Shown here: positions 1 through 64,000 of the stretch, piece after piece
How positions within the stretch are numbered: position 1 is the stretch's first letter
Layout: the number at the start of each line of letters is the position of its first letter
NCBI GenBank assembly: GCA_963752255.1
Contig: CAVVXT010000005.1
Span: 42,168-106,167 of the forward strand
Reading direction: 5' to 3'
DNA length: 64,000 nt
Source of the DNA: Nitrososphaeria archaeon
GTDB taxonomy: Archaea; Thermoproteota; Nitrososphaeria; JACIWG01
Notes under the pieces: model-generated
Seen by the model: the letters and a program-made list of their open reading frames with translations, nothing else
Database searches by the model: none
What the model was told of the DNA's origin: nothing
Made by a program: the position numbers and the translations under genes

Positions 1-407
1 TCGATTTCAGAATTTTTTCCATCCCTCTTAACAACTGCTTTCAGAGATACACTTTTCCTGAGGTCGTCAACGATCTTTTCCGCTTTATTTTCATTGTAGA
101 AACCTAAAATAACGCTTATAACAATCATTGAAAGTATAACTATAGACTGATCGAACTCACCAAAGAAGCCCGCTATAACGGCAGCCGCGATCAGAATTGT
201 AAATATTGGATTCTTTAATTGCCTTAAGAACACTTGGATTCCACTAAAGGCTTGTCTTGGCAGTAGGTTTTGACCGTATGTTTTAAGCCGTTGCTGAGCT
301 TCCCGTTGTGATAAACCTTCCAAATTTGTCTCAAGAGCCTTGTAAACGTCTATCGGAGGAGGTGACCAGTAATCAGTGCGTTTAAGAATAGTTTGGTCTT
401 TCGACAT
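1..407 (-). CDS. P-type cation-transporting ATPase, N-terminal part (runs off window)
   Basis: Manual translation MSKDQ...EGLSQREAQQRLKTYGQN...FLRQLKNP...GFYNENKAEK...AVVKRDG matches the cation ATPase N-terminal domain. Confidence 0.85.
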   Translation of the reverse strand, partial: MSKDQTILKRTDYWSPPPIDVYKALETNLEGLSQREAQQRLKTYGQNLLPRQAFSGIQVFLRQLKNPIFTILIAAAVIAGFFGEFDQSIVILSMIVISVILGFYNENKAEKIVDDLRKSVSLKAVVKRDGKNSEI

Positions 408-492
408 TTTTATACCTCCAAAAAGCTGCTCTAAAGCCCTAAAAAATATGGAGATAAAGGTGTTTAGAAAACTTTAATTCGTGGAATTCAGC

Positions 493-1263
493 TTATTCAG
501 GCTCTTCGTGTATATCTATCCTTGAGACGTTTGGATATTCGTTTCTAACAGCTTTCTCGATTTCATTAGATATCTCATGAGCTTTTTCCAAACTGATCTC
601 TGGATCGAAATGGCAGTGTAGGACTAAATGTAAATTGCCACCTATTCTGCGGACTTCAATATCGTGCACTTTCTTGACTTCCGGAAAACGTTTTGCTACA
701 TGTTCAATATACAATTCCAGTTCCGCGTCGACCCCTATCATTTCCCTAGATATTCTATCCGATGCTGATTCGATGTGGACAGTAACATCTTCAAAACCTA
801 GGTTTAATGCTCTTATCCTTCTCTCAACCTCTTCTGATATGTCGTGAGCTTGTTTGATGGTAATGTTAGCGCTCACTTCAAGGTGAAAGTCTACGAGCAA
901 TTTTCCATTTATCTTTTGAATATGAATATTATGCACTCCTCTCGAACCGGGAACTCCTTCTGCTGTTTCTTTTATGACCATCCATATATTTTCGTGACCA
1001 ATTTTTAGCGGCTGTGTGTTGACCGTAACTCTTGAATTAGGAATAATATTTTTTACTTCTCTTTCAACATTTAATGCAATTCGATGAGCCTCGTCGAGCT
1101 CTAAATTGCTGTCAAGCCAAACATTTATCGAAATGTCATACCTTTTTCCTGTAATTCGAACTCTTGGTTGGTCACAGCCTCTAACCTCCTTTATTGACTC
1201 AACCCTTTTCTTAACTATTTTTGATATCTCTTCGCTAGAGCGTTCTATTAAAGGGAGTGGCAA
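493..1263 (-). CDS. Soluble protein with three tandem cation-efflux (CDF) dimerization domains
   Basis: Three repeats of the ...L-x-EAH-I...E...V-VH-E pattern; no transmembrane segments. Confidence 0.75.
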   Translation of the reverse strand: MPLPLIERSSEEISKIVKKRVESIKEVRGCDQPRVRITGKRYDISINVWLDSNLELDEAHRIALNVEREVKNIIPNSRVTVNTQPLKIGHENIWMVIKETAEGVPGSRGVHNIHIQKINGKLLVDFHLEVSANITIKQAHDISEEVERRIRALNLGFEDVTVHIESASDRISREMIGVDAELELYIEHVAKRFPEVKKVHDIEVRRIGGNLHLVLHCHFDPEISLEKAHEISNEIEKAVRNEYPNVSRIDIHEEPE

Positions 1264-1500
1264 TATTTATTCTCCGTATAATATATATCTTATAGTGTAT
1301 ATTTAATGATATTATAAAAAAGGTCTGTTATCCTATTGAAAAATATCTTCAACATGTTACTTAATTTATTGGAGTGGTCTTATCTAAAGAAAGCAATCTA
1401 ATGACACTCTTATATGATGTTACGTTAGTAACAGTTATGATAATAGTTGAAAAACTTATTTTATGGTTATAATCACAAATTTTAAACAGATAACCAAATT

Positions 1501-1701
1501 TTAGACTATCTTTGATCTAAGATTATGCTTATAAATTTCTGGACTATCTAGCCATGAAAATATAACATCAGCCTTGTATTCATCGTATACGTCGAATAAG
1601 CGTTTTTTTGTTTGGTCCAGTAGTTCTTGATTTTCTTGGCTTGGATTTTTTCGATAGATATTCAAAGCGACCCTGAATTCTCTCCTTGCTGCTTCAATCA
1701 T
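1501..1701 (-). CDS. Hypothetical protein (may extend upstream across a frameshift)
   Basis: ORF track; helical, protein-like composition. Confidence 0.35.
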   Translation of the reverse strand: MIEAARREFRVALNIYRKNPSQENQELLDQTKKRLFDVYDEYKADVIFSWLDSPEIYKHNLRSKIV

Positions 1702-1931
1702 TATTCTTTGCTTTTTCTAGCTTTGCAAGCCCGCTCAATGTTGGCGCATTATTAAACTGTGACCTTCCGTTCATATCCAATCAGGCCTTTTTTGCCACAT
1801 AAATGATATGTAGTAGAATATAATATACTTTTCGCTAATATTCAATATTTCTTTAAGCTCCGTTAAAATTTAGCTTGCTATTAACCTGAAGATTCTTTAT
1901 CGTGTACTTGATGTGACATCGTTTCCGCCTC

Positions 1932-2276
1932 TCATTTAGGCTGCCCCTTCTCTAGAAGCTCCCGAATACGTTTTAACTCAGCCAAAATTTGGAGATCAAC
2001 ATTTTCTGGAGCCAGTGAAGGTCTTCTCTGACGGTCTTCTCTGGGATATTCTCCTCGATGGCGGTCTTCCGTTCTTGGCGGTCTTCTCTTAGCCCAGCAC
2101 TCTTGGCAGTAGACAGGGCGATCTCCTGTTGGCCGGAATGGAACTTCACATTCCTTACCACAGTCAGCGCAAACACTTTTATGCATCTCTCTGGAACTGC
2201 GATCAAAACCTTGCCTACCTCTAGGACTGCGCGCGCGGTTAGAACTTCGTCTATCTCTAAAACCCATTTCGTTCAC
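1932..2276 (-). CDS. CxxC-x17-CxxC zinc-ribbon protein
   Basis: CADCGKECEVPFRPTGDRPVYCQEC with Arg-rich flanks. Confidence 0.85.
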   Translation of the reverse strand: MNEMGFRDRRSSNRARSPRGRQGFDRSSREMHKSVCADCGKECEVPFRPTGDRPVYCQECWAKRRPPRTEDRHRGEYPREDRQRRPSLAPENVDLQILAELKRIRELLEKGQPK

Positions 2277-2423
2277 TCCTTTTTTCTTAAGTATACCTAC
2301 AAAATAGCTTGCTTTAAGTCTTTGTTGGAGGCGATGAATTGTTTTTCCTTGAGCATATGACTTGGGCTTATATTTGGAATATTCCTTTTGAAGGAGACAT
2401 CAATTTTATCAAAATCAAGTTTT

Positions 2424-2993
2424 TCAAGGAAGGTTAATTGTTTCTTTGAATGTATCACGTATTTTTTCTACTGTCTTAATGAGGCTGTCTCCCCTTTTTC
2501 TGTCGAACAAGATAAAGAGTATATTCAGATAATTGCAGTCATCACTGTACTCTTGCCGGTCGTCCACTAAAACGAAATTGTTCTTATCTGATTCTTTGTC
2601 GATTATATACTTTAACTGGCGTCTTTTAGCCCCGAAGTTATCTCTTGGGAGAACTTCTCTTAAATAAGGTCTTAAATTATATTTATCTATGAAGATATTT
2701 AGAGCTTTCTCAGACTGCATTGAGGCTATGTAAACTGGGCCTTTAAAAGATTTGATCGCGGGTTTAACGTCATCGAATAATTGGGCTTTATGGATCACTT
2801 TTAATTCTTGTTCCTCTATTATTTTGCTGTACAGATCGAACATTACTGTTCCGTAACAGTCTTCCAAAAAGGTGATTATATCCTCAATATCATGTCCTGC
2901 GATCTCAGAAGTCCTTTTATATACAATCCTCCAGTCAATGTCTAAATCTGTTATTACGCCGTCCAGGTCCAATATTAAAATCGTCTTCTTCAT
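2424..2993 (-). CDS. HAD-family hydrolase
   Basis: DLDGVI motif I, LVDD motif IV. Confidence 0.8.
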   Translation of the reverse strand: MKKTILILDLDGVITDLDIDWRIVYKRTSEIAGHDIEDIITFLEDCYGTVMFDLYSKIIEEQELKVIHKAQLFDDVKPAIKSFKGPVYIASMQSEKALNIFIDKYNLRPYLREVLPRDNFGAKRRQLKYIIDKESDKNNFVLVDDRQEYSDDCNYLNILFILFDRKRGDSLIKTVEKIRDTFKETINLP

Positions 2994-3226
2994 TCGGAAG
3001 CTCTCCTAGTTCAAGTTTGTACAACCCCACTACCTTATGAAAGAGTCATAAATGTTTTGCTACAAAAAACAAAACGATTGCACCGAATTCTTCGAGTATG
3101 CATAGATGTGACTTGACAAATGCTCGTTTCAAGATAACAAAACAATGTCGTGTACACTGTTACAAGCCTGACATGAAAGAAAAAGTGAAGATGGATTGTG
3201 TCGGCTTTTCTTAATCATCTTCACTG

Positions 3227-3673
3227 CTATTGTCCTTTTACTAAACTCCTCAAGATATCTAGTCTTTTCTTAGCCTTTTTATTTGAGTTTAAAAGTATCT
3301 GGTTTGCTTCTCCTGATATATGCGCAATCTTCCCTGTAACATCAGCATATAATTGGGATATCTGTTCTTCTATAATTGTCGCCTTATCAATTGCTGTGAT
3401 TTGTCTGTTTAAAATCGTGTCATCTATTCCTTTTAAACACTTTTCAATTTCCACTCCCGATATCGGTTCAAGTGTGAACTCCACTATTGTTTCCCGTTTT
3501 GTCGTCTCAATCTTTTTCGCAATGTCTTGATGCTCCTTTGAAAAAATTTGAAAATAGTTCGATAGCTCCCCATCCGCTCCTATTCTCGAGCTAGTGTAAA
3601 AATTCCCAGCCCTTACTTCAATATCTATGAGCCTACTCAATAAAGAGCTCATAGTGTACCTTTCTTCATCCAT
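3227..3673 (-). CDS. Ferritin/rubrerythrin-like helical protein
   Basis: IEVRAGNFY and IEEQISQLY helical repeats; abuts mmsA. Confidence 0.5.
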   Translation of the reverse strand: MDEERYTMSSLLSRLIDIEVRAGNFYTSSRIGADGELSNYFQIFSKEHQDIAKKIETTKRETIVEFTLEPISGVEIEKCLKGIDDTILNRQITAIDKATIIEEQISQLYADVTGKIAHISGEANQILLNSNKKAKKRLDILRSLVKGQ

Positions 3674-3674
3674 C

Positions 3675-5153
3675 CTACCATCTTTCGATGACTACCTTCT
3701 TATCAGTGAAGAAATCTACACAATCAATCTGTCCGTGTAATGTTCCAAAGAAGGAGTCTCTTCTTCCACCAAAGGGAAAGAACGCCATTGCCGCAGCTAT
3801 ACCTATGTTTATTCCGATGTTTCCTGCGTTTGCCTGTCTCCTGAACTCCCTTGCGTTCTTACCATTCTTCGTGAAGAGACATGCTGCGTTACCGTAGTTT
3901 GTCTTACGGTTTATCATGTCGAGCGCCTCACGTAGATTTTGGGCTCTGATTATTGATGCTACTGGACCAAATATTTCTTCTCTTGCAATCGTCATATCAG
4001 GTGTCACATCATCGAACACGCTGCCCCCTAGAAAGTATCCATTAGGGTAATCCGGAACTCTTGGATTTCTCCCATCAAGTGTCAGTTTAGCACCTTCGTC
4101 GACACCTTTTTGTATGTAACCCACTATTCGTTCCTTAGACTTTTTAGTGACTACAGGACCCATCTCGATGGATTCGTCAAGTCCGTATCCAAGCCTCATC
4201 TTCGCAATCGCCTGTACAAAACGATCCCGAAGTTTTTCGTGCATGCCTCCTATCAGAACTAGGTTCGATCCAGATCGACACCTTTGACCCGTATTGCCAA
4301 AGAATGATGGCATTAGAGCTTGGATTGTCCTATCTATATCAGTATCCTCATCGACCACAACATAGTTCTTCGCACCCGCTTGACATATGGCCCTTTTACC
4401 ATATTCCCCTGCAAGCTTGTAGACCTGTTTTGCGACAGGTGTTGAGCCAACAAAGCAGACTCCTTTAGTATGCGGACTCGTTACGATGGCTTCGCTTACA
4501 TCTTTCCCTCCATGAACGATGTTCACAACACCCTCAGGGAACCCTACTTCATCAAAGGCATTCAGAGCCCATTGCATAGGTAACGGAGTAATTTCACTTG
4601 GCTTTACAACCAATGTGCAACCAACTGTTAACGCTATAGGAATAAACCAGAAGGGAGCAAGAGAAGGAAAGTTGAATGGACCTAAGATGCCAAACACACC
4701 TAACGGTTCCTTAACAAGTGTCTCGTCAATTCCTGTGGCGACCTGATCCAGATGCTCACCCTTAGCAAGTGTATAAGAAATCGAACAAGCGGTTTCAATA
4801 TTCTCCGTGAGCCTTCTGGTTTCTCCCCTTGCCTCATCGATTATCTTTCCATGATTCTGAGTTGTTATCCTTGCAATATCTTCTATTCGCTCATCTATCC
4901 TCTGCTTTAGCTTATAGATGTAACCTACTCTTGTAGTAATGGGTAATTCTCTCCACTTTTCAAACGCGTCCTCTGCGATCTTGATTGCATCATCAACCTC
5001 TTCTTTTTTGGAGAAGGGTACTTCAGCAATCGCTGTGTCAAATGCTGGATTCATAACCTTTTGATACTGCGACGTTTTAGATTCTATATATTCACCGTTT
5101 ACATAAAGAGGCAGTTTTCCATATTCATTTTTAATTTCCTGTAATATGGCCAT
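3675..5153 (-). CDS. mmsA: CoA-acylating methylmalonate-semialdehyde dehydrogenase
   Basis: PFNFP, KPSE, FVGSTPVA, GAKN, GQRC and EEIFGPV aldehyde dehydrogenase motifs. Confidence 0.85.
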   Translation of the reverse strand: MAILQEIKNEYGKLPLYVNGEYIESKTSQYQKVMNPAFDTAIAEVPFSKKEEVDDAIKIAEDAFEKWRELPITTRVGYIYKLKQRIDERIEDIARITTQNHGKIIDEARGETRRLTENIETACSISYTLAKGEHLDQVATGIDETLVKEPLGVFGILGPFNFPSLAPFWFIPIALTVGCTLVVKPSEITPLPMQWALNAFDEVGFPEGVVNIVHGGKDVSEAIVTSPHTKGVCFVGSTPVAKQVYKLAGEYGKRAICQAGAKNYVVVDEDTDIDRTIQALMPSFFGNTGQRCRSGSNLVLIGGMHEKLRDRFVQAIAKMRLGYGLDESIEMGPVVTKKSKERIVGYIQKGVDEGAKLTLDGRNPRVPDYPNGYFLGGSVFDDVTPDMTIAREEIFGPVASIIRAQNLREALDMINRKTNYGNAACLFTKNGKNAREFRRQANAGNIGINIGIAAAMAFFPFGGRRDSFFGTLHGQIDCVDFFTDKKVVIERW

Positions 5154-5241
5154 TTTTTATCCTACTTTCAGCTCGACACTCTAAAGTTAAAAACATACCT
5201 ATCCGGGAATAAAAAAAGGGTAATCTACAATATCAGATAGA

Positions 5242-6380
5242 CTATAGTGTTTCGCCGACTATTTCTAAGAGATCTTTTTCATCGAGTTCCACAATGTTGT
5301 TCTCTAGATTTCTTTTAAACGAAAGCCCTTCTTGTACGATGGCATTTTTCTCTTCCTCCTTGATTCCGAGGTCACCCAGCTTCTTAGCGATGCCGATTTG
5401 ATCCAACGTCCCACGTATTTTCTTGACGAAATATTCTGCATCCTTTTGTTGGAAGCCACTAAGAAGGGATAATTCTTCTAATCTTTTCCGGATATCTTCA
5501 ATTTCATAAGATAAGATATTTGGAAGAAACATGATAGTCGCAACCCCATGAGGAATATGGTATTTTGAAGATAGGTAGTATCCTAGAGCGTGGGCCACCG
5601 TTGTTCCAGTAGTGTTTATTGCAGCACCTCCTAGACATGCAGCGTAAAGCATATGTTCCTTGGCATCTTCTTCACCACCGTAGGCTTTGACGATGTTTTC
5701 GAAGGCGACCTTTGAAGCTTCTGCAGAATAGAGGTCGGAGATGGGTGAATGTTTTTTGCCTAAAAAGGATTCGACCGCGTGACAAAGGGCATCCGATCCT
5801 GTTGAAGCAATCAAACTCGGAGGCAAAGGTTTTAATGTGTCCGCGTCCAATAGCGCAAACCTTGGGATAAGTGGATCACCAGTATTGTCTTCTTCTTTTT
5901 AGAACTGTCTTCTGTTATAATTGCATATTTTGTTACTTCACTGCCTGTACCGCACGTTGTAGGAACAGCTATTACTGGATACAGTTCTTTTTCAACAACG
6001 TTTGGATAATAGTAATCTCTTATATTTCCTCCAAGCTTCGCTGCAAGGGAAACAGCTTTAGCTGAATCGATGACGCTCCCACCTCCGAAAGCTAAGATTT
6101 GATCACATCCGCTATCCAGAAAGATATCTAATATCTTCTTCAGACCTTTTTCTGTTGGGCTTACTTCAACTTCATCGTACATGTATAACGGAATTTCTTT
6201 TTCACTTATCTTCTCTAATATATATTCCGTAAAGCCATATTTTGTGGCAAAATCACTCATAGTAATCAAGAAGACCTTTTTCCCATACTGAGAGACTACT
6301 TCACCTATTTTTGATAGACCTCCTCTTCCGAAGATGATCTTCGTTGGTAAATGATACTGAAAGCTTTCCAAGAATATCAC
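5242..6380 (-). CDS. Iron-containing alcohol dehydrogenase, split by one frameshift near 5880
   Basis: GGGSVID, PTTCGTGSE, DALCHAVES, AHALG...HG motifs across two overlapping ORFs. Confidence 0.85.
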
Positions 6381-6467
6381 ACAGTCAAGTCTTTAAATTA
6401 TTTAGTTAAAAATGTTATTAAGACCAACTAGAAGATCAGCTTCTGCTTGACATTAACATATGTTTAA

Positions 6468-7157
6468 TTATATCTTAAATAATAGACCTGAATACTTATC
6501 CATTCTTATTTTTTCCCCTTCTGGTTGTACCATCCAAGTCATCCAGCAAAGTTCTATGGGCCTATATCCTGTCTTTGAGGCGATTTCCTCCATCTTTTTT
6601 ACAAATTGGATATTGTCTTCAACAGGTTTTTCCCCGGCTTTTCGCAGGATACCGTTTATTACCCTCTTTACTATCTTGTCAGGCATGACGGTGTCAACTC
6701 CACCCATCATTCTCAGATATTGGAAGGTGACTATTCCAACGCCCTGTATTGCACCAATAGGATCTTTGTCCCATGTTTCTAGGCTAGCTTGTCCTGCCCA
6801 TTTCCTAAGATTGGATCTATCTTCATCACCTAGAAGTGATAGATAGGATGAAATACCGTTTGCGATCGCCCAAGACCTCCTGTTACTCCATACAGTTCTT
6901 AATTCTTCTAAATCTGCTTTAACAAGATCCCTAAGGCTAATTATTCTCCCGTTCTCAACGAACCTGTTATCGAACTCTTTAACCTTAGGAACTACTGCAG
7001 TAAAATAATTCAAGCCTATTGACGTGAACGCTGCGTCGACGACCATCAGAATTACGTGACCACCCCATCTTTCAGTCCTAAGACATCTATCGCAATATCC
7101 TTCTATCCCAGAAACCTTATCCATGTGACTATCAATCAACTTTTTTAATAGGTCCAT
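6468..7157 (-). CDS. Conserved hypothetical protein with helix-hairpin-helix-like motif
   Basis: IQGVGIVTFQYLRMMGGVDTVMPD resembles the HhH-GPD signature. Confidence 0.55.
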   Translation of the reverse strand: MDLLKKLIDSHMDKVSGIEGYCDRCLRTERWGGHVILMVVDAAFTSIGLNYFTAVVPKVKEFDNRFVENGRIISLRDLVKADLEELRTVWSNRRSWAIANGISSYLSLLGDEDRSNLRKWAGQASLETWDKDPIGAIQGVGIVTFQYLRMMGGVDTVMPDKIVKRVINGILRKAGEKPVEDNIQFVKKMEEIASKTGYRPIELCWMTWMVQPEGEKIRMDKYSGLLFKI

Positions 7158-7290
7158 TTGGAGTACGCCGATTGTCTATTTACAAGATAAAATGCAACCT
7201 TGTATATATTATTGTTTCGTTCCTGTAGTCCGATTTTGCAAAAAACGCTTATCTACGTCTAAGGTTATTTATTGCAACGTGAATTTATAG

Positions 7291-7428
7291 GGAAAGATAC
7301 TGGAAAGCTTCAAAGAGAGAACTAGAGAATCTTATGAGAAATTCTCGGAGGCGAAGAAGTATCTTCCGGGGGGAGATACACGCGACTCAATCTTCTACAC
7401 TTCATGCCCTGTATTTATGTCAAGATAG
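7291..7428 (+). pseudogene. N-terminal remnant of a class III (GSA-like) aminotransferase
   Basis: Manual translation KERTRESYEKFSEAKKYLPGGDTRDSIFY...stop; rest of gene absent. Confidence 0.65.
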
Positions 7429-7477
7429 ATGTAATTACATTTTTTTAAATATCCTCTTTGACTTAATGTTTATCTAA

Positions 7478-8296
7478 TTGGCCCTAAAATTTATCTTTAT
7501 GCCCCATTCCATGGATGTTGAATTCATTTGCAAGGGTGGTTTTGGTAGTGAAGCAGACATAGATGTTGAACTGAGAAGGTTTTTTCCAGGTATAGGAGGC
7601 GGCATCCGCACTTATCAGGCTTTACTTGTGGCCTTCAGAAAGGAGTTTAGCAGAACATTTAATGTCGGCCATAGGCTGTTCCTTAGGCACACTATAATAA
7701 AGAAGCTTGAAGACTACTTTTTTAAAAAAGGTTTTTACCAGTACGCTCATATAACAAGACCATTAGGTTCAAGCCAAGAAGGGTACATTTATGAATGGGC
7801 CTTTGGGAGCGATGTTTTCCCATGGTACGTAGTCAACGAATCCTACGAAAATGTTTCCGTGGAATTGGAGGATTGGGGAAATTTCATTGTCGCCTTCAAT
7901 GAGGCAGGTATCAATTTGCAGAAGGATTGCACGAATCCGGATGATGGACGTGTTTCCCAGAACATCATACACCAATTTCCCTACGGGGTGGATTCCCACA
8001 GATCCAAATTAAACCGTTTGTGGAAGAGAATAGATTTTGGCGATAAGAGCATTAACTTCGATTACAGCAGACTAGTTGAGTATTTAGAAAAAAATGAAGT
8101 TGACATGAAGGAGAATCTTAGAGTAGGAAGATACGATATGATCGTGCTATCGTGCAAGTACTTGATGAATGGCGAACATATGGACCCCGAAGATTTGGGC
8201 GAACTCAATATTTTAGTGAGAGATTATAGACTTTCCACATTAGCCCATCTGAACACGAGGGGAGTCGAAAGTTCACAGGATGTAAGGTTGCTCTAA
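7478..8296 (+). CDS. Hypothetical protein, possible atypical kinase-like fold
   Basis: Long ORF with D...QNII and RIDFG motifs. Confidence 0.5.
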   Translation: MALKFIFMPHSMDVEFICKGGFGSEADIDVELRRFFPGIGGGIRTYQALLVAFRKEFSRTFNVGHRLFLRHTIIKKLEDYFFKKGFYQYAHITRPLGSSQEGYIYEWAFGSDVFPWYVVNESYENVSVELEDWGNFIVAFNEAGINLQKDCTNPDDGRVSQNIIHQFPYGVDSHRSKLNRLWKRIDFGDKSINFDYSRLVEYLEKNEVDMKENLRVGRYDMIVLSCKYLMNGEHMDPEDLGELNILVRDYRLSTLAHLNTRGVESSQDVRLL

Positions 8297-8494
8297 TTCT
8301 TTTTAAGGAAAAATAAGGAATAATCATAGTTCTCGGTTAAGCTGAATCGATTTCATTTAAAACTTGTTTTATCCTTTTCAATAGTTCTTTTTTAATTTGT
8401 TAACCCCATAAATCATTTCAATAGGAATTTGTTCAACCTTTAATATTGTTAAAACTATTAAGGTTTTCGCTTTAATAACTTCTAATATAATAAT

Positions 8495-9307
8495 TCAGGT
8501 TCTATTTGACTCGAGAAACTGTAATATTGCTTCTTCTAATTCTTTAGGCTTCTCTAAAGCGTAGCCATGTCCACATTCTTTGATAATAGTCAACTTCGAA
8601 CCCTTGATTTCTCCAGCAAGTGTCTTAGAGAATCTTGGAGGTGTCAAAATATCTTCATCCCCCACAATTATATGTGTTGGAATTTTGATCTGGTTCAGTC
8701 TTGACGATGTATTATGGTGTATGCATGCATCTGCTTGTCTTAAGAACGCGAAAGTTGGCTGAGGATGCGGGTTTTCGGCTATAAGTTTTAGAACTTCTTC
8801 CATTGCACCCTTTTTCTCATAGAATCTGAATGTTAAACACCATCTTAGTATGTGCCTCATGAATTGTGTTCTATTATTCTTGAGCTCTTTGCATTCTATA
8901 ATAAATTTTAATCCTTCAATTATATCTTGCATTAGTGCATCTGTTTTTGGCCAAGTAGCTAGTAAAGTTATAGTTTTAAGAAGCTTAGGATAACCTATAG
9001 CTAATTCTTGTGTAATGGCACCACCCATGGAATGGCCTATAACATGTACGTGGTCTAAACCCAATTCTTCAATTAAGGCGGCTGTGTCATCAGCCATCAT
9101 CTTAATACTGTATGGGAAATCAGGTTTATTAGACTGTCCAACACCCCTATTGTCAAATACTATACAGCGAAAATTTTTACTCAAATCTTTAGCAAAAGGC
9201 AGCCAACTTTGATAATCATCACCAAGTCCACTGACCCATATAACTGGCTCACCTGAACCCATAACTTCATAATACATTTGGATTCCATTTGCTATAATTT
9301 TTGGCAA
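8495..9307 (-). CDS. Alpha/beta hydrolase
   Basis: DNRGVG, GHSMG nucleophile elbow, GDED, CGH. Confidence 0.9.
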   Translation of the reverse strand: MPKIIANGIQMYYEVMGSGEPVIWVSGLGDDYQSWLPFAKDLSKNFRCIVFDNRGVGQSNKPDFPYSIKMMADDTAALIEELGLDHVHVIGHSMGGAITQELAIGYPKLLKTITLLATWPKTDALMQDIIEGLKFIIECKELKNNRTQFMRHILRWCLTFRFYEKKGAMEEVLKLIAENPHPQPTFAFLRQADACIHHNTSSRLNQIKIPTHIIVGDEDILTPPRFSKTLAGEIKGSKLTIIKECGHGYALEKPKELEEAILQFLESNRT

Positions 9308-9651
9308 GCTTTTTCACAACGCCTATCGTTAAGTAGAATTTATATTTTATAAATAGATATTTCCACACTTTAAAAGACTTATGTAACTATAAGATTTCTT
9401 GAAATGATCAATAACACCCAAAAGCAATTCGAATCAGACTTTGGAACAAATTTGAATCCTGAATTGGGAGCAAGTCCCTAATATATATGTAAAAAAATAT
9501 GGAAACTACAAATAAAAGTTCTGAACAGATATGCTGTGTAATCATGAGTATTAGTTCTTATTTCAGTCGTAATAAAAGATTCCTAAACACTTAACTTACT
9601 TGGGTTTTACTTAGGAAGATTAAAATAAAAGGTGAGGAAATCGGTTAGTAA

Positions 9652-10400
9652 ATGCCTAAGGTTACTCTTAAGAATGTATCAAAAAGATTTGGTAAAGTGC
9701 TAGCAGTCGATAAATTGAGCTTGGATGTTGAAGACGGTGAATTGTTTGCAATTGTCGGCCCCAACGGTTGTGGAAAGACCACAGTTCTTAGGATTATCGC
9801 AGGTCTAATTGAGCCTGATGAAGGTGATATCTATATAGATGATACTAGGGTAAATAACCTTTCCCCTGTTGAAAGGGGTGTTAGGATGGTCTTCCAAGAT
9901 TATGCTCTATACCCCCACATGAAGGTGTATAATGAGGACAAAAATTCAAACCTATCATTTGCGTTAAGGATTAGGAAATATCTTCCTGAAAATATTAAGA
10001 AAAGTGTTGAACAAGTAAGTGCCAAAATAGGGATCAACAAGGAACTTTATTCTAGACGACCGAAGGAACTGTCTGCCGGTCAGCAACAAAGGTGGCCATC
10101 GGAAGAGCCATTACCTTACCGCCTAAAGTTTTTTTACTTGATGAACCACTAGCTCATTTAGACCCGCCAGCTCGACTTAAAATCAGAGACGAAATAAAAT
10201 CCCTCCATAAGGAAATGAAGGTTACAACGATCTACGTTACAAATGATCTTCCTGAAGCTTTTGCAGTAGCAGAAAGGCTTGCCGTACTGAGGGAGGGAAA
10301 GGTCATTCAAGTGGGTAGACCCCGTGAAGTTTACGAGCATCCCGCTGACGATTTTGTTTCAGACTTCCTTAAAGCTTACGAAATATTTCGCAGAGTATAG
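9652..10400 (+). CDS. ABC transporter ATP-binding protein (MalK-like), frameshifted near 10092
   Basis: GPNGCGKT, LSAGQQQR, then LLDEP in the second ORF. Confidence 0.85.
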
Positions 10401-10445
10401 TATACTTTAAGCCCACTGGAAAACAATACACATAAATAACGTAAT

Positions 10446-10841
10446 GTGACATTTGATTACATGGATCAAAATTCAATTGAAGTCGTTATTGAACCATACC
10501 ATAAGATAATTGTACACGAATTAGTAGAATATAGGCTCAGCGACTGGGTTAACATCATCATTACTGGAATAAAGTCACTTGGCGGAAGTATGCCAACCCT
10601 CTTCTGGTGTAACGGAGTTGTGTTCCAGTCAGCGCAGTTCAATACAAACAGCGAGACGGTGATAAAGCAGCAATTGAATGGCATCATTCATTATAGTTCG
10701 GTGACATTTGCGCTTAAAGAAAAGTTCCAGAACGAAATTAGGACGGATAAGGGAACGATACTTCTTGTAGATGTAAGTGCCAATATAAATTTGGTTAAAC
10801 TCGCTGAAGTCTTGAAAGGTTATTCCAAGATTAAAGAGTAA
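10446..10841 (+). CDS. Conserved archaeal hypothetical protein
   Basis: ORF with EPYHKIIVHE and LFWCNGVVF; no function recognised. Confidence 0.55.
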   Translation: MTFDYMDQNSIEVVIEPYHKIIVHELVEYRLSDWVNIIITGIKSLGGSMPTLFWCNGVVFQSAQFNTNSETVIKQQLNGIIHYSSVTFALKEKFQNEIRTDKGTILLVDVSANINLVKLAEVLKGYSKIKE

Positions 10842-11029
10842 AAAACTTGAGTTTGTATCTACCTTCTTATAGGTAACTTGATTGTGAATGTTGTTCCCCT
10901 GTTCTCTTGACTTTCTACCAATATTGTCCAATTTTGAGATTCGATAAGCCTTTTAGATACTTTTAATCCTAATCCTTGACCCTTGGATTTAGTTGTGAAA
11001 AGTGGTTCAAAAATCTTCATCTACTCTAA

Positions 11030-12052
11030 TCATTTTAGTTCTTTTTGAACTTTTGTATGAAATTTTTTGAACCAGTTAAATCCGAACTTCTCCATTTGCA
11101 TCAAATACTTATCGTTGCCCTTTGGCATAAGGTCTGCGCGATAATGGAGAGTAAAATAATACTGAGCTGCATTAATGTAACCCTGCTTTCCAATTAGATC
11201 AAGACACTTTTTAGCAAATTTATCATTTTGAACTTTCCGACAGACTTTTTCAACGGTCTTAAGGCGCTCATCAGTTGTCTTTACCTTAATGTTCTCATAC
11301 TTGTGAGCGAAGGCCTCTATAAGCTCTTTATCAGTCAATTCGACGTACTCTTCAGAGTGAACGATAACGTCAACATCAAGCTTTTTTTGTGGCAAAAGCT
11401 TGCTGTGGGGGTATCCGAGACAGACCATAACAACGGGAAAGACCTTATCAGGTAACTTAATCATCTCTCTTATCTGGGAAAAACACTCTAATACAGAACC
11501 GATATAGACAGAACCTAGGCCCAATGAATCCGCAGCGGTACAGACGTTCTGAGCACATATTATAGTGTCTTGGAACGATACCCAGAAATGCCTAAAAGAG
11601 GACGCAGCAGTAAAGGGCGCAGCCTCAAGATCAGCCCATCTTTCAAGACGATGGAAATCAATACAAAAAATCAGCAAAACTGGTGCTTTGGCAATAAAAG
11701 CCTGTTCACATAACCTCGCCAATTCCTTCCTTTTTTCCCCCTCTATCTTTACAATAGAATAAGGTTGAAGATTGCCTGCAGAAGCAGAATGGGTTCCAGC
11801 TTTGAGAATAAGCCTCAAAATATCCTCAGGGACTTTTTTGTCTAAGAAGTCACGGACACTAGCCCTCTCGGAGAGAATCTTCATGGTCCTGTTTGGATAA
11901 TCATCAGCAAACTCATCCTTATTCTGGGACAACTTTCCATCATAGCTTAAGAATGGTTTATCCGCCATTTTACCAAAATGAACGATATAATGACCGTATT
12001 TAAGGCTTGAAACCTTCAACCAATAGGGAAGACCTGCAAAACATAATTTCAT
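11030..12052 (-). CDS. Nitroreductase family protein (true start probably near 11967)
   Basis: RASVRDF, ASAGNLQPY, LGLGSVYIG, CLGYP. Confidence 0.85.
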   Translation of the reverse strand: MKLCFAGLPYWLKVSSLKYGHYIVHFGKMADKPFLSYDGKLSQNKDEFADDYPNRTMKILSERASVRDFLDKKVPEDILRLILKAGTHSASAGNLQPYSIVKIEGEKRKELARLCEQAFIAKAPVLLIFCIDFHRLERWADLEAAPFTAASSFRHFWVSFQDTIICAQNVCTAADSLGLGSVYIGSVLECFSQIREMIKLPDKVFPVVMVCLGYPHSKLLPQKKLDVDVIVHSEEYVELTDKELIEAFAHKYENIKVKTTDERLKTVEKVCRKVQNDKFAKKCLDLIGKQGYINAAQYYFTLHYRADLMPKGNDKYLMQMEKFGFNWFKKFHTKVQKELK

Positions 12053-13065
12053 TTGTTTGCCTTAATATCATTTAATAAGTGCTTCACAGCGAAGTTCATC
12101 TTTCTTTCAACGTGTATATTGATGTCCTCATGCGCCATACCCGGGTACATCGCCAGTTCATTTCCTTCTGAACCCAAATGGTGGAATGCTGCGAAAACCG
12201 TTGAAGGCGGACACACGATATCTATTAGACCTACAGACATTAGGACAGGTACCTTAACTTTTGGTGCGAAGTTCATGGCGTCAAAGTAAGAGAGTGTTTC
12301 CATAACTTTTTCTTCATCTTCTGGATGTGTCTTTAGGTAATTTAGAATTTCGATGTACGGACCTGTTTCAGCAACGTATACAGCTCGATCAAAATGGCAG
12401 AGGTATGGCACACTCGGTAACGCAAGTGAGACATTATCGTGTAACGCTGCCGTCACTACAGTCAGTCCTCCACCCTGACTCACCCCTGAGACAGCGATCC
12501 TCTTCGTGTCAACATCCTCCCTTTTAGTGACATAGTCGGAGGCTCTGTAGCAGTCCATGAAGACATACCTATAATAGTATTTGTTTTTGTCTTGGATTCC
12601 CTTTGTCATGTTACCGGTAATATTCCCTACGTCATACATTGCGTGGTCCGGGGCTTCACCACCCTGTCCCCTAACATCTACCGTCAAAAAAGAGAAACCA
12701 AGGGTAATCCACCCTAAATAATCAGAAACCGTTCCTTTGCTGCCACTGTATCCGTGAATAAAAACCATCGCAGGCTTGGGTTCATTATCGTCTGCGGACT
12801 TTATGAAGTAACCAGTAATTGGAGTCCTATCTATAAAACCATCAAATATCAACTTGAAGACCACCACTTTCTTTGAGAAGAAATCTACTTTCTTTATTTT
12901 AGCATTTAGGGGCTGATCTTTCGCCCTCCCTATATTATCCCTCCAGAACCTTTCAAAGTCCTTTGTTTTTGTTAGCTTTGGCTTGTAAACCTTAAGTTCA
13001 TTTAACGGAAGATCAACTAATGGCATGAATTTTTCAGACGAGATTAAGTAGATAAGCTTTTTCAT
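12049..13065 (-). CDS. Acetyl xylan esterase / cephalosporin-C deacetylase (CE7)
   Basis: HGY, DVRGQG, GVSQGG, DIVCPPST. Confidence 0.9.
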   Translation of the reverse strand: MKKLIYLISSEKFMPLVDLPLNELKVYKPKLTKTKDFERFWRDNIGRAKDQPLNAKIKKVDFFSKKVVVFKLIFDGFIDRTPITGYFIKSADDNEPKPAMVFIHGYSGSKGTVSDYLGWITLGFSFLTVDVRGQGGEAPDHAMYDVGNITGNMTKGIQDKNKYYYRYVFMDCYRASDYVTKREDVDTKRIAVSGVSQGGGLTVVTAALHDNVSLALPSVPYLCHFDRAVYVAETGPYIEILNYLKTHPEDEEKVMETLSYFDAMNFAPKVKVPVLMSVGLIDIVCPPSTVFAAFHHLGSEGNELAMYPGMAHEDINIHVERKMNFAVKHLLNDIKANK

Positions 13066-13238
13066 CTAACCATAACTCCATAAAAAAGATTGTTTATAAC
13101 AAAAAATAAGTTAACATATGGAGGAAGTTATCTAAATGGAAATTTGACGAAATACTTTACGTTTTCCTTTTCATTCGTAATTAGTAGTTTATTTTCTAAT
13201 GTAGATTTTTTAGTGTTATTATTGATTTTATACCGCTA

Positions 13239-14388
13239 TTAAACCAGGTACGATTTGAGTCTTTCTTCATTTATGTTAAGGCCTAACCCAGCTCTGTTGT
13301 AGACGTCTACATACCCTTTGGAGAACTTCTCGATTTGTGTATCACAAATATCTTTCAGCTAGCGGGTTGGGGCTTTCCTTTATATCGTAAATCTCGTAGG
13401 TTGCGAATGTTTCTTTTGGCAACGATGCGGAGAGATGAATGCTTGCAGCCCTGCACCCTACACCGGACAAGCCGATATGAGGGGTGTACTGAACATTGAA
13501 GGTTCTGGCCAAGTTAGCTATCTTAACACATTCTGTAATTCCTCCCGCTCGGGCTATGTCTGGCTGTATTATGTCCAGGGCTTCGCCGACGATCAGATCC
13601 CTAAAGTCATATCTAAGATAATGAGACTCTCCTCCACAAATTGGAATATCAAGTTTTCTCTTCAGCTGTCTGTACCCTTCTATATCGTATGGCGGCATCG
13701 GTTCCTCGAACCATGAGATGTCAAGACTTTTAAGAATCTTGCCAAGCTTCAATGCCTTACTATAGTTATAGGCTGAATTTGCATCCACCATTATTTCGAT
13801 ATCGTTCCCAACCTCCTTTCTAATCGCTTTCAGGTTTTCTCTATCTCTTTCAACGCCCATACCAACTTTGACTTTTATCTGATCGTGCCCTTCATCCGCC
13901 CACTCTTTAGCCCTTTTAGCCATCGTTTCAGGCTTTCCGAAGACTATTGATGACGCATACGCCTTTAGCCTGTCTTGGAACTTTCCTCCTAAAAGGCTAT
14001 AGACAGGCTGCTTGAGTATCTTCCCTTTTAGATCCCACAGCGCTATATCGATGCCTGACAGAGCTTCCACGAAATAGCCCTTAAGATGCCCCCTTGTTTT
14101 AAGGGTGGAGAACATTTCCTCCCATATGACCTCAATATCCATAGGGTCTTTACCAACGACGATTCCTTTGAGCAGTTTATCAATTATCTGTGCTGTGGCC
14201 TGGGGTACTTCTCTGACGAGACTTTCACCGAAACCTGTTTCCCCTTCGTCTGAACTTACCTTTACGAAGCATGATGCGTATCCTTTCCTAACCTTTTTCG
14301 CTAGGTCGTCTTCGTATGGCAGGTATCCGCTGATCGCTGTCTTTGCTTCAGCATACACCGGATATGATTGTACATCAACTATCTTCAT
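13239..14388 (-). CDS. Mandelate racemase/muconate lactonizing enzyme family; C-terminal frameshift near 13345
   Basis: SGIDIALWDL, KVK, DAN, WFEEP, GES, QPD; C-terminus AGLGLNINEE continues in another frame to 13239. Confidence 0.85.
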
Positions 14389-14480
14389 ATCTCGCTAACT
14401 CAGTCTGCTGTTAAACGACGAATTCTTTAATCTTTCTTAAGCGACTTATAAGCCGCCGAAATAAAGAGATTCTTGGTTGT

Positions 14481-15389
14481 TTATATTTTGTTTGCCGAAC
14501 CTTCGATATGATACACATCACATATTATTTCCCTAATCTTCTCTGAAACCTGACTTCTAGCATTCTCAATATTGTCAGGATGAGTTTTTATAGCCCTCTC
14601 GTAGGCCTGCCTAATATCTGTGCCGATATTTATTTTGGTTATACCATTTTTTATAGCCTCAAGGACGTATTCGGTTTTTATTCCAGACCCCCCATGCAGC
14701 ACTAGAGGGATCTTAGTCTTCTGGCTTAACTTTTTTAGGTGGTCGATGTTCAATCTTGCCTGAACTTTATCCTTGTCCTTTGCTGCCCCGCTTATGGCCC
14801 CATGAATGTTGCCGATTGCCACCGACAGCCAGTCTATCTTTGTTTCATTCACGAATTGAACTGCCTCGTCTATGCTAGTAAATCCTATTCCCTTTGCGTA
14901 AATTTCGTCGTAGGACATCGAAAGCTGTTTTTCATGCCCCATTACGGCACCAAGTTCAGCCTCAGCCGGCTTTTTCGCGTCATGTGCCATAACAGCTACC
15001 TGTCTGGCAACATCAAGATTCTCGTTAAATGACAGACGTGAACCGTCTATCATTACAGAATCGTACCCTGCATCTATTCCTTTCTGAATCAGACTCTTCC
15101 AGTCAACTGCTGCTCCATCTTCATCTATTACTGGGATGTGGTCTTGGTGCAATCTAGTAAATTTTGGATTTTTATAGACATCATATTCTTTCGCCACCGC
15201 TTCAAAGCTTTTAGCCTGAAATTTTTCAACTTCAAGTCTTGCTACTTCAACTAGACCGAAGGTCTGGTGCTTAACTAGGGTTTCAACTATTGGCTTAACC
15301 ATTGGAAGATAGGCTACATTAAACGCCGGAACGAGTATTTTCTTGTAGTAGGCTCTTTTCATTATTTCGGAAACGTTAAGAGATTCCAT
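14481..15389 (-). CDS. Class II fructose/tagatose-bisphosphate aldolase
   Basis: HQDH, SVMIDGS, EAELG, GNIHG, LVLHGGSG, KINIGT. Confidence 0.9.
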   Translation of the reverse strand: MESLNVSEIMKRAYYKKILVPAFNVAYLPMVKPIVETLVKHQTFGLVEVARLEVEKFQAKSFEAVAKEYDVYKNPKFTRLHQDHIPVIDEDGAAVDWKSLIQKGIDAGYDSVMIDGSRLSFNENLDVARQVAVMAHDAKKPAEAELGAVMGHEKQLSMSYDEIYAKGIGFTSIDEAVQFVNETKIDWLSVAIGNIHGAISGAAKDKDKVQARLNIDHLKKLSQKTKIPLVLHGGSGIKTEYVLEAIKNGITKINIGTDIRQAYERAIKTHPDNIENARSQVSEKIREIICDVYHIEGSANKI

Positions 15390-15477
15390 AATATATTCAT
15401 TATATATCCGCGCAGCTAGGATATTAGTTTAACTCAAAAATGATAACCAATCTCTTGAATCATACAGATATGATAGC

Positions 15478-16656
15478 TTATTTTTCCAATTCTTTTATTG
15501 CTCTTTCAATTCTCGTCAAAGCCTTTGTAAGGATTGATCTTGGGCACGCGATATTCATTCTTTGGAAACCTTCTCCTCCAGGGCCGAATATTTGCCCATC
15601 ATCTAAACCAACCTTCGCATTCCTAATCATAAAATCATTCAGTGCTTTCGGATTCATCTTCAAATTTTTGCAATCGAGCCACATAAGATAAGTTCCTTCC
15701 AGTTTGACGGGCCTTATTTCTGGAACCCTTTCCTTAAGATATTCTGTTAGATAATCAACGTTCCCTTGTATGTATTCTAGCATTTGTTCAAGCCACTCTT
15801 CGCCATACATATATGCTGCTTCAGATGCAACCACTCCGAACACATTAGCAAATTCTAGGCCAACGTTCTCCACGGCGATTTTAAACTGTGAGAGAAGTTT
15901 TGGATTCGATGCTATTACAGTCGAATTAGCTAGCCCCGCCAGATTAAAAGTCTTGCTTGGAGCCTCAAAGGTTAGAGTGATATCAGCTATATCGCTAGAG
16001 GTACTCGCTGTTGGAATATGTTTGTAGCCCTTTAAAATAAGATCGGAGTGTATCTCATCAGAAAGAATTATAACGTCGTTCTCGAGACAAAGTTTACCAA
16101 GTTTAGATAGTTCTTCACGTGTCCACACTCTACCAACCGGATTATGGGGGCTACATAAAATAAGCATCTTCACCCTCTCATCGAACCTACCTTTAAGATC
16201 GCCAAAGTCCATCTCATATTTCCCATTTTCGTACTTAAGTTCATTTATGACAATTTGACGACCATTGTTCCTTATGGCCTTAAAGAATGGGTGGTACACC
16301 GGAGGTTGTATAATGATTTTATCACCTGGATGAGTAAATGCTCGGATAGCTAGGTTGACAGAAGGTACAACACCAGGTGAATACTCAATCCATTCAGGTT
16401 TAATTTTCCACTGATGCCTTTTCTCCATCCAGCCTACGATGCTTTTATAGAATGAGGGAGATCTTATCGTATAGCCGTAGATTCCGTGTTCGGCACGCTT
16501 CTTTAACGCGTCGATGACAGGCGCAGGTGAAAGAAAGTCCATGTCAGCGACCCACATCGGTATGATATCTTTTGTACCAAACCTCAACTCTAAGCAGTCC
16601 CATTTATAGGAATCCGTCCCCTCTCTCGTAATGTAACGGCTAAAGTCGTATTTCAT
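15478..16656 (-). CDS. MalY/PatB PLP-dependent cystathionine beta-lyase/aminotransferase
   Basis: MWVADMDF, LCSPHNPVGRVW, SDEIH, PSKTFNLAG; start set at MKYDF. Confidence 0.9.
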   Translation of the reverse strand: MKYDFSRYITREGTDSYKWDCLELRFGTKDIIPMWVADMDFLSPAPVIDALKKRAEHGIYGYTIRSPSFYKSIVGWMEKRHQWKIKPEWIEYSPGVVPSVNLAIRAFTHPGDKIIIQPPVYHPFFKAIRNNGRQIVINELKYENGKYEMDFGDLKGRFDERVKMLILCSPHNPVGRVWTREELSKLGKLCLENDVIILSDEIHSDLILKGYKHIPTASTSSDIADITLTFEAPSKTFNLAGLANSTVIASNPKLLSQFKIAVENVGLEFANVFGVVASEAAYMYGEEWLEQMLEYIQGNVDYLTEYLKERVPEIRPVKLEGTYLMWLDCKNLKMNPKALNDFMIRNAKVGLDDGQIFGPGGEGFQRMNIACPRSILTKALTRIERAIKELEK

Positions 16657-16828
16657 ATAGGGAATTGCCTTTTGCTTCCAATAATTAAAGTTTTTATTCT
16701 CATAGACGTTTTTCACAGCTTCGATTAAATAATTTAATATTATACCATTATTAAACGATTTAAAGCTGCAATAGATTAAAAAAAACGTACTTAAAGAAAT
16801 CATTATAAATTATGGAGTATTATAATAA

Positions 16829-17338
16829 TTGGTTAATATGACAGCTCTAAAAGTTGAGAAAAGGAAGCCTCTTCCACGCAGTTTTCTGAAAGCGGGTGTT
16901 AAAGCACCAGACTTCAGTCTAAAGAGCACTTCCGACAAAAACGTTAGCCTGAAAGATTACCGTGGCCACACGTTGATTCTGCTCTTCTATCCGGCCGATT
17001 TTAGCCCGGTATGCAGTGATGAACTGCCACTCTATAGCGAGCTCATACCCGAATTTCGTCGATTTAATGCGGAGGTGGCGGCGATATCTGTTGATAATAC
17101 ATGGAGCCATCTCGCCTTTGCACGAGATAGAAACCTATCCTTCCCTCTGCTTTCCGACTTTGAGCCAAAAGGTAAGGTATCCAGAGAATACGGTGTATAC
17201 CAGAAAGAAAGTGGCCACAGCGGACGAGCAATATTTGTGATCGACAGCGAGGGGATCATAAGGTGGAGTTATGTAGTGCCAAATAACGTCAATCCGGGTG
17301 CTGACGGCGTGTTGAAGGCTCTAGAGGAAATGGAATAG
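16829..17338 (+). CDS. Peroxiredoxin (AhpE-like, 1-Cys)
   Basis: FYPADFSPVC, LLSDF. Confidence 0.85.
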   Translation: MVNMTALKVEKRKPLPRSFLKAGVKAPDFSLKSTSDKNVSLKDYRGHTLILLFYPADFSPVCSDELPLYSELIPEFRRFNAEVAAISVDNTWSHLAFARDRNLSFPLLSDFEPKGKVSREYGVYQKESGHSGRAIFVIDSEGIIRWSYVVPNNVNPGADGVLKALEEME

Positions 17339-17360
17339 GTTAGAAGGTAGGTTCTGACTT

Positions 17361-17912
17361 ATGGAAGTAAAAATAACCAGGCTTACAATACCTGTCGGAG
17401 AACGTGACCATGTAAATGGACCACTGAACGCTCCTGTAACACTGGTGGAATATGGTGACTTCGAATGCCCGCACTGTGGGAGGGCTTACCCCATAGTTAA
17501 GCAGTTGCAGGAGCATCTGGACGGGAAACTGAGGTTCGTATTTCGTCACTCACCGATCTCAACCGTACATTCCCACGCTAAGAAAGCGGCTGAAGCAGCT
17601 GAAGCGGCCGGCTCTCAGGGAAAATTTTGGGAAATGCATGATCAGCTCTTTGAACACCAAGATGCGCTTGATGATGAAAACCTGAGACGATATGCTATAG
17701 CTGTAGGCCTTAACATCAAAAGATTCGATCAGGAGATGTATTATCATCTTTACGAGCCAAAAGTGCATGAAGATTTCATCAATGGCGTGAAGAGTGGTGT
17801 GAACGGCACTCCTACGTTCTTCATAAACGGGCTAAGGTATAATGGCCCTCCATCCTTTGAAGCTCTTCTGGAAGCAATAATGAAAGAAATTAACACAGAA
17901 GAGAAAAAATAA
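17361..17912 (+). CDS. DsbA-family thioredoxin-fold protein
   Basis: EYGDFECPHC, GTPTFFING. Confidence 0.9.
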   Translation: MEVKITRLTIPVGERDHVNGPLNAPVTLVEYGDFECPHCGRAYPIVKQLQEHLDGKLRFVFRHSPISTVHSHAKKAAEAAEAAGSQGKFWEMHDQLFEHQDALDDENLRRYAIAVGLNIKRFDQEMYYHLYEPKVHEDFINGVKSGVNGTPTFFINGLRYNGPPSFEALLEAIMKEINTEEKK

Positions 17913-17924
17913 TGCTTAGATGTT

Positions 17925-18167
17925 CTAATCGACTTTTTCGACCGTTATCGCTTGTACCGGACAGACGTCAGCTCCTTCCTTGGTGCACTGGTAGAGTTCG
18001 TCGGGTATGATTCCTGTCGATAGATCGTCGGTTGTTTCCTTAGAGTACTGTTCTATAACCCTATTTTTACCGTTATCGTCCGCTAGGTAGAAGAGTTGGG
18101 GACACGCTGTTGTAGCTGCCCCACAGGCGATACATAGATTTCTATCTATAGTTATCTTATATGGCAT
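17925..18167 (-). CDS. Single-cluster ferredoxin
   Basis: CIACGA...CP...CPVQAI; start set at MPYKIT. Confidence 0.85.
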   Translation of the reverse strand: MPYKITIDRNLCIACGAATTACPQLFYLADDNGKNRVIEQYSKETTDDLSTGIIPDELYQCTKEGADVCPVQAITVEKVD

Positions 18168-18687
18168 AAATAAAAAGAAAGCATCCTCGTTAATATATTT
18201 TATCTTGTTAATCGGCTCACTATGCGACTTGTTTTCTAACATAACCCTTCTCGGCGACATCTGTAAACTGGTTAGGATGTAGGTTACGAAGAATGCTGCT
18301 GTTTTTACCATACACCTGAGTGATAAAATCGAGCAGGATATTCCATTCAGCTATTTCATCATAGAGACCTGAACTTATTCAATAGATTGGGATAGGTTTC
18401 TAAGGAAAGGTGAACATCTTTAAGCCTAACAGATGCTAAGGCAAAAAAAGACCTAAGTTTGCATTAGGTAAAGCCCTTCTGACTTGTAATCCTCTGAATT
18501 CCTTTATAGATACACTGTACATAATTTTGAACAAATAGGAGGATACTAAAAGAAATGTCCGAAAAGTAAAGGTAGTTGAGGTTGCATTATTGTTAGTGGC
18601 TCTGTTACCATGCCAACTGATGGTGAACCAATCGTATTGGTTTAGTTGATGAAAACATATATAACAGAAACTTAGAAGACGATTACA

Positions 18688-19908
18688 TTGAAGCAACGTA
18701 GAATACTGGCTATGTTAAGCATTTTTGGACCAGCCATTTTGGTTTCAGTTGAACTGTTCAATCCAGCTAGTATTGTTGCCGCTACAGCTGCTGGCGCTTC
18801 AGTTGGTCTCGTAGTGTTATGGGCTGCCTTCTATTCAGGCATTATGCTCATAGTAATACAGGAAATAAGTGCGAGACTAGGAGTTGTCACGGGAAAGACT
18901 TTAGCAGAGAATATTCGCGAGAGATATGGTGCTAACTTCTCCCACATACTTTTTATTCCCTCTATATTTTTAGACATGTCAACTTTGACTGCCGAGGTTA
19001 TGGGTTTAAGTTTGGCAATTTCTTTTTTCTTTAAAGCACCATATTCGATAGCGATGATCGTTTCTGTTCTATTAACCACAATATTATTTAATATAGGCTC
19101 CTACAGCAAGTTAGAAAAAATAATAATGTTCCTTGTAACAACCATTTTCCTTATCTACTTCTATTTTCTTTTGTACGTTAACCTACCTTTATCGAACATT
19201 GTCATCGATTCTATAATACCTTCTTTCAAAAGTAACTCATTCTATTATGCCGAAGCCATAATTGGTGCGTCAATCATGCCAACCTACGTTATATTACACA
19301 GTGGGTTGGTTTATGAAAAAGGATGGGTTCATCACCACCAGCTCCCATTGGAGAGCTTGGAGGAGGATAGAAAAAATATTAGAAGCGAAAGAGTGGATTC
19401 CGTTTTTGGTTTACTGATGGGTACAGTTTTGAATATTGTGATAATAGCGTGCGCAACAGCGTTTTTAAGCGGAAGTGGAGTAAACAATTTTTCAGATTTA
19501 GCTCAACCATTTGGCGACAAACTTGGAAGCTTTGGCCTAACTCTATTTACCATAGCATTTGCTTCTGCAGGTGTCTCAGCAATTATAACAGTTGGTTTAG
19601 CTAGTGTCTACAATACTTTCGGATTTTTGGGCTTTCAAGAACGTATGACCAAAAAGAAGTTTAAAATGACATACGTAATTTGGGTTATAATTGCAGGTAT
19701 CGCATCCCTTCTACCCAACAAAATAGAGTTCATCGTGTTAACCCAATATCTTAACGGCGCCATGCTGCCATTTGTGCTGATACCTCTGGTACTTATCACT
19801 AGGAATGAGAAGGTCATGGGTAAGAACAAAATTGGCGTATTGATAAGTGCTTTTGCTTTGGCTACGGTCTCGATCACAACCCTTCTTTTTTTGATGACAA
19901 TCATCTAG
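18688..19908 (+). CDS. Nramp-family divalent metal transporter
   Basis: ARLGVVTGK, GASIMP...LHS, multiple TM helices. Confidence 0.85.
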   Translation: MKQRRILAMLSIFGPAILVSVELFNPASIVAATAAGASVGLVVLWAAFYSGIMLIVIQEISARLGVVTGKTLAENIRERYGANFSHILFIPSIFLDMSTLTAEVMGLSLAISFFFKAPYSIAMIVSVLLTTILFNIGSYSKLEKIIMFLVTTIFLIYFYFLLYVNLPLSNIVIDSIIPSFKSNSFYYAEAIIGASIMPTYVILHSGLVYEKGWVHHHQLPLESLEEDRKNIRSERVDSVFGLLMGTVLNIVIIACATAFLSGSGVNNFSDLAQPFGDKLGSFGLTLFTIAFASAGVSAIITVGLASVYNTFGFLGFQERMTKKKFKMTYVIWVIIAGIASLLPNKIEFIVLTQYLNGAMLPFVLIPLVLITRNEKVMGKNKIGVLISAFALATVSITTLLFLMTII

Positions 19909-20129
19909 GACAATTATATTTGTATATGAATCTGAATAGATGCCCTCCAACTTATACGCTGACCCATAAATCAGTTTTACCGTATTGACAATAATCTTTG
20001 CAGGGACTTACAAAGAAGAAAGATCATAGTCCTCAACATCAGTCTTATAGGATTGTTTGAAAAAGAAATTTAAACTTGGCTCTTAGATATCCTAACATAT
20101 AAGATTAAACTAAATATAGCGGTGAGAAG

Positions 20130-21119
20130 TTGGGAGACAAACATTTCACTTACGTTACGAACAACCTTGAAGAAGTTTGTTTCAAACTTCGATTTTTGTT
20201 AGAAAATGCTGTGAGGAAGGATTTGGCCGAAGGAATTCTTCTATCCGGAGGGTTGGACACGAGTATTCTTGCAGTCATAGCATCAAAGTTCATTCCTTTG
20301 AAAGCTGTTACCGTTGCTTTTCAAAATGCACCAGCACCAGATGTTAAATACGCAACCTTAATAGCTAATAAATTAGGACTTAAACATAACATTCATACCT
20401 TTAGCGTAGAAGAATTATATGATACCATTCCAATTGTTGTAAAGTCGTTAAGGTCTTTCGATCCGATGGAAATACGCAACAGCATAACAATCTATGTCGG
20501 CTTGAGGGTGGCAAAAGAGTATGGAGTATCCACGGTTATGACAGGAGATGGATGTGATGAGCTCTTAGCTGGATACAGCTTTCTTTTCAGTCTGGAGAAA
20601 GAGCAACTTGATTTAGAATTGGAAAAATTGTGGAGTGTGATGGCTTTTTCATCCATCCCGCTTGCAAAAGTTCTTGGGATGGAGGCGAAGCTTCCCTATC
20701 TCGATCCCGACTTCAAAAATTTTGCCATAAAAATAGATTCACGATATAAGATTGGAGTAAAGAATGGGCAGGTTTATGGCAAGTGGATTTTGCGTAAAGC
20801 ATTCGAAGGGTCCTTGCCAAAAAAAATCGCGTGGAGAATCAAAACTCCAATAGAGTACGGTTCTGGAACAACCATGCTTACAAACTTCTTCAATCAGAAA
20901 ATTACTGATTTAGAGTTTGAGAGTAAGAGAAAGAAGTATCTTACCGAGGATAGGGTAACGATCCGTGATAAGGAGCAACTTTTCTACTATGAGGCCTATA
21001 AGTTAGTAGTAGGTATACCGCACACAACCAGTATAGAAGGAAAGATATGCCCCCAATGCCACTCTAATATTCCTGAAAAAGCCACCTACTGCCGGACATG
21101 TGGAGCATACCCCATATAG
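20130..21119 (+). CDS. Asparagine-synthase C-terminal-domain protein with terminal zinc ribbon
   Basis: LSGGLDTS, GDGCDELLAGY, LPYLD, KWILRKAF, CPQC...CRTC. Confidence 0.8.
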   Translation: MGDKHFTYVTNNLEEVCFKLRFLLENAVRKDLAEGILLSGGLDTSILAVIASKFIPLKAVTVAFQNAPAPDVKYATLIANKLGLKHNIHTFSVEELYDTIPIVVKSLRSFDPMEIRNSITIYVGLRVAKEYGVSTVMTGDGCDELLAGYSFLFSLEKEQLDLELEKLWSVMAFSSIPLAKVLGMEAKLPYLDPDFKNFAIKIDSRYKIGVKNGQVYGKWILRKAFEGSLPKKIAWRIKTPIEYGSGTTMLTNFFNQKITDLEFESKRKKYLTEDRVTIRDKEQLFYYEAYKLVVGIPHTTSIEGKICPQCHSNIPEKATYCRTCGAYPI

Positions 21120-21958
21120 CGAAAGTTGTTCGACCTTCTCCCGCCCAATATAATCTTACAACTCTTTATGATTATATTAGTATCTAAAAAATGCTTTAAG
21201 CGAAAGAATTCTTCCGTTCTTATAGTGTCAATAACGCCTTTGGCATTAGGCCATCACTTTTCAGACGGACTATATGATACTATATCTAATCGTTTTGTTA
21301 ACTATATCTTTTTATTATATACTTATTTATGCTCTAAAACACATGAAACGATTTTTAAAGCCTTCTAAAATACTCTATAGGATATTTACTTATCACGGTT
21401 AAAACAGCATTCTATCAAGGCACCTTATTCGATTAAAAAAGGGTGGTTTTCTAATTGGAATTTCTTTAATTCATATAGGAAAATAGCAGACATGAAGGAA
21501 GTTATTAGAAGGGTTTCTATTAGACTAGGATCCATTAAATTAATTTTATTGACTATTAAGTTATTTAGAAATAGACTATAAGATAGAGAAACTAATGTGG
21601 AAGTTCCGCCATACTAATCAATTATTATTACAAATCTATATCATAAAAACCTATCCAAACGTCCATTTTCTTATCATTTCAAGCCAAAAACAGGGCATTT
21701 CCTAGACCATTTCAGACAGTAGAACTTCGTAGGTTGCCGAGAGTTTCCAGGTGTTATATCTACTAAATTAGTGTCTAAATTGAGTGTAAACCCGCTATTA
21801 GCTGCAATAACTAAAGCAACTTCTGCTATCCTAAGCTCGCTTAGTATTTCAAAAAAGAAGAAATCATAAAATATCAAATGAAGTATCTTTTAGTGATTTG
21901 GTTAAAGAAAATAGGCGTAGATGTATAATTACGTAAACGTATAATTGCATTTATATTT

Positions 21959-23263
21959 ATGTTTAAGTTTACATTAAGTATGAACATAGAGAAACTTACG
22001 TGTTTTATTCCTGTTGGCGGTCAGGCTAAAAGATTAATGCCTCTGACACATGACGTATCGAAGCCTTGTGTCAGGTTCTTGAATAGGCCGTTAATTGAAT
22101 TCTCGATAGCAACGTTAGCTGAGCAGGGTGTGAAGGGCTTTATTTTCGGGGAGTATGGTTATACCAACTATTCGAACCTTTTCGATCAATATGGGGAAGG
22201 AGTAGGGTTCTCAGCAAAGTATAAGATTGAGCCGAGGATACACATCAGACACCAACCAAACCTAGACGACTTGGGAAGCGCCGATTCTTTTAGGCTGAAC
22301 ATGGGATATTATAATATTCGCAATCCAGTTATTGTTGTACAGGGGGATAATCTTTTCAACATCAATCTAAATGACTTGATTAAAAATCATGAAGAAAGGA
22401 AGGCATTAATGACCATTGCCTTAACAAAGGTGGGAAAAACTGAAGAATATGGTATAGCTGATGTAGACAAAGATCTGAAGATTAAGAGTTTTATCGAAAA
22501 ACCTCAAGCAGGAAGAGCACCAGGCAACCTTGCAAACGCAGGCATCTACCTACTTTCACCAGAGATCAGAAAGATAGTTGAAGGTGAAGAAGTAAAAAAG
22601 ATTAGGGATGAGAGAGGAAGGCTCGATTTCGGTTTTGATTTGATTCCTTACATGATTGATAAAGGTTTTCCAGTCTACGGATATGAACTGAAAGTATGGT
22701 ACGATGTGGGGAGCCCAGAAAAATATCTAGAAGCTATGCATGACATCCTCTATGGAAAGCTGAACATTAGAGTCTCAGAAGAAAAGATACTACCTAAAAG
22801 AAACGTCTGGGTACAGGGATACAGCGAAGAATCCGTTGGAAGACGAAACGAAATAATTAGAAAATATAATGAAAACAAATTGTCAATAGAAGGCGCTGCC
22901 CTAATAGGCAGACACACTGAAATAGGTAATTATTCTAGAATTTCTGATTCAAATATTGACAATTTCTGTACACTCGGTGAACATGTGGATGTAGAGAGAT
23001 CGGCGATCTTGGACGCTGTGAGGATTGGAGATTATGCACGTGTATCAGACAGCATTGTAGGCAGGAAGGTAATTATAGAATCAACCAGTGAAAACCCAAC
23101 ATATATAGAATCAAATTCAGTGATAGGCAACACTGTCCGAATTAGGAAGGGCTGTAAACTTATAGGAACCAAAGTGAACCCTGGTTTAATAATTCCACCC
23201 AAGATGACATACGTCAATAATTTCCTGCAGGACTACCAAGACGTCGCTAAATTAGCGTCTTAA
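21959..23263 (+). CDS. NDP-sugar pyrophosphorylase with left-handed beta-helix
   Basis: GGQAKRLMPLT, KP, QGD, FIEKP, WYDVG, hexapeptide repeats. Confidence 0.85.
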   Translation: MFKFTLSMNIEKLTCFIPVGGQAKRLMPLTHDVSKPCVRFLNRPLIEFSIATLAEQGVKGFIFGEYGYTNYSNLFDQYGEGVGFSAKYKIEPRIHIRHQPNLDDLGSADSFRLNMGYYNIRNPVIVVQGDNLFNINLNDLIKNHEERKALMTIALTKVGKTEEYGIADVDKDLKIKSFIEKPQAGRAPGNLANAGIYLLSPEIRKIVEGEEVKKIRDERGRLDFGFDLIPYMIDKGFPVYGYELKVWYDVGSPEKYLEAMHDILYGKLNIRVSEEKILPKRNVWVQGYSEESVGRRNEIIRKYNENKLSIEGAALIGRHTEIGNYSRISDSNIDNFCTLGEHVDVERSAILDAVRIGDYARVSDSIVGRKVIIESTSENPTYIESNSVIGNTVRIRKGCKLIGTKVNPGLIIPPKMTYVNNFLQDYQDVAKLAS

Positions 23264-23532
23264 ACTGGAGGTTTACTGTGAATAACCGAGGAATATATCC
23301 CATTTATCGGACCTGAATGACGGTTATTTGTTAGTCGGTCTGTGACAGCTTCTATTCTATACGGTCGGACTGGAACCTTTTTGGTTAGGTATTATTGGAA
23401 TTGTTCTATCTGCTAACCGTCATATCTAGTAAAATTAAGAGGACTCCGTCAAAACCCTTTTATGTAGCGAATTGAAGAATTTAAATCTAAAATAAGATAT
23501 AATTGGGGCTTTTAAAATTTTGTGCTATAAGA

Positions 23533-24185
23533 CTACTTCAGTAGTTTTATCGACATAAAAGTCGTCCAAGCTGAAATTATTAACGCTTCAATTAGTTCAG
23601 GAACGGCAAAGCCAACCCTTGCAGATAGGACGAAAAAAACTATTGGCAGTACGAAGATGGCCATGATCGCCGCTATTCCGGCGACAATGCTTACTTTTCT
23701 AGTCAAACCTGGTCTTATGCCATAACCTATCAAAATGAAACCTATAGGAGCTAAGATAAAGTAACCTATAGCAACAGTCGCATGTAGAGCAAGATATTTT
23801 TCTGTTAATATGCTAACTAAGCTAGACATATGCTACTTAGCATTATTGAGACGACTCCTATTTTGATCTGTCTACCCTTATCTAGGTATTGACCGATCCC
23901 TAGTGCAAACAGGAAATCTAGTGTGCCCCCAATCAAAACGGCGCTATTAAAGATAGTTGATTCTTTGCTAATCCCCAAATCGCTCAAAGCATTCGTATCC
24001 CATCTAAACCAGCCTGATATGAAAGTGGCGGTTAAAATCATAATTAAAGGCAGAACAGAGCCTATAATTCCGAATAACCCTGCAAACTTCAGACTTATAG
24101 ACATGTTTCCTTTTGGTTTTGCGCTCACTTTGGCTCCTCGATAAACTGTTTTCCTAATAGCAATATAATCTTTAGCTAGTCTCAC
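23533..24185 (-). CDS. DUF998-like membrane protein, frameshifted near 23820
   Basis: WFRWDTNALSDLG, LHATVA and AVPE across two adjoining ORFs. Confidence 0.65.
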
Positions 24186-24218
24186 TACTGATTCTCTTAT
24201 AGTAGTTTGAAATTAACC

Positions 24219-24677
24219 CTACGTACCGATACGTAGACTTAAGGTCCTAGCAAATTCTTCTGCTTTCTTTAAGTCACTTTCATTTGGTCTTCCTCTACTT
24301 ATTCCACCAATGAATTTTAGAAAGCCGTTCGTGTCGAACCCTCTACAACAGAATTCGCCTATAATGTTAAAACCTTTATCCTCTAAGCTCTTTCTAAGAG
24401 CTTTATGCCCGCTAGGGCAAGATAAAGCTTCCTCTTGTAGAAAAAATGAATACGTTTTTCCCTACAGGCTGCATCTTCTCAATGAGCTCAAACAATGTTA
24501 TGTCATGTTTACCGTAATAGATCCCAGAACCAAAGCCTATGAAATCATATTCCAAAAGAGAATTTACATCTACTCCGTCTGGTTTCTAGTTCTCCGCCCA
24601 TAATCCTTGCTATAACGTCAGCAACACTTCTTTGTGTTACCATGGTGGTATGAACTGCAGATCACTAGAGTCTTCAA
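24219..24677 (-). pseudogene. Flavodoxin-family gene with several frameshifts (absent from ORF track)
   Basis: Fragments SYHHGNTKK, YDFIGFGSGIYYGKH, GEFCCRGFDT, GRPNESDLKKAEEFA in different frames. Confidence 0.7.
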
Positions 24678-24747
24678 AATCACTTTCTACTTACGATATC
24701 TTACTGTAGTCATAGTTAAATATAAATTATAAAGTTGTAAGCGAAAA

Positions 24748-25281
24748 TCAACGTTGTTGTTTGTTTACGACTAAGAGATCACCCAAATTTTCCCCTATCT
24801 TCTGGAATTTCTCCTCTTCTCCTTCTCTTAGATGGGCCGATGATCTTCTTGCTTCCTTATCACTTTCTTCCCTTTTTGAGGAAGTATAGATAATTCCTGA
24901 CGAATAAGGCATAATTATGTTCAACCCTAATTTCCTCAGTTCCTTTTCGATGTATTTCGCAGCGCTTCCAGCAAAGAAACTGTCTTTTCTAGTATCGAAT
25001 GCAAAGCCATATTTGTACCTGAGGTTAAGGCTCTCCAAAGTCTTAAGGAACTCCTTCGTTAGCTCAGAAGAGGTTTGGTAATGTGTTGGTGCACCTAGCG
25101 CAATCAGATCATATGATGCTAGGTCCTGATTCCTAACTTCCCTTATACTGTAGCATATAGTTTCTATCTCATGCTTCCTTATCCCCGCTGCTAACGACTC
25201 CGCTATCTTCCGAGTGTTGCCGTATAGTGATTCATAGATTATGATTACTTTTACTCTAGGAATCTTCTTTTCTTGAGCCAA
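24748..25281 (-). CDS. Flavodoxin-domain protein
   Basis: YESLYGNT, LGAPT, AFDT. Confidence 0.85.
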   Translation of the reverse strand: MAQEKKIPRVKVIIIYESLYGNTRKIAESLAAGIRKHEIETICYSIREVRNQDLASYDLIALGAPTHYQTSSELTKEFLKTLESLNLRYKYGFAFDTRKDSFFAGSAAKYIEKELRKLGLNIIMPYSSGIIYTSSKREESDKEARRSSAHLREGEEEKFQKIGENLGDLLVVNKQQR

Positions 25282-25529
25282 CTTTCATCATAGGAAAACA
25301 TACAATTTAGTATTTAATAATTCACTTTGTATACTCCAATCTGCGACCTACTATTTTCTTTGCTATTCCAAATCCGATCCAAGTCTCTCTATTCTAAAAG
25401 GGTTATCTAAAATAAAAAAAAGCCCTCCACAAAAGCAGCATTATAAAACGATAAAAGGTAGGAATAAGCATATTTTACATTTTTTATTACTTAGGTTTTA
25501 CAGATTACAATACGATTTTATACGTTAGT

Positions 25530-25805
25530 CTATTCTAATCTTTTTATTATATGCCAGCCAAATTTGGTTTTGACAGGTTGCGAAATCTGCCCCTTATTTA
25601 AAGAGAATGCGGCTACCTCAAACTCTCTAACCATCTGTCCTCTACCAAAGGTTCCTAAATCGCCTCCTCTCTTCTTCGATGGGCACATTGACTTCTCTGT
25701 TGCAAGCTTTGAAAAGCTCGCACCCTTACTTAACTGCTCAGATACTCCCTTCGCTTCCTGTTCCGTCCTCACCAAAATGTGTGCGCAGTGCACTCTATCG
25801 GCCAT
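25530..25805 (-). CDS. ppiC: Parvulin-type peptidyl-prolyl isomerase
   Basis: HILV, SMCPS, GGDLGTF, QMVREFE, TKFGWHII. Confidence 0.9.
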   Translation of the reverse strand: MADRVHCAHILVRTEQEAKGVSEQLSKGASFSKLATEKSMCPSKKRGGDLGTFGRGQMVREFEVAAFSLNKGQISQPVKTKFGWHIIKRLE

Positions 25806-25854
25806 ATCTTGATAGTTAGATGTTTATCTTATAAATCTTAATTTTGTGGCAGAT

Positions 25855-26200
25855 CTATTTTGGTTCGACGGTAAATCCGATCTTTTCTAGAACCTTGATT
25901 GCAGAAGGTAGATCTTCTTCTTTGACGAGTATATGGTCTGTAGAGTAGGCGGAAACTGTAAAGATACTGGTATTTTGGTCTGCTAGAGTTTTGGAAATTC
26001 TTGCCAGGAATCCGACTAATTCAAAGTGCAATGTCATGTCGAATGATATTATCCTAGAAGTTTCTTTTCATCTCAATCACATCCTCTACGTTAACCTTGG
26101 ATTGTTCTATGATAACTGTGATTTCATTTCTATCTTTAATAGTTGCAAAAGCGTCTCGAAGAATTCCCTTCGACTTTATGATAGCAAACTTCTCCTTCCA
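25855..26200 (-). pseudogene. ACT-domain protein, disrupted
   Basis: LVGFLARIS...SAYSTDHILVK; upstream half (AFATIKDRNEITVI) separated by a frameshift and stops. Confidence 0.65.
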
Positions 26201-26344
26201 AAATTAGCTTCTTAAGCTAATTTTCTTCTACAACATTATAAAGATTGTATTTTATGTTATAATATCTATCGTTTGATTAGTCCTATTTGTTGAACGTTGA
26301 ACTAAACCTATATAAATGACGTAGCCGATATTCAATCGTTCTTT

Positions 26345-26794
26345 ATGCCTATACTAAAGGTAGGTTCCAAGTTGCCTGCATTGGAAGGGGTTGACCAGAA
26401 CGGTAACAAGGTTAACTTTAAGGATCTATATGGGAAACCCACTATAATCTACTTCTATCCTATGGATAACACGCCAGGATGCACTAAGGAGGCTTGCTCG
26501 TTCAGAGACAACAAGAGCATGTTTGAGGGAATAAACGTCATTGGTGTAAGCGTTCAGAGCGCTGAATCCCATCAAAGGTTCTTCATAAAATATTCTCTGA
26601 ACTTCACTCTTGTAGCTGATACTGATAAGAAGATATCGAAGGCCTTCGGTGTTCTCAAGCTTACCGGACTTGATAGTAGGGTTACGTTCATCTTTGGTAA
26701 AGACGGTGTACTAAAATATGTCTATGATAAGGTTGATCCTGAAGGCCATGCTGAGGAAGTTCTTGTAAAGATAAAGGAACTGGGTCTTATCTAG
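26345..26794 (+). CDS. bcp: BCP/PrxQ peroxiredoxin
   Basis: YFYPMDNTPGCTKEACSFRD. Confidence 0.9.
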   Translation: MPILKVGSKLPALEGVDQNGNKVNFKDLYGKPTIIYFYPMDNTPGCTKEACSFRDNKSMFEGINVIGVSVQSAESHQRFFIKYSLNFTLVADTDKKISKAFGVLKLTGLDSRVTFIFGKDGVLKYVYDKVDPEGHAEEVLVKIKELGLI

Positions 26795-26931
26795 TAACTT
26801 TTATGTGAAATAAAAAGTCTAGAACCTTCGAAATAATTGACTATGCTTCTAATGAATTTGTTGATATTCTATCGAAATACGATATGTATAAATTTGTGTG
26901 ACCATTTTTATTTATACATAGTCTAAACTAG

Positions 26932-27348
26932 ATGGTGAAACGCCTTTCCGTCATTGATTCCAACAGATGCACGGGTTGTCAGAGCTGTATGTTCGCATGT
27001 TCTAGAAGGTTTGGTTCTGGAGGACTAGCTAATGCTGCATTACATGTCAAATCAGTTGGTGGCATGGAACATGGTTTTGTGGTTGTTGTATGTAGGGCTT
27101 GTGCTAGTCCTCCATGTGCCAAGGTTTGTCCTGTTGACGCATTATCTGTGAGAACTGGTGGAGGCGTTAGGTTGGACAATTCAAAATGCATAGGTTGTGG
27201 CCTTTGCGCAAAATCCTGTCCATATGGTGCAATATTATGGAATGAGGAAGAAAATAAGCCCATAATATGTGTGTATTGTGGATACTGTGCCAACTATTGC
27301 CCTCATGACGTTATAGCCCTTGAAGAATTGGAGGCAAAGACGCTATGA
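26932..27348 (+). CDS. 4Fe-4S polyferredoxin subunit
   Basis: Four CxxCxxC...C clusters; overlaps the AOR start. Confidence 0.85.
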   Translation: MVKRLSVIDSNRCTGCQSCMFACSRRFGSGGLANAALHVKSVGGMEHGFVVVVCRACASPPCAKVCPVDALSVRTGGGVRLDNSKCIGCGLCAKSCPYGAILWNEEENKPIICVYCGYCANYCPHDVIALEELEAKTL

Positions 27349-29107
27349 TCGAAAAAAATTCCCTCAACAATATATTATATCTGGATCTTACTAGGAAGCG
27401 CTTCTGGATCGACGAGCGAAGGGATCTTTTCGAAGAATATCTGGGCGGTATAGGTGTGGCTTCAAAGCTTCTCATTGGAGAATGCGCCCAAGGGGTGGAC
27501 CCACTTTCTCCAGAAAAATGTCATAGTGTTTGCTGTAGGTCCCCTTAATGGTTTGTTCCCCCTCGACATCGAAGACTGTCAGCTGCTTTAAATCTCCTCT
27601 TACAAAAAATTATGGAGAAAGTCATGCTGGAGGAAGGAGCTCCATAGCCATCAGACTCGCGGGCTATGGTGCTATTGTGATAAAAGGTGCAAGTGACTAT
27701 CCTATCTATATCTCTATTCATGGAAAGAATGTGAACTTCAGGGATGCTTCGGCGTTGTGGGGTGTTAGAAGTAGCATAACTGTTGGGAGAGTTTTAAGGA
27801 ATGTTGAAGAAGGTGCGGGCATCCGCACTATTATGCGAATAGGTGGAGCTGGAGAAAATCTTGTATCCTATGCTTCTGTTAATACCGAAACCTATCGCCA
27901 TTTTGGGCGATTAGGTTTAGGAGCTGTGTTTGGTAGCAAGAAGTTGAAGGCACTCGTGATTTCTGGGAAGACTACGGTTCCTGTATCTGACAAGAGACTT
28001 TACAGGGAAGTCTATGATAAGATTTATGATGCTGCGACAAAATCTCCTGTTATGAAAAAGTATCATGATTTAGGAACTGCTTCGAATATTAATCCATTGA
28101 ATGTTATGAAGGCTCTACCAACAAAAAATCTTAAGGAATCTTACTTTGATTCTGCTGAAAGAATTTCTGGCGAATATTTGGCTGAAAAATATCTTGGGCG
28201 TCGCACCGCTTGTGCACACTGTCCTGTTGCATGTATACATCTTGCTGCCTTAAGGGAGCCTTATGCTAATGAACCATACTTTTATAAGACAACCATGACA
28301 TCATATGATTACGAACTTCTTTATTCGCTTGGATCTATGTTAGGTGTTGACGATACAGAGGCTGTCCTTAAGCTCATTAATGAAGTTGAAATATGGGGGC
28401 TTGATGCCATGATGGTTGGAACTGTTCTTTCTTGGATAACCGAAGCCTTCGAAAGAGGAATCATCAACGAAGATCAGACGATGGGACTTAAGGTAAAATG
28501 GGGTGTCGACGACGAATATGCTAAGGCAATAAGGTACATCGTCACACAGCCGAACGACTTCTACAAGATAGCGGCAAAGGGTCTACAGAGTCTAGTGGAA
28601 CAATATGGTGGAGATAATTTTGCTTTGACTTATGGTGGAAATGGAATGCCAGGATACCATACTGGGCCAGCTGCACACCTAACATACATTACTGGTGCCA
28701 GACATAGTCATCTTGACAGTGCAGGTTATAGTCTAGACCAAGAAGGCTTGAAGAAAGGCCTGCCTTCAGTCAAAGAACTGGTAACAGATCTGTATCTTGA
28801 AGAATCCTGGAGACAGATCCTATCAAGTCTTGTTGTTTGCTTTTTTTCACGAGGACTTTACACTCCTCAACTGGTTTCGGAAGCGCTAAAGGTTGCAGGA
28901 TCAAGCCTATCTGAAGAGGACCTAAACAAGCTCGGCAAGAAGATTCTCGGGAACAAGAACCATTTCAAGGAACAAGAGGGCTTTAACATGTTAGCCTTAA
29001 AGTTTCCGAGAAGGATATTTGATCTACCAACACCACATGGTACACTAGATGAACAGCAACTCAAAGAAGCCGTAGCACTCTATTACTCCCTCCTTTATAA
29101 TACGTGA
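27345..29107 (+). CDS. aor: Tungsten-type aldehyde:ferredoxin oxidoreductase family, frameshifted near 27515-27565
   Basis: KSPLT, GRLGLGAVFGSKKLKA, CAHCPVAC, DYE, GLDAM. Confidence 0.85.
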
Positions 29108-29273
29108 ACCTTTAGAGAATTAAGCAGCATCAGACGATATATTTAGCATGCTTTGATGAAGTAGTCGTGTTGCTGAAAGCGTTGTGTGGATGTAATTACG
29201 TACGCCGAAGGAAGTAAGATGTGAGTTTAGAATCTTAAATATATGTTGTTATTAACTAATATTGGTGAAGTGA

Positions 29274-29741
29274 ATGTCAACGATATCAAACAGGCCAACG
29301 ACCGCCTTTATTCTCTCTCTCATAGGTGGTATTTTTGTTCTACTGGTAGGTCTAGCCTTGGCTGTAATCGGAGCTGCTGTGACTTTCTTTATAGCAGGCA
29401 TTGGAGGAATATTCGGCTTATGGGGTGTAGTTTGTGGAATCATAATGATTGTAGGTGGTACTATGATGAATGGCCATCCAAATCAGCATGCTATGTGGGG
29501 TACAATCGTGTTGATTTTTTCCATTCTCAGCCTTGCATCATCAGGAGGGCTAATAATAGGTTTCATCCTTGGTCTAATCGGAGGTGCTTCAGGTATCGCT
29601 TGGAGACCACAAATGGTTGAACCCCTGCAAAGGGTTACGCCCACCCAAACCATGAATCTTCGTATATGCACTAACTGCGGGAACGCTGTCGATACGAATG
29701 CACATTTTTGCCCTACCTGTGGTAAAGAATTGCCTGCATAA
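29274..29741 (+). CDS. Membrane protein with C-terminal zinc ribbon
   Basis: PTTAFILSLIGG, GFILGLIGG, CTNC...CPTCG. Confidence 0.75.
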   Translation: MSTISNRPTTAFILSLIGGIFVLLVGLALAVIGAAVTFFIAGIGGIFGLWGVVCGIIMIVGGTMMNGHPNQHAMWGTIVLIFSILSLASSGGLIIGFILGLIGGASGIAWRPQMVEPLQRVTPTQTMNLRICTNCGNAVDTNAHFCPTCGKELPA

Positions 29742-29877
29742 TCCTCGATTAAAAGGGATCGCGATCTGTCAGTTTATGGAACATATGTAGCAACCATTTG
29801 ATTCGTCCTCTTTATCGCATTCTTCTACGACAAAATTCAAGTTAAACGTGCTTATATATCAAAAAGTTAAATAGAGA

Positions 29878-30648
29878 ATGCGTGATGATATGCTATCATT
29901 TTATGCATTCATTTCTTCTTTCGGACTTTATAGTCTACTAAGGCTGATGGATGTCTGGTCAACCAAACTTTGTGTTGCTCGACTTGATCCTGAACTTCAT
30001 GAAGTTAATCCGATTGCAGCACCACTGATCAAAAAAATCGGTTTTAATAAAACTATGATATTAACCTGGATACCTTTTGCTTTAGTCATAGGATTTATCG
30101 ACGCATTTTTTCTTTACCCAGTGCTTGGAATCATAGTATTATGGCTTTTCTTTGGTTTATTCCATCTGATAGCTGCTGCAAACAATATGCAAATCTACTA
30201 TCAGGTTAAAATCTTTGGTCAAAAAGCAATAGAAGAAAGTATGAGACGAGTGATAGCTTTGTTGAAACCAATGTCAACTTATCAGAAGGTAATCTTCGTA
30301 ATAAAGACGAATTTTCTAAATCTTTTCCTTGCTATTTACGGAATTACAACTCTAGTTTTATTTTCGTTTTTAATTCCTTCACTGAGCATTTTTATCAGAA
30401 CCTCTATTCCTGCATTGTTAGTAATTGCGCCTCCCATAATGGTGCTGGATCTTATCATATTTTTTCCTACACTAGTATTTGGTTCCCTAATTATTTCTAT
30501 GCGAAGGGTTAGAAAAATCAAAGAACAGGTCACAACTAAAAACGAAGGCAATAGTATAACAATTTCATTAGAATTCGCAGAACAAATAATTCAAGAAGCC
30601 AGAGAAAAAGGGGCTAATTATGTCCAGCTTCCCGTTCCTAGTGAGTGA
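29878..30648 (+). CDS. Hypothetical membrane protein
   Basis: About five hydrophobic helices; D..ST and EVNP motifs. Confidence 0.6.
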   Translation: MRDDMLSFYAFISSFGLYSLLRLMDVWSTKLCVARLDPELHEVNPIAAPLIKKIGFNKTMILTWIPFALVIGFIDAFFLYPVLGIIVLWLFFGLFHLIAAANNMQIYYQVKIFGQKAIEESMRRVIALLKPMSTYQKVIFVIKTNFLNLFLAIYGITTLVLFSFLIPSLSIFIRTSIPALLVIAPPIMVLDLIIFFPTLVFGSLIISMRRVRKIKEQVTTKNEGNSITISLEFAEQIIQEAREKGANYVQLPVPSE

Positions 30649-30926
30649 AGGACAAGTTAAGAAAAGAACAACTTATCATCAATCATAACATTGGAAAGTA
30701 CATCCCTTTTCCCAATTAGTCCTCTTTTTCTTCGACTACTCCCTCAGCCCTAATTTTAGCATTCAAGAGAATTATACGTAATCTGCAATCTTTAATTTTC
30801 GACTAGAATGCGTCAGCAATGATAAGGACAGCCATCCTTGTTCTGTTCAAATTAATCTCCCTTAAGTCTTATCAGAACCTAGAATAGAAAAGGATAATTA
30901 ATGGACATTTCAGCACTTTAACTATA

Positions 30927-31000
30927 GGGCCTGTAGCTCAGCCAGGTAGAGCATCGGACTTTTAATCCGAGGGTCGAGGGTCCGAATCCCCCCAGGCCCG
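30927..31000 (+). tRNA. tRNA-Lys(UUU)
   Basis: Acceptor stem GGGCCTG/CAGGCCC, D-arm GCTC/GAGC, anticodon arm TCGGA-CT-TTT-AA-TCCGA, T-arm GAGGG-TCCGAAT-CCCCC; no intron. Confidence 0.95.
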
Positions 31001-31003
31001 CCT
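30983..31003 (+). repeat. att core (attL), 21 bp, at the tRNA 3' end
   Basis: CGAATCCCCCCAGGCCCGCCT, identical to 53519-53539. Confidence 0.92.
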
Positions 31004-31058
31004 TAATTATTAAGGGTTTATTAACACGATTTGGTATCCAATATGGTGGTGTGGGGAG

Positions 31059-32459
31059 TTGGTTAGGAGGAGTCCCTATCTGGGGCTTTTTGATGATGTG
31101 GAAGTGAGGAGGTGGTTTGAGAATCTGGAACGGGGCAGTCCCATAACTTCACGAGTGTATAGGAGGAGGCTGGGCTTTTTCTGCGGGCATTATGGTGTTA
31201 CGCCGAAGGAGCTGGCATCGAAGGATGTTAGGGAGATTGAGAATATGATCCAGGACTTCTTTTCCTTCTTGGAAGGGAAGGGTAGGGCCCCGGGTCTCCT
31301 GTTGAGCTATAAGAAGGCTGTTAGGTCGTGGTGTGAGTGGAGCGGTAAGCTTCTTCAGAGGAGGATCAAGGTCAAGGATTCGGGCAGGACACCCACATTA
31401 GAGGGTGAAGTAATACCTACACAGGAGCAGCTACGCCAGACACTTTATTCGGATAGGACGCCGATCAGGACGAGGGTTGTAATCGCGCTCATGGCTTTTT
31501 CGGGGCTAAGGTTTCAGAGCATGGGCAACTTTGACGGCTCTGACGGTCTAAAGGTTGGCGATATGCCTGAACTTGTTGTCGAGGACGGTAGGGTGACGCT
31601 TAAAAGAATCCCAGCCGAGATAATAGTGAGACCTAACCTGAACAAGGCTAGGCACAGATATGTAACCTTCTTGAACGAAGAAGGCTGTAGGCTCGTCGAG
31701 GAGTATCTGAATAGGCGCTTAAATTCTGGTGAGAAGATAGATCAGGACACGCCAGTGATAGCTACATCGAAGTTTTATGACGCAAGAGGTAAGCCTAGCA
31801 GCAAACCGAGTAACGGGAGTGTGAAGTCTATGACGAGCGACAAGATAAGGGATAATGTTAGAGAAGCTTTAAGAGACTTAGGATTCAGGTGGCGGCCCTA
31901 CATATTCAGAAGCTTCTTCGACACACAGCTCATGCTCGCTGATAGCAGGGGGAAGATCAGCCACGCCTACCAGCAGTTCTGGATGGGACATAAAGGTGAC
32001 ATGGAGGCGGTATACACTACAAATAAGGGTAGATTGTCTGAGGACGTTGTCAAGGATATGAGAGACGCGTACATGAGATGTGATGAATACCTCTCCATAA
32101 AGCCAAGTGCAAGACAGGAGGATCCTGAGCTTACAACCATAAGAACTATGGTGGAAAGCGGCGTTTTGGACCTATCTAAGTCTACTGTAAGAAACTATCT
32201 GATTCAGAAGCTGGGTATACAGGACATGGAGGTTAAGGTTGCTAGTATGAAGGAGTCAGGATATGCCGAAGATGACGCCAACGTTAGAGTGATCTGTGGT
32301 GAGCTGGGCATCGAGCCGATGAAGATCGAAGCATTCAAACCCAAGAATAACGACGATCCAAAGAAGGTCGTATGCGAAGATGAACTGGAGCGTTATCTTG
32401 CGGAGGGATGGGACGTCCAAACTATGCTGCCGAGCGGGAAGATATTGATCAGAAAGTAA
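31059..32459 (+). CDS. int: Tyrosine recombinase/integrase 1
   Basis: SGLR, KARH, YIFR, FWMGH, catalytic Y in AVYTT; next to the att/tRNA. Confidence 0.9.
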   Translation: MVRRSPYLGLFDDVEVRRWFENLERGSPITSRVYRRRLGFFCGHYGVTPKELASKDVREIENMIQDFFSFLEGKGRAPGLLLSYKKAVRSWCEWSGKLLQRRIKVKDSGRTPTLEGEVIPTQEQLRQTLYSDRTPIRTRVVIALMAFSGLRFQSMGNFDGSDGLKVGDMPELVVEDGRVTLKRIPAEIIVRPNLNKARHRYVTFLNEEGCRLVEEYLNRRLNSGEKIDQDTPVIATSKFYDARGKPSSKPSNGSVKSMTSDKIRDNVREALRDLGFRWRPYIFRSFFDTQLMLADSRGKISHAYQQFWMGHKGDMEAVYTTNKGRLSEDVVKDMRDAYMRCDEYLSIKPSARQEDPELTTIRTMVESGVLDLSKSTVRNYLIQKLGIQDMEVKVASMKESGYAEDDANVRVICGELGIEPMKIEAFKPKNNDDPKKVVCEDELERYLAEGWDVQTMLPSGKILIRK

Positions 32460-32483
32460 GTTGAGTGAACACTTGAGTTCTAA

Positions 32484-32864
32484 TTAGAGAAGCTTCGAGA
32501 GCCTATCAACCAGCGATTCTTTGCGTCTATACAGTAGAGATTCTATCAGGCTCTTTTGCATATTTATATATTGAACAGCTGGCTCAAGTACCTCCTTCGT
32601 AATATTATAATCGATGAACTCGTGCCTTAATGTTTGAAGCGCGTCCTCCAGCTCCTCGTCATAGATCAGTATTACGTTACCTCTTACTTCACCGTGTTTG
32701 TCTGAAGCTAGACTTGGAGCCCACTTCAGCTTCAGATCGTGGCCCATGCCAACCTTAGCTTTGATCCGCTCAAGCTCCTCCATCAACTTAGACTCCACAG
32801 AATTTTTGTCATCGACACTCTTTCGATTTCGTTTCTGAAGGGCTTGGGAGGACATAGTAATCAT
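32484..32864 (-). CDS. Element-associated protein with degenerate zincin-like motif (HEFID)
   Basis: HGEVRG...IYDE...TLRHEFIDY; decayed paralog at 60623-60993. Confidence 0.7.
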   Translation of the reverse strand: MITMSSQALQKRNRKSVDDKNSVESKLMEELERIKAKVGMGHDLKLKWAPSLASDKHGEVRGNVILIYDEELEDALQTLRHEFIDYNITKEVLEPAVQYINMQKSLIESLLYRRKESLVDRLSKLL

Positions 32865-33328
32865 CTATCTCGCAAACTAGTATTTTCTAGGGCTGTTGGA
32901 TCATTCCTTTGATCTGTTGATGGTTCGATGTTTTTTTTCCAATACCTGCAAGGTGTGAACGATCCTGTTATAGAATAAATTGCTTCCTTGGTTTGTTCTT
33001 CATCATGGATGCCGGATAAATGTATTAATTCATGTATGGTGGTTTTGTTTATTTCGTCTATGTAGATATCTATTACATTGTCATGATCCAAAGAGCAATC
33101 GTAAACGTGACCATCCCCATCTGCCGTTTTTATTATAGTCTCTTTAGCGTTTTTACAATGCCAGCAACATTCACAAAGGTCTATGTCAGAGATGTTTCTA
33201 TAACTAATCAAGCTTTCCAAAAAAACAAAGGCTTCCCCTGTCTCTCCAATTGCACAACCACTACAATACCTAATATCATGGATTTTGCCATGTGGAAATT
33301 CCGATTTAAGAGTAAACTCTAGAGTCAT
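32861..33328 (-). CDS. Cys-rich putative zinc metalloprotease (HExxH)
   Basis: TIHELIHLSGIHDEE, CSGC, CWHC; 4-bp overlaps with both neighbours. Confidence 0.55.
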   Translation of the reverse strand: MTLEFTLKSEFPHGKIHDIRYCSGCAIGETGEAFVFLESLISYRNISDIDLCECCWHCKNAKETIIKTADGDGHVYDCSLDHDNVIDIYIDEINKTTIHELIHLSGIHDEEQTKEAIYSITGSFTPCRYWKKNIEPSTDQRNDPTALENTSLRDR

Positions 33329-35007
33329 TGGCCGTCATCCTTTTTTTTATCGTCGCCCTTGCTTGTCGGTGGATTCGGTGGTCCGGTGGATATTTCTATG
33401 GGTTCGGATTCCAAGCATAACATATGTGTGGGGACTATTGCTTGATCTGGGTGCTTGGTGCAAGTGTTATCTTTATAGAACTTGCAACTATTAGAGCAAC
33501 ATTTATCGGTTTTGGGTAAAGTATGGGACACGGTATCGGACACCACAATGTCCGATGTCCCATGCACTTGTTTCGTATCATCGGAAAGTATGGGACAAAC
33601 TGGCTTTGCGGTATATGTACCTGCTTGATTTTGTTTATCGTTTGGCATATATACCAGAAAACCGTTTTGTCCCATACTTTTGTTAAAGTCGGAAATCATT
33701 TCATTTTGCAAATTTTGAGTATCGGACACGGGACAAAGCGGTGTCCCATCCGGTGTCCCAAACTTTTTGGAATCTAACTTTAAACTGCTAACCTTAGATA
33801 GTATGTCAGTAATTGCATATTGCAACTTGTGGAATTTTGCTTTACCCTTCTCCTCTGGGTATTCGATGACGTAACCTCTTTCTCTCATCAAGTCGAGATG
33901 TCTTAGAATAGTTTTTTCTGAAGTTTTAAGGTCCTTCGCTATATCAACCCTTTCCTTCTTGTGAATCTCTGCACCCTCATTTTCTATCTTCTTGCTCTGA
34001 AGACATGCTAGCAGGTTCCTTATTCTGCAGTCTATATCAAGTGTCATTGTCGTTAAAGGTTCTAGTGCGATCTCCAGAGCCTTGTTGAACATTTCTGGGG
34101 TTGCCATGAGAACCTTCTTTTCTCCGATCATTTTGTAAGGAAGCTTTCTTTGATACAGCAGGGAAGTAAGCTTTATGAGTGCAAGGATTTTATCAAAGTC
34201 TCCCCGTGTTCTTAAGTGTGAAGTATTAAGGATCTTCGTTATTGCATTTGGATATGGAACTATCACATAGCAGGGTTCTACCTTTTCGATAACTTGCTCC
34301 ATAACTTTGAATGCAAAATCGTAGTCCGTAATTTTTCTCTTACCAAGATAAACCTCTGAACGCTGTTTTTCTTTCTCCTCTTTAAATGCCAAAATATTTT
34401 TTGTCTGCGCTTCACTCTCATCCGGGTTAACTGCCCACGCTCTCCTATCAAACTGGGAATCAACCATAAACCTTGTTGTTGTAGTGATAACGGTCATTGG
34501 GGGGATCTTGTTCTGCTCGGTTGTGAAGTGTCTGCTTTCTTTATCTCTTATGGTGTATTCAACTAAATATCCACCGTCTTCGGTGCTGAGAAACTTTATA
34601 GTTGAAACCCCCTGCTTCTCTTCGTCAACATAACCCATTTCTTTAATATAAAGAATGTCATAACCGCTTAAGTCGGTGTAGTCTAAGGCATGTTCTGAGA
34701 ATCGACCGACTTCCTTTGTTTTGAAAGCCTTACTTAGTCTTGCCAAAAGACTTTTACCTGCACCTGGTTGACCCATTAAAAGAAGAATCTGGTACAGTTG
34801 AGGGTCAATTTTTCCGCTCTTTCCTGACAATAAGAGAACAAAAATTAACTGTTTGTTCTGATCTTCCCCAGTAATAACTTTATCAAGACATTCTTTTTTC
34901 AAAGAATCAAGTGGGTCATTTGAGTTTAAGATTTCATCTGCTTTTTTAGTAGCTTCTTCTAATATCTGACTTACATCGTCGATTTCTTCAATGTCTTTGT
35001 CAGTCAA
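33325..35007 (-). CDS. MCM-like AAA+ ATPase/replicative helicase with C-terminal winged HTH
   Basis: ITGEDQNKQLIFVLLLSG, Walker A GQPGAGKS, QFDRR, LRTRGDFDKIL, DIAKDLKTSEKTILRHLDLMRERGYV. Confidence 0.7.
   Translation of the reverse strand: MTDKDIEEIDDVSQILEEATKKADEILNSNDPLDSLKKECLDKVITGEDQNKQLIFVLLLSGKSGKIDPQLYQILLLMGQPGAGKSLLARLSKAFKTKEVGRFSEHALDYTDLSGYDILYIKEMGYVDEEKQGVSTIKFLSTEDGGYLVEYTIRDKESRHFTTEQNKIPPMTVITTTTRFMVDSQFDRRAWAVNPDESEAQTKNILAFKEEKEKQRSEVYLGKRKITDYDFAFKVMEQVIEKVEPCYVIVPYPNAITKILNTSHLRTRGDFDKILALIKLTSLLYQRKLPYKMIGEKKVLMATPEMFNKALEIALEPLTTMTLDIDCRIRNLLACLQSKKIENEGAEIHKKERVDIAKDLKTSEKTILRHLDLMRERGYVIEYPEEKGKAKFHKLQYAITDILSKVSSLKLDSKKFGTPDGTPLCPVSDTQNLQNEMISDFNKSMGQNGFLVYMPNDKQNQAGTYTAKPVCPILSDDTKQVHGTSDIVVSDTVSHTLPKTDKCCSNSCKFYKDNTCTKHPDQAIVPTHMLCLESEPIEISTGPPNPPTSKGDDKKKDDGQ
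33518..33760. repeat. Iteron-like repeat cluster; putative replication origin inside the helicase gene
   Basis: AAAGTATGGGACA at 33518 and 33585, inverted at 33668; GTATCGGACAC at 33533 and 33719; CGGTGTCCCA at 33739 and 33751. Confidence 0.7.
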
Positions 35008-35440
35008 GGTTTCGCAACCTCCAAAGAATATATGCTTTCATCTCTCCTTCATTCATAGCTGAGTTTGAGTAGTAGCACCCTGAATGTTCAAAAATATAAT
35101 ACATAAGATTCTTGATTTGCTTATTCGTGAAGTTTGCTTGAAATTTCGATATTAAGTCCTTCATAGGGGTCATCACGAAGTATGCGTAACTTCCCTTCAT
35201 ACGAATAAGACATATTACAACTTCACGTTTCAGACCTAAGTAGTTATACCCAGAAAGGTGCAGTGCATTTTTTAGGGGCAATTGCCGAGCTTCCTTAACG
35301 ATTGGGCAAGCTATCGAAATCTCCTTATCCTTCAGAGCTTCCTTTATGACGGGGCAACCTATAGGAGAATCATTACCAAAAATGTTACTCAAGTTCACTT
35401 CACTCTTTTTCTTCCTATTACATTGTCTTTGAAAAGCCAT
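35000..35440 (-). CDS. Hypothetical protein
   Basis: ORF overlapping the helicase start; internal repeat IGCPVIKEA/IACPIVKEA. Confidence 0.5.
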   Translation of the reverse strand: MAFQRQCNRKKKSEVNLSNIFGNDSPIGCPVIKEALKDKEISIACPIVKEARQLPLKNALHLSGYNYLGLKREVVICLIRMKGSYAYFVMTPMKDLISKFQANFTNKQIKNLMYYIFEHSGCYYSNSAMNEGEMKAYILWRLRNLD

Positions 35441-35769
35441 AGAAAAAATTCTTGTCTCCTCATTTTTCCGTTATGATCTTGGAGTTCTTTGAGAAGTACT
35501 AGGTATTCAGGGTTAGAACTTGGATGGCATAGTTCATAAACTCCATGTGGGCCAGTGGCAAAAATCCAAACTAAGCTTTCCTTTTTTTGCTCGACTTTCT
35601 CTATGAGAGATAGTGCATCTTGGAAGTTTTTAATGCGATCATCAATGAGCTTGATGAGGTTATAGTTCTCAATAAGAATGTTTTTGATGGCATAAAGCTC
35701 AGTGATTCTATGTTTAAGTTCCTCTGGAGAAGGCAAATCTTTATTAGAAACTTTGTTAGAACTACTCAT
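35395..35769 (-). CDS. Hypothetical protein
   Basis: ORF in the overlapping leftward operon; coiled-coil N-terminal half. Confidence 0.55.
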   Translation of the reverse strand: MSSSNKVSNKDLPSPEELKHRITELYAIKNILIENYNLIKLIDDRIKNFQDALSLIEKVEQKKESLVWIFATGPHGVYELCHPSSNPEYLVLLKELQDHNGKMRRQEFFLWLFKDNVIGRKRVK

Positions 35770-35930
35770 GAGCCTTCATTTCCAACATCACTTCCTGCAT
35801 CCGTAGGCTTGGGCGTTCCAGCGCCCTCTTTCCCTTTTCCTAAAATATTTTGAATTTTGTCAGAAAATTCTTTGGCTTCTCTCACTTTTGTCTCAAGCTC
35901 ATCCAAGAATTTCGTTTCATTGTTTTTCAA
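35766..35930 (-). CDS. Small hypothetical protein (54 aa, absent from ORF track)
   Basis: TTG start after GGTG; MKNNETKFLDELETKVREAKEF...; stop overlaps next ATG (ATGA). Confidence 0.5.
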   Translation of the reverse strand: MKNNETKFLDELETKVREAKEFSDKIQNILGKGKEGAGTPKPTDAGSDVGNEGS

Positions 35931-36057
35931 TGACCGCACCTTTTTTAAAGTCCAAGAGTTTCAGGAGAAATGAATCGTAGGACTCATCTTTCCTCATAAA
36001 CTCTTTCAATTTTCTATGAGTTTCTTTCTTGAGGATTATAGTGGTGTATTCTCCCAA
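35917..36057 (-). CDS. Small RHH/antitoxin-like DNA-binding protein (46 aa, absent from ORF track)
   Basis: MGEYTTIILKKETHRKLKEFMRKDESYDSFLLKLLD, a beta-helix-helix pattern. Confidence 0.7.
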   Translation of the reverse strand: MGEYTTIILKKETHRKLKEFMRKDESYDSFLLKLLDFKKGAVIEKQ

Positions 36058-36099
36058 ATTAATCAATCAGCTTGATTATATATTCCCTATAAAGTTATA

Positions 36100-36114
36100 T
36101 ACTCAAGTTGAGTA
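36100..36114. promoter_or_regulatory. Palindromic operator between divergent regulators
   Basis: TACTCAA-G-TTGAGTA perfect 7-1-7 inverted repeat overlapping TTATATA. Confidence 0.55.
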
Positions 36115-36130
36115 AAGTAGTAGAGTAAGA

Positions 36131-36940
36131 GTGCAATCCCCAAAATATGATTCAAAAATTTGGAAGGTATTAGAGCTATGTTCAACTCCTAAACGGTTTT
36201 CTGAATTAAAGAAAAACCTCGATATAACCGATGAGGGTTTAAGCAAAAACCTTCAAAGTCTAATTAAGCAAGGTTTAATCAGAAAAACTTTAGAAGGATT
36301 GTATGAAGCTACAGATAAAGGAAAGGAAGTTGTTGAGAAAGAAGATAATGCTGAGACTGCTAGAAGGGATACAACCGTAAATTTGAAGCTGAGAAGGTTA
36401 GAAAAGACGGGGATAATGTTGGAATTGTTGAAAGGTTTTATATCTCAATACATATATAGTACTTTTGAACCTCCTGATTCTTGTGAAACGTTTGGGTTAG
36501 AAGGAAAGAAGCTGTCAGAAGCTCAAGAACGTAATGAGAAAGAAGGCCATAGAATTGAAGCTCTCAGAAATTTAGCTCCTCAGATAACGGATAAGATTAG
36601 GCTTTTGCACATGATAATTAATGAATATGATTATAGTTATAGGGAAATTTATCCCGATATATATGAGGCAGTTAGCATGATTTTAAAGTATGGTGAACTT
36701 GATCCTAGCAAGGTCTATATTGGTGAGATAGAAAAATGGTGGAAGAAAAAAGATGATATGAAAGAATATTGTCGTATAATACTTTCACATATAATACCTT
36801 CAGATATTTGGCCAGATGGGACTAAACAATTCTTTGATAAAACGGAAGCGTTTGTTCAATCAAAGAGCTATCAGATATTACCTGATGAGCTAAAAGAACC
36901 TTTTTGGCGTCCTGCATCTCTAACTTCATCAACTATGTAA
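36131..36940 (+). CDS. Winged-HTH transcriptional regulator with unknown C-terminal domain
   Basis: PKRFSELKKNLDITDEGLSKNLQSLIKQGLI...YEATDKG. Confidence 0.75.
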   Translation: MQSPKYDSKIWKVLELCSTPKRFSELKKNLDITDEGLSKNLQSLIKQGLIRKTLEGLYEATDKGKEVVEKEDNAETARRDTTVNLKLRRLEKTGIMLELLKGFISQYIYSTFEPPDSCETFGLEGKKLSEAQERNEKEGHRIEALRNLAPQITDKIRLLHMIINEYDYSYREIYPDIYEAVSMILKYGELDPSKVYIGEIEKWWKKKDDMKEYCRIILSHIIPSDIWPDGTKQFFDKTEAFVQSKSYQILPDELKEPFWRPASLTSSTM

Positions 36941-37111
36941 ATACCATATTGAGCATTTTTCACTCTTATCAGAATATAATCCCAGATTGTCCCAAATTTG
37001 GTCAATTTTATCAGGATTCTTTCTTATCCATTCGTAAACATCCCATTCTAAAAGCTGTTGATTATGACCATTTTCTAATTTACAATTAGTGCAGGTGTAC
37101 TTGATTCGTGG

Positions 37112-37672
37112 TTGAATAGGATAATTTTTAATCGTCTTAGGTTAAAGAGAGGGGAAGGCAGGTTTACGAATGGCAAAGGATGGATGGAGATAGAGAGACC
37201 TTTGGCGGTTGATGTTATAACTAAGAAAAGTGCCGTGCAGGAGACTAAGGAGGAAGTTAAGGCCGTACAGGGCGAGGTATGCGACATGGTTAACGGTGAG
37301 GATAAGAAGCAGCTTTGTAAGATCGTCCTTGAAAAGCACTCTAACATGGAGATCTCAACGAAGGAGGCTGAGGAACAGTTGAGCGACCTAACGGGGGAGG
37401 ACATCAAGCTGGTGGAGGAACCGGACTGGAAGCTCCTTGGACAGGACCGGGATAAGTTAGAGTCGTGGGCGACAGCCGTATGCATGACCTACGAAGTAGA
37501 GGATGAAAGCAAGATCAATGCCTGCGTCGACGTGATCGATAACATCGTCAAAGGGCAGGAGACCGTCGATAGTGGTTCGCAGAAGATTGGGAAACTTATG
37601 AGGGAGGATCCTGAGGAGGTCGCTAAAACCCTCATGGTCACGGCCCCTAATGCTGAAACAGAAAATAAATAA
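37112..37672 (+). CDS. Hypothetical acidic protein with two internal Cys-pair repeats
   Basis: VCDMV...LCKIV and VCMTY...ACVDV repeats; GC-richer codon use than flanks. Confidence 0.55.
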   Translation: MNRIIFNRLRLKRGEGRFTNGKGWMEIERPLAVDVITKKSAVQETKEEVKAVQGEVCDMVNGEDKKQLCKIVLEKHSNMEISTKEAEEQLSDLTGEDIKLVEEPDWKLLGQDRDKLESWATAVCMTYEVEDESKINACVDVIDNIVKGQETVDSGSQKIGKLMREDPEEVAKTLMVTAPNAETENK

Positions 37673-37841
37673 TGGCATGCAATCTTGGCAGTGCATTACA
37701 CCGCCAAGACCCTTTCATGGATGATTTTTTTGTTTACTAGATTTGGTAAACAAACCCAAATTACTTCATAAATCTCGCCGTAATATCAAGCTTGATATGA
37801 GTGTTGGGTAAATATGGTGTCCTATACTATAACATAAGCCA

Positions 37842-38060
37842 TTAAAGAGCGCCTTTCCTGTACAGGTCTGACTTTAAGTTCTTTATTTCCGTTAAGGTAG
37901 CGTTTATGTTCTGCTGTATCTTATCCTGGTTGTCGCACACCACCTTAAACTTGTCGTCCTGGCTGTCTTTAAAGGACCTGAGCATGTTCTTTTCCTCGTT
38001 CAACGCCGCTATGATCAGGTACTGCGCTTCCCTATTGGACAGCTTCCCCTTTGCGATCAT
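37842..38060 (-). CDS. Small coiled-coil hypothetical protein
   Basis: ORF track; heptad-like pattern. Confidence 0.45.
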   Translation of the reverse strand: MIAKGKLSNREAQYLIIAALNEEKNMLRSFKDSQDDKFKVVCDNQDKIQQNINATLTEIKNLKSDLYRKGAL

Positions 38061-38440
38061 CTTCTTTATCAGTTAACGGATTCGGGTGCAACTTTACCGG
38101 ATTGGTAAACAACACGGATCCAAAATTGATTGAACAGAAAAATAATATAAAAAGTTGGTTCTGTTCAATGCGTTTTTTTGCAAATCGAATATTCCAACAT
38201 GTTGGCGATCGTTCAACTTGATATCGGTTTGCATGAGAGCGTTATGATAGTCGATTGAACACAGGGGCATCTGTCTGAGCCGTTGTGCGGAATGATCTGG
38301 AATTTGCGATTTTGTTTTTTGTTGATTGAACAACGCTTGGCTCAACGCAGTCTAACATTTTCTAAAACGTTTTTTTATCAAGACCTCTACTTTACCAGTT
38401 TGGTGAACACTTATATAACCAAATCAGTTAAGTACCAAAA

Positions 38441-38590
38441 AAGAGTACACATCCTACCGTAAAGCTGTTGAAACTGATGAGCTGCCTTGTGATGTTAGGC
38501 AGCGGGGAAGGGGACATCGCATCGGATTCATTTGTAGGATCTGGAACCTCGGCGTTGGCGTGTAAGATTTTGAACAGGCACTACTGCAAC
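38441..38590 (+). pseudogene. C-terminal remnant of an N4/N6 (beta-class) DNA methyltransferase
   Basis: HPTVKLLKLMSCLV...GDIASDSFVGSGTSALACKILNRHY, a decayed HPT.KP...DPFxGSGT motif. Confidence 0.75.
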
Positions 38591-38901
38591 CAAGATTTAA
38601 ACTTCCTACTTTGACACCCTCTCATAGCTAGAAAGCCTCACCTTCCTCTATTAATATACGTATGTTATTATCCATTAAATTTTGGTACATATCAACCCTA
38701 CCCAAAATGTTTAAGATTACATTAGGAATAATACCTGCAAAGGCAAAACTTCTAGATAACCAAAAGGGAAGTATAAGGTAACTTCACCAGTAACCTAAAT
38801 GGCTAACAAATAGGACATAGCCCAGAAAGTCAAATTTTATGTAAAAGTCTGCAGGGCGAACGTGGAGGCCGTCTGAAGTTTCAGCTACGAGCGTACGCTT
38901 T

Positions 38902-39099
38902 TTATTCCTGTCTTACGATTTTCGCTCTTTCGTGGAGGTTGCGCTGGATTTCTTCTATTCTCAGCCTGACCGCTTCTTTGACGAACTCGCTTCTTGAAGT
39001 GTAGCCTAGTTCAGCGTGTTTTATGATCTCGTCTGCCATGTTAAGTAGATCCTCTGGCAGCTGTACTGTTTTCCAGCCGCGTTTTTGAGCATGTTCCAT
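38902..39099 (-). CDS. CopG/NikR-type RHH regulator
   Basis: TVQLPEDLL...GYTSRSEFVKEAVR. Confidence 0.85.
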   Translation of the reverse strand: MEHAQKRGWKTVQLPEDLLNMADEIIKHAELGYTSRSEFVKEAVRLRIEEIQRNLHERAKIVRQE

Positions 39100-39183
39100 G
39101 GTTCTTCCCTTGATTCTTATGATATGTATGCGATAAGCTTATATATGTTTTTAGGTTAACCATAACATTATCATGTGATATGA

Positions 39184-39495
39184 ATGAGATATAGGGGTGT
39201 ACAACTTCCAGAAGGTTTAGCGGAAAGGGTTAGACATCTTATTACCGAGCATAAGGAGCTCGGATACGCGAGCGTGAAGGAATTTGTCCAAGATTCCGTG
39301 AGAAGAAGGGTTGAGCAGACAGAAAAACTCATGGAATATGAAATGCATGATATAGGAGAGGCTGCCAAAAATTTTGGCCACCAGTCACTTCAGCAGCGTG
39401 ATAAGGCTTCTCAAGCGGCTTCTAACAGCACTGATGTCCCAAATAATGACAGGCAGGCCAGCTCCTTAAGCCCCACAGAACATTGTGAAATGTGA
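39184..39495 (+). CDS. CopG-type RHH regulator with C-terminal extension
   Basis: GVQLPEGLA...GYASVKEFVQDSVR. Confidence 0.8.
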   Translation: MRYRGVQLPEGLAERVRHLITEHKELGYASVKEFVQDSVRRRVEQTEKLMEYEMHDIGEAAKNFGHQSLQQRDKASQAASNSTDVPNNDRQASSLSPTEHCEM

Positions 39496-40274
39496 GGGAG
39501 AAGGTCATGTTGACACAAGTGATTGGGCTAGGAGTAGTAGGAAAGGCTCAAGCGTTTCTACTAAGCAAACTAGGACATAAGGTCTACGGCTACGACATAC
39601 GAGCAGTTCAACCAGAACAGTACTTCACATTATGCAATGACCCCATCCAAGACGTTGACATTTCATTTATTTGCACACCTGAAAATGCCGCTAATGAGGT
39701 TATTGAGAAGTTGAAACATTATGGCGTGAAAGGTTTAATTGTCATAAAGAGTACGGTTCCAGTTGGCACAATTAACTGTTTAATGAAAGATTTTGATATT
39801 CATATTTGTTATAATCCTGAGTTTCTAAGAGGGAAGTGTTCTTTTGAGGATGTGCTCAACCCTAGGAGAATAGTTATTGGTGAATGTTGCAGTGAACACG
39901 GAAACATTCTTAAACAAATCTACAAGCCTCTGGGTCAACCGATATATCGGACAGATCCAACGACAGGTGAATTAATCAAACTTGTTTCAAACAGCTTACG
40001 GGCGGTTAACATAAGTTTTTGGAATCAACTCTACCTTTTATGCAGACAAGTTGATGCCGATATAAAAATTGTTGCTGAAGCTGCTGATTCTGGCAAAGTG
40101 TTAGGAGAATGGGAAGGCGGGAAATGGGGCACAAAACGGTTTGGTGAGCCTTACGATGGTAAGTGTCTGGATAAAGATTTAGACCATTTATTTAAAGCAT
40201 TTTGTGAGTGCGGTGTTGATCCTTCAATCTTAGAAGCTACTAAAAAGTTTAATGAGCAGTTGAAGGAGATGTAG
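39492..40274 (+). CDS. Short UDP-glucose/GDP-mannose dehydrogenase family protein (HasB-like)
   Basis: VIGLGVVG, IKSTVPVG, NPEFLRG, ELIKLVSN, catalytic GKCLDKD; lacks the C-terminal UDP-binding domain. Confidence 0.85.
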   Translation: MREKVMLTQVIGLGVVGKAQAFLLSKLGHKVYGYDIRAVQPEQYFTLCNDPIQDVDISFICTPENAANEVIEKLKHYGVKGLIVIKSTVPVGTINCLMKDFDIHICYNPEFLRGKCSFEDVLNPRRIVIGECCSEHGNILKQIYKPLGQPIYRTDPTTGELIKLVSNSLRAVNISFWNQLYLLCRQVDADIKIVAEAADSGKVLGEWEGGKWGTKRFGEPYDGKCLDKDLDHLFKAFCECGVDPSILEATKKFNEQLKEM

Positions 40275-40276
40275 AA

Positions 40277-41470
40277 ATGATAGTAGAAATACTTGAATTT
40301 TTGAGGATGCTTGAAACAGGGGAGATATATTGGCTCCCCTTTCACCTCCTAATATTCATAGTCCTATCCCTTAGCCTTAGAGACTTCCTCGCAAATAGGC
40401 ATAAACCTTCTATCTACGCAGATGAAGATCCTCCTGTGAGCGTGATAATTCCAACATACAAGGAAAATCCAGATATACTTAGGAACTGTGTTAGAGCCGC
40501 CGCCAACGACAAACCGGAGGAAATAATAATCATACATGATGATGGACTGGATTCAGTGGAGCGGATAGGTAGAGAGTTCGGTGCGACTGTAATTTCATTT
40601 CCTAAAAGGGTTGGAAAGAGGAAAGCAATGGTTGAAGGGTGGAAACGAGCCAAATATGATATAATTGTGCACCTTGATGGGGACGAAATCGTTGAGAATG
40701 GATGTTTAGGAGAGCTGGTTAAACCCCTTCAAGACGCCAAAGTTGTAGGGGTAGGGGGTAGAAGTGTTGCCTATCTAAATACCCACCCCAACGGGCTCGG
40801 TAGTTGGATAGCTTGGAGGCTGAGCATATTACAGGAAATTAACAGAGGTTTCACGTGTAAAGCACTTAGACCGCATTTGGTAAATATAGATGGAAGGGTT
40901 AACGCGTGGAGAAGGAGCTTTCTGCTGAAGCACGAAAAAGATTTTCTTAACGATATGTTCATGGGAAAACGTTCAGATATAGGAGATGACAGGTACCTTA
41001 CGCAGGCGGCTAATCTCGAAGGCTGGAATACCACATATCAGGAATCGGCAATAGCGGGAACAGCCAGTCCAGCAAGTTTCAAAGACTATGTTAAACAACA
41101 GCTCCGCTGGACGAGAAGCGGATACAAGTTTTTCTATCTAGACATTAAAAGAGGATTGAGGAATGTGACATGGTTTTATTACCTATCTCAAGTGTTCTTT
41201 TATGGGGCGGCTGTCAGTTTCCTCTTTGCCATCATACATGACACCTTCTTGATTCCTCCGGTGTATGGGCTCTCATTGGGGACCTTACCTGTTGTAATGT
41301 TTCTTGGTTCCTCGCTAGTTGCGGTTATAGGAATGCTTTTCGCTGGGCGTAGGCAGGTTAAGTTAAGAGAGTTCCTATGCTTTGGTCTAATTGGGGTTTT
41401 GGTGATGTTTCCCACCACACTCTATGCGATGTTTACTGTGCGGAAACAGTCAACTTGGGGAACAAGATGA
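40277..41470 (+). CDS. Processive GT2, class-I hyaluronan-synthase-like
   Basis: DDG, GKRKA, DGD, IGDDRYLT, QQLRW, C-terminal WGTR and TM helices. Confidence 0.8.
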   Translation: MIVEILEFLRMLETGEIYWLPFHLLIFIVLSLSLRDFLANRHKPSIYADEDPPVSVIIPTYKENPDILRNCVRAAANDKPEEIIIIHDDGLDSVERIGREFGATVISFPKRVGKRKAMVEGWKRAKYDIIVHLDGDEIVENGCLGELVKPLQDAKVVGVGGRSVAYLNTHPNGLGSWIAWRLSILQEINRGFTCKALRPHLVNIDGRVNAWRRSFLLKHEKDFLNDMFMGKRSDIGDDRYLTQAANLEGWNTTYQESAIAGTASPASFKDYVKQQLRWTRSGYKFFYLDIKRGLRNVTWFYYLSQVFFYGAAVSFLFAIIHDTFLIPPVYGLSLGTLPVVMFLGSSLVAVIGMLFAGRRQVKLREFLCFGLIGVLVMFPTTLYAMFTVRKQSTWGTR

Positions 41471-42042
41471 AAGTAAAAAGAATCTTAGGTGCAACAATTT
41501 TCTCAATAGGTCTTGTATTAGCAGCATTCGTCTTTATCGTCGTCCAAGTCTTGACCTCTTACCCATTCCACATTTATTTACTGCCTGCCATATCTTTTTC
41601 TCTGCCCATGGGAACTGACAAAGTATTCGGAGCCCTCGCATACGATCAATTGCTGGAAATTGGGGTTGGGTTAGCGTTTATCGGACTATTCATTTGGGGA
41701 GTTTCAAAGTTTGGAAAGATCAATCGAAACGCGATCACCTACGCTTTAGGGTTTACATCGTTTGTTACGGGAAGTATAGGGGCAGTTGTCGTTTATGCAG
41801 ACGCTATCCTTCCTTGGTCTGTTTTTCCGTGGTTTGGAGTTACAGATGGTGGAGGCTATCCTTGGATCACAGAGCGAGTGACGTCTAACACCGGTTTCAT
41901 GAAAATGCCAAGCTATACGCCGAGAGACCCAAATGTTTACTTCCTGAATTACGCCGAAGTGTTGGTTATTTCTGTTTTGCTGGCAATTTTAGGTTTCGTT
42001 CTATATAAAAAGGTAGATCGTGAACACGATGAAGTGGTATAA
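41467..42042 (+). CDS. Hypothetical membrane protein (about 4 TM)
   Basis: ATG overlaps the GT2 stop (ATGA); hydrophobic helices. Confidence 0.65.
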   Translation: MKVKRILGATIFSIGLVLAAFVFIVVQVLTSYPFHIYLLPAISFSLPMGTDKVFGALAYDQLLEIGVGLAFIGLFIWGVSKFGKINRNAITYALGFTSFVTGSIGAVVVYADAILPWSVFPWFGVTDGGGYPWITERVTSNTGFMKMPSYTPRDPNVYFLNYAEVLVISVLLAILGFVLYKKVDREHDEVV

Positions 42043-42484
42043 ATTAATCTGTGGACACGGATGACTTGTCATAAACTTTGCCTCAAAATAAGGCCCTCTA
42101 ACTACACCCAATTAATCTATGATCTTTGATCTATGTGGGAAATTAATCTATTATTCATTCATCGAGGAGGAGCTCCATTTTAGGGAGGCTGCAAACTCTA
42201 TATAGGCTTATTACCTAAATTCTAACAAGTAGAAAATATGTCGAATGCTCCACCCGACTTTCAGAAGTGGCTTGAGGAATATTTGGTTGATGTGTAGCGT
42301 GCGAATTCGGAGGCGAGTAGAGCATTCTTGTTTCTTGAATTTACAAGCATGAGCGACTATACCCTTTCCACTTTGTTTATCATATAAATGAGAGAAATAA
42401 GATACTTCCAACATCCTAAATATCATCATCCTTTAAATTATTTTATAGTAGGATATGTTATACGTTTTATTGTAGAATAGATAT

Positions 42485-45368
42485 ATGTCCACGAGATTGG
42501 TTTCTGAACCTGATTTTGTTGCGAATCGTCTTTTACCTAAGTTTAAGGAAGCAGCAGGCGTTCTCAATGTTCTAAGCCAGATTGACTATCATGTTGAGAA
42601 ACGCATTAATGGTGACCGGGCTGACCTGGTTGCAGAGAGGGCTGGTAAGGGCCTTTTTGTGTTAGAGGCCAAGTATAAGAAGAAAGTGGGTAATATAGAA
42701 AGGGATATAGAACCAAGGGATCCAGAAGTCGTCAAACAAGCAGCAAACTATGCGACACTTGGCGGCTATCTGTATTATGGAACATGTAATCTGAAAAGAA
42801 TAGTTCTTTTTCAAATGAAGCCTGGTGTCAAAGCATTTGAAAGTGAAGTAGCCTCCTTCGATTTTGATGAAAACCCAAAGTGGGCAGAGGATGTTCTAAA
42901 AATTGCCTTAGGTCTTGTTCCTGTCAAGGCTAAAGCGTTAGACGATTCGCTTGTAAGTGCTCTGCATGAAGCTTTCACAGACCTTTACATAGAATTTCTA
43001 TCTTCGTTAAGAGAAAGATTAAAGAATGAAGTGTTCAAATCCAGATTTGAAGATTGGTTTGGAAATCAAGGAATTGAATATGGCGAGGAAAATGTTAGGA
43101 AGGTTGCAGAAGAAACTACATATCTACAGATAAACAAATTACTTTTTTATTATGTCGTAAAGACAATTTATCCTGAAAGACTAAAGACCCTTGTTATAAA
43201 TGAGAATGATGATGTCTACGAAGTTCTTAATGGGTACTATGATGATGTGAAGAAAATAGATTATGCCCCTATATATCAAAATGATGTTATAAGTGAAATA
43301 CCTTTCACAGTAAGGACAAAAGAAAGGTTTAGAACTCTTGTAGATACTCTAAGTGAATACGATTTTACAAAGATGGAAAGTGACTTTCTTGGGCGAGTTT
43401 ATGAAAAACTGATTCCTCCACAGGAAAGGAAAAGGTTGGGCCAATTTTATACACCTCCTGAAATAGTTGATCTTATAGCAAAACTAACTATAATGGATAA
43501 AGAGGCAAAAGTTCTTGATCCAGCATGTGGTTCAGGCTCGTTTCTCGTTAGAGCATATCATAGATTAAGAGAACTAAATGGAATGCCAAGAGAAATATCT
43601 GGTCCTCTAACAGAAGAATTTCACAAAAGACTCATTGATCAAGTCTATGGTATAGACATAAACCAATTTCCAGCACACTTATCAGTTATAAATCTGGTTA
43701 TACAAAATCCAAAGGCCAAGATAGATACCGTAAATGTAGTTGTTAAAGATTTCTTTGATGTCAGGCCACGCCAGGTAACTTTCACAGGCTTCGACAGTAT
43801 GACAGCTGAAGGTGAAAAGACTATTATAAAAATGCCTTATACATTTGATGTTATAGTTGCTAATCCCCCGTATATACGCCAAGAACTGCTTGGGGATAAA
43901 GAGAAGGAGAAAATATTTAGTTTGATAGAGAAGGAATTTAAGGACAAAGTTTTCATAGGCAAGGCAGGAAGATCAGGGGCTATCTCATTAGATAGAACAA
44001 GTGATATCTACATCTTTTTCTATATTCATTCTATAAACTTCCTCAACAAAGGAGGAAAGCTCGGTTTCATATCTTCAAACAAATGGCTTGAAGTGGGATA
44101 CGGCGAATCATTTCAGGAATTTCTACTCCAAAACGTGAAAATATCCTTTATAATCGAATTTGACAGAGCCGTTTTCCCTGACGCTGAAGTAAATACGACG
44201 GTGACCATCCTTCAAAAGGAACCAGATTCCACGCAAAGGAACAACAACGTTGTTAGATTTGTTAGATTAAAGAAAAGAATGGACGTAACAGAATTGCAGG
44301 AACTATTAGAATTAGAGAAAGACATCGAGAACAGAAATGTGAGGCTTACAACCATTCAACAAAGATACCTTAATCCTGGCAAGTGGAATACATATCTCCG
44401 AGCACCTGTAGTATTCAAGAAGATCATTGAAAATACTAAAGTGCAATCTCTATCGGTAATCGCAGACGTTTTTAGGGGACCAACTACAGGCTACAATGAC
44501 TACTTTATTCTGTCAAAGGAAAAGGTAAAAGAATGGAATATAGAGCCAGAATTTTTGGTTCCTTGCATTTCATCACCTAAAAAAGTTAAAGGTTTAATCA
44601 TAGATCTTAAAGACATTACAGAATATTTTTTTGTATGTAGCAAACCGAAAGATGAACTTAAAGAAACAAATGCACTAAAATATGTAGAATTTGGCGAGCA
44701 TTTTGAAGTAGATGTAACACGTGGTTCGAAAAAAGGGAGAAAAAGACTACCTCAACTTGAAACTATTAAATCTCGCCAAATCTGGTATAATCTAAACAAG
44801 CCAAAGAATACACCAATACTTTTCCAATACATGATAGATGAAAAATCAAGAGCCTTCTTGGAATAAAGGAGGAGTGCATGCCCCAAACATCATGCATTAT
44901 GTGATACCTAAAAACTTGGGAGATGTTTTACCACTATTAGGCTATTTCAATTCATGCGTAGGCTCACTAATGGTCGAGTTATATGGCCGTTCATATGGCG
45001 GAGGAGTTCTTAAAATAGAAGTTTACGAACTCAAGGGCCTTCCAACAATAGATCCTACCTGCCTTAAAAAAGAAGAAAAAGCAAAAATAGGTAACGCCTT
45101 TTTAAAATTAGCAGAAGCGATAAATAAAAGGATTAAAGTAGAGAAAGAGTTAGAATCAGCAAAGTCAAAAACTGGAAAAGAGAAAGGCCTATTTGAAGGC
45201 GAAGCCAAACAAAGACTTGAATTAGCAATTGGAATTGAAAAGAAAAGTCAAAAGGAACTTGATAACCTTGTTTATAATGTCCTTGGGCTCTCAGAAAAGG
45301 AAAGATTACAGGTAGAAGAAGGGCTTACAGAATTGCAGGAACTACGAAAGTCACGAACTCAAGTATAA
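42485..45368 (+). CDS. Type IIG (Eco57I-like) restriction-modification fusion, frameshifted near 44858
   Basis: N-terminal RAD...LEAK...QAANYA nuclease, GQFYTP, VLDPACGSG, NPPY; C-terminal GRSYGGGVLKIEVYE in the next frame. Confidence 0.85.
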
Positions 45369-45407
45369 ATCTAACTTCTCCCATTGCCTTTTTTGTGGCT
45401 TTTCCTA

Positions 45408-46261
45408 TGATCTCAGAAATTGGACATGTTGTGTTTGCCCACGTAATAGCTAATCCTCCCTCATTGCAAAGGCATAGCAGTATAGATCTGACTCTTACTA
45501 ATTCAAAGGGACGTGTAAGGCTGGTTAAGGTGGGAGAAGGTTTACAGACTAAATATTCTTTGACCGTTACCGATCCATCGTCATTAGGTCTACCTTCCTT
45601 TGGACGGCGTAATGTTGAACTGTTTATAGGCGACGTTGTCCTCGCCTGTAATCTTGCCCTGAGGCAGACGGCTCTGTCAACAATTAAATATGCTCCGAGC
45701 CAAGCTGACGTCAAATATCAGCGGCCAAGAAAAGTTACAGTAGAAAATAGACCAGAAGGACAGCATATTACATTTACTGATACACATCACCGGAACGAGT
45801 CGGTCTATTTTGCGCAACCATTTTCTGAGGCGATAGATGAGGATCAAATACTGTCAAATTTAATGTTGGTAAACAAGACGGACAGGCACAGGTTATCGAC
45901 AGACCATAAAATGGAATTAGTTAATCTTGTGAAGTCACTTGGAGAATTTGAAAATGCTATGTCCGTCTTTGATAGGTTAGCGATTTTCAAGCATCTCTTT
46001 AACTCCCTTGAATTAGCAACCAACTGGGATGGAAAGGATCGTAGGGGTAAAACTTTTGACGTTGAAGCGGCAAATCTCTCGAGCGTTCCAGAGTCGGATA
46101 TATCTGTTTGGAGAGATTTCTATAATAGGACAAAGCACGTTGACAGTACATCAGACGATACAACAAAATTTGTGAAAGGTATAGAAAACTTGCCCGATAT
46201 TCTTATGCCTCTGAGGTCAGCCACAGAAGCAGGTATAATAAAACGGTTAAACTCTATATGA
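45408..46261 (+). CDS. Putative ApeA/MauJ-like HEPN-domain protein
   Basis: beta-rich N-terminus, FKHLFNSLE helix, degenerate RDFYNRTKH; defence-cluster context. Confidence 0.45.
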
Positions 46262-46501
46262 GAGAAAGAGTACATGAGGATATGTTAAGACTGAGAGTAT
46301 GAAGCATGAGCTGGATGATATAAAAGATTTATTGTTTAGACTGCTTGCAGACAAGAGCTCTTAACTTTTTTTATACATAAGATCTTTCTCAAAACTCTTG
46401 AATAATCTATGATTTATGATACAATATCTCTTTAATATGAACAAAAGAGTTAATACACAGACTTTGATATGAAAATTATAGAGGAAACATTAGGTGGTAC
46501 C

Positions 46502-46627
46502 ATGTCATTTGAGAACTATTCTCTGGTAAAAGAGGGTGAACTACCTTTTAGGGTTCGCAAAGATGTAATAAAACATCTAAGCATTGGTTTATATAGTAAT
46601 TTTGCACGTGCTATAAAAGAACTTGTT
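46502..46627 (+). pseudogene. 5' stub of a GHKL/MORC-type ATPase
   Basis: VIKHLSIGLYSNFARAIKELV parallels VLESLGINLYSNVPAVLSEVV of the 51408 ORF, then similarity ends. Confidence 0.65.
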
Positions 46628-46777
46628 AAGTATCCAACGTCGCTACTAATACTTTTTAGTTACATTGTTTTTTTCATTAGTATTTATGATTTTTTTATAT
46701 CTATATTATCAGGTGGTCCAACAGCTAGGTTTAGAAGGGAATAAATGGATTGTATTGATCAAGAAGGGTAGCAAAGA

Positions 46778-47323
46778 ATGTCGTCGAATTTAATTGACCT
46801 TTCAACTGTTCTGAGCATTGTCGCAGTTATCCTTGGTCTACTAGTCATATTGCCCTACTTCATAAACAGATTATGCTATAAACCCAATTTGAGTATCTGT
46901 GTTCACTGTTGGGATGGTTCACAAGATACAATTCCAAGGAGTGGAGGAGACATCCAGATTTCGATACATGCAAAGAACAAGCAAAGAGTAGTAGTGGAAA
47001 GCGCGTCGGTCAGTATTCCACAGGCATTCAAGTCTCAAAATCTCCTGCCATTTTTAGTTGGAGGAGATAAAATCCCTCCACACACAAGTGGTGCCCCAAC
47101 ACACCTGATTGCGTCACCATGGCCGCAGACCATAGGAGGTCCAGACAGGCTTGTTGGATCCGCTACGTTCTGGTGCTGCGTAAAGGACGAAAATGCATCT
47201 GAATTGGTAATGAACGTCACAATCCGTGCTCATATCTATCAAGGCGACTTACCCACTCTCATAGATATGCACACCCCACAGACTAGAGAATACCCCTTTT
47301 CACAAACCTTTCGGATTCAATAA
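46778..47323 (+). CDS. Hypothetical protein, N-terminal TM anchor plus beta-rich domain
   Basis: ORF track; hydrophobic N-terminus followed by KPNL. Confidence 0.55.
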   Translation: MSSNLIDLSTVLSIVAVILGLLVILPYFINRLCYKPNLSICVHCWDGSQDTIPRSGGDIQISIHAKNKQRVVVESASVSIPQAFKSQNLLPFLVGGDKIPPHTSGAPTHLIASPWPQTIGGPDRLVGSATFWCCVKDENASELVMNVTIRAHIYQGDLPTLIDMHTPQTREYPFSQTFRIQ

Positions 47324-47511
47324 GTTAAGAAGTGATTTGTCCATCCCGACATTTGCAACAGGGAGAATTTTGTTAGGCTATCCCCCCAAGATGCAACAGC
47401 CCTGAATCCTAGATACAAAAATTGACAGGAATTATCCATAAAAATTTGACAGAGCCGAACAGGTTGTTAAACTTTAAGAAAAAGTTCAGATAAGTAACGG
47501 AACAGAATTGC

Positions 47512-47895
47512 ATGAATGTACAATCAGGTGGATTAGTCGCACAATTTATTGCAGGTCTGATAGCTGGAATTTTGGTACTTGTAGGTGAGTTAGAAGTTTT
47601 TGCTGCTTCTTTAATAGCATATGCCTTTTCAAAAGCTATGCAAACATTGCCAACTACTACATTCTCAATATATATTTTTCTATTCATAATTGTGGACATC
47701 ATGCAAAACTTTCTTGTCGGATTTGCGTCTCCAACAGCGTTCGCAATCGGTTTTCTCTTTGGTGATTTATTGCTCTTACTATTTATTGCTGTTCCATTAT
47801 GGGCAATAGTGCCATCGATAGTTATAGGTATGATAGGTGCGCTCATTACCGTTGTAGCTGGATTAATCTTCAGAAGAATTGGCACGCGTACTTAA
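47512..47895 (+). CDS. Hypothetical membrane protein
   Basis: Four hydrophobic segments. Confidence 0.55.
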   Translation: MNVQSGGLVAQFIAGLIAGILVLVGELEVFAASLIAYAFSKAMQTLPTTTFSIYIFLFIIVDIMQNFLVGFASPTAFAIGFLFGDLLLLLFIAVPLWAIVPSIVIGMIGALITVVAGLIFRRIGTRT

Positions 47896-48480
47896 TAACT
47901 CCTAAAGCAGGAGCGTCTTTTCAAAGTTGATAGGTTTTTTAAATCTTGCTTTAGAGGGAAGATCCCCCTCCAGTTTAAGGCCTCGACAGCAGGGTGTAAA
48001 CTGCGAAATAGTGCAGGTTAAGGGTTTAAAGAGGGTTTAAACCGCTTGTCTGCCTGAGCTTGGAGTTATTTTAACAGGATTTCCACCTTAATTAATCGGG
48101 GAATCGAACAAGGTAAACTTGATCCACTAGTTAACTATCAATGCCTTTCCTTCAACTCCTTATACTAATGAGGTAATATCGATTGTTGTTGGTGGGTTAT
48201 TGGGAAAGTTCGATATATAGCCATATTAATTTTCTATGTATTATGCAATGTTTTAATCAAAGTGCGTTTACTCATCAAATGCTAAAGGGTGAACCGTTCC
48301 TCAAAGACTATTTACTACAGTATTCGTGGGTAACACAGATTTATGTCTACTATTATAGAGATGTATACCGCAAAAATATGAACGAGCTTGAGATAGATAG
48401 GCTTTCGAAGAAAACCATTCATCTATAATCTTATAAACCAGCATAGAGCAAGAATCTTTAGGCGTGTGCATCACCAATTG

Positions 48481-49524
48481 GTGAATCCAGAACATCTCAA
48501 GGTCGTGCTCGGAGGATGCAGTTCTATTGCAGAATGGAAGAAAATCCATCCAGACGAGAAACTAGATCTTGCTAACGTCAAACTTCCCTCAGCTGACCTT
48601 TATGAAGCTGATCTTTCTTATGCTGATCTTTCTTACGCTTATCTTTCTCTTGCTGATCTTTCTGTTGCTAATCTTACCGATGCTAATCTTTCCCACGCTG
48701 ATCTTTCTGTTGCTAATCTTACCGATGCTAATCTTTCCCACGCTGATCTTACCGATGCTGACCTTTCTGTTGCTAATCTTTCTTATGCTAATCTTTCGCA
48801 AGCTGTCCTTAAAGGAGCATCACTTTCAGAAACTAGTCTTGTTAGGACCAGTCTGGACGACGCGAATTTTTCTGAGGCAGTAATGGATGGTGCAATCTTG
48901 GCAGGTATCAATCTAGCCAAAGCTGATGGGCTTAAGGCAATTATTCACGGTGGGCCAAGTAGTGTAGGAGTAGACACAATGATAGAGTCTTTCCGCTCCG
49001 CAGGTAATCGTTTTACACCTGAATTGGAAGCCTTCTTTCTTGGTACGGGCGTGCCGAAAGAGCTTCTTGATAGTATTCCCAAAATCATAGGCGAAGTAAA
49101 GTATTGCCCTACTTATATTGCGTATGGGCAACCAGATGTTAATTTTGCAAGGAGATTGAAGTCTGACTTAACAACGAATGATGTCTCTTGCTGGCTATAT
49201 GACACCGACAAAACAGCTGGTGAGAGAACTTGGAAGGAAATTAGACATGAAATGCAAAGGGCTGAAAAGGTGATCGTACTCTGTTCTGCTAAAGCGTTAG
49301 TTAGAGATGGTTTGCTTAAAGAGATAGAGGAGCAGATAGACAGAGATCGGGACAAGCTAATTGCTGTTTCTTTAGACGACTTGTGGAAACAAGATGGGTT
49401 CCATGTAACGAGGGGAAGCAGGAACCTGAAGCCTGACCTTATGAATAAGAACTGGGTTGACTTTATTCACAACTCGACTTATGACCATTCCCTAAATGAA
49501 TTATTAAAGGGACTAAGAAGATAA
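48481..49524 (+). CDS. Pentapeptide-repeat plus TIR-domain protein
   Basis: A(D/N)LSx repeats, then YIAYGQPDVNFARRLKSDL...VSCW...KVIVLCS...LLKEIE...LIAVSLDD (TIR_2 pattern). Confidence 0.8.
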   Translation: MNPEHLKVVLGGCSSIAEWKKIHPDEKLDLANVKLPSADLYEADLSYADLSYAYLSLADLSVANLTDANLSHADLSVANLTDANLSHADLTDADLSVANLSYANLSQAVLKGASLSETSLVRTSLDDANFSEAVMDGAILAGINLAKADGLKAIIHGGPSSVGVDTMIESFRSAGNRFTPELEAFFLGTGVPKELLDSIPKIIGEVKYCPTYIAYGQPDVNFARRLKSDLTTNDVSCWLYDTDKTAGERTWKEIRHEMQRAEKVIVLCSAKALVRDGLLKEIEEQIDRDRDKLIAVSLDDLWKQDGFHVTRGSRNLKPDLMNKNWVDFIHNSTYDHSLNELLKGLRR

Positions 49525-49962
49525 ATAGTGAACAGAGATGTTTGCATATCAGGGACTCGAACCCATTTAAGTATTAGGATTAAGAAGTTTGAATACATCA
49601 TAAATCATAATATATTTTCAAATTGTTATTTTTTAGAATGTTTTGGAATGTCGTCAGATTAAAAGAAAGAATTCGGTCATAAAGCAAACATCGTAAACTT
49701 CTCCTCGTGCATAAATTCTGAGTTTTTCTCTGTCCATAAACGATAGATTTCTTTTCCTTTTTCTTCTTGGTCCTTTGGAACCAGTCCTTTTGTGTTTTTA
49801 ACAAGCAGTAAATTGGGTGTGACAACCAACGAAGTTGTTGCGCTTGAACGATAAATGATAACCAAATAAAAACATATTTAAACTATGTTAGTTGATTAAA
49901 TCATAACGTGGTAGAATTTAATGAATGATAGTAGAGGATTTTCTTCCGCTAACCCACTTATA

Positions 49963-51424
49963 ATGACGGAAAAACCCTCAAAAGAGATTTCAGACAGAAT
50001 GAGGAAGGTCAGAAGCAAGGGAACTAAGATCGAAAAGACGACGGAACTTTTGCTAAAACAGATTTTCCTCGAATATGAAAAACAACCAAAAATGATCGGA
50101 CACCCAGACTTCATATTAAAAACCGAAAAAATCGCTATTTTTTGTGACAGCGCTTTCTGGCATGGTCGGAGAACCAAGAAACAACATTTCAAACGTAATC
50201 GGCAATTTTGGGAACATAAGATCAAAGAAAACCGATTGAGAGACAGAAGGAACAACCAGACCCTATCGAAACTAGGTTGGAATGTATTGCGTTTTTGGGA
50301 TGAGGATATTCTCAAAAAACCAAGTTACGTTACTAGAACGATATTAAGACAAGTAAGTCCCCCTCCAGAAAAACGTCTAGCCGCAGTAGAATTGTTTTGT
50401 GGGGTTGGTGGAATGGCTCATGGTTTCTTCTTAGAAGGGATTGATGTAGTTGCAGGATTCGATGTAGACAAAACTTGCAAGTATGCTTTTGAGAAAAATA
50501 ATTCTACCACATTCATAGAGAAAAACGTTAGCATGTTAGGCGGCCAAGAAATCAAAAGGTTATACCCCAAAGAATCTGTTAAAATACTTGTGGGCTGTGC
50601 ACCGTGCCAACCGTTTTCCACCTACACAAACGCGAAGAAAGGAAACTCCGATAAATGGAAACTCCTTTACGAGTTCTCTCGAATAGTAAACGAAGTCCAT
50701 CCAGACATAGTTTCAATGGAAAATGTTCCCGGACTAATCTCATACGGAAAAGGTAAATTCTTTCAGGATTTCTTAGAAAATCTTAGGCAACAAGGTTATC
50801 ATGTATGGCATCACGTCATAAATTGCCCAGAATATGGAATTCCTCAAAGAAGACGGAGACTAGTTTTGCTGGCCTCTTTATTCGGTGACATAAACATAAT
50901 CCAAAAAACACACCCTGCTGGGAAATACTCTGACAGTACGTGATGCAATCGGAGATTTAGAGCCTATATCCGCAGGAAGCTCAAGCATCAAAGACCCATT
51001 ACACAGAGCTCGAAATCTTACCCCTAAGAACATGCTTAGAATAAGGTCAACTCCCCAAGGTGGAGACTGGAGTTCTTGGCCAAAAGAATTGATGCTTGAA
51101 TGCCACAAAAAAGACAGTGGAAAATCCTTTGGCAGTGTATACGGAAGAATGAGTTGGGATGAGCTCAGTCCAACCATTACTACTGAATTTATCGGTCTTG
51201 GCAACGGCAGATTCGGTCATCCTGTGCAGGATCGTGCAATATCTCTAAGGGAAGCTGCGCTTTTACAAACTTTTCCAGTGTACTATGACTTTCTTGATCC
51301 TAATGCGGCATTCTGTTCAAGAAGAATCGCTCAGCATATAGGCAATGCAGTTCCGGTTAGGTTGGGACAAGTGATAGCGGAAAGCATTAAACAACATGTG
51401 AGGGGATTTGATGGAAAACAGTGA
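49963..51424 (+). CDS. Vsr endonuclease fused to a C5-cytosine DNA methyltransferase, frameshifted near 50928
   Basis: Vsr: PDF...IFCDSAFWHG...GWNVLRFW; MTase: ELFCGVGG, APCQ, ENV, PQRRRR, REAALLQTFP, IGNAVP. Confidence 0.85.
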
Positions 51425-53387
51425 AAAATACACACTTACGATTAGCTTGAACGTTCTTGAAAGCTTGGGTATAAACCTGTATAGTAACGTTCCAGCAGTT
51501 CTCTCAGAAGTCGTTGCAAATTCTTGGGATGCAGACGCAGAAGAAGTAAGAATAACGTTGAATACTCAACTTGGCGAAATTACCATCGAAGACAACGGAA
51601 AAGGTATGACCGCACGAGATATGAACGAAAAATATTTGAAAGTGGGTTATCACAGACGGGAATACGAAGAAACGCTTACTCCAAAACATATGCGTCACGT
51701 CTTTGGAAGAAAGGGAATAGGAAAACTTGCTTTATTTTCTATTGCAAACAAAGTGGAGGTACAAAGCGTAAAAGAAAATAACGAAGTTTTGGAAAAAAGT
51801 GGTTTCATCATGGACGCTCACGATATAGAGGAGCATATCAAACGGGAAAGTGGCCAAAACCCTGACAAAAATCGATCATCTGATTATCATCCTATTGCAG
51901 TTGATCCAGAGAAGATCACCTTTGATAAGGGAACTAAAATCATTCTGAAGGAATTGAAGAAAGAAATATTCAATCTCGGCAGCGCTTTGAAAAGAAGGTT
52001 GGCAAGACGCTTCAGTATAATAGGAGAAGAACATGATTTCGCGGTTTTCGTTGATGGTCAACAAATCACGGTAGATGATAGAGATTATTTGAAAAAGCTT
52101 CAATACATCTGGTTAATAGGCGGAGAAAATGAGGATCTTCTCAAAGATTGTAAAAACTTGATACAACATGGAAAAATTGATGGGTTAATTGACGAAAAAG
52201 AAGATTACAAAGTAACTGGATGGGTTGGCACTTTAGACGAACAAAAAAGCGTAGAAGAAGGTAGCAATACCGTCGTTGTCTATGCTTGGGGAAAACTCAT
52301 TCATGAGGATATTTTGAAAGACGTAAAAGAAGGAGGCGTGTTTTCTAAGTATCTCATTGGCGAACTTCGTGCAGACTTTCTTGATTACGATGGAAAACCA
52401 GACATCTCAACCACTGGTCGTCAAATGGTCAAGGAAGATGATGTTCGCTTTATTATACTCAAGAATTTCTTTAGGGAAAAAATTCTATCTGCAATCCATT
52501 CAAAATGGGAACCTTGGCGCAAAGAAATTGCTGTAAAAAAGGCGCTTGAAAATGAAAAAATCAAAGAATGGTTTGAAACTCTGTCGCCTGATAAGAAAAA
52601 GTTTGCTGAAACCCTTTTTGCCAAGATTGAGTCAATTCCAGTTTCTAATCCCGATAGCAAGAAGGAGCTTTACAAACACGGAATAATTGCGTTCGAAACG
52701 CTAGCTCTCAAAGATAGACTTAGCGTACTTAATGAAATTAAATCAGATAAAGAGTTCCAAGTACTTCAAACAATAATGGGTCAAATTGATTCTCTAGAAG
52801 CGATTCTTTACTCAGATATCGTAAGAGGAAGAATTACCGTTCTTACAAAATTTGCTAGTATCGCAACTAGCGAAAAAGAAAAGATAATTCAAAAATACCT
52901 ATTTGAACATTTATGGTTACTTGATTCTTCATGGGAAAGAGCTAGTACAAACCAGCGGATGGAGGAAACTTTTAAAAAGGAGTTCAAGGCTGTAAAGTTT
53001 ACAGAAGAAGAAAAGAAGGCACGGATCGATATTCGATACAAAACTGCGGCAGGAAAACATATAATAATAGAACTAAAGAAATATGATGCAAAAGTAAGTA
53101 TTTCAGTTCTTTCTAGGCAGGTACAGAAGTATAAACTCATTCTTCAAAGATGTTTGAGAAAAGTATTTTTAAATACGCAGCAACCGCCATTCGAAATAAT
53201 ATGTGTTCTCGGATCTTGCCCAACCCCTCAAGAAGATGATGAAGCTAACCGGAGGTCACTAGGCGTACATAATGCTAGATATGTTACATATGATAGTCTG
53301 ATTAATGATGCGATGGAAGGGTACAAAAGTTACCTTGATAAGGAAAAGGAAGTCGAACGGATAAGAACGCTAATAAAAGATTTATGA
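51408..53387 (+). CDS. GHKL(MORC)-ATPase plus PD-(D/E)xK nuclease, HgiDII/BbrUII-like restriction endonuclease
   Basis: EVVANSWDA, DNGKGM, GRKGIGK, RIDI...IIELK; overlaps the MTase end. Confidence 0.8.
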   Translation: MMENSEKYTLTISLNVLESLGINLYSNVPAVLSEVVANSWDADAEEVRITLNTQLGEITIEDNGKGMTARDMNEKYLKVGYHRREYEETLTPKHMRHVFGRKGIGKLALFSIANKVEVQSVKENNEVLEKSGFIMDAHDIEEHIKRESGQNPDKNRSSDYHPIAVDPEKITFDKGTKIILKELKKEIFNLGSALKRRLARRFSIIGEEHDFAVFVDGQQITVDDRDYLKKLQYIWLIGGENEDLLKDCKNLIQHGKIDGLIDEKEDYKVTGWVGTLDEQKSVEEGSNTVVVYAWGKLIHEDILKDVKEGGVFSKYLIGELRADFLDYDGKPDISTTGRQMVKEDDVRFIILKNFFREKILSAIHSKWEPWRKEIAVKKALENEKIKEWFETLSPDKKKFAETLFAKIESIPVSNPDSKKELYKHGIIAFETLALKDRLSVLNEIKSDKEFQVLQTIMGQIDSLEAILYSDIVRGRITVLTKFASIATSEKEKIIQKYLFEHLWLLDSSWERASTNQRMEETFKKEFKAVKFTEEEKKARIDIRYKTAAGKHIIIELKKYDAKVSISVLSRQVQKYKLILQRCLRKVFLNTQQPPFEIICVLGSCPTPQEDDEANRRSLGVHNARYVTYDSLINDAMEGYKSYLDKEKEVERIRTLIKDL

Positions 53388-53518
53388 TCAATAGTGAACT
53401 ATTTTAATTGGTCTTTTTGTGAGCCCTTTTATCATGGTTCCATGCACAAACTTTTCTCGGCTATAGCGCGCGTAAATCTGAAATATTTACTGGATACTTT
53501 TCACCCAATTAATTAGGA

Positions 53519-53539
53519 CGAATCCCCCCAGGCCCGCCT
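53519..53539 (+). repeat. att core (attR of element 1 and left junction of element 2)
   Basis: Exact copy of the tRNA-Lys 3' sequence 30983-31003. Confidence 0.92.
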
Positions 53540-53593
53540 ACAATTAAGTGCGAATACTTTATTTAGCAGGTATTAGATAGTAGACTTGAGGAA

Positions 53594-54907
53594 ATGCCGC
53601 ACGCTGAAAATTCAAAATACGATAGTATCTTACCTGACGTGAAATGGTGGCTTGATAACATAGAGCGCGGAAGCCCGCTCACAGCCGAAGTTGCACTCAG
53701 AAGGCTTGGAAGGGCATGCGAACTGCTACAACTTACTCCAAAGGAAATGGTTGCGCGCGCAAGAGAAGATCTTAAAACATTCCAAGACAGCCTTGAAGAC
53801 CTTGTAAGCAGACTCGAACGGGAGAATAAGGCACCCCAATATATAGCTGGAATACTCAAGAACATACGCTCATGGCTAAGATACAAGGATATTACACTTA
53901 CTCGCAAGATCAAGATTAGGAACGCCTCGTCTACGCCGACCATAGAAGACGAGCAGGTGCCATCACAAGAAGAGTTAGCGAGAATATTCAGAAATTCTTC
54001 GAGCAGAGCAAGATTAGCGGAAGCGTTGATGGCGTTCGCGGACCTAAGACCTGAATCAATTGGGAACTATAACGGTTCTGACGGACTAAAATTAGGCGAC
54101 CTACCTGAGGTGAAGATTGAAAAAGAACAAATTATGTTCGAAAAGACACCAACCATGATAGTAGTAAAATCTTCTTTGAGTAAGGCACGACATAAGTACT
54201 TCACTTTCCTGCCAACAGAAGGTTGCACCTACTTGAAAGAGTATCTTGAAGAGAGGATCAGAATAAAAGAAGAGTTAACTCCCAACAGTCCACTGATTAC
54301 ACATGAGAGAGCCGATGCTGAAACCAAGCCATTCATGCTAACGAGAAAGACAACTGAACTTATTAGGAAAGCAATGCGGAAGGCAGGTGTGCGCAAGAGA
54401 CCTTATGTTCTCAGAGCGTATGCTGAAACACAGCTGATCATCGCGGAGTCCAAAGGGAAGATTTCTCATCCCTATCTTCAATTCATTGCTGGACATAAGG
54501 GAGACATTGAAGCAAGATATTCTACGAACAAAGGTAGACTGCCACCGGACATGATCGAGGACATAAGGGAAGCGTATAGGCGATGTGAGCCGTTTCTCTC
54601 CACAGTCGCTCAACCGACAGAGCAGATGACGATAATCAAGGAAGCAAAGATCGAAGCATTAAAGAGCATAGCGAAGACGATGTTCGGAATAGACCTTCTC
54701 GAGGTGAAGGTAGCGAAGGAGAATGAAGAAAGCAGGGAGCTGACACAAGATGAAACAATCGAGCTGTTCGAGTCTGAAATGAAGAAGACGAGAGAGCAGC
54801 CTGACCCGCAGGTAATAGTTGAAGAGAAAGAGCTCGAATCCTACCTCAAAGATGGATGGCAGTTCGTCAGCGTTCTGCCGAGCCGAAGAGTCCTAATAAG
54901 AAAGTAG
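53594..54907 (+). CDS. int: Tyrosine recombinase/integrase 2 (paralog of integrase 1)
   Basis: ADLR, SDGLKLGD, KARHKY, YVLR, FIAGHKGD, ARYSTNKG; same C-terminal GW...LPS...IRK tail as integrase 1. Confidence 0.9.
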   Translation: MPHAENSKYDSILPDVKWWLDNIERGSPLTAEVALRRLGRACELLQLTPKEMVARAREDLKTFQDSLEDLVSRLERENKAPQYIAGILKNIRSWLRYKDITLTRKIKIRNASSTPTIEDEQVPSQEELARIFRNSSSRARLAEALMAFADLRPESIGNYNGSDGLKLGDLPEVKIEKEQIMFEKTPTMIVVKSSLSKARHKYFTFLPTEGCTYLKEYLEERIRIKEELTPNSPLITHERADAETKPFMLTRKTTELIRKAMRKAGVRKRPYVLRAYAETQLIIAESKGKISHPYLQFIAGHKGDIEARYSTNKGRLPPDMIEDIREAYRRCEPFLSTVAQPTEQMTIIKEAKIEALKSIAKTMFGIDLLEVKVAKENEESRELTQDETIELFESEMKKTREQPDPQVIVEEKELESYLKDGWQFVSVLPSRRVLIRK

Positions 54908-54934
54908 GTAATCTGACTTTTTTTGTTCTGTGAT

Positions 54935-55108
54935 TTGGTTAAAGAAGTAGATGTAACAAGATTGAAGGATTTTGTTCTAAAGAACCTGCCGAGGGGATCT
55001 GCTCTAAGGGAGCCGATATTGAGCGAAAGGGATACGATGGATGTGAAAACCTTCTTAGCAAAGAGTGATGTCTTGTTTAAGCTGCTCCAAATAGAATACA
55101 GCAAATAG
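54935..55108 (+). CDS. Small integrase-associated hypothetical protein
   Basis: VDVTRLKDFVLKNLPRGSALREPILSERD; follows integrase 2. Confidence 0.55.
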   Translation: MVKEVDVTRLKDFVLKNLPRGSALREPILSERDTMDVKTFLAKSDVLFKLLQIEYSK

Positions 55109-55202
55109 AACTGGCGGGATCTGGACCGAATTGGGTTTAAGTCCCTCTATCCTTTGATTAGCAGTTCTACATTATAGTGAATAACTATAAAACGTGTGAT
55201 TC

Positions 55203-55475
55203 TCACCCAGCCACGACTAAGGCTGATGCGGTAGAGGTGCTGTTGTCTTCGAAGACGGCTACAAGTGTTACCTCGTATGTTCTTCCAGCGATAATAGACA
55301 TTGCCTGATTCGACGGATTTGCCTTATATGTAAAATAGTAAATTGTCTTATTTCCCTCCGATTGAGAGTCACTGGCTTAGATTGTACCATTAATGAATAA
55401 GGTTAGTTTTGACAGTGGGGCACTTGCATTAACAAAAACCGTTGCTGAATAGGTAGACCTATTGTCTCTTTCCCT
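55203..55475 (-). pseudogene. 3' remnant of a surface/pilin-like beta-sandwich protein
   Basis: ...LFINGTI*...IIAGRTYEVTLVAVFEDNSTSTASALVVAG*; N-x-S/T sequons, internal stop, no start. Confidence 0.45.
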
Positions 55476-55580
55476 CAAAATCTTCCAATTAAACCAAAAT
55501 AACAAAAAAATAAGATGGGGAGAAGACAGCTGCCCACACCTCTTTACAAGGTTTAAGCAACTGCCTTCGACCTAAGAAAT

Positions 55581-56219
55581 CTAGGTGAAGGCGGACTCTC
55601 CTGTTGGAACGCCAGTTGGCAGCTCTGGGAACCTTTCTTTCATTCTCTGTTCCGCTACAGCTGATGCTTCTGCAAGTATCTTCTCTGCGTCTTCGTTAGC
55701 TGCCTCAAAGTTCAATGATGCCCCACTCGTTTGGCCAGCGTCAACCAGGATGCTGCTCAGTAAGCCACTGATTTCGTTTATTTCCCTTTCTGCTTCAGGT
55801 AGAACACTTATTATTCCTGATTTGACACTTCTAATCACCGACATAGCAGGAGCCAACGTCACTACAATGTCTCCGAGTTCCGTTACAGTGTTCAACCTTA
55901 GCACTATCTGCTCTAATGCAAGCCTCGAGGATGTGACCATCTTGTTCATTTTGCGAACTTCCGCAAGCTCATTAGCGTATACGCTAGCATGCTGAGTGTC
56001 ATGCTTCTGAATTGCCGTCACGACCTTGTTAAATATAACTGCGTCCCTTTCTTTTAGTTTAGTCGTAGTACCATCTAGTCTCGTAACCTGAGTCTGTATT
56101 GCGCGTATAGCATCATCTAATTTTGGCTTAAGAGGACCAGAAGGCTTCATGGCCTCTTTTACCTTGTCCCCCATACCGGGTTTTTGTTCTCTAACCCATT
56201 TTTCTCCGAAGTTAGACAT
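55581..56219 (-). CDS. cdvB: Snf7/ESCRT-III family protein (CdvB-like paralog)
   Basis: PLKPKL...ASVYANELAEVRKM...LALEQIVLRLNTVTELGDIVVTLAPA...EDAEKILAEAS. Confidence 0.88.
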   Translation of the reverse strand: MSNFGEKWVREQKPGMGDKVKEAMKPSGPLKPKLDDAIRAIQTQVTRLDGTTTKLKERDAVIFNKVVTAIQKHDTQHASVYANELAEVRKMNKMVTSSRLALEQIVLRLNTVTELGDIVVTLAPAMSVIRSVKSGIISVLPEAEREINEISGLLSSILVDAGQTSGASLNFEAANEDAEKILAEASAVAEQRMKERFPELPTGVPTGESAFT

Positions 56220-56536
56220 TTTTTACCACTGAGTCTTAAATCCATAAGATACCTCTATTATTTTCTATGTTACCGATGTAGCTGTAACTAAGGTGACAAC
56301 TGTGGCTGTGACAATGATCGGAGTGGGCGACGAAAGCATCTCCTTAGGGGGGTTTGAGTGAATAAGAGTCAGGGGTCTATGTCACCCTTTAACCGTTAAG
56401 TTTCGTGGTGGATGTCTGCTCATAGTTTTCCAGAAAGTAATGTAATAAAAGTTGCCAGCAAGTTTTCTGACGTTAAGTCGATGATAGAAGACCTTGCTGA
56501 CGTAGTGCGGTTTCGAGAAGTAAAAAGGCTCAAGTA

Positions 56537-56611
56537 CAGGCCCGGTGGTTTCTGCACCTTATTAAGTGCAGATACCTATTTTTTCGACCGTGATTAAGTG
56601 CGAATGCCTTT
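56537..56611 (+). repeat. Degenerate att-like site with two ATTAAGTG motifs
   Basis: CAGGCCCG-GTGGTTTCTGCACCTT-ATTAAGTGCAGATACC...ATTAAGTGCGAATGCCTTT. Confidence 0.55.
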
Positions 56612-56703
56612 CATTCCCTGTAGCTTAAAGGAAACATGAATAATTAGTGAATTACGGGCATTGAATAAAAGGTAAAGGTTTTTTTGAATTAATGATACCG
56701 TGA

Positions 56704-57273
56704 ATGAGATTATTGTTAACTTTTCCAACAGGACACATTAAGCCAGTTCGGACTATAACTTATTTAAAAAGCCTGCCTGAAGGCTATATTGATGGTGTAA
56801 TTTATTTGGCTAAAGATGAACATAATTCGCTTGAAGTCGTGCCGCACGTCGATTTAGAGAAATATCTGGGTAAATGGTTTGAGATTGGACACCTTCCATT
56901 TAGGTTCGAAAATGGTTGTACTGATATAACGGCGACTTATAGCTTATCGAAAGATGGCAACGTTTCCGTGCTCAATGAATGCCTAAGAGATGGCCAACTG
57001 AAACAGGCAAAAGGCAAGGCAAAAGTAGTTGATAGAAAAACTGGAGCGAAACTGAAAGTATCATTCTTCTGGCCGTTCTCTGCTGATTACTGGATTATAG
57101 ACCTGGGTAAGGAGTATGAATATGCAGTTGTAGGCACACCAAACCGCAAGTATCTCTGGATATTGAGCAGGACACCGAGGATGGACGATAAACTGTTTTT
57201 TAAGTTGCTAGAATCTGCAAAGTCAAAAGGTTTCGACGTGAAAAATCTTATCAAAACCAGTCATAAACAATAG
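56704..57273 (+). CDS. blc: Bacterial-type lipocalin (true start probably near 56806)
   Basis: VDLEKYLGKWFEI, KLKVSFFWPF, YLWILSRTP. Confidence 0.88.
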   Translation: MRLLLTFPTGHIKPVRTITYLKSLPEGYIDGVIYLAKDEHNSLEVVPHVDLEKYLGKWFEIGHLPFRFENGCTDITATYSLSKDGNVSVLNECLRDGQLKQAKGKAKVVDRKTGAKLKVSFFWPFSADYWIIDLGKEYEYAVVGTPNRKYLWILSRTPRMDDKLFFKLLESAKSKGFDVKNLIKTSHKQ

Positions 57274-57459
57274 AGAAATATGTTGAAGCAAGTAGAGTGG
57301 ATGATATGAGCGAATACGGTACCCTTATTGTTTATTCTACAGAAGGAGGAACGACAGAAAGCTCACATTATGGGGGCTCTTGAGATTTGCGGACAATAAT
57401 CAGACCCATCTGTAAATCGGTGATCTCCCAGTTATGTGGAGCAGTATTTTGGAAGAGTT

Positions 57460-59379
57460 TTATTTTGGCAGTAAAGCCCTTAGCAATTTTTCAACTCCCA
57501 GAGTTGCAACTCCAGTTACGCGGTCTGCAGCTCCATAGTACATGTATATATTGTCCCCTATCGTAACTGCGCCACAGGGGAAGACAACGTTGTTTATAAG
57601 GCCTATTTTTTCATATGCTTCTTCAGGTTCAAAGATCGGCTCATCAGTTCGTGCGATAACTTCTAGAGGATTTTTAGGGTCTAAAAGTACTGACCCAACT
57701 CTGTAGGTCGTTTCTTCGTCCACGCCATGATAAAGCAGGATCCATCCTTCCTTTGTTTTGATGGGAGGTGCGGCTATTCCGATCTTTACGCTGTCCCAAC
57801 ATCCTTTTTTTGGTATGATCCATCGATACTCTCCAATCCATGTTTTGCCATCAAACTCTAAGCTTGGGGTTAAGGCAGAATTTATATCATTGCCAATTCG
57901 GTGGATAATGAGATATTTTTCTTCACCCGTTCCAGGATCTTTAACTTTTTCTGGAAAAATGCAGGTATCCTTATCATTTAGTCCAGGTTGAGAGATTAGT
58001 ACTGGTTTTGCCCAATTCCACTTCATCTTTGAGAAATCCTCAACCTTTATCGATGTTAATGCTACTCTTGGAGGGTTTTTTGCATCAAAAGCAGTATAGC
58101 ACATGTATATCTTGTCTCCAATTATAGTCAATCTTGGATCTTCACAGCCCGAATTTCCAGGCTGCTTTTTTTGCTCAAATTCTTCACGAGGCAGGTAAAT
58201 TGGTTCTGGGCAGCGGTAATCTATATGAATTCCATCATTGCTGTATGCGTAACCTAAAACAGACGTGTTGTCTTGGGACATAGCCCTGTAAACGATGTGA
58301 ACTCTACCGTCAAGGTAAATTGCTCCAGGGTTAAAAGTTGCTTTCGATTCCCAGGAAAGCCCGGGTATTATTATCGGATTTTCCTTAGCCCTCAAAAATT
58401 TGGGCGTTTCAATTTTTCGTAAAAGTTTCTCCAGCAGCATGTTAAGATCAACGAAAGCTACGCAGCATACAGTATCAGCAGCACCATAATAAAGGTAGAC
58501 TCTATTCTTGACCTTCAAGGCTCCTGACGGAAAAACTACATTGGGTACGCTGCCCACTTTTTCGTAGTATTCCTCAGGAACAAGTAGAGGGTATTTAGTT
58601 CGAGCGATAATTTTGAGGGGTTCATTTAAATCTAAAAGGATGGCCTCCACAGTAAACAACCTGTCTTCAGTAAAATATTTGCGAATGTAGGAGTAAAACA
58701 GCAACCATCCATATTTTGTTTTAATCGGTGGAGCCCCAACTTCCATATGGTCTACTGGACTGCGTAGAAGTGGTAAGGAATGTTTTTCAAAGTTATTGTA
58801 CCATTCCCCCCAATATGATTTATCCCATACATCTTCCACCTTTTCAAAGGATACTAGACAGATGTGGGCAGGAGGTTTATCGGTATGCAGGGTCAGTACT
58901 GCCCATATCTTGTTTTTTATCCGCTCTGGAAAGAGAGCCATGGCTTTTGAGTTAAAATGCGTAACCAGATGTTTTTCCTCAATTTTGTCGAGGTCTCTGG
59001 TTATGGCCACCCCAATTTTTATATCCTCGTATGCTGGTGGATAATTTGATAATGCAGTATAGAAAATGAAGTACCTGCCATCAAAATAGGTTACACGTGG
59101 ATCTTCGCAGCCGAACGCCTCCCACTCCTTTTCAGGAACCACAAGCAACCTTCTGTCATGGAAATCCAAACCATCTTTGCTGATGGCAATGCCGATGTTG
59201 GAGACTGGCATGGATGTTTTGGTAAGTACATGGTAGTGAGATAAGGAAAGAGCACGATAAATAAGATATATTTTACCATCCTTTTTTATGGGGCAACCAT
59301 TGAAAATAGCTTGAGCTTCCCAAGAATGGATGCTTTTTGGCTTGAGAACAGGGTTCTTATCAAAGCGTTCTACCAACAT
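57460..59379 (-). CDS. Two-domain GH130 glycoside hydrolase/phosphorylase
   Basis: Two copies of FN...YRA...GCEDPR...PPIKT...NVVFP...YYGAAD. Confidence 0.85.
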   Translation of the reverse strand: MLVERFDKNPVLKPKSIHSWEAQAIFNGCPIKKDGKIYLIYRALSLSHYHVLTKTSMPVSNIGIAISKDGLDFHDRRLLVVPEKEWEAFGCEDPRVTYFDGRYFIFYTALSNYPPAYEDIKIGVAITRDLDKIEEKHLVTHFNSKAMALFPERIKNKIWAVLTLHTDKPPAHICLVSFEKVEDVWDKSYWGEWYNNFEKHSLPLLRSPVDHMEVGAPPIKTKYGWLLFYSYIRKYFTEDRLFTVEAILLDLNEPLKIIARTKYPLLVPEEYYEKVGSVPNVVFPSGALKVKNRVYLYYGAADTVCCVAFVDLNMLLEKLLRKIETPKFLRAKENPIIIPGLSWESKATFNPGAIYLDGRVHIVYRAMSQDNTSVLGYAYSNDGIHIDYRCPEPIYLPREEFEQKKQPGNSGCEDPRLTIIGDKIYMCYTAFDAKNPPRVALTSIKVEDFSKMKWNWAKPVLISQPGLNDKDTCIFPEKVKDPGTGEEKYLIIHRIGNDINSALTPSLEFDGKTWIGEYRWIIPKKGCWDSVKIGIAAPPIKTKEGWILLYHGVDEETTYRVGSVLLDPKNPLEVIARTDEPIFEPEEAYEKIGLINNVVFPCGAVTIGDNIYMYYGAADRVTGVATLGVEKLLRALLPK

Positions 59380-59394
59380 TTTCTTCTTCCCCCA

Positions 59395-60465
59395 TTAACT
59401 TTTTCTTTGTAAATTCTCCAAGAATTCATCGAGATTTGCATGAGCTATACGAACTTTTGTGTCTGCAGCACCATAGTATATTATGAGCCTGCAATTCTTA
59501 ATCACGGCACCACAAGTATAAACGATGTTTGGTTTTACACCGTCCTTAATATCCCACGGAGTCAAAATAGGCTCTTTCGCCCTGAAAAGTCTAGAGGTGG
59601 GATTATCTATATCCAATAGCATTGAGCCGATACAGTATCCAACAAAATTATCTTTGTGTAGAGCGTGATATAATACGAGCCAGCCATAATTTGTTCTTAT
59701 AGGAGGCGGCCCAACACCCTTAACCCAACCTTCCCAACCGCCTTTCCACTCGCTGCCAGGTTCGCCATGATAATAACTTTTAATGAAGTTTTCACTTTCA
59801 AATTCTAAACCGTCAAAGTAGTTGATTAAAATTTTTGGAGAGATGCTATGTAAAAGGGCATATTTTCCTCCGATTTTCTCTGGAAATAAAACCCAGTTTT
59901 TGTGAGTTTCACCACGCGGAGAAATTATCCTAATTCTTGTCTGATTCCATCTCTTGTTTAAGAAATCTTCAACTTTTATAGAGGCTAAGGCGACTCTTAA
60001 GCCATCATCACAAATTGTGTACGTTACGTAAACTGTATCCTCGATTCTTACAATTCTAGGATCCTCCACCCCACCTAAACTTCCCCCAGAGATATAGGAA
60101 TAGTAATTGGTGTGTTTGACTTTATGCTGATAAACCGGTTCGTCCAACCTTTCATCGAGATGGAAACCATCTTTACTATTAGCATAACCAAAACGTGAAA
60201 CATAATCGCCTCCAACAGCCCTATAAAGAAAATGCACCTTATCCTCTATCACAGCCGCACCGGCGTTAAAAGTTTGTAAACACTCCCATTCTAGATTTTT
60301 TCTCGGTTCAATGAAAGGTTTTTCAACTTTTTCAACTAACACGCGTCTATAAACATCCTTGTTCTCATATTCAAGTCTAATGCTCTCTTCCCTTTTCTCC
60401 TCTACTCTTTTCTTTATTTTCTCTTTTACTCTTTTCTTTATTTTCTCTTTTTTCTCAGATGGCAA
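59395..60465 (-). CDS. GH130 glycoside hydrolase/phosphorylase
   Basis: FNAGA, YRA, GVEDPR, KNWVLFPEKI, YYGAAD. Confidence 0.85.
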   Translation of the reverse strand: MPSEKKEKIKKRVKEKIKKRVEEKREESIRLEYENKDVYRRVLVEKVEKPFIEPRKNLEWECLQTFNAGAAVIEDKVHFLYRAVGGDYVSRFGYANSKDGFHLDERLDEPVYQHKVKHTNYYSYISGGSLGGVEDPRIVRIEDTVYVTYTICDDGLRVALASIKVEDFLNKRWNQTRIRIISPRGETHKNWVLFPEKIGGKYALLHSISPKILINYFDGLEFESENFIKSYYHGEPGSEWKGGWEGWVKGVGPPPIRTNYGWLVLYHALHKDNFVGYCIGSMLLDIDNPTSRLFRAKEPILTPWDIKDGVKPNIVYTCGAVIKNCRLIIYYGAADTKVRIAHANLDEFLENLQRKS

Positions 60466-60622
60466 ATTGGCTAATCAAGTAAATTCTATTCTTATTTTTA
60501 AATATTATCTTAGAATGCATAATTTAATGTTATTATATGAGTTATGCAAATATTATAGAGAAAATAGAAAAATTTGTTTGATACCAAAACCCTCTTTATA
60601 TTTCCAAATTCCTAAATTTGAT

Positions 60623-60993
60623 TTATATTAGACGAGAGACGAGGTCAACCAGTTTCTCCTTTCTCCTGTAGACTTCAGCCTCCCTGCTCTTTATCAGGGC
60701 GTTCACGAGGTCGACAAGAGGTGTGACAACCTCTCTTGTGATATAGTAGTCTATAAACTCGTGCTTTGGGGTTCGAACCGCTTCCTGCAAGCCTTCATCG
60801 TAGACGTGGATTACGTCGCCTCTGACTTCACCGTGAACCTCTCTGCTTCCATCCGGGATCCAATTACCTTGATACTGCCGTTTAGGCCCGTTAAGCTCTG
60901 AAGTCTGCTCAACTCCCTTGCGAGCTCAATTCGAATGCCCTGCTATTCCTCCCCTGTCTTTTGGACCTTAGAGAGATCCTTGGACTTTATCAT
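60623..60993 (-). pseudogene. Decayed paralog of the element-1 gene at 32484-32864
   Basis: VHGEVRGDVIHVYDE...KHEFIDYYITREV...YRRKEKLVD; one in-frame TAG and one frameshift. Confidence 0.8.
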
Positions 60994-61674
60994 TGCACAT
61001 CAACTTTGATTTGATTCTGTTCCGCATCAGCACGGCCACATTCCGCAGGGAGGAGATACTTACAAAGTGGAAGTAAATACATCTTGACTCAATACGATAC
61101 TTGAAGAAGAAATTCTAAAGGTATTTCGAAATGTCCGGGATGCATCAAGAGACCAGATTACAAAAACTGTTGAAAAAAGCGAACTGTAAAATGGGCCTAA
61201 ACCCATTTAGGTATAAGCCTCACTGACACTGCAACATCTAACCCTTGCCAATTATTGTTCGTTTAGGGACATCTTCGCATTTCAAAAAGAAAAATGAGTT
61301 CAGAAAATAGACCTTTTGTCGCGGTAGTACCATCATTCATCGGCGGCATCTTGACGCTCTTAGGTGGAGTCATATTTTCTTTCTTCAGTTTCACAGGTTT
61401 TAGTATTCTAATTGAAGAAGTTATGTAATAATTATTGGTCTACATCTTTTGGACAAATAACGTGGGCGCCTACGATCTTTACCCCAGACTTTCTGACATT
61501 CTCTTCTGAGAAGAGATTCTTGAGCATCGTTTTTCCTTCAGTTTTCTGGAGAGGGCAGCTAGAGGAAGGATGGGTGTGAACTAATATATTATCAACCTCA
61601 GATTAACAATAGCCTGGCTCAAACTTCAGGGGATCCTCAATCTTGTACTCCTTTGCAACACGTACTACTAATCT

Positions 61675-62956
61675 TCAGTTCTGATCCAGCTGCTGTTGGC
61701 TTCTGAACTTCTTCTTGATGTAACGCGACAGGAGTGGGGCTTGGATCACTATGGACAGAAACGCGACGCCGACGACCATGGTAGTTATAGTCTGGATGTC
61801 CGATTCCGACAGAAGCGCTGACCCGGCGAGCGAGGCAACCAAGGCTATCGAGAGGGCCCCTCGCATACCGCCCAGCATCGCCGTATTGCTCCACGTGATA
61901 GGGATCTTCTTTCCAAGCTGGCTAAAGAGGGCTAAGTATTGGGTAGACCGATGCCGCCCGTGCGGCTGTCACCGCCCCGTATGCGACGATGACTAGTAGA
62001 GCCGACTGCGCAAGGAAGACCACGTTCGTCTCGAAGCCTATCAGCAAGAAAGCAATGGAGTTCCCAACGAAGGCAGCGATTTCCCAGAAGGTGTTCACCG
62101 CCTCCCTCGAGGAGGCCGCCATAGCTGTCCTCATAGTAACATTTCCGAAAAATAGCCCGACCACCGCTACAGCAATCAGCCCCGAGACTCCCACGCCGGT
62201 GGCGAACACATAGGACCCGTACACGGCGGAGATCGTTAGTATCGTCTCGGCAATCTTGTCTTCCGTGAGGGAACTGATTCTCCGTGCGGCGAGAGCCACA
62301 AGGAAGCCCACAACTGCTCCGCCGAGTGTGGTGAAGCCAAAGAAGGAGATGGCTGATAATACCGGGACCTTGGTGACGCTTATGGACGAGACAACAATGC
62401 TGAATACCACGATAGCCGTTGCGTCGTTAAAGGCGGCCTCTGTGTCCATCAGCGCTGCCAGCCTCGTCGGGACGTTCGAGTGACGGAATATCTCCAGTAC
62501 GGTGACGACGTCTGTCGGCGCCACGATTGCGGCAAAGAGGAAGGAAACGGCGAAGGAGATTCCTGCAATCTTCCAGAGAACCAGTCCTCCAACGACTGTC
62601 GCGACCAGCACGCCTATTGTGGAGAGTACGATCGAAGGTCTGATCACCGCCCTAAGGTCGGTGGCTTGTACGTGCATCATCGCCTCAAATATCAGAGGGG
62701 GAACCACCAGGCCCACGAAGAGACCGCCGCTTGCGAGACCTGTGTAGAGGGTCTTCATCTGAAGAATTGTGTCCTGCAGTGCGACCGCGATGGCATTCGA
62801 GGGGGCGACGGATATGGCGGCTAGTGCCGAAACCGCCAGACCCACGAAGACCAAGACTATGGTGTATGGCACCCTCGCTTTCTTCGCCGCGATTTGCGCA
62901 GTGAGCATGACGACCAAGAATGCTGTCAGGACCAGTTCTATCGTTTGAACAGGCAT
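61675..62956 (-). CDS. CPA1/NhaP-type Na+/H+ antiporter, frameshifted near 61920
   Basis: VPPLIFEA, APTDVV, EAAFNDA, GGMRGALS. Confidence 0.85.
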
Positions 62957-63081
62957 CGAACGGCGTACTCGGCGAGCGTAATTAAGGTTTCGAGAGATAA
63001 CCCTCCACGTAAGGAGTGTAGACCCCGCGACGCTCGGCATTTGATAGAGGTTTGGGTCAGGCTATTAGTCGTAATAGAGGC

Positions 63082-63126
63082 GGGCCCGGTTGTTTCTTTC
63101 TGACCATAATTAAGTGTAGATACCTT
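63082..63126 (+). repeat. Degenerate att-like site, imperfect copy of 56538-56577
   Basis: GGGCCCGGTTGTTTCT...ACCATAATTAAGTGTAGATACCTT. Confidence 0.55.
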
Positions 63127-63169
63127 TAGTTTGTCGTTGTCTGTAGTAGATGGAAGATACTATTTCTGT

Positions 63170-64000
63170 TTATTCTATGCTTCCTGATAGTTTCATCTCT
63201 TCGAGTCTGGACTGAATTTCAATATTGTAGACGCGTCCTATGTCTTCCCGCGTAATCAACCCTATCATCTTTTTATGGTCTAATGAATCAACTACAGGTA
63301 ATCGTCCAATCTGGTTTCCTGTCATGAGCTGGAAAGCATTATAGAGGCTTGCATTTTGTTCGATTACTACCAAATCCCTTGACATAATTTCCTCCACTTT
63401 CTTCTTTTCCCTTTGGTCAGGGTAAACTTGCAAAATGTCTGTGCGAGTAATCATGCCTATCAGATTCCCTTCGTTATCCAGGATCGGTACACCATTTATC
63501 CCTTTTTCAGCCATCATGCTCGCGACCTCTGAAAGCGGCGAATAGGGTCTGGCTGTGATGACGTTCCTGGTCATCGCATCCTTTACCAGTAGCCTCTGAA
63601 GCAAGGGGATAGAGTATTCACCCTTATGTGCTGGAGATTCAGCCCGAGAAGGAACCTGACTTTTGTATATTGTGTTCTTGCCTGTTACAATATATGCTAT
63701 TGTAGTTGCCACCATTGAGGGAACAAAAAGGGTTAGACTACCAGTCATTTCGGTGACCATCAACATGACCGCGACAGGAGCCTTCCCTACGCCTCCAAAG
63801 AAGCACATCATACCGATTATAACAAATGAAGGTAGGTTACCTTGGAAACCTGGTAAAATCGCATTAAGAATAGCCCACATCGCTGCTCCGAGCATTCCTC
63901 CTATTACTAAAGCGGGGGCAAATACTCCACCACTTCCACCGGACCCTACAGTCAACGATGTAGCAACAATCTTAAGTAGTACGATCGCTAGTAAAATAGT
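63170..64000 (-). CDS. CLC chloride channel with CBS pair, C-terminal part
   Basis: GSGGSGGVFAP, EMTG, two CBS domains. Confidence 0.9.
   Translation of the reverse strand, partial: TILLAIVLLKIVATSLTVGSGGSGGVFAPALVIGGMLGAAMWAILNAILPGFQGNLPSFVIIGMMCFFGGVGKAPVAVMLMVTEMTGSLTLFVPSMVATTIAYIVTGKNTIYKSQVPSRAESPAHKGEYSIPLLQRLLVKDAMTRNVITARPYSPLSEVASMMAEKGINGVPILDNEGNLIGMITRTDILQVYPDQREKKKVEEIMSRDLVVIEQNASLYNAFQLMTGNQIGRLPVVDSLDHKKMIGLITREDIGRVYNIEIQSRLEEMKLSGSIE

Follow-up and report, generated by a model that had tools for sequence, protein, structure and literature searches.

What kind of element occupies the lysine tRNA gene on GenBank contig CAVVXT010000005.1, and by what means could it replicate and spread? 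The window analysed, a stretch of 64,000 nt of this contig, carries an element of about 22.5 kb inserted in that gene (span 30927..53539; all coordinates are those of the window). The element was read, at a probability of roughly 0.7, as an integrative, plasmid-like member of the archaeal cryptic integrated elements (CIE), which would draw primase and polymerase from its host, spread without machinery of its own and carry swappable cargo. Counts of related loci (out of 80, 92 or 106) rest on redundant loci and therefore overstate independence.

The element is real: a perfect att pair, an intact tRNA and an intact integrase were found, as the original prediction had claimed, the integrase being of pNOB8 type. 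The att direct repeat was exact over 21 bp (30983-31003 and 53519-53539), and these were the only two exact copies of the core in the whole 2.1-Mb assembly. Six further matches with <=4 mismatches fell at tRNA ends, of tRNA-Arg type or other, or at remnants of such ends. The imperfect inverted flank predicted around the core was also recovered: TAATTAGG (53510-53517) and CCTTAATTA (31001-31009), three bases of the latter falling within the core, were reverse complements except for one base. The Rfam scan of the element returned nothing beyond the tRNA, none of 12 host CRISPR spacers matched the element, and 0 exact matches to attR were found in IMG/VR.

The integrase int1 formed an open frame of 466 aa with R151, K196, Y281-x-x-R284, H311 and Y319 present. 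The gene was unsplit by att, and R151, Y281, R284 and Y319 gave the R...YxxR...Y pattern described for pNOB8 or type II integrases in the available part of PMC8371274. No confirmed relatives of int1 were found in IMG/VR. A second integrase, int2, overlooked in the original prediction, begins 55 bp past attR. To the right of attR follow the left end of a second element and its integrase; the two elements form a tandem array in which int2 is a relic of the earlier arrival. The sequence shows that a tyrosine-recombinase crossover brought the present element into the 3' end of tRNA-Lys, ahead of the older int2 element at the same site. The earlier description of the element as complete stands in that both of its own ends are present and is qualified in that it is the first member of an array; since the second element lies directly to the right of attR, excision would not return the chromosomal site to an empty state. 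An unsplit gene, the R...YxxR...Y pattern and the re-use of one site by two elements are shared with the pNOB8-type integrases and tandem arrays treated in the available parts of PMC8371274 and PMC6563490, whereas pNOB8, unlike the present element, is conjugative, and the att of 21 bp here compares with 40-50 bp there.

Table 1. Features of the element and of its right-hand neighbour, in window coordinates.
Feature	Position	Strand	Remarks
tRNA-Lys(TTT), intact, integration target	30927..31002	+	ARAGORN; Rfam RF00005, 67 bits
attL core, 21 bp, tRNA 3' end from T-loop	30983..31003	+	
Left arm (P') of element	31004..31045	+	diverged copy after tRNA-Lys in same-genus genome G001
int1, tyrosine integrase, 466 aa, unsplit, R...YxxR...Y pattern (pNOB8/type II)	31059..32459	+	PHROG 1, E 1.3e-8
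o126, small conserved element protein, HE..D motif	32484..32864	-	
o155, orphan, HExxH motif read from sequence	32861..33328	-	search found only o155 itself
Rep, MCM-like AAA+ helicase with C-terminal winged helix, 560 aa, without primase domain	33325..35007	-	
Probable replication origin in 3' tail of rep	33525..33759	.	five GGACA and five TGTCC in mirror order; 37-bp inverted repeat (33585-33680) at centre
o146, small protein	35000..35440	-	two relatives (81% and 65%), other metagenomes
o124, conserved backbone protein, long helix and small alpha/beta domain (model)	35395..35769	-	near helicase in 12/106 loci
Winged-helix regulator, divergent from rep operon	36131..36940	+	HTH_45, HxlR
o186, acidic helical protein, genus-level family	37112..37672	+	
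o72, small protein adjoining palindromic repeat	37842..38060	-	in this genome and G001; 0/400 other phylum genomes
Dispersed mirror-symmetric (palindromic) repeat, ~260 bp, six GGCTCAA/TTGAGCC-type sites	38121..38380	.	symmetry retained as sequence changes
Stub of N4/N6 DNA methyltransferase	38450..38587	+	PF01555, E 3e-8
Two divergent ribbon-helix-helix genes	38902..39495		38902-39099 -, 39184-39495 +
UDP-glucose dehydrogenase-like, N-terminal and central domains only	39492..40274	+	
Processive membrane GT2, hyaluronan synthase/NodC-like, 397 aa	40277..41470	+	GDDR, QQLRW and C-terminal WGTR motifs retained
Membrane protein	41377..42042	+	paralogous domain on contig C6, 42% identical
Leader and 5' stub of another type IIG gene	42181..42345	+	intact copy at G000 C3:170337-173582
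Type IIG restriction-modification gene, in two frames	42485..45368	+	break near 44850
Cargo, no function assigned: o288, o91, o181, 127-aa four-helix membrane protein	45395..47895	+	
Dispersed repeat, ~150 bp	47970..48126	+	4 copies in this genome, 6 in the G001 stretches covered
Pentapeptide repeat-TIR protein, likely defence	48466..49524	+	
Vsr fused to C5 methyltransferase, in two frames	49921..51424	+	break near 50930
BbrUII/HgiDII-family restriction enzyme, intact	51408..53387	+	719 bits vs cut-off 550
attR core, 21 bp	53519..53539	+	
Left arm of second element	53540..53593	+	same arm before near-identical integrases after tRNA-Arg-type ends, G000 C1 and G001 C1
int2, second integrase, 437 aa	53594..54907	+	38% identical to int1; 88-89% to copies at G000 C1 and G001 C1

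Terminase, portal, capsid, VirB4 and relaxase were sought among the element's ORFs with Pfam, PHROGs and NCBIfam; no match was obtained, in keeping with what had been predicted, and at a control locus the same PHROGs library found terminase (E 2e-111) and portal (E 3e-66). For Caudoviricetes genes the PHROGs scan of 22 ORFs returned only one weak, repeat-driven tail-fibre match, and no packaging or helper-interference genes were recognised in it. The large terminase, portal, head and tail genes of a Caudoviricetes provirus were not found in the element, nor were the VirB4/VirB6-type transfer genes, coupling protein and relaxase of an integrative conjugative element; genome-wide there was no PF19044 match above cut-off and no PF10412 match. 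The view of the locus as an integrative element, rather than an ordinary provirus or ICE, was upheld.

By gene content the element fits the CIE class. It has an integrase and direct repeats at its site, no virion, casposon or conjugation signature genes were found, and it is unfixed in relatives. The original prediction had allowed that the region might prove to be fixed core genome; this did not hold, the Rep helicase being found in 0 of 9 family genomes and no such integrase adjoining the tRNA-Lys of the three family genomes with long flanks. Matches to element DNA were obtained in 2 of 5 family genomes, in pieces only. The class definition and NitAR2-E2, an example bearing a Cch homologue, are given in section 13 of PMC6563490. 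With the Thaumarchaeota CIE as described there, NitAR2-E2 especially (Krupovic et al. 2019, PMC6563490), the element shares a tRNA 3'-end target, an intact tyrosine integrase, a short att (21 bp here, most of theirs <26 bp), a size near the 17-kb median, a helicase without polymerase, restriction-modification cargo and the absence of virion and conjugation genes. It differs in host lineage and in integrase and helicase sequences, the NitAR2-E2 helicase being compared by its description only, and in its origin, none being described in the sections covered; a hyaluronan-synthase-like pair is unmentioned in the main text of the same paper ('glycosyl', 0 matches). What is new here, within a known class, is the iteron pattern in the rep tail and the hyaluronan-synthase-like gene beside a UDP-glucose dehydrogenase. 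As the class is already known, the find itself is ordinary and its value practical: it provides, for archaeal lineages lacking genetic tools, a replicon concrete enough to test (helicase, winged helix, ten mapped iterons), and such replicons are named as possible vector backbones in the available part of PMC6563490.

Relatives of the Rep helicase numbered 156 at E<=1e-30. Walker A K85, Walker B E123, R188/R189 and R266/R268 were invariant in 30 of 30 aligned relatives. In a fold search with the Rep model the best match was the PfMCM AAA domain (Z 17.2, rmsd 3.9, 260 aligned). The alignment with Cch spanned the full model (Z 10.9, rmsd 8.2, 292 aligned) but was a weaker match than that to MCM and one of high rmsd; SaPIbov1 Rep was also matched (Z 7.7, rmsd 8.3), and the fusellovirus protein SSV-K1 A460 matched over its full length (TM 0.58). 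As modelled, Rep has the fold of a self-loading MCM-like helicase (Cch/Rep2), namely an MCM-type AAA+ domain and a C-terminal winged helix. No match to Rep was found in GenBank phages, just 8 weak Ralstonia matches (23-27%) were found among plasmids, and the single helicase had no confirmed relatives in IMG/VR.

The earlier reading was corrected in that the element has no primase: three primase profiles built from relatives matched nothing in it, and Rep folds as an MCM ATPase with a winged helix. The same profiles gave no support for o146 as a hidden primase subunit, and no polymerase is encoded either. The claim that the element is self-replicating is partly borne out: its MCM-like helicase retains its motifs and comes with a probable iteron origin, but primase and polymerase are absent. 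That no primase is encoded, and that Rep matches Cch less well than MCM, count against the plasmid-like reading.

pRN1-type replicons are primase-polymerase/helicase replicons. They resemble the present family in that many Rep relatives are fused to Prim-Pol or AEP primase domains, and differ in that Rep here is without primase and its ATPase is modelled with an MCM rather than a superfamily 3 fold. SaPI Rep2/SaPIbov1 Rep and SCCmec Cch, as presented in the available part of PMC9371898, share with Rep the MCM-type AAA+ domain and C-terminal winged helix, short opposed iterons at the 3' end of rep, and an integrase and divergent regulator in the same element. Unlike those systems, the present one has an archaeal host, iterons placed within the open frame instead of immediately behind it, and neither a primase gene nor any sign of helper-phage packaging. 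An archaeal relative of MCM that needs no loader would be informative about the evolution of MCM loading.

The GGACA/TGTCC iterons in the rep tail form a candidate, and probable, replication origin. Their number, 5+5, was reached in 0 of 300 shuffles and was the best among 111 windows of the element. The mirror pattern was present in 25 of 80 related rep tails vs 1 of 80 control stretches, and all ten iterons were retained in order in a 55%-identical relative (L047/L048) while the spacers diverged. In the literature, mostly freely accessible papers, no description was found of the Rep helicase family or of an iteron origin in archaeal integrated elements, and the replicon family looks undescribed.

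The element family was found mostly in Bathyarchaeia and related archaea. An integrase lay within reach of the helicase at 41 of 92 related loci (23 of the 32 loci of >=10 kb), and a primase was found in 24 of the 32 long loci, while the element itself has none. In a Bathyarchaeota genome (L042) the order was the same, with helicase, o126-like gene, convergent int1-like gene and tRNA, and no primase was detected. An 11.5-kb member (L062) is bounded by a tRNA-Asn repeat, and an 8.2-kb contig (L087) has a terminal repeat, as from a circle. Several relatives also carry a divergent wHTH gene upstream of the helicase. Relatives of o126 were found adjacent to the helicase at 3 of 106 loci, of which two are near-identical, and twice more elsewhere in this genome. 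For the o124 model, coiled coils were the sole matches (Z<=5.7), with nothing at E<=0.001 among viral models, which does not make its fold new; its alignment was too variable for an IMG/VR profile scan. Atlas searches with o186 and the 127-aa protein gave no usable match, and the latter, a membrane ORF, had no relative in phages, PDB or 400 genomes; the proteins that mark spindle-shaped or pleomorphic archaeal proviruses (a small hydrophobic capsid protein, or a spike plus membrane proteins) are easily missed.

In the cargo half, two restriction-modification genes are broken across frames, a point overlooked in the original prediction. Single-base indels were found in 16 of 71 host orthologues of this assembly, which means that sequence errors may account for the two split genes, and their use as proof of decay was rejected. 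Two gene stubs, two split genes and blocks in common with relic islands make up a patchwork that may be decaying, which counts against the plasmid-like reading. The ~150-bp repeat closes palindrome-plus-cargo blocks, and o288 has an 87% DNA match in G001. As single strands the palindromic and ~150-bp repeats did not fold unusually well (z -1.7 and -1.0). The palindromic repeat was rejected as the element's origin, as it has 12 copies in G001, where the Rep helicase was not found. An 83-aa ORF (38094-38345) is probably an antisense reading of this repeat, and no support was found for o91 as a stub of the restriction enzyme family.

On the plasmid-like reading, int1 would excise the element as a 22.5-kb circle. 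The winged helix of Rep would bind the mirror-ordered iterons in the tail of its own gene, and Rep might load itself as a hexamer, by analogy with SaPI Rep and SCCmec Cch, with primase and polymerase coming from the host. In the integrated state, the divergent wHTH protein would keep the rep operon repressed. The right half would be exchangeable cargo, comprising restriction-modification, the TIR protein and a hyaluronan-like polysaccharide pair. No transfer machinery was recognised in the element, and we would guess that it spreads most likely as a passenger on other elements or in host DNA exchange.

The locus could instead be a composite island that has lost its mobility, made up of an old integrative backbone joined to relic blocks of cargo, the whole decaying where it stands. 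This was judged unlikely. The methyltransferase and type IIG stubs and the two split genes would suit it, as would a block (o186, o72, palindrome, cargo, 150-bp repeat) that recurs without an integrase in both genus genomes, and a relic in G001, where the same tRNA-Lys keeps only both arms and 1.1 kb. The att cores, however, have not diverged from each other, integrase and helicase keep their motifs, all ten iterons are retained, and the frame breaks may stem from the assembly's indels; an intact restriction enzyme next to a truly dead methylase would also be hard to tolerate. Distinctly unlikely, too, is a virus satellite like SaPI/PICI or pSSVx, excised and replicated with an active helper virus and packaged in its particles. 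The layout of the element (att-end integrase, divergent regulator, self-loading-type helicase with iterons, far-end cargo) matches that of SaPIs in the available part of PMC9371898, SaPIbov1 Rep is among the fold matches noted above, and contig C3 of the assembly carries a tailed prophage. Integrase, divergent regulator and a rep with a probable iteron origin were found as in SaPI/PICI, but the primase upstream of rep was not, nor was a small terminase or capsid-remodelling gene recognised. The C3 prophage, the only tailed one in the assembly, has no DNA in common with the element (~50% GC vs 40% in the host; bacterial-looking genes), and when the long related loci were read gene by gene no common packaging module was seen. 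The original proposal of satellite or vesicle-dependent spread found no positive evidence. Very doubtful is the wider claim that the element belongs to a family of archaeal SaPI-like satellites, widespread and so far undescribed, with a self-loading MCM-like helicase on in-gene iterons, dependence on a helper virus and, here, a hyaluronan-type capsule pair.

A provirus of an unrecognised family, with virion proteins among the orphan ORFs, is hardly to be expected. The helicase family does occur in viruses (at L032 a Rep-family helicase lies beside terminase and portal, and SSV-K1 A460 is a fold match), some relatives have membrane protein clusters (L071, L072, L087), and the 127-aa hydrophobic ORF and o186 are unplaced. 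Against these, identifiable defence or glycan cargo fills more than half of the element; o146, o155, o186, o72, o181, o288 and the 127-aa protein recur in 0 of 106 helicase loci; o124, the one conserved orphan, is modelled as a long helix with a small domain; and only 3 of 99 IMG/VR candidate stretches encode a Rep-family helicase.

The polysaccharide pair of the cargo lies between the ribbon-helix-helix genes and the membrane protein. In hasA-hasB, a hyaluronan synthase gene is paired with one for UDP-glucose dehydrogenase. The best solved matches of the GT2 were class I hyaluronan synthases (PDB 7sp7, 8smm; E 5e-17), with which it shares acceptor and QxxRW motifs, a C-terminal WGTR and an adjoining dehydrogenase; unlike them it is shorter (397 aa), and the neighbouring dehydrogenase lacks its C-terminal domain. 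In NCBIfam, NodC scored higher, though far under its cut-off, and the product may be of NodC/chitin type or another polymer. On sequence grounds the GT2 and dehydrogenase show the marks expected of a class I hyaluronan synthase (processive GT2 motifs, WGTR loop, UDP-GlcA supply gene), and a working hyaluronan-type synthase in an archaeon would surprise by itself.

The integrated element is real and belongs to an already known kind, the cryptic integrated elements (CIEs), which the relevant part of PMC6563490 defines as elements that encode an integrase but lack genes for virions or conjugation, a definition that covers the element described here. According to the same part, most integrated elements of Thaumarchaeota (48 of 74) are CIEs, their median length is 17 kb, and one thaumarchaeal CIE has a Cch-like helicase. 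The additions made here to this kind are modest and comprise a mapped candidate iteron origin, a tandem array and hyaluronan-synthase-like cargo.

The ends of the element were as the original prediction described them. The last bases of the intact tRNA-Lys form an exact 21-bp repeat with the right-hand core, and the assembly contains only these two exact copies. The imperfect inverted flank proposed around the core was present as quoted. The integrase, also predicted to be intact, is a whole ORF with residues R151, K196, Y281xxR284, H311 and Y319, the pNOB8-type pattern of the section of PMC8371274 that covers it. Scans of the element ORFs with Pfam, PHROGs and NCBIfam returned no terminase, portal, capsid, VirB4 or relaxase, which bears out the claim that recognisable capsid and conjugation genes are absent. 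The element's hydrophobic ORF leaves a small doubt on this point, because spindle-shaped proviruses are described from Bathyarchaeia in part of PMC10848311.

Coordinates of the element, its neighbours and comparison features (window positions unless a contig or locus is named; the window is G000 C5:42168-106167; G000, source assembly; C, contig; L, comparison locus; o, element ORF named by length in aa)
Feature	Position	Remarks
tRNA-Lys(TTT)	30927-31002	integration target
Element integrase	31059-32459	
MCM-like helicase	33325-35007	560 aa
Candidate origin in helicase gene tail	33525-33759	
Mirror-symmetric palindrome, ~260 bp	38121-38380	six heptamer sites; beside o72, upstream of variable defence cargo
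Palindrome, other locations	G000 C3, C12, C19; L127, L129-L136, L138, L013	
Dispersed repeat, ~150 bp	47970-48126; G000 C3:93837, C3:169104, C19:482937	terminates palindrome-plus-cargo blocks
Right-hand 21-bp core	53519-53539	exact repeat of tRNA end
Second integrase	53594-54907	right of attR
CdvB1/B2-like gene	55581	after array
Matches to second integrase's arm motif	56530-56610, ~63100; many sites on C2, C12, C14, C17, C19	
o126 paralogue	60626-60922, minus	outside array
Tailed prophage with terminase	G000 C3:1-28 kb (L142)	at contig end
CRISPR spacer and its match	G000 C19:49918-49956; C17:22293-22331	35/39 bases
Helicase-bearing contig	L087:1-8223	123-base terminal repeat
Membrane and surface protein clusters	L071:6449-11267; L072:5260-9199	
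Element beside cas-like genes	L060:1069-6400	
Dehydrogenase-synthase pairs	L156:1390-3681; L157:1316-3503	

The helicase had 156 relatives at E≤1e-30 and was detected in 11 of 300 genomes of the class and 0 of 9 of the family; of the 12 genome loci with a named carrier, 10 were from Bathyarchaeia. The predicted structure of residues 1-400 (pLDDT 85) best matched MCM ATPase domains (PfMCM, Z 17.2, rmsd 3.9, 260 aligned). Cch aligned over the entire model (Z 10.9, rmsd 8.2), and the SaPIbov1 Rep gave a weaker match (Z 7.7). Prim-Pol, AEP or PriCT domains are present in many of the 27 long relatives that were scanned. Integrases were found at 41 and primases at 59 of 92 related loci, and at 23 and 24, respectively, of the 32 loci of at least 10 kb; the loci are redundant and the profiles were built from the same locus set. 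Three primase profiles built from relatives detected no primase in the window element. At one related locus, L042, the genes are arranged as in the window: the helicase, then an o126-like gene, a convergent integrase and the tRNA. The only element ORFs recurring at helicase loci were o124 (12/106), o126 (3/106) and regulators or methylases. The same family stands alongside a terminase and portal at L032, and A460 of SSV-K1 is a fold match; viruses therefore also use this helicase, which alone is no plasmid marker.

Several relatives were noted separately. The small contig L087 (8.2 kb) carries the helicase and a wHTH gene, and also encodes a secreted protein of 649 aa and a hydrophobic protein of 87 aa with two helices, the latter without a match in PHROG or PDB; the contig may represent a small virus of enveloped or spindle-shaped type. 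Two backbone relatives, L071 and L072, have in common a cluster of membrane and surface proteins and are candidate proviruses inside the helicase replicon family. At L060, a related element adjoins cas-like genes and a CRISPR-like array, a reading based only on the starts of the ORFs.

Five GGACA and five TGTCC pentamers lie in mirror order in the helicase gene's unconserved tail, with a 37-bp inverted repeat at the centre. This pattern was reached by 0 of 300 shuffles and was the best among 111 element windows. Of 80 related tails, 25 had balanced pentamers (55 failed); of 80 control stretches taken from the ATPase core, only 1 did. The inverted-repeat score was higher in tail than in core at 77 of 80 loci, the tails being A/T-richer. 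All ten pentamers retain order and direction at L047/L048, a single sequence with 55% protein identity to the window helicase, where the spacers differ and are 37 bases longer. According to the relevant part of PMC9371898, SaPI Reps are helicases that load themselves, with a winged helix that binds 6-12 opposed penta- or hexamers just 3' of rep. By analogy, we infer that the window Rep may likewise load itself, through a winged helix on iterons.

A block comprising o186, o72, the palindrome, cargo and the 150-bp repeat is found again, with no integrase, in the source assembly and in G001, a genome of the same genus. Eight palindrome copies were found in the former and 12 in the fetched stretches of the latter; none was found in 8 other genomes of the order, and o72 was found in 0 of 400 genomes of the phylum. 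The element thus combines two components of different origin, a replicon with a broad distribution and a block specific to the genus. In an alignment of 13 copies (the window copy plus 12 from G001, with the 7 other source copies left out), 20 of 41 pairs differed in both partners (compensatory changes), a figure above that of any of the 500 shuffles but inflated by relatedness. Possible roles for the palindrome are a platform for protein binding (res-, par- or origin-like) or the terminus of a non-autonomous element.

The proposed dependence on a helper or vesicles was unsupported, though not refuted. No conjugation ATPase exceeded the cut-off anywhere in the 95%-complete genome. The C3 prophage could serve as helper. 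It has no DNA in common with the element, its GC content is ~50% and its genes look bacterial; it may therefore not belong to this host, and is possibly mis-joined or contaminating in the assembly. The host itself is probably a basal lineage within Nitrososphaeria: NCBI gives that label to a protein identical to one of G001, and the array is followed by the CdvB1/B2-like gene. Separately, one spacer of the host's CRISPR arrays matches contig C17 of the same assembly.

To the right of attR, the DNA is not ordinary chromosome; it consists of a 54-bp arm and the second integrase, with 86-87% DNA identity to copies on C1 of the source assembly and C1 of G001, where they follow a tRNA-Arg-type 3' end. 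The element therefore entered a tRNA already occupied by the second integrase's element. Tandem arrays at one site are already known (PMC6563490, section 6). Beyond attR there is no further Lys core, and each of the 4 family genomes compared has a match to the CdvB1/B2-like gene; the second element is therefore a ~2-kb relic. At the same tRNA in G001, the left arm is diverged and is followed by 1.1 kb, a core remnant of 11 bp and then the second arm without integrase; the right flanks of the two genomes show no synteny. No relative of the element integrase occupied tRNA-Lys in the three family genomes on which this comparison rests (G004, G005, G007); the contigs of G006 and G008 stop too early.

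Approximately 15 of 19 matches to the second arm's motif adjoin a tRNA-Arg-type end that is reversed or partial, and so resemble relics of att sites; synteny with G001 breaks at several of them. The core contains an 8-bp palindrome, which might permit the second integrase to integrate in either orientation and rearrange the chromosome. A G001 island bearing the second integrase contains a copy with 89% DNA identity to the o126 paralogue.

For defence, the cargo includes a type IIG gene, a protein joining pentapeptide repeats to TIR, and a Vsr-C5 methylase accompanied by a BbrUII/HgiDII-family enzyme that is intact. Frames are split in both methylase-bearing genes (type IIG and Vsr-C5). Among 71 host orthologues compared (G001 ORFs of at least 200 aa with a close match, among 126 tried), 16 had single-base indels, so error is as likely as decay, and split genes anywhere in this assembly are possible sequence errors. 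A methylase stub and a type IIG stub are genuine relics. The best solved matches of the glycosyltransferase were hyaluronan synthases (E 5e-17), including 7sp7, the chlorovirus enzyme; the GDDR, QQLRW and WGTR motifs are retained. Relatives were found in 11 of 400 phylum genomes, and in 2 of these 11 the UDP-glucose dehydrogenase-like gene adjoins (1.5 kb around examined), the others being without it in that span. The pair is also present at L156 and L157, in two other Thermoproteota genomes.

Follow-up and report, generated by a model that had tools for sequence, protein, structure and literature searches.

A short UGDH-family dehydrogenase paired with a HAS/NodC-superfamily GT2 on a tRNA-integrated archaeal element: a candidate module for an acidic glycan

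What does an integrated archaeal element make with a pair of genes that resemble streptococcal hasB and the hyaluronan synthase (HAS) gene hasA? The pair belongs to a four-gene block in the window, by which we mean the whole 64,000-nucleotide stretch of Nitrososphaeria archaeon DNA analyzed here. A first-pass annotation had read the block as a hasB-hasA-like operon for a hyaluronan or other uronic-acid coat, possibly one that masks virus receptors.

The four-gene block is cargo of a mobile element integrated at a tRNA gene (Table 1). The 22.5-kb element sits in tRNA-Lys, is bounded by 21-bp att repeats that duplicate the 3' end of the tRNA, and has an integrase gene beside the tRNA gene. The candidate integrase gave no Pfam match at 1e-3. 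In a same-genus genome (G025), the element is missing, and the tRNA flank is followed by ~1.1 kb of other DNA and then by the attR-side sequence. The tRNA, the repeats, the integrase, and this vacant site bear out the original placement of the genes inside an integrated element. Related cassettes elsewhere adjoin genes for MCM, DNA ligase, integrase, transposase, TnpB, or Mrr.

Table 1. Features of the integrated element and its cargo, in window coordinates
Feature	Coordinates	Strand	Evidence or detail
tRNA-Lys (UUU), integration target; 3' end is attL	30927..31002	+	ARAGORN; Rfam tRNA, 67.3 bits
attL, 21-bp direct repeat CGAATCCCCCCAGGCCCGCCT	30983..31003	.	Perfect; 22,536 bp to partner repeat
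Candidate integrase, 466 aa	31059..32459	+	phrog_1 integrase, E 1.3e-8
Divergent RHH regulator, 65 aa	38902..39099	-	Pfam RHH_1, E 2.9e-4; phrog_38461, E 1.9e-12
Putative divergent control region	39100..39183	.	A+T palindrome AAGCTTATATATGTTT, TATA-box-like, between two 21-nt repeat copies
RHH-like protein, 103 aa, first of co-directional block	39184..39495	+	phrog_38461, E 1.6e-9
Short UGDH-family dehydrogenase	39492..40274	+	Pfam PF03721 and PF00984 only
Putative membrane GT2 synthase, 397 aa, HAS/NodC superfamily, G-R switch-loop clade, C-terminal WGTR	40277..41470	+
Small membrane protein, 191 aa, about four hydrophobic helices	41467..42042	+	Internal ATG of ORF 41377-42042
Remaining element cargo	42485..53387	+	Profile searches
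Type IIG-like methyltransferase, cargo	42485-44866, continuing in 44838-45368	+
Pentapeptide-TIR protein, cargo	48466-49524	+
Vsr/Dcm methylase split over two ORFs, cargo	49921-50943, 51032-51424	+
Type II restriction-enzyme-like ATPase, cargo	51408-53387	+
attR, 21-bp direct repeat	53519..53539	.	Perfect copy of attL

Open reading frames and a reading of the sequence agree with the four genes and the junctions first proposed. The TGA of the RHH-like gene ends at 39495 and overlaps a GTG at 39492, a possible start for a 260-aa dehydrogenase. The ATG at 39507, which is preceded by GGGAGAAGG and yields the 255-aa form present in our protein collection (P0006), appears to be the likelier start. 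The dehydrogenase TAG ends at 40274, the GT2 ATG follows at 40277 with GAAGGAG ~8 nt upstream, and an ATGA at 41467-41470 overlaps the GT2 stop with the start of the small membrane protein. Upstream of the block, the 21-nt repeat copies lie at 39115-39135 and 39171-39191, the second extending into the RHH-like gene, and the region between the divergent genes may serve as promoter and operator.

The outer two genes of the block are not conserved partners. The designation of the first gene as RHH holds in part: its product shares 43% identity over 46 aa, as well as phrog_38461, with the RHH_1-positive neighbor, but has no Pfam match of its own. The gene was seen in no other locus among the related loci compared. 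For the small membrane protein, profile searches gave no family; its one homolog (34% over 122 aa) lies at locus L138 beside a GT2 of the same subclade, and a word search gave no relative beyond it. Four-gene synteny, which had been put forward as a check, is therefore not conserved, and what recurs is the dehydrogenase-GT2 pair.

The dehydrogenase had been called a HasB-like UDP-glucose dehydrogenase (UGDH), a label that our results do not sustain. In this protein the NAD and central domains are present, as is the catalytic Cys, and the C-terminal UDP-binding domain (PF03720) is absent. On TIGR03026, which has a cut-off of 189.8 bits, the protein reaches 145.6, and on UGDH equivalogs (cut-offs of 670-757 bits) it reaches at most 86. 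Among equivalogs, TuaD (86 bits) and AglM (85.5) lead the UDP-ManNAc dehydrogenase (56.8) and TviB (15), and over the region present the protein scores nearest UDP-glucose 6-dehydrogenases. Because it is not HasB-like, its production of UDP-GlcA is unproven. The C-terminal Rossmann domain of UGDH binds the UDP moiety (PMC3184952); lacking it, the short dehydrogenase may be an enzyme that does not use UDP-glucose. A search of the genome for a stand-alone PF03720 protein that could serve in trans gave none. This 94.7%-complete genome yielded a single full-length NDP-sugar dehydrogenase, which scores 231.5 bits as a UDP-ManNAc dehydrogenase and 120.2 as a UGDH; given this, the host may need the enzyme of the element.

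The length of the protein (255-260 aa, compared with ~390-480 aa for solved UGDHs) and its score under the TIGR03026 cut-off could also indicate a decaying, truncated pseudogene beside a GT2 that alone matters. Conservation contradicts this reading, which we regard as highly improbable. The best 99 relatives listed (E ≤ 4.7e-39, 148-309 aa, 42-66% identity) all lack PF03720, and across 47 aligned sequences the catalytic Cys, K, and N, the NPEF motif, and GxGxxG...D vary little or not at all. Residues fixed across the family include G14, G17, D35, E160, K163, N167, and C225. In a quick-method tree of 55 dehydrogenase rows, the 42 short forms cluster (SH-aLRT 90). The AF2 model is compact and confident (pLDDT 94.5), and in Foldseek comparisons it matches UGDHs with a TMq of ~0.85 while covering about half of each target. 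In addition, the GT2 starts 2 nt past the dehydrogenase stop, leaving no space for a lost domain. As judged from these sequences, the short dehydrogenase is a conserved family and not a truncation.

We then turned to the GT2. All of the motifs quoted in the first-pass annotation were found: GKRKA, DGD, FMGKRSDIGDDRYLT, QQLRWTRS, IDGR, and a terminal STWGTR. Pfam GT2 families, an alignment with Chlorella virus HAS (CvHAS), and a motif table describe a single GT-A module with DxD, GDD, QxxRW, and the GKR lysine. The AF2 model (pLDDT 94.1) has one N-terminal transmembrane helix, the GT-A domain, and four long C-terminal helices (helices at 19-41, 268-292, 299-324, 334-356, and 363-386). Its best PDB matches, and so the closest solved structures, are CvHAS and XlHAS1 (TMq 0.57-0.75 over ranks 1-13, with E as low as 2.8e-19); cellulose synthases rank below them, and chitin synthase far below. 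By sequence, CvHAS matched at 64.8 bits (E 5.4e-17). Sequence and model together place the predicted protein among the membrane synthases of the HAS/NodC superfamily. It is a small synthase that resembles NodC and streptococcal SeHAS in architecture. NodC is not known to export a polymer, so processive export by the window enzyme is only predicted.

The motifs are less specific to HAS than had been supposed. Residues K114, D134/D136, G236-D237-D238-R239, R277-W278, and S281 are kept and align with CvHAS K177, D201/D203, GDD-R303, R341-W342, and S345. In a CvHAS study (PMC12987647), K177 and R341 touch the GlcA carboxylate, and the switch loop lines the substrate-binding groove. NodC and its relatives retain the carboxylate-touching residues as well, and these residues are thus uninformative on donor choice. 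GKR, DSD, G(E/D)DRxLT, and QQLRW likewise occur in NodC and relatives, and the WGTR end is found in NodC-clade relatives, so this motif set is not a sign of HAS. The switch loop, at the acceptor site, does differ, as had been noted: where HAS has C-(S/V)-G-(P/G), the window GT2 has IDGR and its whole subclade (V/I)DG(R/K).

To place the GT2, we used a careful maximum-likelihood tree of 60 rows, in which HasA of Bacillus cereus biovar anthracis was the sole named HAS; streptococcal, viral, and vertebrate HAS and pneumococcal Cps3S were left out. The window GT2 falls in a clade with support of 100/100, whose switch loop carries G-R at the position of G-P in HasA and NodC. A split supported at 98/94 separates this clade, the Bacillus HasA pair, and P0163/P0164 from the NodC clade, the outer clades, and PgaC. 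The window GT2 thus belongs to neither the HasA nor the NodC clade and forms a separate clade on the HasA side. The "hasA-like" description survives as to the side of the tree and fails as to membership. The G-R clade appears to be a previously undescribed branch on the HasA side of the superfamily and may be sister to HasA (support 36/0). A scan of 400 other genomes from the class gave no close relative of the window GT2 (best match 31% identity, E 6.3e-32; 0 of 9 in its own family). The clade is present in Nitrososphaeraceae, where 43 of the 78 genomes sampled from the family matched at E ≤ 1e-10, and in Streptomyces and other Actinomycetota.

Grouping with NodC was one of the outcomes that the first-pass annotation had named as fatal to its proposal, and a NodC-like or chitin-type enzyme, with a GlcNAc-only product and a dehydrogenase acting elsewhere or on the finished oligomer, has several points in its favor. 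NodC is the best NCBIfam model (129.5 bits, residues 43-397 aligned to 39-394 of 395) and the best plasmid tblastn match (126 bits, 27.5% identity), and the architecture with one N-terminal helix is NodC-like. However, 129.5 bits is far under the NodC (TIGR04242) cut-off of 550, and genuine Bacillus HasA scores higher on the same model (209.9 bits), so the match is not diagnostic. The 98/94 split places the GT2 outside the NodC clade. Its neighbors (RHH, dehydrogenase, membrane protein) include no nodA-, nodB-, or nodIJ-like genes, and a dehydrogenase was found in 0 of 14 NodC-clade loci (only 4 with adequate flanks), whereas it recurs in the window clade. We consider a GlcNAc-only product quite unlikely.

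A true hyaluronan system, in which the GT2 alternates GlcNAc and GlcA and the dehydrogenase is a functional HasB equivalent, draws on the HAS matches in structure and PDB sequence, on the 98/94 placement, on a C-terminus that ends exactly at WGTR as in Bacillus HasA, and on a linked UGDH-family gene, as in hasA-hasB and the Bacillus hasA-galU-UGDH locus. Against this, the GT2 lies outside the HasA clade, from which a long 100/100 branch divides it; its switch loop differs; it is no more similar to HasA (26% identity) than to NodC (27.5%); and its dehydrogenase has no UDP-binding domain. Moreover, GT2 synthases that use UDP-GlcA for other polymers exist, such as the pneumococcal type 3 cellubiuronic acid synthase. 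Such a system therefore seems unlikely, and hyaluronan as the product is unsupported.

The coupling of the GT2 to a UGDH-family gene, in contrast, recurs widely, as originally claimed: a short dehydrogenase followed by a GT2 is a two-gene cassette often found beside mobile-element genes. Because loci within a clade are kin, the following counts overstate independence. Of 17 loci in the window subclade, 8 have the short dehydrogenase immediately upstream of the GT2, and in 8 of the remaining 9 at least one flank is shorter than 1.2 kb. A ~300-aa dehydrogenase is adjacent in 16 of 19 Nitrososphaeraceae-type loci. Among 87 loci of the distant actinobacterial-type subclade, 27 have a dehydrogenase (full-length UGDH in 23), and 56 have adequate flanks yet no dehydrogenase nearby. 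Two window-subclade loci, L133 and L139, have at least 1.6 kb upstream and no dehydrogenase; together with most actinobacterial loci, they indicate that the GT2 clade is not strictly dependent on a linked dehydrogenase. In the reverse search, a close relative of the dehydrogenase was found in 5 of 400 other genomes of the phylum, abutting a GT2-family gene in all five; this gene is of the window's clade in two loci and of other types in two, one of which (L216) has a 290-aa GT2 and a PMT_2-type transferase.

PMT_2-type enzymes use lipid-phosphate sugar donors, and the loci with other GT2 types fit a reading in which no polymer is made. The product of the pair would instead be a glycolipid or a modified sugar on a lipid carrier, such as a polyprenyl-phosphate hexuronate that serves in the glycosylation of proteins or lipids. 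Oxidation of a non-nucleotide, lipid-linked sugar would explain a dehydrogenase that lost its UDP-binding domain and retained its catalytic residues. However, the GT2 bears a full processive-synthase signature (QQLRW on an interface helix, GDDR in the priming loop, and the gating motif WGTR at the C-terminus) and superposes on HAS and BcsA, not on Dol-P-sugar synthases, with DPMS a weak sequence match (27.9 bits). The same GT2 clade also stands beside full-length UGDH in the 23 actinobacterial loci, which points to a UDP-uronic acid donor. We judge a lipid-linked product improbable.

Taken together, we favor, with moderate confidence, the reading that the cassette is a mobile module for an acidic, uronic-acid-containing glycan made by a synthase at the host membrane. 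On the tRNA-Lys-integrated element, the two enzymes would be under RHH control. The dehydrogenase, a minimal NAD-dependent sugar 6-dehydrogenase of the UGDH family, would supply or create the uronic acid, and the membrane-embedded, inverting, and probably processive GT2 would polymerize from UDP-sugars and possibly export the product. An acidic uronic-acid beta-glycan or oligosaccharide would result and would remodel the cell surface, with surface masking, biofilm formation, or another fitness effect as the candidate role. Masking of virus receptors is a role that only the gene neighborhood suggests; the restriction-modification and TIR genes alongside on the integrative element hint at surface remodeling in archaeal element-host-virus conflict.

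A more specific and rather doubtful idea is that the cassette represents a new type of acidic-glycan synthase with two components, the short dehydrogenase and the GT2 of the G-R clade, and adds a third branch to those of HasA and NodC. The dehydrogenase, without its nucleotide-binding domain, would either dock to the synthase, holding or channeling the UDP-sugar, or oxidize a non-nucleotide (lipid-linked or nascent) sugar, and the switch-loop arginine would recognize the uronate at the acceptor end. Mobile elements of archaea would spread the cassette to recoat hosts, for example blocking superinfecting viruses, and Nitrososphaeraceae would have domesticated a chromosomal version.

As the first-pass annotation had also stated, the literature searched describes no characterized archaeal HAS; neither does it hold characterized archaeal synthases of the HAS/NodC type or biochemical data on any member of the G-R GT2 clade or the short dehydrogenase family. 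With only two genes, the cassette is a compact and testable entry to the acidic polysaccharides that archaea make by synthase-dependent routes. The short UGDH-like family, with all catalytic residues and no domain to hold the nucleotide, is a biochemical puzzle; solving it would change what counts as a minimal UGDH or else bring a new class of substrate to light. Genes of the G-R clade are widespread and uncharacterized, and one assay would allow many to be annotated.

Among known systems, NodC offers the top-scoring curated model, matched end to end, with comparable motifs and one N-terminal helix; it differs in its CCCGP, GEDR, and W-L-S-R motifs, its clade, and its nod neighbors. UGDHs (HasB, TuaD, AglM, and Ugd) superpose on the short dehydrogenase through the N-terminal Rossmann and central helical domains and share its catalytic Cys, Lys, Asn, Asp, and NPEF. 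Unlike them, the short dehydrogenase is without the whole C-terminal domain and ~30 residues of the N-terminal domain, and in its subgroup G-E-W-E-G-G-x-W-G is inserted ahead of the catalytic Cys. HasA/HasB (Streptococcus hasABC and Bacillus cereus/anthracis pXO1-type hasACB) resembles the cassette in its single membrane-embedded GT2 module of similar size (427 aa for HasA) with GKR, DxD, GDDRxLT, QQxRW, and C-terminal WGTR, in its linked UGDH-family gene and, in Bacillus, in its mobile replicon. It differs in clade, in having CSGP for IDGR, in lacking an archaeal host, and in the full-length (443 aa) dehydrogenase of the Bacillus locus. Cps3S/Cps3D of Streptococcus pneumoniae combines a single HAS-like GT2 that uses UDP-GlcA and a second UDP-sugar with an adjacent UGDH and makes cellubiuronic acid; a HAS-like synthase with a UGDH need not mean hyaluronan. 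The class I-NR enzymes, CvHAS of Chlorella virus PBCV-1 and vertebrate HAS, are the best solved-structure matches and share the catalytic residues and the K and R that contact UDP-GlcA, but identity in structural alignments is ~18%, the switch loop differs, and CvHAS (570 residues) continues ~110 residues past WGTR, where the window GT2 stops. Chloroviruses embody the concept proposed for the mobile cassette: a viral element that brings a synthase and a sugar-nucleotide enzyme to coat its host.

Four co-directional open reading frames (ORFs) were read in the block where the first-pass annotation had placed a translationally coupled operon resembling the hyaluronan genes hasB and hasA. At 41467, one of the junctions named there, the GT2 stop and the next start overlap as ATGA. 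The dehydrogenase gene ends in TAG at 40274, and the GT2 ATG follows 2 nt on at 40277, with GAAGGAG approximately 8 nt upstream. At the remaining junction, the GTG at 39492 does overlap the stop of the preceding RHH gene, but the ATG at 39507, behind GGGAGAAGG, is a more convincing dehydrogenase start. A protein begun there has 255 aa and is the same form as the protein-collection entry P0006. The GT2 motifs quoted in the annotation were all found in the translation. A look-up of sequencing runs for 39184-42042 listed neither a run nor RNA data, a result that bears on neither occurrence nor expression.

Positions of the features discussed, in window coordinates
Feature	Position	Length	Remark
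Aldehyde:ferredoxin oxidoreductase ORF	27548-29107	519 aa	
tRNA-Lys(UUU)	30927-31002		
Integrase-family ORF	31059-32459		adjoins the tRNA gene
RHH_1-matching gene	38902-39099	65 aa	transcribed divergently
21-nt repeat, two copies	39115-39191		
RHH-like protein	39184-39495	103 aa	co-directional with dehydrogenase, GT2 and 4-TM genes; ORF calling
Short dehydrogenase	39492-40274	260 aa	from GTG; ORF calling
GT2	40277-41470	397 aa	ORF calling
Hydrophobic (4-TM) protein	41467-42042	191 aa	from ATG 41467; ORF calling
Type IIG-like N6 methyltransferase and overlapping ORF	42485-45368	793 aa; 176 aa	
Pentapeptide-repeat/TIR protein	48466-49524	352 aa	
Vsr/Dcm fusion, two ORFs	49921-51424	340 aa; 130 aa	
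21-bp direct repeat, distal copy	53519-53539		
ORF without family	53521-54907	437 aa	just past attR

The first gene of the block, annotated as RHH, has no Pfam match of its own, but its product resembles that of the divergent RHH_1-matching neighbor (43% identity over 46 residues), and both match phrog_38461. The 84 bp between the two RHH genes hold a TATA-box-like A+T palindrome, which is flanked on either side by a copy of a 21-nt repeat (81% identical). The palindrome is a putative promoter, and the repeats are candidate operator sites.

Pfam assigned the synthase to GT2. Its best curated family was NodC, with an end-to-end alignment of 129.5 bits that is far below the cut-off of 550. Because a genuine Bacillus HasA, run as a control, scored 209.9 bits on the same model and had no better family, this match is not diagnostic. 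Among solved structures, sequence scores were highest for Chlorella virus hyaluronan synthase (CvHAS), at 64.8 bits, followed by Xenopus HAS1, at 61.7 bits. The AF2 model was confident (pLDDT 94.1), and the predicted fold best matched these same HAS structures (TMq 0.57-0.75, ranks 1-13), with cellulose synthase behind them and chitin synthase well behind. In a tblastn search against plasmids, NodC scored 126 bits (27.5%) and Bacillus HasA 114 bits (26%). In sequence alignment, the counterparts of CvHAS K177, D201/D203, G300-D-D-R303, R341-W342, and S345 were all retained. K177 and R341 of CvHAS are described as sandwiching the GlcA carboxylate (PMC12987647). NodC and its relatives conserve the same residues, which therefore do not reveal the donor of the window's GT2.

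To place the GT2, we assembled search matches, locus-derived ORFs, three NodC sequences, HasA of Bacillus cereus biovar anthracis, and Escherichia coli PgaC. Clustering at 55% identity reduced 219 sequences to 89, and a more careful tree of 60 rows left out 29 more (outer-clade members and redundant members of the window's clade). The trees were built without streptococcal, chlorovirus, and vertebrate HAS and without pneumococcal Cps3S; the quick 89-row and careful 60-row trees agreed on the GT2 placement. It falls in a subclade of proteins of ~390-430 aa (support 100/100), nested in a larger clade (100/100, branch 0.77) that also takes in Nitrososphaeraceae-type and actinobacterial/Chloroflexota-type subclades. 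The split that puts the window's clade, the HasA pair, and the sequences P0163 and P0164 on one side and the NodC clade, the outer clades, and PgaC on the other was supported at 98/94; a direct sister relation between the window's clade and HasA received 36/0. The switch loop reads C-S-G-P in HasA and C-C-G-P in NodC, whereas the three subclades of the window's clade have (V/I)-D-G-(R/K), C-L-P-G-R, and C-L-S-G-R; the helix after QQLRW differs as well. In the window's GT2, D205 and R207 belong to this loop. Collectively, the tree, the structure matches, and the clade signature indicate that the GT2 has a HAS-like fold and stands closer to HasA than to NodC, but that it lies outside the HasA clade.

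Close relatives of this GT2 are rare. A word search returned five clusters, including the window's own, and only 44 representatives among 1.84 billion reached E ≤ 1e-30. GT2s of 56-60% identity were seen on contigs of 31-108 kb. With one genome per species searched, no relative exceeded 31% identity. Across 400 other genomes of the class, the best-scoring match was likewise at most 31% identical (short segments to 37%), and none of nine genomes in the host's own family had a close relative. Among viruses, an IMG/VR scan that used the GT2 alignment gave 25 loci, the best at 26% identity, and the best matches in cultured phage and archaeal-virus records reached 26.4% for the GT2 and 32.8% for the dehydrogenase; none of these collections yielded a close relative.

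The upstream gene had been taken for a HasB-type UDP-glucose dehydrogenase (UGDH), an assignment that did not hold. Its product contains PF03721 (partial) and PF00984, lacks the C-terminal UDP-binding domain PF03720, and scores below the TIGR03026 cut-off. PDB alignments end at approximately residue 305-316 of UGDHs of ~445 aa, and the AF2 model (pLDDT 94.5) is predicted to superpose on UGDHs with TMq ~0.85, covering about half of each target. A decay product is ruled out, as the short form recurs in relatives with conserved residues. PF03720 is absent from all of the best 99 relatives listed (E ≤ 4.7e-39, 148-309 aa), several of which are named from Bathyarchaeota MAGs; the first full-length UGDH among the matches listed appears at E 5.7e-25. 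In a 47-sequence alignment, G14, G17, D35, E160, K163, N167, and C225 are invariant, along with P109 and F111 of an NPEF motif; the other two motif positions, N108 and E110, come close to invariance, as does the L-P-K-D that follows the Cys. We take the conserved positions to be those that bind NAD and carry out catalysis in UGDH. In a quick tree, the short forms (221-326 aa) cluster together, apart from the full-length TuaD/HasB-type enzymes (42 of 55 rows; SH-aLRT 90, not starred).

We also considered whether the UDP-binding domain is supplied in trans. A PF03720 scan of the host genome gave no stand-alone candidate, matching only the full-length C10 gene and one sub-threshold sequence (24.7 bits). 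The host's only full-length NDP-sugar dehydrogenase is UDP-ManNAc dehydrogenase-like (231.5 versus 120.2 bits). The host chromosome carries a second short UGDH-like gene on contig 19 (186351-186992; L218:1513-2391), encoding 293 aa with 43% identity to the element's dehydrogenase. Its neighbors have no Pfam family, and no GT2 gene lies within 1.5 kb. Complex prediction for the GT2 and the element's dehydrogenase, run with each protein's own alignment and no controls, returned no verdict for or against an interaction (score 0.00 in both runs).

We then surveyed synteny from the GT2 side in 80 genome loci, 80 metagenome loci, and 11 loci of class genomes, scoring a dehydrogenase within 2 kb of the GT2. 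Related loci are kin, so the figures are counts and not independent events. A dehydrogenase was present in 8 of 17 loci of the window's subclade, as the short form directly upstream, with stop and start often overlapping. In eight of the remaining nine loci, the flank on one side is shorter than 1.2 kb; L133 and L139, also of this subclade, have at least 1.6 kb upstream and no dehydrogenase. The Nitrososphaeraceae-type subclade had one in 16 of 19 loci (~300 aa, again lacking the C-terminal domain) and the actinobacterial-type subclade in 27 of 87 (23 full-length UGDHs, mostly divergent, 3 short, and 1 partial). Elsewhere, the counts were 0/14 in the NodC clade, where flanks were adequate in only 4, 8/36 in the outer clades, and 1/2 in the HasA pair (the Bacillus locus). 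From the dehydrogenase side, 5 of 400 other genomes of the phylum held a close relative; all five abut a GT2-family gene, and two of these GT2s fall in the window's clade (268 and 244 bits). Where this GT2 clade is paired, Actinomycetota have an ordinary full-length UGDH, and archaea have the short form.

Synteny of all four genes is not conserved, as the RHH gene occurred in no other locus and the 4-TM protein in a single one (L138), convergent to a GT2 of the window's subclade. The conserved unit is therefore the dehydrogenase and the GT2. The 4-TM protein had no family in Pfam, NCBIfam, PHROGs, or PADLOC; a word-based homology search returned only itself, and an Atlas feature search gave sub-threshold leads (best 0.87, recognition 1937). 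A 180-aa 4-TM ORF after the GT2 of locus L136 was considered as a homolog and rejected, with no detectable relatedness.

Around related cassettes lie genes for MCM, ATP-dependent DNA ligase, integrase, transposase, TnpB, and Mrr, along with numerous small uncharacterized ORFs, which fits a cassette often carried on archaeal mobile elements. In the closest metagenomic relative (L124:3-730, on a 2.1-kb contig), the short dehydrogenase is split by a frameshift or sequencing error into one ORF of 117 aa, which runs off the 5′ end of the contig, and another of 116 aa. The Nitrososphaeraceae-type loci L113-L123 and L019 are chromosomal, in soil ammonia-oxidizer-type genomes. Their GT2 (416-503 aa), in the same large clade as the window's, is in most cases transcribed divergently from a ~300-aa dehydrogenase that lacks the C-terminal domain. 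In a sample of that family, 43 of 78 genomes had a GT2 match (E ≤ 1e-10).

The cassette's own element is integrated at tRNA-Lys in a Nitrososphaeria-class MAG (2.1 Mb, 94.7% complete). The last 20 bases of the tRNA and one further base recur without mismatch in the distal copy, giving a 21-bp direct repeat, and the adjoining ORF matches integrase family phrog_1 (E 1.3e-8). In the same-genus genome G025, the left flank is 93% identical through the tRNA and is followed by ~1.1 kb of unrelated DNA and a 46-bp match to the attR region, indicating that the 22.5-kb element is absent from that site. Pfam, PHROGs, and PADLOC searches of the element's ORFs identified a winged-helix protein as further cargo, and no virion genes were seen. 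The 176-aa ORF overlapping the type IIG-like methyltransferase matches the C-terminal part of that enzyme's models, probably reflecting a frameshift. The pentapeptide-repeat protein ends in a TIR domain (TIR_2, ThsB_TIR) and is a candidate defense gene. The Vsr-endonuclease/Dcm cytosine methylase fusion is split into ORFs covering methylase profile positions 3-164 (340 aa) and 222-323 (130 aa), followed by a 659-aa type II restriction-enzyme-like GHKL ATPase (phrog_6203, E 1.5e-159; PADLOC REase_II). The whole is best called an integrative element with defense cargo.

Outside the element, DNA of the 437-aa ORF, from inside the att repeat, has an 87% match on another G025 contig and five further partial matches there, and resembles another repeated or mobile unit directly adjoining the element. 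In the aldehyde:ferredoxin oxidoreductase gene, the ORF is shorter than its cluster relatives (586 aa, at least 90% identical), and the same cluster has a 67-aa member from the window's contig; a frameshift, in-frame stop, or assembly error seems to have broken the gene near its 5′ end.

The evidence best supports a mobile module of two genes for a uronic acid-containing glycan, which would be made by a HAS/Cps3S-like, synthase-dependent route. The main argument for a uronic acid is the recurrent pairing of the window's GT2 clade with UGDH-family genes. The altered switch loop, with its conserved basic residue, could fit an acceptor unlike that of hyaluronan. Only the surrounding genes, for restriction-modification and TIR proteins within an integrative element, suggest surface masking from viruses as a role.

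In the literature searched, which covered few subscription journals, no publication described an archaeal HAS-like synthase or a UGDH that lacks the C-terminal domain, and the earlier statement that no archaeal HAS has been characterized stands within that scope. A 2018 review, where it touches on Archaea, says no more than that HAS homologs exist there with activity unknown (PMC6524685). The class I list of a 2023 HAS review names streptococci, PBCV-1, and vertebrates only, with Cryptococcus and B. cereus enzymes as candidates (PMC10939387). The principle of a synthase with a sugar dehydrogenase is familiar; what is new is an uncharacterized synthase clade and a minimal dehydrogenase of an unusual kind, carried in this case by a mobile element of an archaeon.

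Follow-up and report, generated by a model that had tools for sequence, protein, structure and literature searches.

The window analysed here is a 64-kb stretch from the 2.1-Mb genome (G000) of a peat-soil archaeon, in which a single tRNA gene is accompanied by integrase genes, accessory genes and copies of a short motif, arranged as follows.

30927..31002, + strand: tRNA-Lys(UUU), target of the array and sole tRNA of the window (ARAGORN)
30983..31025, + strand: attL of element E1, a 21-bp identity block (30983-31003) and the E1 right-hand arm TAATTATTAAGGGTTTATTAAC
31004..53518, + strand: E1, a 22.5-kb integrated element (direct repeat; comparison with the congener G001)
31059..32459, + strand: integrase 1, tyrosine recombinase family (38% identical to integrase 2; PHROG 1 integrase, E 1.3e-08)
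53502..53557, + strand: tandem junction, attR of E1 and attL of element E2 (sequence; same arm after intact tRNA-Arg elsewhere)
53558..53565, + strand: TATA-like box TTTATTTA, putative promoter, 29-36 nt upstream of the integrase 2 ATG (sequence)
53594..54907, + strand: integrase 2, tyrosine recombinase of a large archaeal family
55581..56219, - strand: CdvB1/B2-like gene (CdvB1/B2 match, E 2.5e-60)
56539..56577, - strand: attR-type junction including a near-palindrome; arm GGTATCTGCACTTAAT, T-arm-like AAGGTGCAGAAA, tRNA-Arg-like core CCACCGGGCCTG
56579..56609, - strand: second junction unit, truncated to arm and T-arm-like part, without tRNA core
56632..57383, + strand: lipocalin (Blc-like) block with sharp borders, 98% identical to G001:C18
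57460..60465, - strand: two GH130 genes (confirmed; no counterpart found in G001-G004)
60623..60835, - strand: relic of the small gene that follows integrase 1 in E1
61675..63040, - strand: NhaP antiporter, split by a frameshift, 56.6% GC
63080..63126, - strand: attR-type junction; arm GGTATCTACACTTAAT, T-arm-like part, tRNA-Arg-like core AACCGGGCCCGC
63170..64000, - strand: CLC channel gene, truncated where the contig ends; it occupies the element-body side of the 63080 junction

Allowing one mismatch, the motif ATTAAGTGYRRATRC was found four times in the window, only on the + strand (53543, 56561, 56593 and 63109), against 0.13 copies expected by chance, and none of 100 shuffles reached four, which bears out the recurrence in one orientation described by the first-pass annotation. 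The imperfect repeat of about 40 bp that it had noticed at 56539 and 63080 was recovered as part of a family of about 45 bp, and its near-palindrome is real as well, since positions 56530-56585 fold as single-stranded DNA at -8.5 kcal/mol (z -3.57; 0/200 shuffles as good), with an inverted arm at 56547-56562. Two motif copies are perfect or near-perfect palindromes, and hairpins formed at two of the six sites tested. All the gene contents that had been named for the intervening blocks were found, namely the integrase 2 fold, cdvB, lipocalin, both GH130 genes, NhaP, CLC and the element relic. The CdvB1/B2-like gene is a duplicate of a chromosomal copy (C19:206371-207006; 95% amino acid identity), the DNA of the NhaP antiporter is foreign, as judged from its GC content, and the element relic is 72% identical between 60729-60835 and 32590-32696.

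E1 is a classic tRNA island, with integrase 1 adjoining the tRNA gene and 21 bp of the tRNA-Lys 3' end (CGAATCCCCCCAGGCCCGCCT) repeated exactly and in the same direction at 30983-31003 and 53519-53539. Its cargo includes restriction-modification genes, a TIR-pentapeptide protein and glycosyltransferases; the 22.5 kb at this position compare with 1.1 kb in G001, whose own tRNA-Lys has kept 43 nt of the E1 right-hand arm downstream. The hexamer GGCCCG, which had been read as the end of the tRNA acceptor stem at three loci, lies at 53531-53536, 56539-56544 and 63083-63088. Since a 19-mer of the tRNA-Lys end with up to three mismatches matches just twice in the window (0.01 expected), only the first of these sites truly copies the tRNA-Lys end; the other two derive from tRNA-Arg, on the antisense strand.

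The junction following E1 consists of the E1 left-hand arm (53502-53518), the 21-bp tRNA-Lys copy (53519-53539), TACA and the integrase 2-type arm ATTAAGTGCGAATAC (53543-53557). Positions 53519-53557 are thus a true junction that closes the 22.5-kb E1 and is continued by the left arm and the putative promoter of integrase 2; an arm with a TATA-like box likewise stands upstream of integrase homologues. The order tRNA-Lys, E1, 21-bp copy and integrase 2 element corresponds in G001 to tRNA-Lys, a short remnant, a Lys relic and an integrase 2-type arm, and at least two elements are stacked behind tRNA-Lys. E2 has no attR of its own within the window. Integrase 2 gave no match in Pfam; it is nonetheless a tyrosine recombinase, as its top PDB fold matches all belong to this class (XerA, Brujita Int, IntI, XerH, Cre and lambda Int) and R152, K197, R274, H301 and Y309 are invariant across 17 sequences.

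The target of this integrase could be read from other loci. In four of six metagenome loci the arm directly follows an intact tRNA-Arg gene (anticodons tcg, gcg, cct and tct), with an integrase 2 homologue next, and in the remaining two a tRNA-Arg relic precedes the arm, as a tRNA-Arg 3' relic also does at G000 C1:8805 and G001 C1:39696. A profile built from 16 motif copies gave weak matches to the antisense strand of five tRNA-Arg genes, and three motif flanks run into sequence resembling the downstream flanks of tRNA-Arg (63 nt, 95%; 50 nt, 88%; 49 nt, 88%). The normal target is accordingly tRNA-Arg; tRNA-Lys, with which it has the acceptor end GGCCCGCC in common, is used too.

At 56539 and 63080 the GC-rich half is the reverse complement of the tRNA-Arg 3' end, which identifies both as attR-type junctions of a polarity opposite to that of the tRNA-Lys array; on the opposite strand, they read as the element arm GGTATCTGCACTTAAT joined to the tRNA-Arg 3' end. 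Breaks at these junctions were observed in other populations. Matches of metagenome contigs from runs X2 and X4 (two studies) end at 56548/9, where tRNA core and arm meet, with unlike sequence beyond, and one X6 contig stops matching at 56577/8; contigs from other metagenomes begin to match at 56581-56583, and one X4 contig carries a different relic before 56583. On the body side of the two sites no tRNA-Arg is found up to the contig end at 64000, where the remainder of the CLC gene is unassembled. The T-arm-like stretch is no less similar to the inverted arm than to a tRNA T-arm, and as an alternative to the core, strand exchange might take place in the central TAATTA, two copies being palindromic or nearly so.

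The first-pass annotation had taken the sites as integrase junctions that record repeated capture behind one tRNA. Integrase junctions and the stacking of at least two elements stand; the single tRNA does not, given the opposite polarity and tRNA-Arg origin of 56539 and 63080. A chain of same-sense sites behind tRNA-Lys, filled by integrase 2 through stepwise cargo capture as an integron or a simple tandem array, would account for the common orientation of the four copies, for the truly tandem first junction and for blocks that differ from the congener (lipocalin DNA lies elsewhere in G001, and GH130, NhaP and CLC were not found there); in G001, too, a same-sense dispersed copy comes 13 kb after an attL-type site. 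Inner junctions of such a chain, however, should show left arm, sense core and right arm, as 53502-53557 does, whereas the cores at 56539 and 63080 are Arg-type and run antisense; in the one well-delimited element, on G001 C1, the far junction points the opposite way, the blocks span 3-6.5 kb with several genes in mixed orientation, and hairpins are few. We consider this chain quite unlikely. As for its integron form, no integron feature is present: a tyrosine recombinase, repeated sites between accessory genes and one hairpin-forming site recall IntI, attI and attC, but the sites here are tRNA-end relics with element arms rather than attC, and the attI/Pc arrangement is missing.

Across genomes, the motif family comprises 16 copies in G000, nine in the congener and two in a family-level relative, being present in three of 31 related genomes and not found in the other 28 searched. 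Four of the 16 copies lie in the window; the others are spread outside this locus, and only two of the 16 adjoin an integrase. Genome-wide scatter had been named as an outcome that would speak against junctions; the scatter exists, but the scattered copies are att junctions and not promoter or regulator sites. Eight of the 13 attR-type copies in G000 have an Arg-type core, one a Lys-type and one a Met-like core; a correctly oriented tRNA-Arg lies within 40 kb of only one of the 13 (C14, 1.8 kb off), with no integrase 2-type arm after that tRNA. An element end of 523 bp recurs at two G000 sites with 99.2% identity and has a counterpart in another genus at 97.7%, and together with the patchy distribution this fits a mobile element.

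Two further readings were weighed. That the motif is the operator of a dimeric transcription factor with BRE/TATA, governing accessory transport and stress genes, agrees with the arm immediately upstream of the integrase 2 TATA-like box, an AT-rich stretch after about half of the other copies, the two palindromic copies and frequent ion or metal transporters as neighbours. It is very improbable, because neighbouring genes are inconsistent in orientation and distance (63080 lies between two - strand genes), the motif was not found in 28 of the 31 relatives, and it invariably occurs joined to a tRNA-end relic, with synteny broken where the two meet. A role as terminal inverted repeat of a transposon or MITE, suggested by a short, dispersed, lineage-specific repeat and by one inverted pair around the ars region (C19:73085/77263), is scarcely credible: target-site duplications and an associated transposase are absent, the inverted pair has a Lys-type tRNA relic on one flank and an Arg-type relic on the other, further pairs stand in direct orientation at distances of 3.7-6.5 kb, and neither an Rfam match nor another sign of a compact unit was obtained.

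Presence and absence of whole elements against the congener point to integration. G001 C1:39.54-70.11 kb is a 30.6-kb insertion where G000 C10 has 173 nt; an attL-type site with an integrase 2 homologue marks its left border and an attR-type site of reversed orientation its right border, and the empty site in G000 reads GGGTTCAAATCCCACCGGACCCGC with the same flank. An arsenic-resistance element is homologous from the arm inward at G000 C19:73085 and G001 C11:117383; the relic to which it is joined is Lys-type in one genome and Arg-type in the other, no similarity persists past the relic, and the element has thus used different targets. The Lys-type attR at C19:73085 adjoins DNA that follows the tRNA-Lys array in G001, which suggests a rearrangement between elements.

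Synteny breaks against G001, expected earlier to fall exactly at the sites, do so at the relic/arm fusion points, but the majority of block borders are tens to hundreds of bases away. This bears on the possibility, which we regard as unlikely, that attR-type relics are still-active docking sites where integrases acting in trans add, remove and exchange gene-sized modules that lack an integrase, likened to bacterial CIME accretion-mobilisation and amounting to an archaeal analogue of cassette exchange. At G000 C6:24363, a site that abuts backbone in G001 C13, a 2.9-kb block of VIT1 and TnpB lies precisely against the relic side; the 30-kb G001 element sits in a relic and not in an intact tRNA, surrounding islands are mosaics whose blocks match DNA across other G001 contigs at 92-98% identity, and contig breaks coincide with unit borders. 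Yet 23 nt separate the start of the lipocalin block from the junction unit, no circular or attP forms were seen in metagenome or viral contigs, the C6 insertion could come from a TnpB/IS605 element, and decay with homologous recombination among many related elements accounts for the mosaics even if their relics are inactive.

The motif is thus probably the conserved terminal arm of lineage-specific integrative elements, whose integrase 2-type tyrosine integrase recombines with tRNA gene 3' ends. The attP would read GGTATCTGCACYTAAT - TA - KGGTCRGAAACCACC - GGCCCGCC - TAYA - ATTAAGTGCGAATAC - TATA box - int, a tRNA-like core between two inverted arms of 15-16 nt (ATTAAGTGC) that the integrase would bind, with strand exchange presumably within or beside CCACCGG/GGCCCGC. 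This form, with both arms around the core, had no matches in metagenome contigs and chance matches only in viral contigs. Integration would yield an attL of tRNA end, ATTAAGTGCGAATAC and int, as at 53519-53557, and an attR of GGTATCTGCACTTAAT, T-arm-like stretch, tRNA 3' core and flank (GCGGGCCCGGTGGTTTCTGACCMTAATTAAGTGCAGATACC on the opposite strand), as at 56539 and 63080. In the window, the tRNA-Lys accretion array (E1, then the older E2) would abut two junctions facing the opposite way, brought together by a rearrangement, whose elements would have lost their integrases and had their DNA remodelled. Several observations count against this explanation: the attP form that was looked for and not found, the lack of a tRNA-Arg on the body side of 56539 and 63080, the single attR-type copy of 13 with a correctly oriented tRNA-Arg nearby, the likeness of the T-arm-like stretch to the inverted arm, the missing attR of E2, and the E1-like relic at 60623-60835, oriented as in a + strand element.

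The ICE/CIME arrays of Streptococcus thermophilus grow as integrative elements, and derivatives of them that lack an integrase, accrete in tandem. There, as here, newcomers enter a regenerated target or the att site of a resident element and older elements without integrase retain their att sites; unlike them, the present locus has an archaeal integrase family, no conjugation genes and two oppositely facing junctions, and mobilisation of its integrase-less blocks is only putative. The integrated elements of Thaumarchaeota insert mostly at tRNA 3' ends; their att sites are short, they form tandem arrays and they lose integrases (PMC6563490; PMC8371274). The cryptic integrated elements share with ours a tyrosine integrase adjoining the tRNA, integration at the 3'-distal tRNA part, a short att identity (21 bp in E1; median 17 bp in theirs) and restriction-modification, transport and metabolic cargo, but ours are mostly decayed to single junctions and carry one arm family in 16 copies in a 2.1-Mb genome (Krupovic et al. 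2019, PMC6563490); inverted 15-nt arms around the core are not described in the passages of that article consulted here. Thermococcales show chromosomal inversions between oppositely oriented integrated elements (TKV2/TKV3, pTN3 integrase), alike in having related elements at several tRNA genes and in the inter-element rearrangement suggested by the C19:73085 context, although the inversion here is deduced from fragmentary assemblies and the integrase family differs (PMC8371274).

In brief, the repeated ATTAAGTG sites are worn junctions of tyrosine-integrase elements inserted at tRNA gene ends in a peat-soil archaeon; the building of genomic islands by tRNA-end insertion is familiar, and the scars left here are unusually many and scattered.

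The four same-strand copies of ATTAAGTGYRRATRC singled out by the first-pass annotation (starts 53543, 56561, 56593 and 63109, all on the + strand of the window) are a real feature, ordinary in kind. Their number was borne out, since 0.13 copies were expected by chance and none of 100 shuffles reached four; GGCCCG lies upstream of three of them. The source genome, G000, comprises 2.1 Mb in 19 contigs (~41% GC), and the final base of the window is the end of contig C5. Across the whole of G000, the degenerate 15-mer gave 11 exact matches and 18 with at most one mismatch, from which C2:27156 and C4:18859 were removed, the remainder of the repeat being absent there. The 16 retained copies have a common ~45-bp unit (gcGGGCCCGGTGGTTTCTGACCmTAATTAAGTGCAGATACCta), in which column conservation is 0.8-0.99 from TAGGTATC to the end of CCACCGG, drops across GCCCGC and is at background level in both flanks. 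Four of the 16 fall in the 9.6-kb region under study, and an integrase adjoins only two, C5:95710 (window 53543) and C1:8805, in which the left half differs, being a tRNA 3' end in sense orientation. Regarding the proposal that the motif marks integrase junctions behind one tRNA, the genome-wide scan gave a divided answer: the copies are scattered and mostly lack an integrase neighbor, yet the scattered copies are themselves relics of junctions.

A single tRNA, tRNA-Lys(UUU) (30927-31002), is present in the window. An exact 21-bp repeat, CGAATCCCCCCAGGCCCGCCT, which is the 3' end of this gene plus one base, occurs again at 53519-53539, and because of this repeat at the far border, 31004-53518 was recognized as a 22.5-kb integrated element, E1. 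Its integrase gene, int1, adjoins tRNA-Lys inside the element, and thus an integrase beside the tRNA and a 3'-end direct repeat at the far border, as in a tRNA-targeting island, are both present. The cargo of E1 includes:

BbrUII/HgiDII-type restriction enzyme (719 bits, above the curated cut-off)
C5 methylase fused to Vsr
N6 methylase, 793 aa
Glycosyltransferases
48466-49524, pentapeptide-repeat protein with a C-terminal TIR domain (ThsB-like match)

The TIR-pentapeptide gene may be a defense gene, since restriction-modification genes surround it. Its repeats are also visible in the DNA, as 13 copies with a 15-nt period (48551-48835).

The far junction of E1 reads CACCCAATTAAT-TAGGA-CGAATCCCCCCAGGCCCGCC, and directly after the second 21-bp repeat follow TACA, the 15-mer, a TATA-like box and int2, the integrase gene of the next element (E2). 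Because of this order, 53502-53557 was read as a tandem junction, in which E1 arm, Lys core and int2-type arm give the inner-junction layout of an accretion array; no attR of E2 itself was found in the window. In the congener G001, 1.1 kb occupies the place of the 22.5-kb E1, and the locus runs tRNA-Lys, 43 nt of E1-type arm, 1.1 kb and CAGGCCCGCC-TATA-ATTAAGTGGGAATAT, with the integrase absent. The order is the same as in G000, and the int2-type junction behind tRNA-Lys is thus older than E1. After its array, G001 continues with backbone DNA that is located in G000 at C19:71605-64238. A Lys-type attR (C19:73085) sits 1.45 kb from this backbone, across an unmatched stretch, which suggests that G000 has been rearranged within the old tRNA-Lys array.

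The two integrases are clear homologues (38% identity, E 1e-100). Besides the pair on C5, full-length copies in G000 lie on C1 (89% identical to int2) and on C19 after tRNA-Arg(tcg), which makes four, and integrase fragments follow tRNA-Asn and tRNA-Cys. For int2, no Pfam family (E <= 0.01), NCBIfam family or PDB sequence match (E <= 1) was obtained, and the match to PHROG 1 'integrase' was weak (E 0.0031, against 1.3e-08 for int1). Judged by its AlphaFold model (mean pLDDT 76.9, built on 17 sequences), int2 is a member of the tyrosine recombinase superfamily, with a predicted two-domain fold of the Xer/Cre/lambda Int type. The model had 14 PDB matches at E <= 0.001, and among the matches listed all were tyrosine recombinases, including XerA (4a8e, 1.9e-05), Brujita Int, IntI (2a3v), XerH and Cre; TM-scores on the query were low (0.27-0.36), partly because of an extra C-terminal region. 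Residues R152, K197, Y271, R274, H301 and Y309 are invariant among the 17 sequences. By order and local motifs, R152, K197, R274, H301 and Y309 would be the catalytic residues, with Y271 at the first His position.

The int2 family is very large, with at least 1680 proteins at E <= 1e-5, among them proteins named 'site-specific integrase' in Nitrososphaeria, Methanoperedens and Bathyarchaeota records, and with matches in 50 of 201 genomes of the class (G131 among these). A search for the int2 locus in genome contigs returned only the congener. ARAGORN-called tRNA ends lie just upstream of the integrase in 8 of 30 loci examined. Several distant homologues (L064, L068, L072-L075, L078-L080) have no tRNA beside them; their aligned part is immediately preceded by conserved sequence, …GATGAGGACTGC…GTCTGAT(G/A)TGGGAAAAAA…, which may represent a different attachment arrangement.

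Two types of site are distinguished below: attL type (tRNA end, int2-type arm, integrase) and attR type (arm, T-arm-like stretch, tRNA 3' core, flank). On the opposite strand, the dispersed unit reads GGTATCTGCACTTAAT-TA-GGGTCAGAAACCACCGGGCCCGC followed by flank, and the six ARAGORN-called tRNA-Arg genes have near-identical ends, GTGGGTTCAAATCCCACCGGGCCCGC. This likeness is considered real for several reasons. A nhmmer profile built from the 16 motif copies gave matches in G000, weak in themselves (E 0.1-0.3), to the antisense strand of five tRNA-Arg genes. Furthermore, flanks of the units resemble sequences downstream of tRNA-Arg genes (C19:77263 with C12:265578-265640, 63 nt, 95%; C12:205718 with C7:62147-62196, 50 nt, 88%; C17:43607 with C14:142831-142879, 49 nt, 88%), and the layout is the same as at the E1 far junction. 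That the GC-rich half is a tRNA 5' end or a split-tRNA half was considered and dropped, since the flanks match antisense tRNA-Arg downstream regions. Among the 13 attR-type copies of G000, the core is of Arg type in eight, Lys type in one (C19:73085), Met-like in one and partial or absent in three; in 12 of the 13, no suitably placed tRNA was found.

Metagenome contigs point to the same target. A 24-nt query taken from the int2-type arm with its TATA box had six exact matches, of which four show an intact tRNA-Arg (tcg, gcg, cct, tct), GCC-TAYA, the arm and then an int2 homologue; the remaining two have a tRNA-Arg relic before the arm and another arm type before the relic. The att architecture that we infer from these sequences consists of a tRNA-Arg/Lys core flanked by two 15-nt arms in inverted orientation. 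Before the int2 copy on C1, a tRNA-Arg-like sequence (C1:8820-8900, - strand) has D-arm-like and T-arm parts, no anticodon arm and no ARAGORN call; it would be a relic or, alternatively, an unusual gene with an intron.

Comparison with the congener provides an occupied and an empty site. Synteny between G001 C1 and G000 C10 holds up to 39536/49287 and resumes from 70109/49460, with 30.6 kb in G001 where G000 has 173 nt. A tRNA-Arg relic, TATA and ATTAAGTGCGAATAC open the insert, with an int2 homologue next, and its end, on the same strand, is GGTATCTGCACCTAATTATGGTCGAAAACCACCGGACCCGC and then ACCCAATTC..., a far border with an Arg relic; the empty site in G000 reads GGGTTCAAATCCCACCGGACCCGC, followed by the same flank as in G001. 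Strand exchange would take place within or next to CCACCGG, because of an A/G difference in GG(A/G)CCC and differences in the T-loop between the two loci. An exchange in the central TAATTA, which could draw on the fact that the T-arm-like stretch resembles the inverted arm as closely as it does a tRNA T-arm, is less consistent with this empty site.

The first-pass annotation anticipated that blocks would be gained or lost in relatives exactly at these sites, and presence/absence polymorphism at att borders was indeed seen for the G001 C1 insert, for E1 and for an arsenic resistance (ars) element. The ars block (ACR3, ArsR, ArsC) is homologous between G000 C19 and G001 C11 inward from the arm. 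In one genome it joins CGGGCCTGGGGA (Lys-type), in the other CGGGCCCGGTGG (Arg-type); past these joints no similarity remains, and in G001 the block sits at another relic. In G000 it lies as follows:

C19:73085-77302 (L007 5086-9303), ars block including DUF5714, between two inverted attR-type sites with Lys-type and Arg-type relics

The other motif copies lie in variable islands. The 2.4 kb that separate tRNA-Arg(gcg) from the backbone on C14, with an attR-type site at the end, differ between G000 and G001. On C6, a 2.9-kb VIT1 and TnpB block lies exactly on the relic side, and the equivalent site in G001 C13 abuts backbone. At C19:402-413 kb, a 6.3-kb island is composed of blocks like five other G001 contigs (88-96%), and for C17 nothing of the arm side was found in G001. 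A 523-bp element end is 99.2% identical between C12:205693-206215 and C19:76780-77302, and 97.7% identical in G003 (L018 1477-2000), a family-level relative of a different genus. Its 53-aa ORF, a truncated gene, has a methyltransferase-like motif, DPPF. Each of several ordinary genes of G000 (VIT1, Nramp, IF-2B family, ABC-2 permease) is broken into a pair of neighboring ORFs (C6:24724-25275/24470-24781, C19:320891-322097, C12:202077-203020, C1:10072-10837), and the frameshifts may be sequence errors of the assembly.

At least 29 tRNA 3'-end relics occur in G000 outside called tRNA genes; some of these relics could be intron-bearing tRNAs that escaped calling. In front of many lies another recurrent arm (TAATTTACTGGTAAATTA, CTACTGGTAGATTAATGC or GACTTAAACC), giving at least three further families of arm and relic junctions, in which the relics are of Arg, Glu, Leu, Ala and Met tRNAs:

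C19:50207, C19:148777, C7:38270, C19:35969, C12:265643, C19:181745 and C19:490075, examples of the further junction families in G000

Since several arm families recur, the ATTAAGTG arm is one among several such families.

In this context, the two remaining sites of the window, 56539 and 63080, are of opposite polarity to E1 and E2, with the element body to the right and the target flank to the left, and the earlier view that all sites face one tRNA was therefore abandoned. If these sites are of attR type, a tRNA-Arg would be expected beyond the contig end. The features between int2 and the contig end are:

55581-56219 (-), CdvB1/B2-like ESCRT-III cell-division gene, inside the island between int2 and 56539
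56539-56577, junction
56579-56609, second, truncated unit
56632-57383, lipocalin block, its left border 23 nt past the unit
60623-60835, E1-like relic, in orientation opposite to that expected of a - strand element
61675-63040, NhaP, split by a frameshift (61675-61878 and 61922-63040), abutting the tRNA-relic side of the 63080 junction

For 56539 and 63080 themselves, the evidence of polymorphism consists of contig breaks in other metagenomes only, and the anticipated gain or loss holds here to that extent. The comparison used matches at least 90% alike, with contigs as data, from 12 public runs each containing less than 0.2 of the sampled words; the GH130 genes and most of NhaP lack cover in these runs, which are uninformative there. 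Contigs from two studies (runs X2 and X4) leave the match at 56548/9, exactly at the GGCCCGGTGG / TTTCTGCACC border, and continue with unlike sequence; one from run X6 leaves at 56577/8, and others enter at 56581-56583, one with ...GAGTTCGGTGGTC ahead.

The lipocalin block matches G001 C18 at 98% identity; the match has sharp borders, and its flanks differ. Searches of G001-G004 gave no match to the GH130 genes, NhaP or CLC. With 56.6% GC in surroundings of ~40%, NhaP looks like a recent foreign gene. No continuation of the CLC gene past the contig end was found, and the whole assembly has one Voltage_CLC match. The cdvB gene lies in an 886-bp copy (55456-56392) of the cdvB1/B2 locus at C19:206289-207180 (90% nucleotide and 95% amino acid identity); this chromosomal locus adjoins a second paralogue.

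An integron-like array was also proposed for this region. The near-palindrome at 56551-56572 was confirmed, as single-stranded DNA of 56530-56585 folds better than shuffles (z -3.57), and so does C19:323921 (z -4.2). The other four of the six sites, including 63075-63135 and 53515-53570, do not (z +0.66 to +1.61). In integrons, every cassette has an attC, a palindrome that folds as single-stranded DNA, whereas the hairpin here is confined to the two palindromic copies; integron cassettes are mostly promoterless single genes in one orientation behind an intI/attI/Pc head, whereas the blocks here hold two to six genes on both strands and the head site is a tRNA end. The integron reading was therefore discarded in favor of element arms.

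Two further explanations were rejected. A regulator site, for which a scattered motif would be ordinary, is opposed by neighboring genes without fixed orientation and by the distribution of the motif (18-mer, <=2 mismatches), which is present in three of 31 related genomes (14 copies in G000, nine in G001 and two in G003, whose assembly is 68% complete; a reversed control pattern gives 0-1 per genome) and was not found in the other 28 examined. For a MITE or IS transposon, the sole inverted pair is 4.2 kb apart with unlike flanks, the other pairs are direct repeats, and target-site duplications are absent. Rfam at gathering thresholds returned only two tRNAs in nine loci and no family at any motif copy, and in window 53000-64000, at E <= 1, a single chance snoRNA match. 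The attP form had no match in metagenome contigs; in viral contigs 98 stretches fit a loose pattern, and these are attributed to chance, since the 80 fetched all lack both an int2 homologue and a tRNA core. A circular form of the element was not found in viral or metagenome contigs.

A bolder reading, which we consider improbable, is that tRNA-end relics with an arm serve as reusable docking sites, where a few resident integrases act in trans on ~16 sites and move integrase-less cargo modules between islands and genera. If true, gene-sized modules (arsenic resistance, Mn/Fe transport, lipocalin, NhaP) would be exchanged in an archaeal, tRNA-relic-based counterpart of cassette exchange, and the palindromic copies, where arm and inverted arm lie opposite each other across TAATTA, would be preferred substrates. 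Bacterial CIME elements, with their accretion-mobilization, would be the parallel.

The probable reading of the sites as decayed junctions of tRNA-Arg-targeting, int2-type elements agrees with published descriptions. Among thaumarchaeal elements, 39 of 68 lie in tRNA genes, in the 3' part in all but one, att sites have a median length of 17 bp, and arrays arise through site re-use, with metabolic and stress genes in the cargo (Krupovic et al., 2019, PMC6563490), in whose main text 'CdvB' and 'ESCRT' are absent. A review (PMC8371274) also describes elements integrated in tandem, integrase genes that have been lost, and inversions between elements of opposite orientation.

In brief, our data constitute a useful annotation result overall, not a new mechanism: an att architecture worked out for a very large archaeal integrase family without a Pfam match, and, in arm plus tRNA-end relic, a simple sequence rule for the borders of integrase-less islands in related genomes. 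Decayed junctions of such elements are where a large part of the flexible genome of this peat-soil lineage is located, including genes for As, Mn, Fe and Na transport, glycoside phosphorylases and even a CdvB copy.
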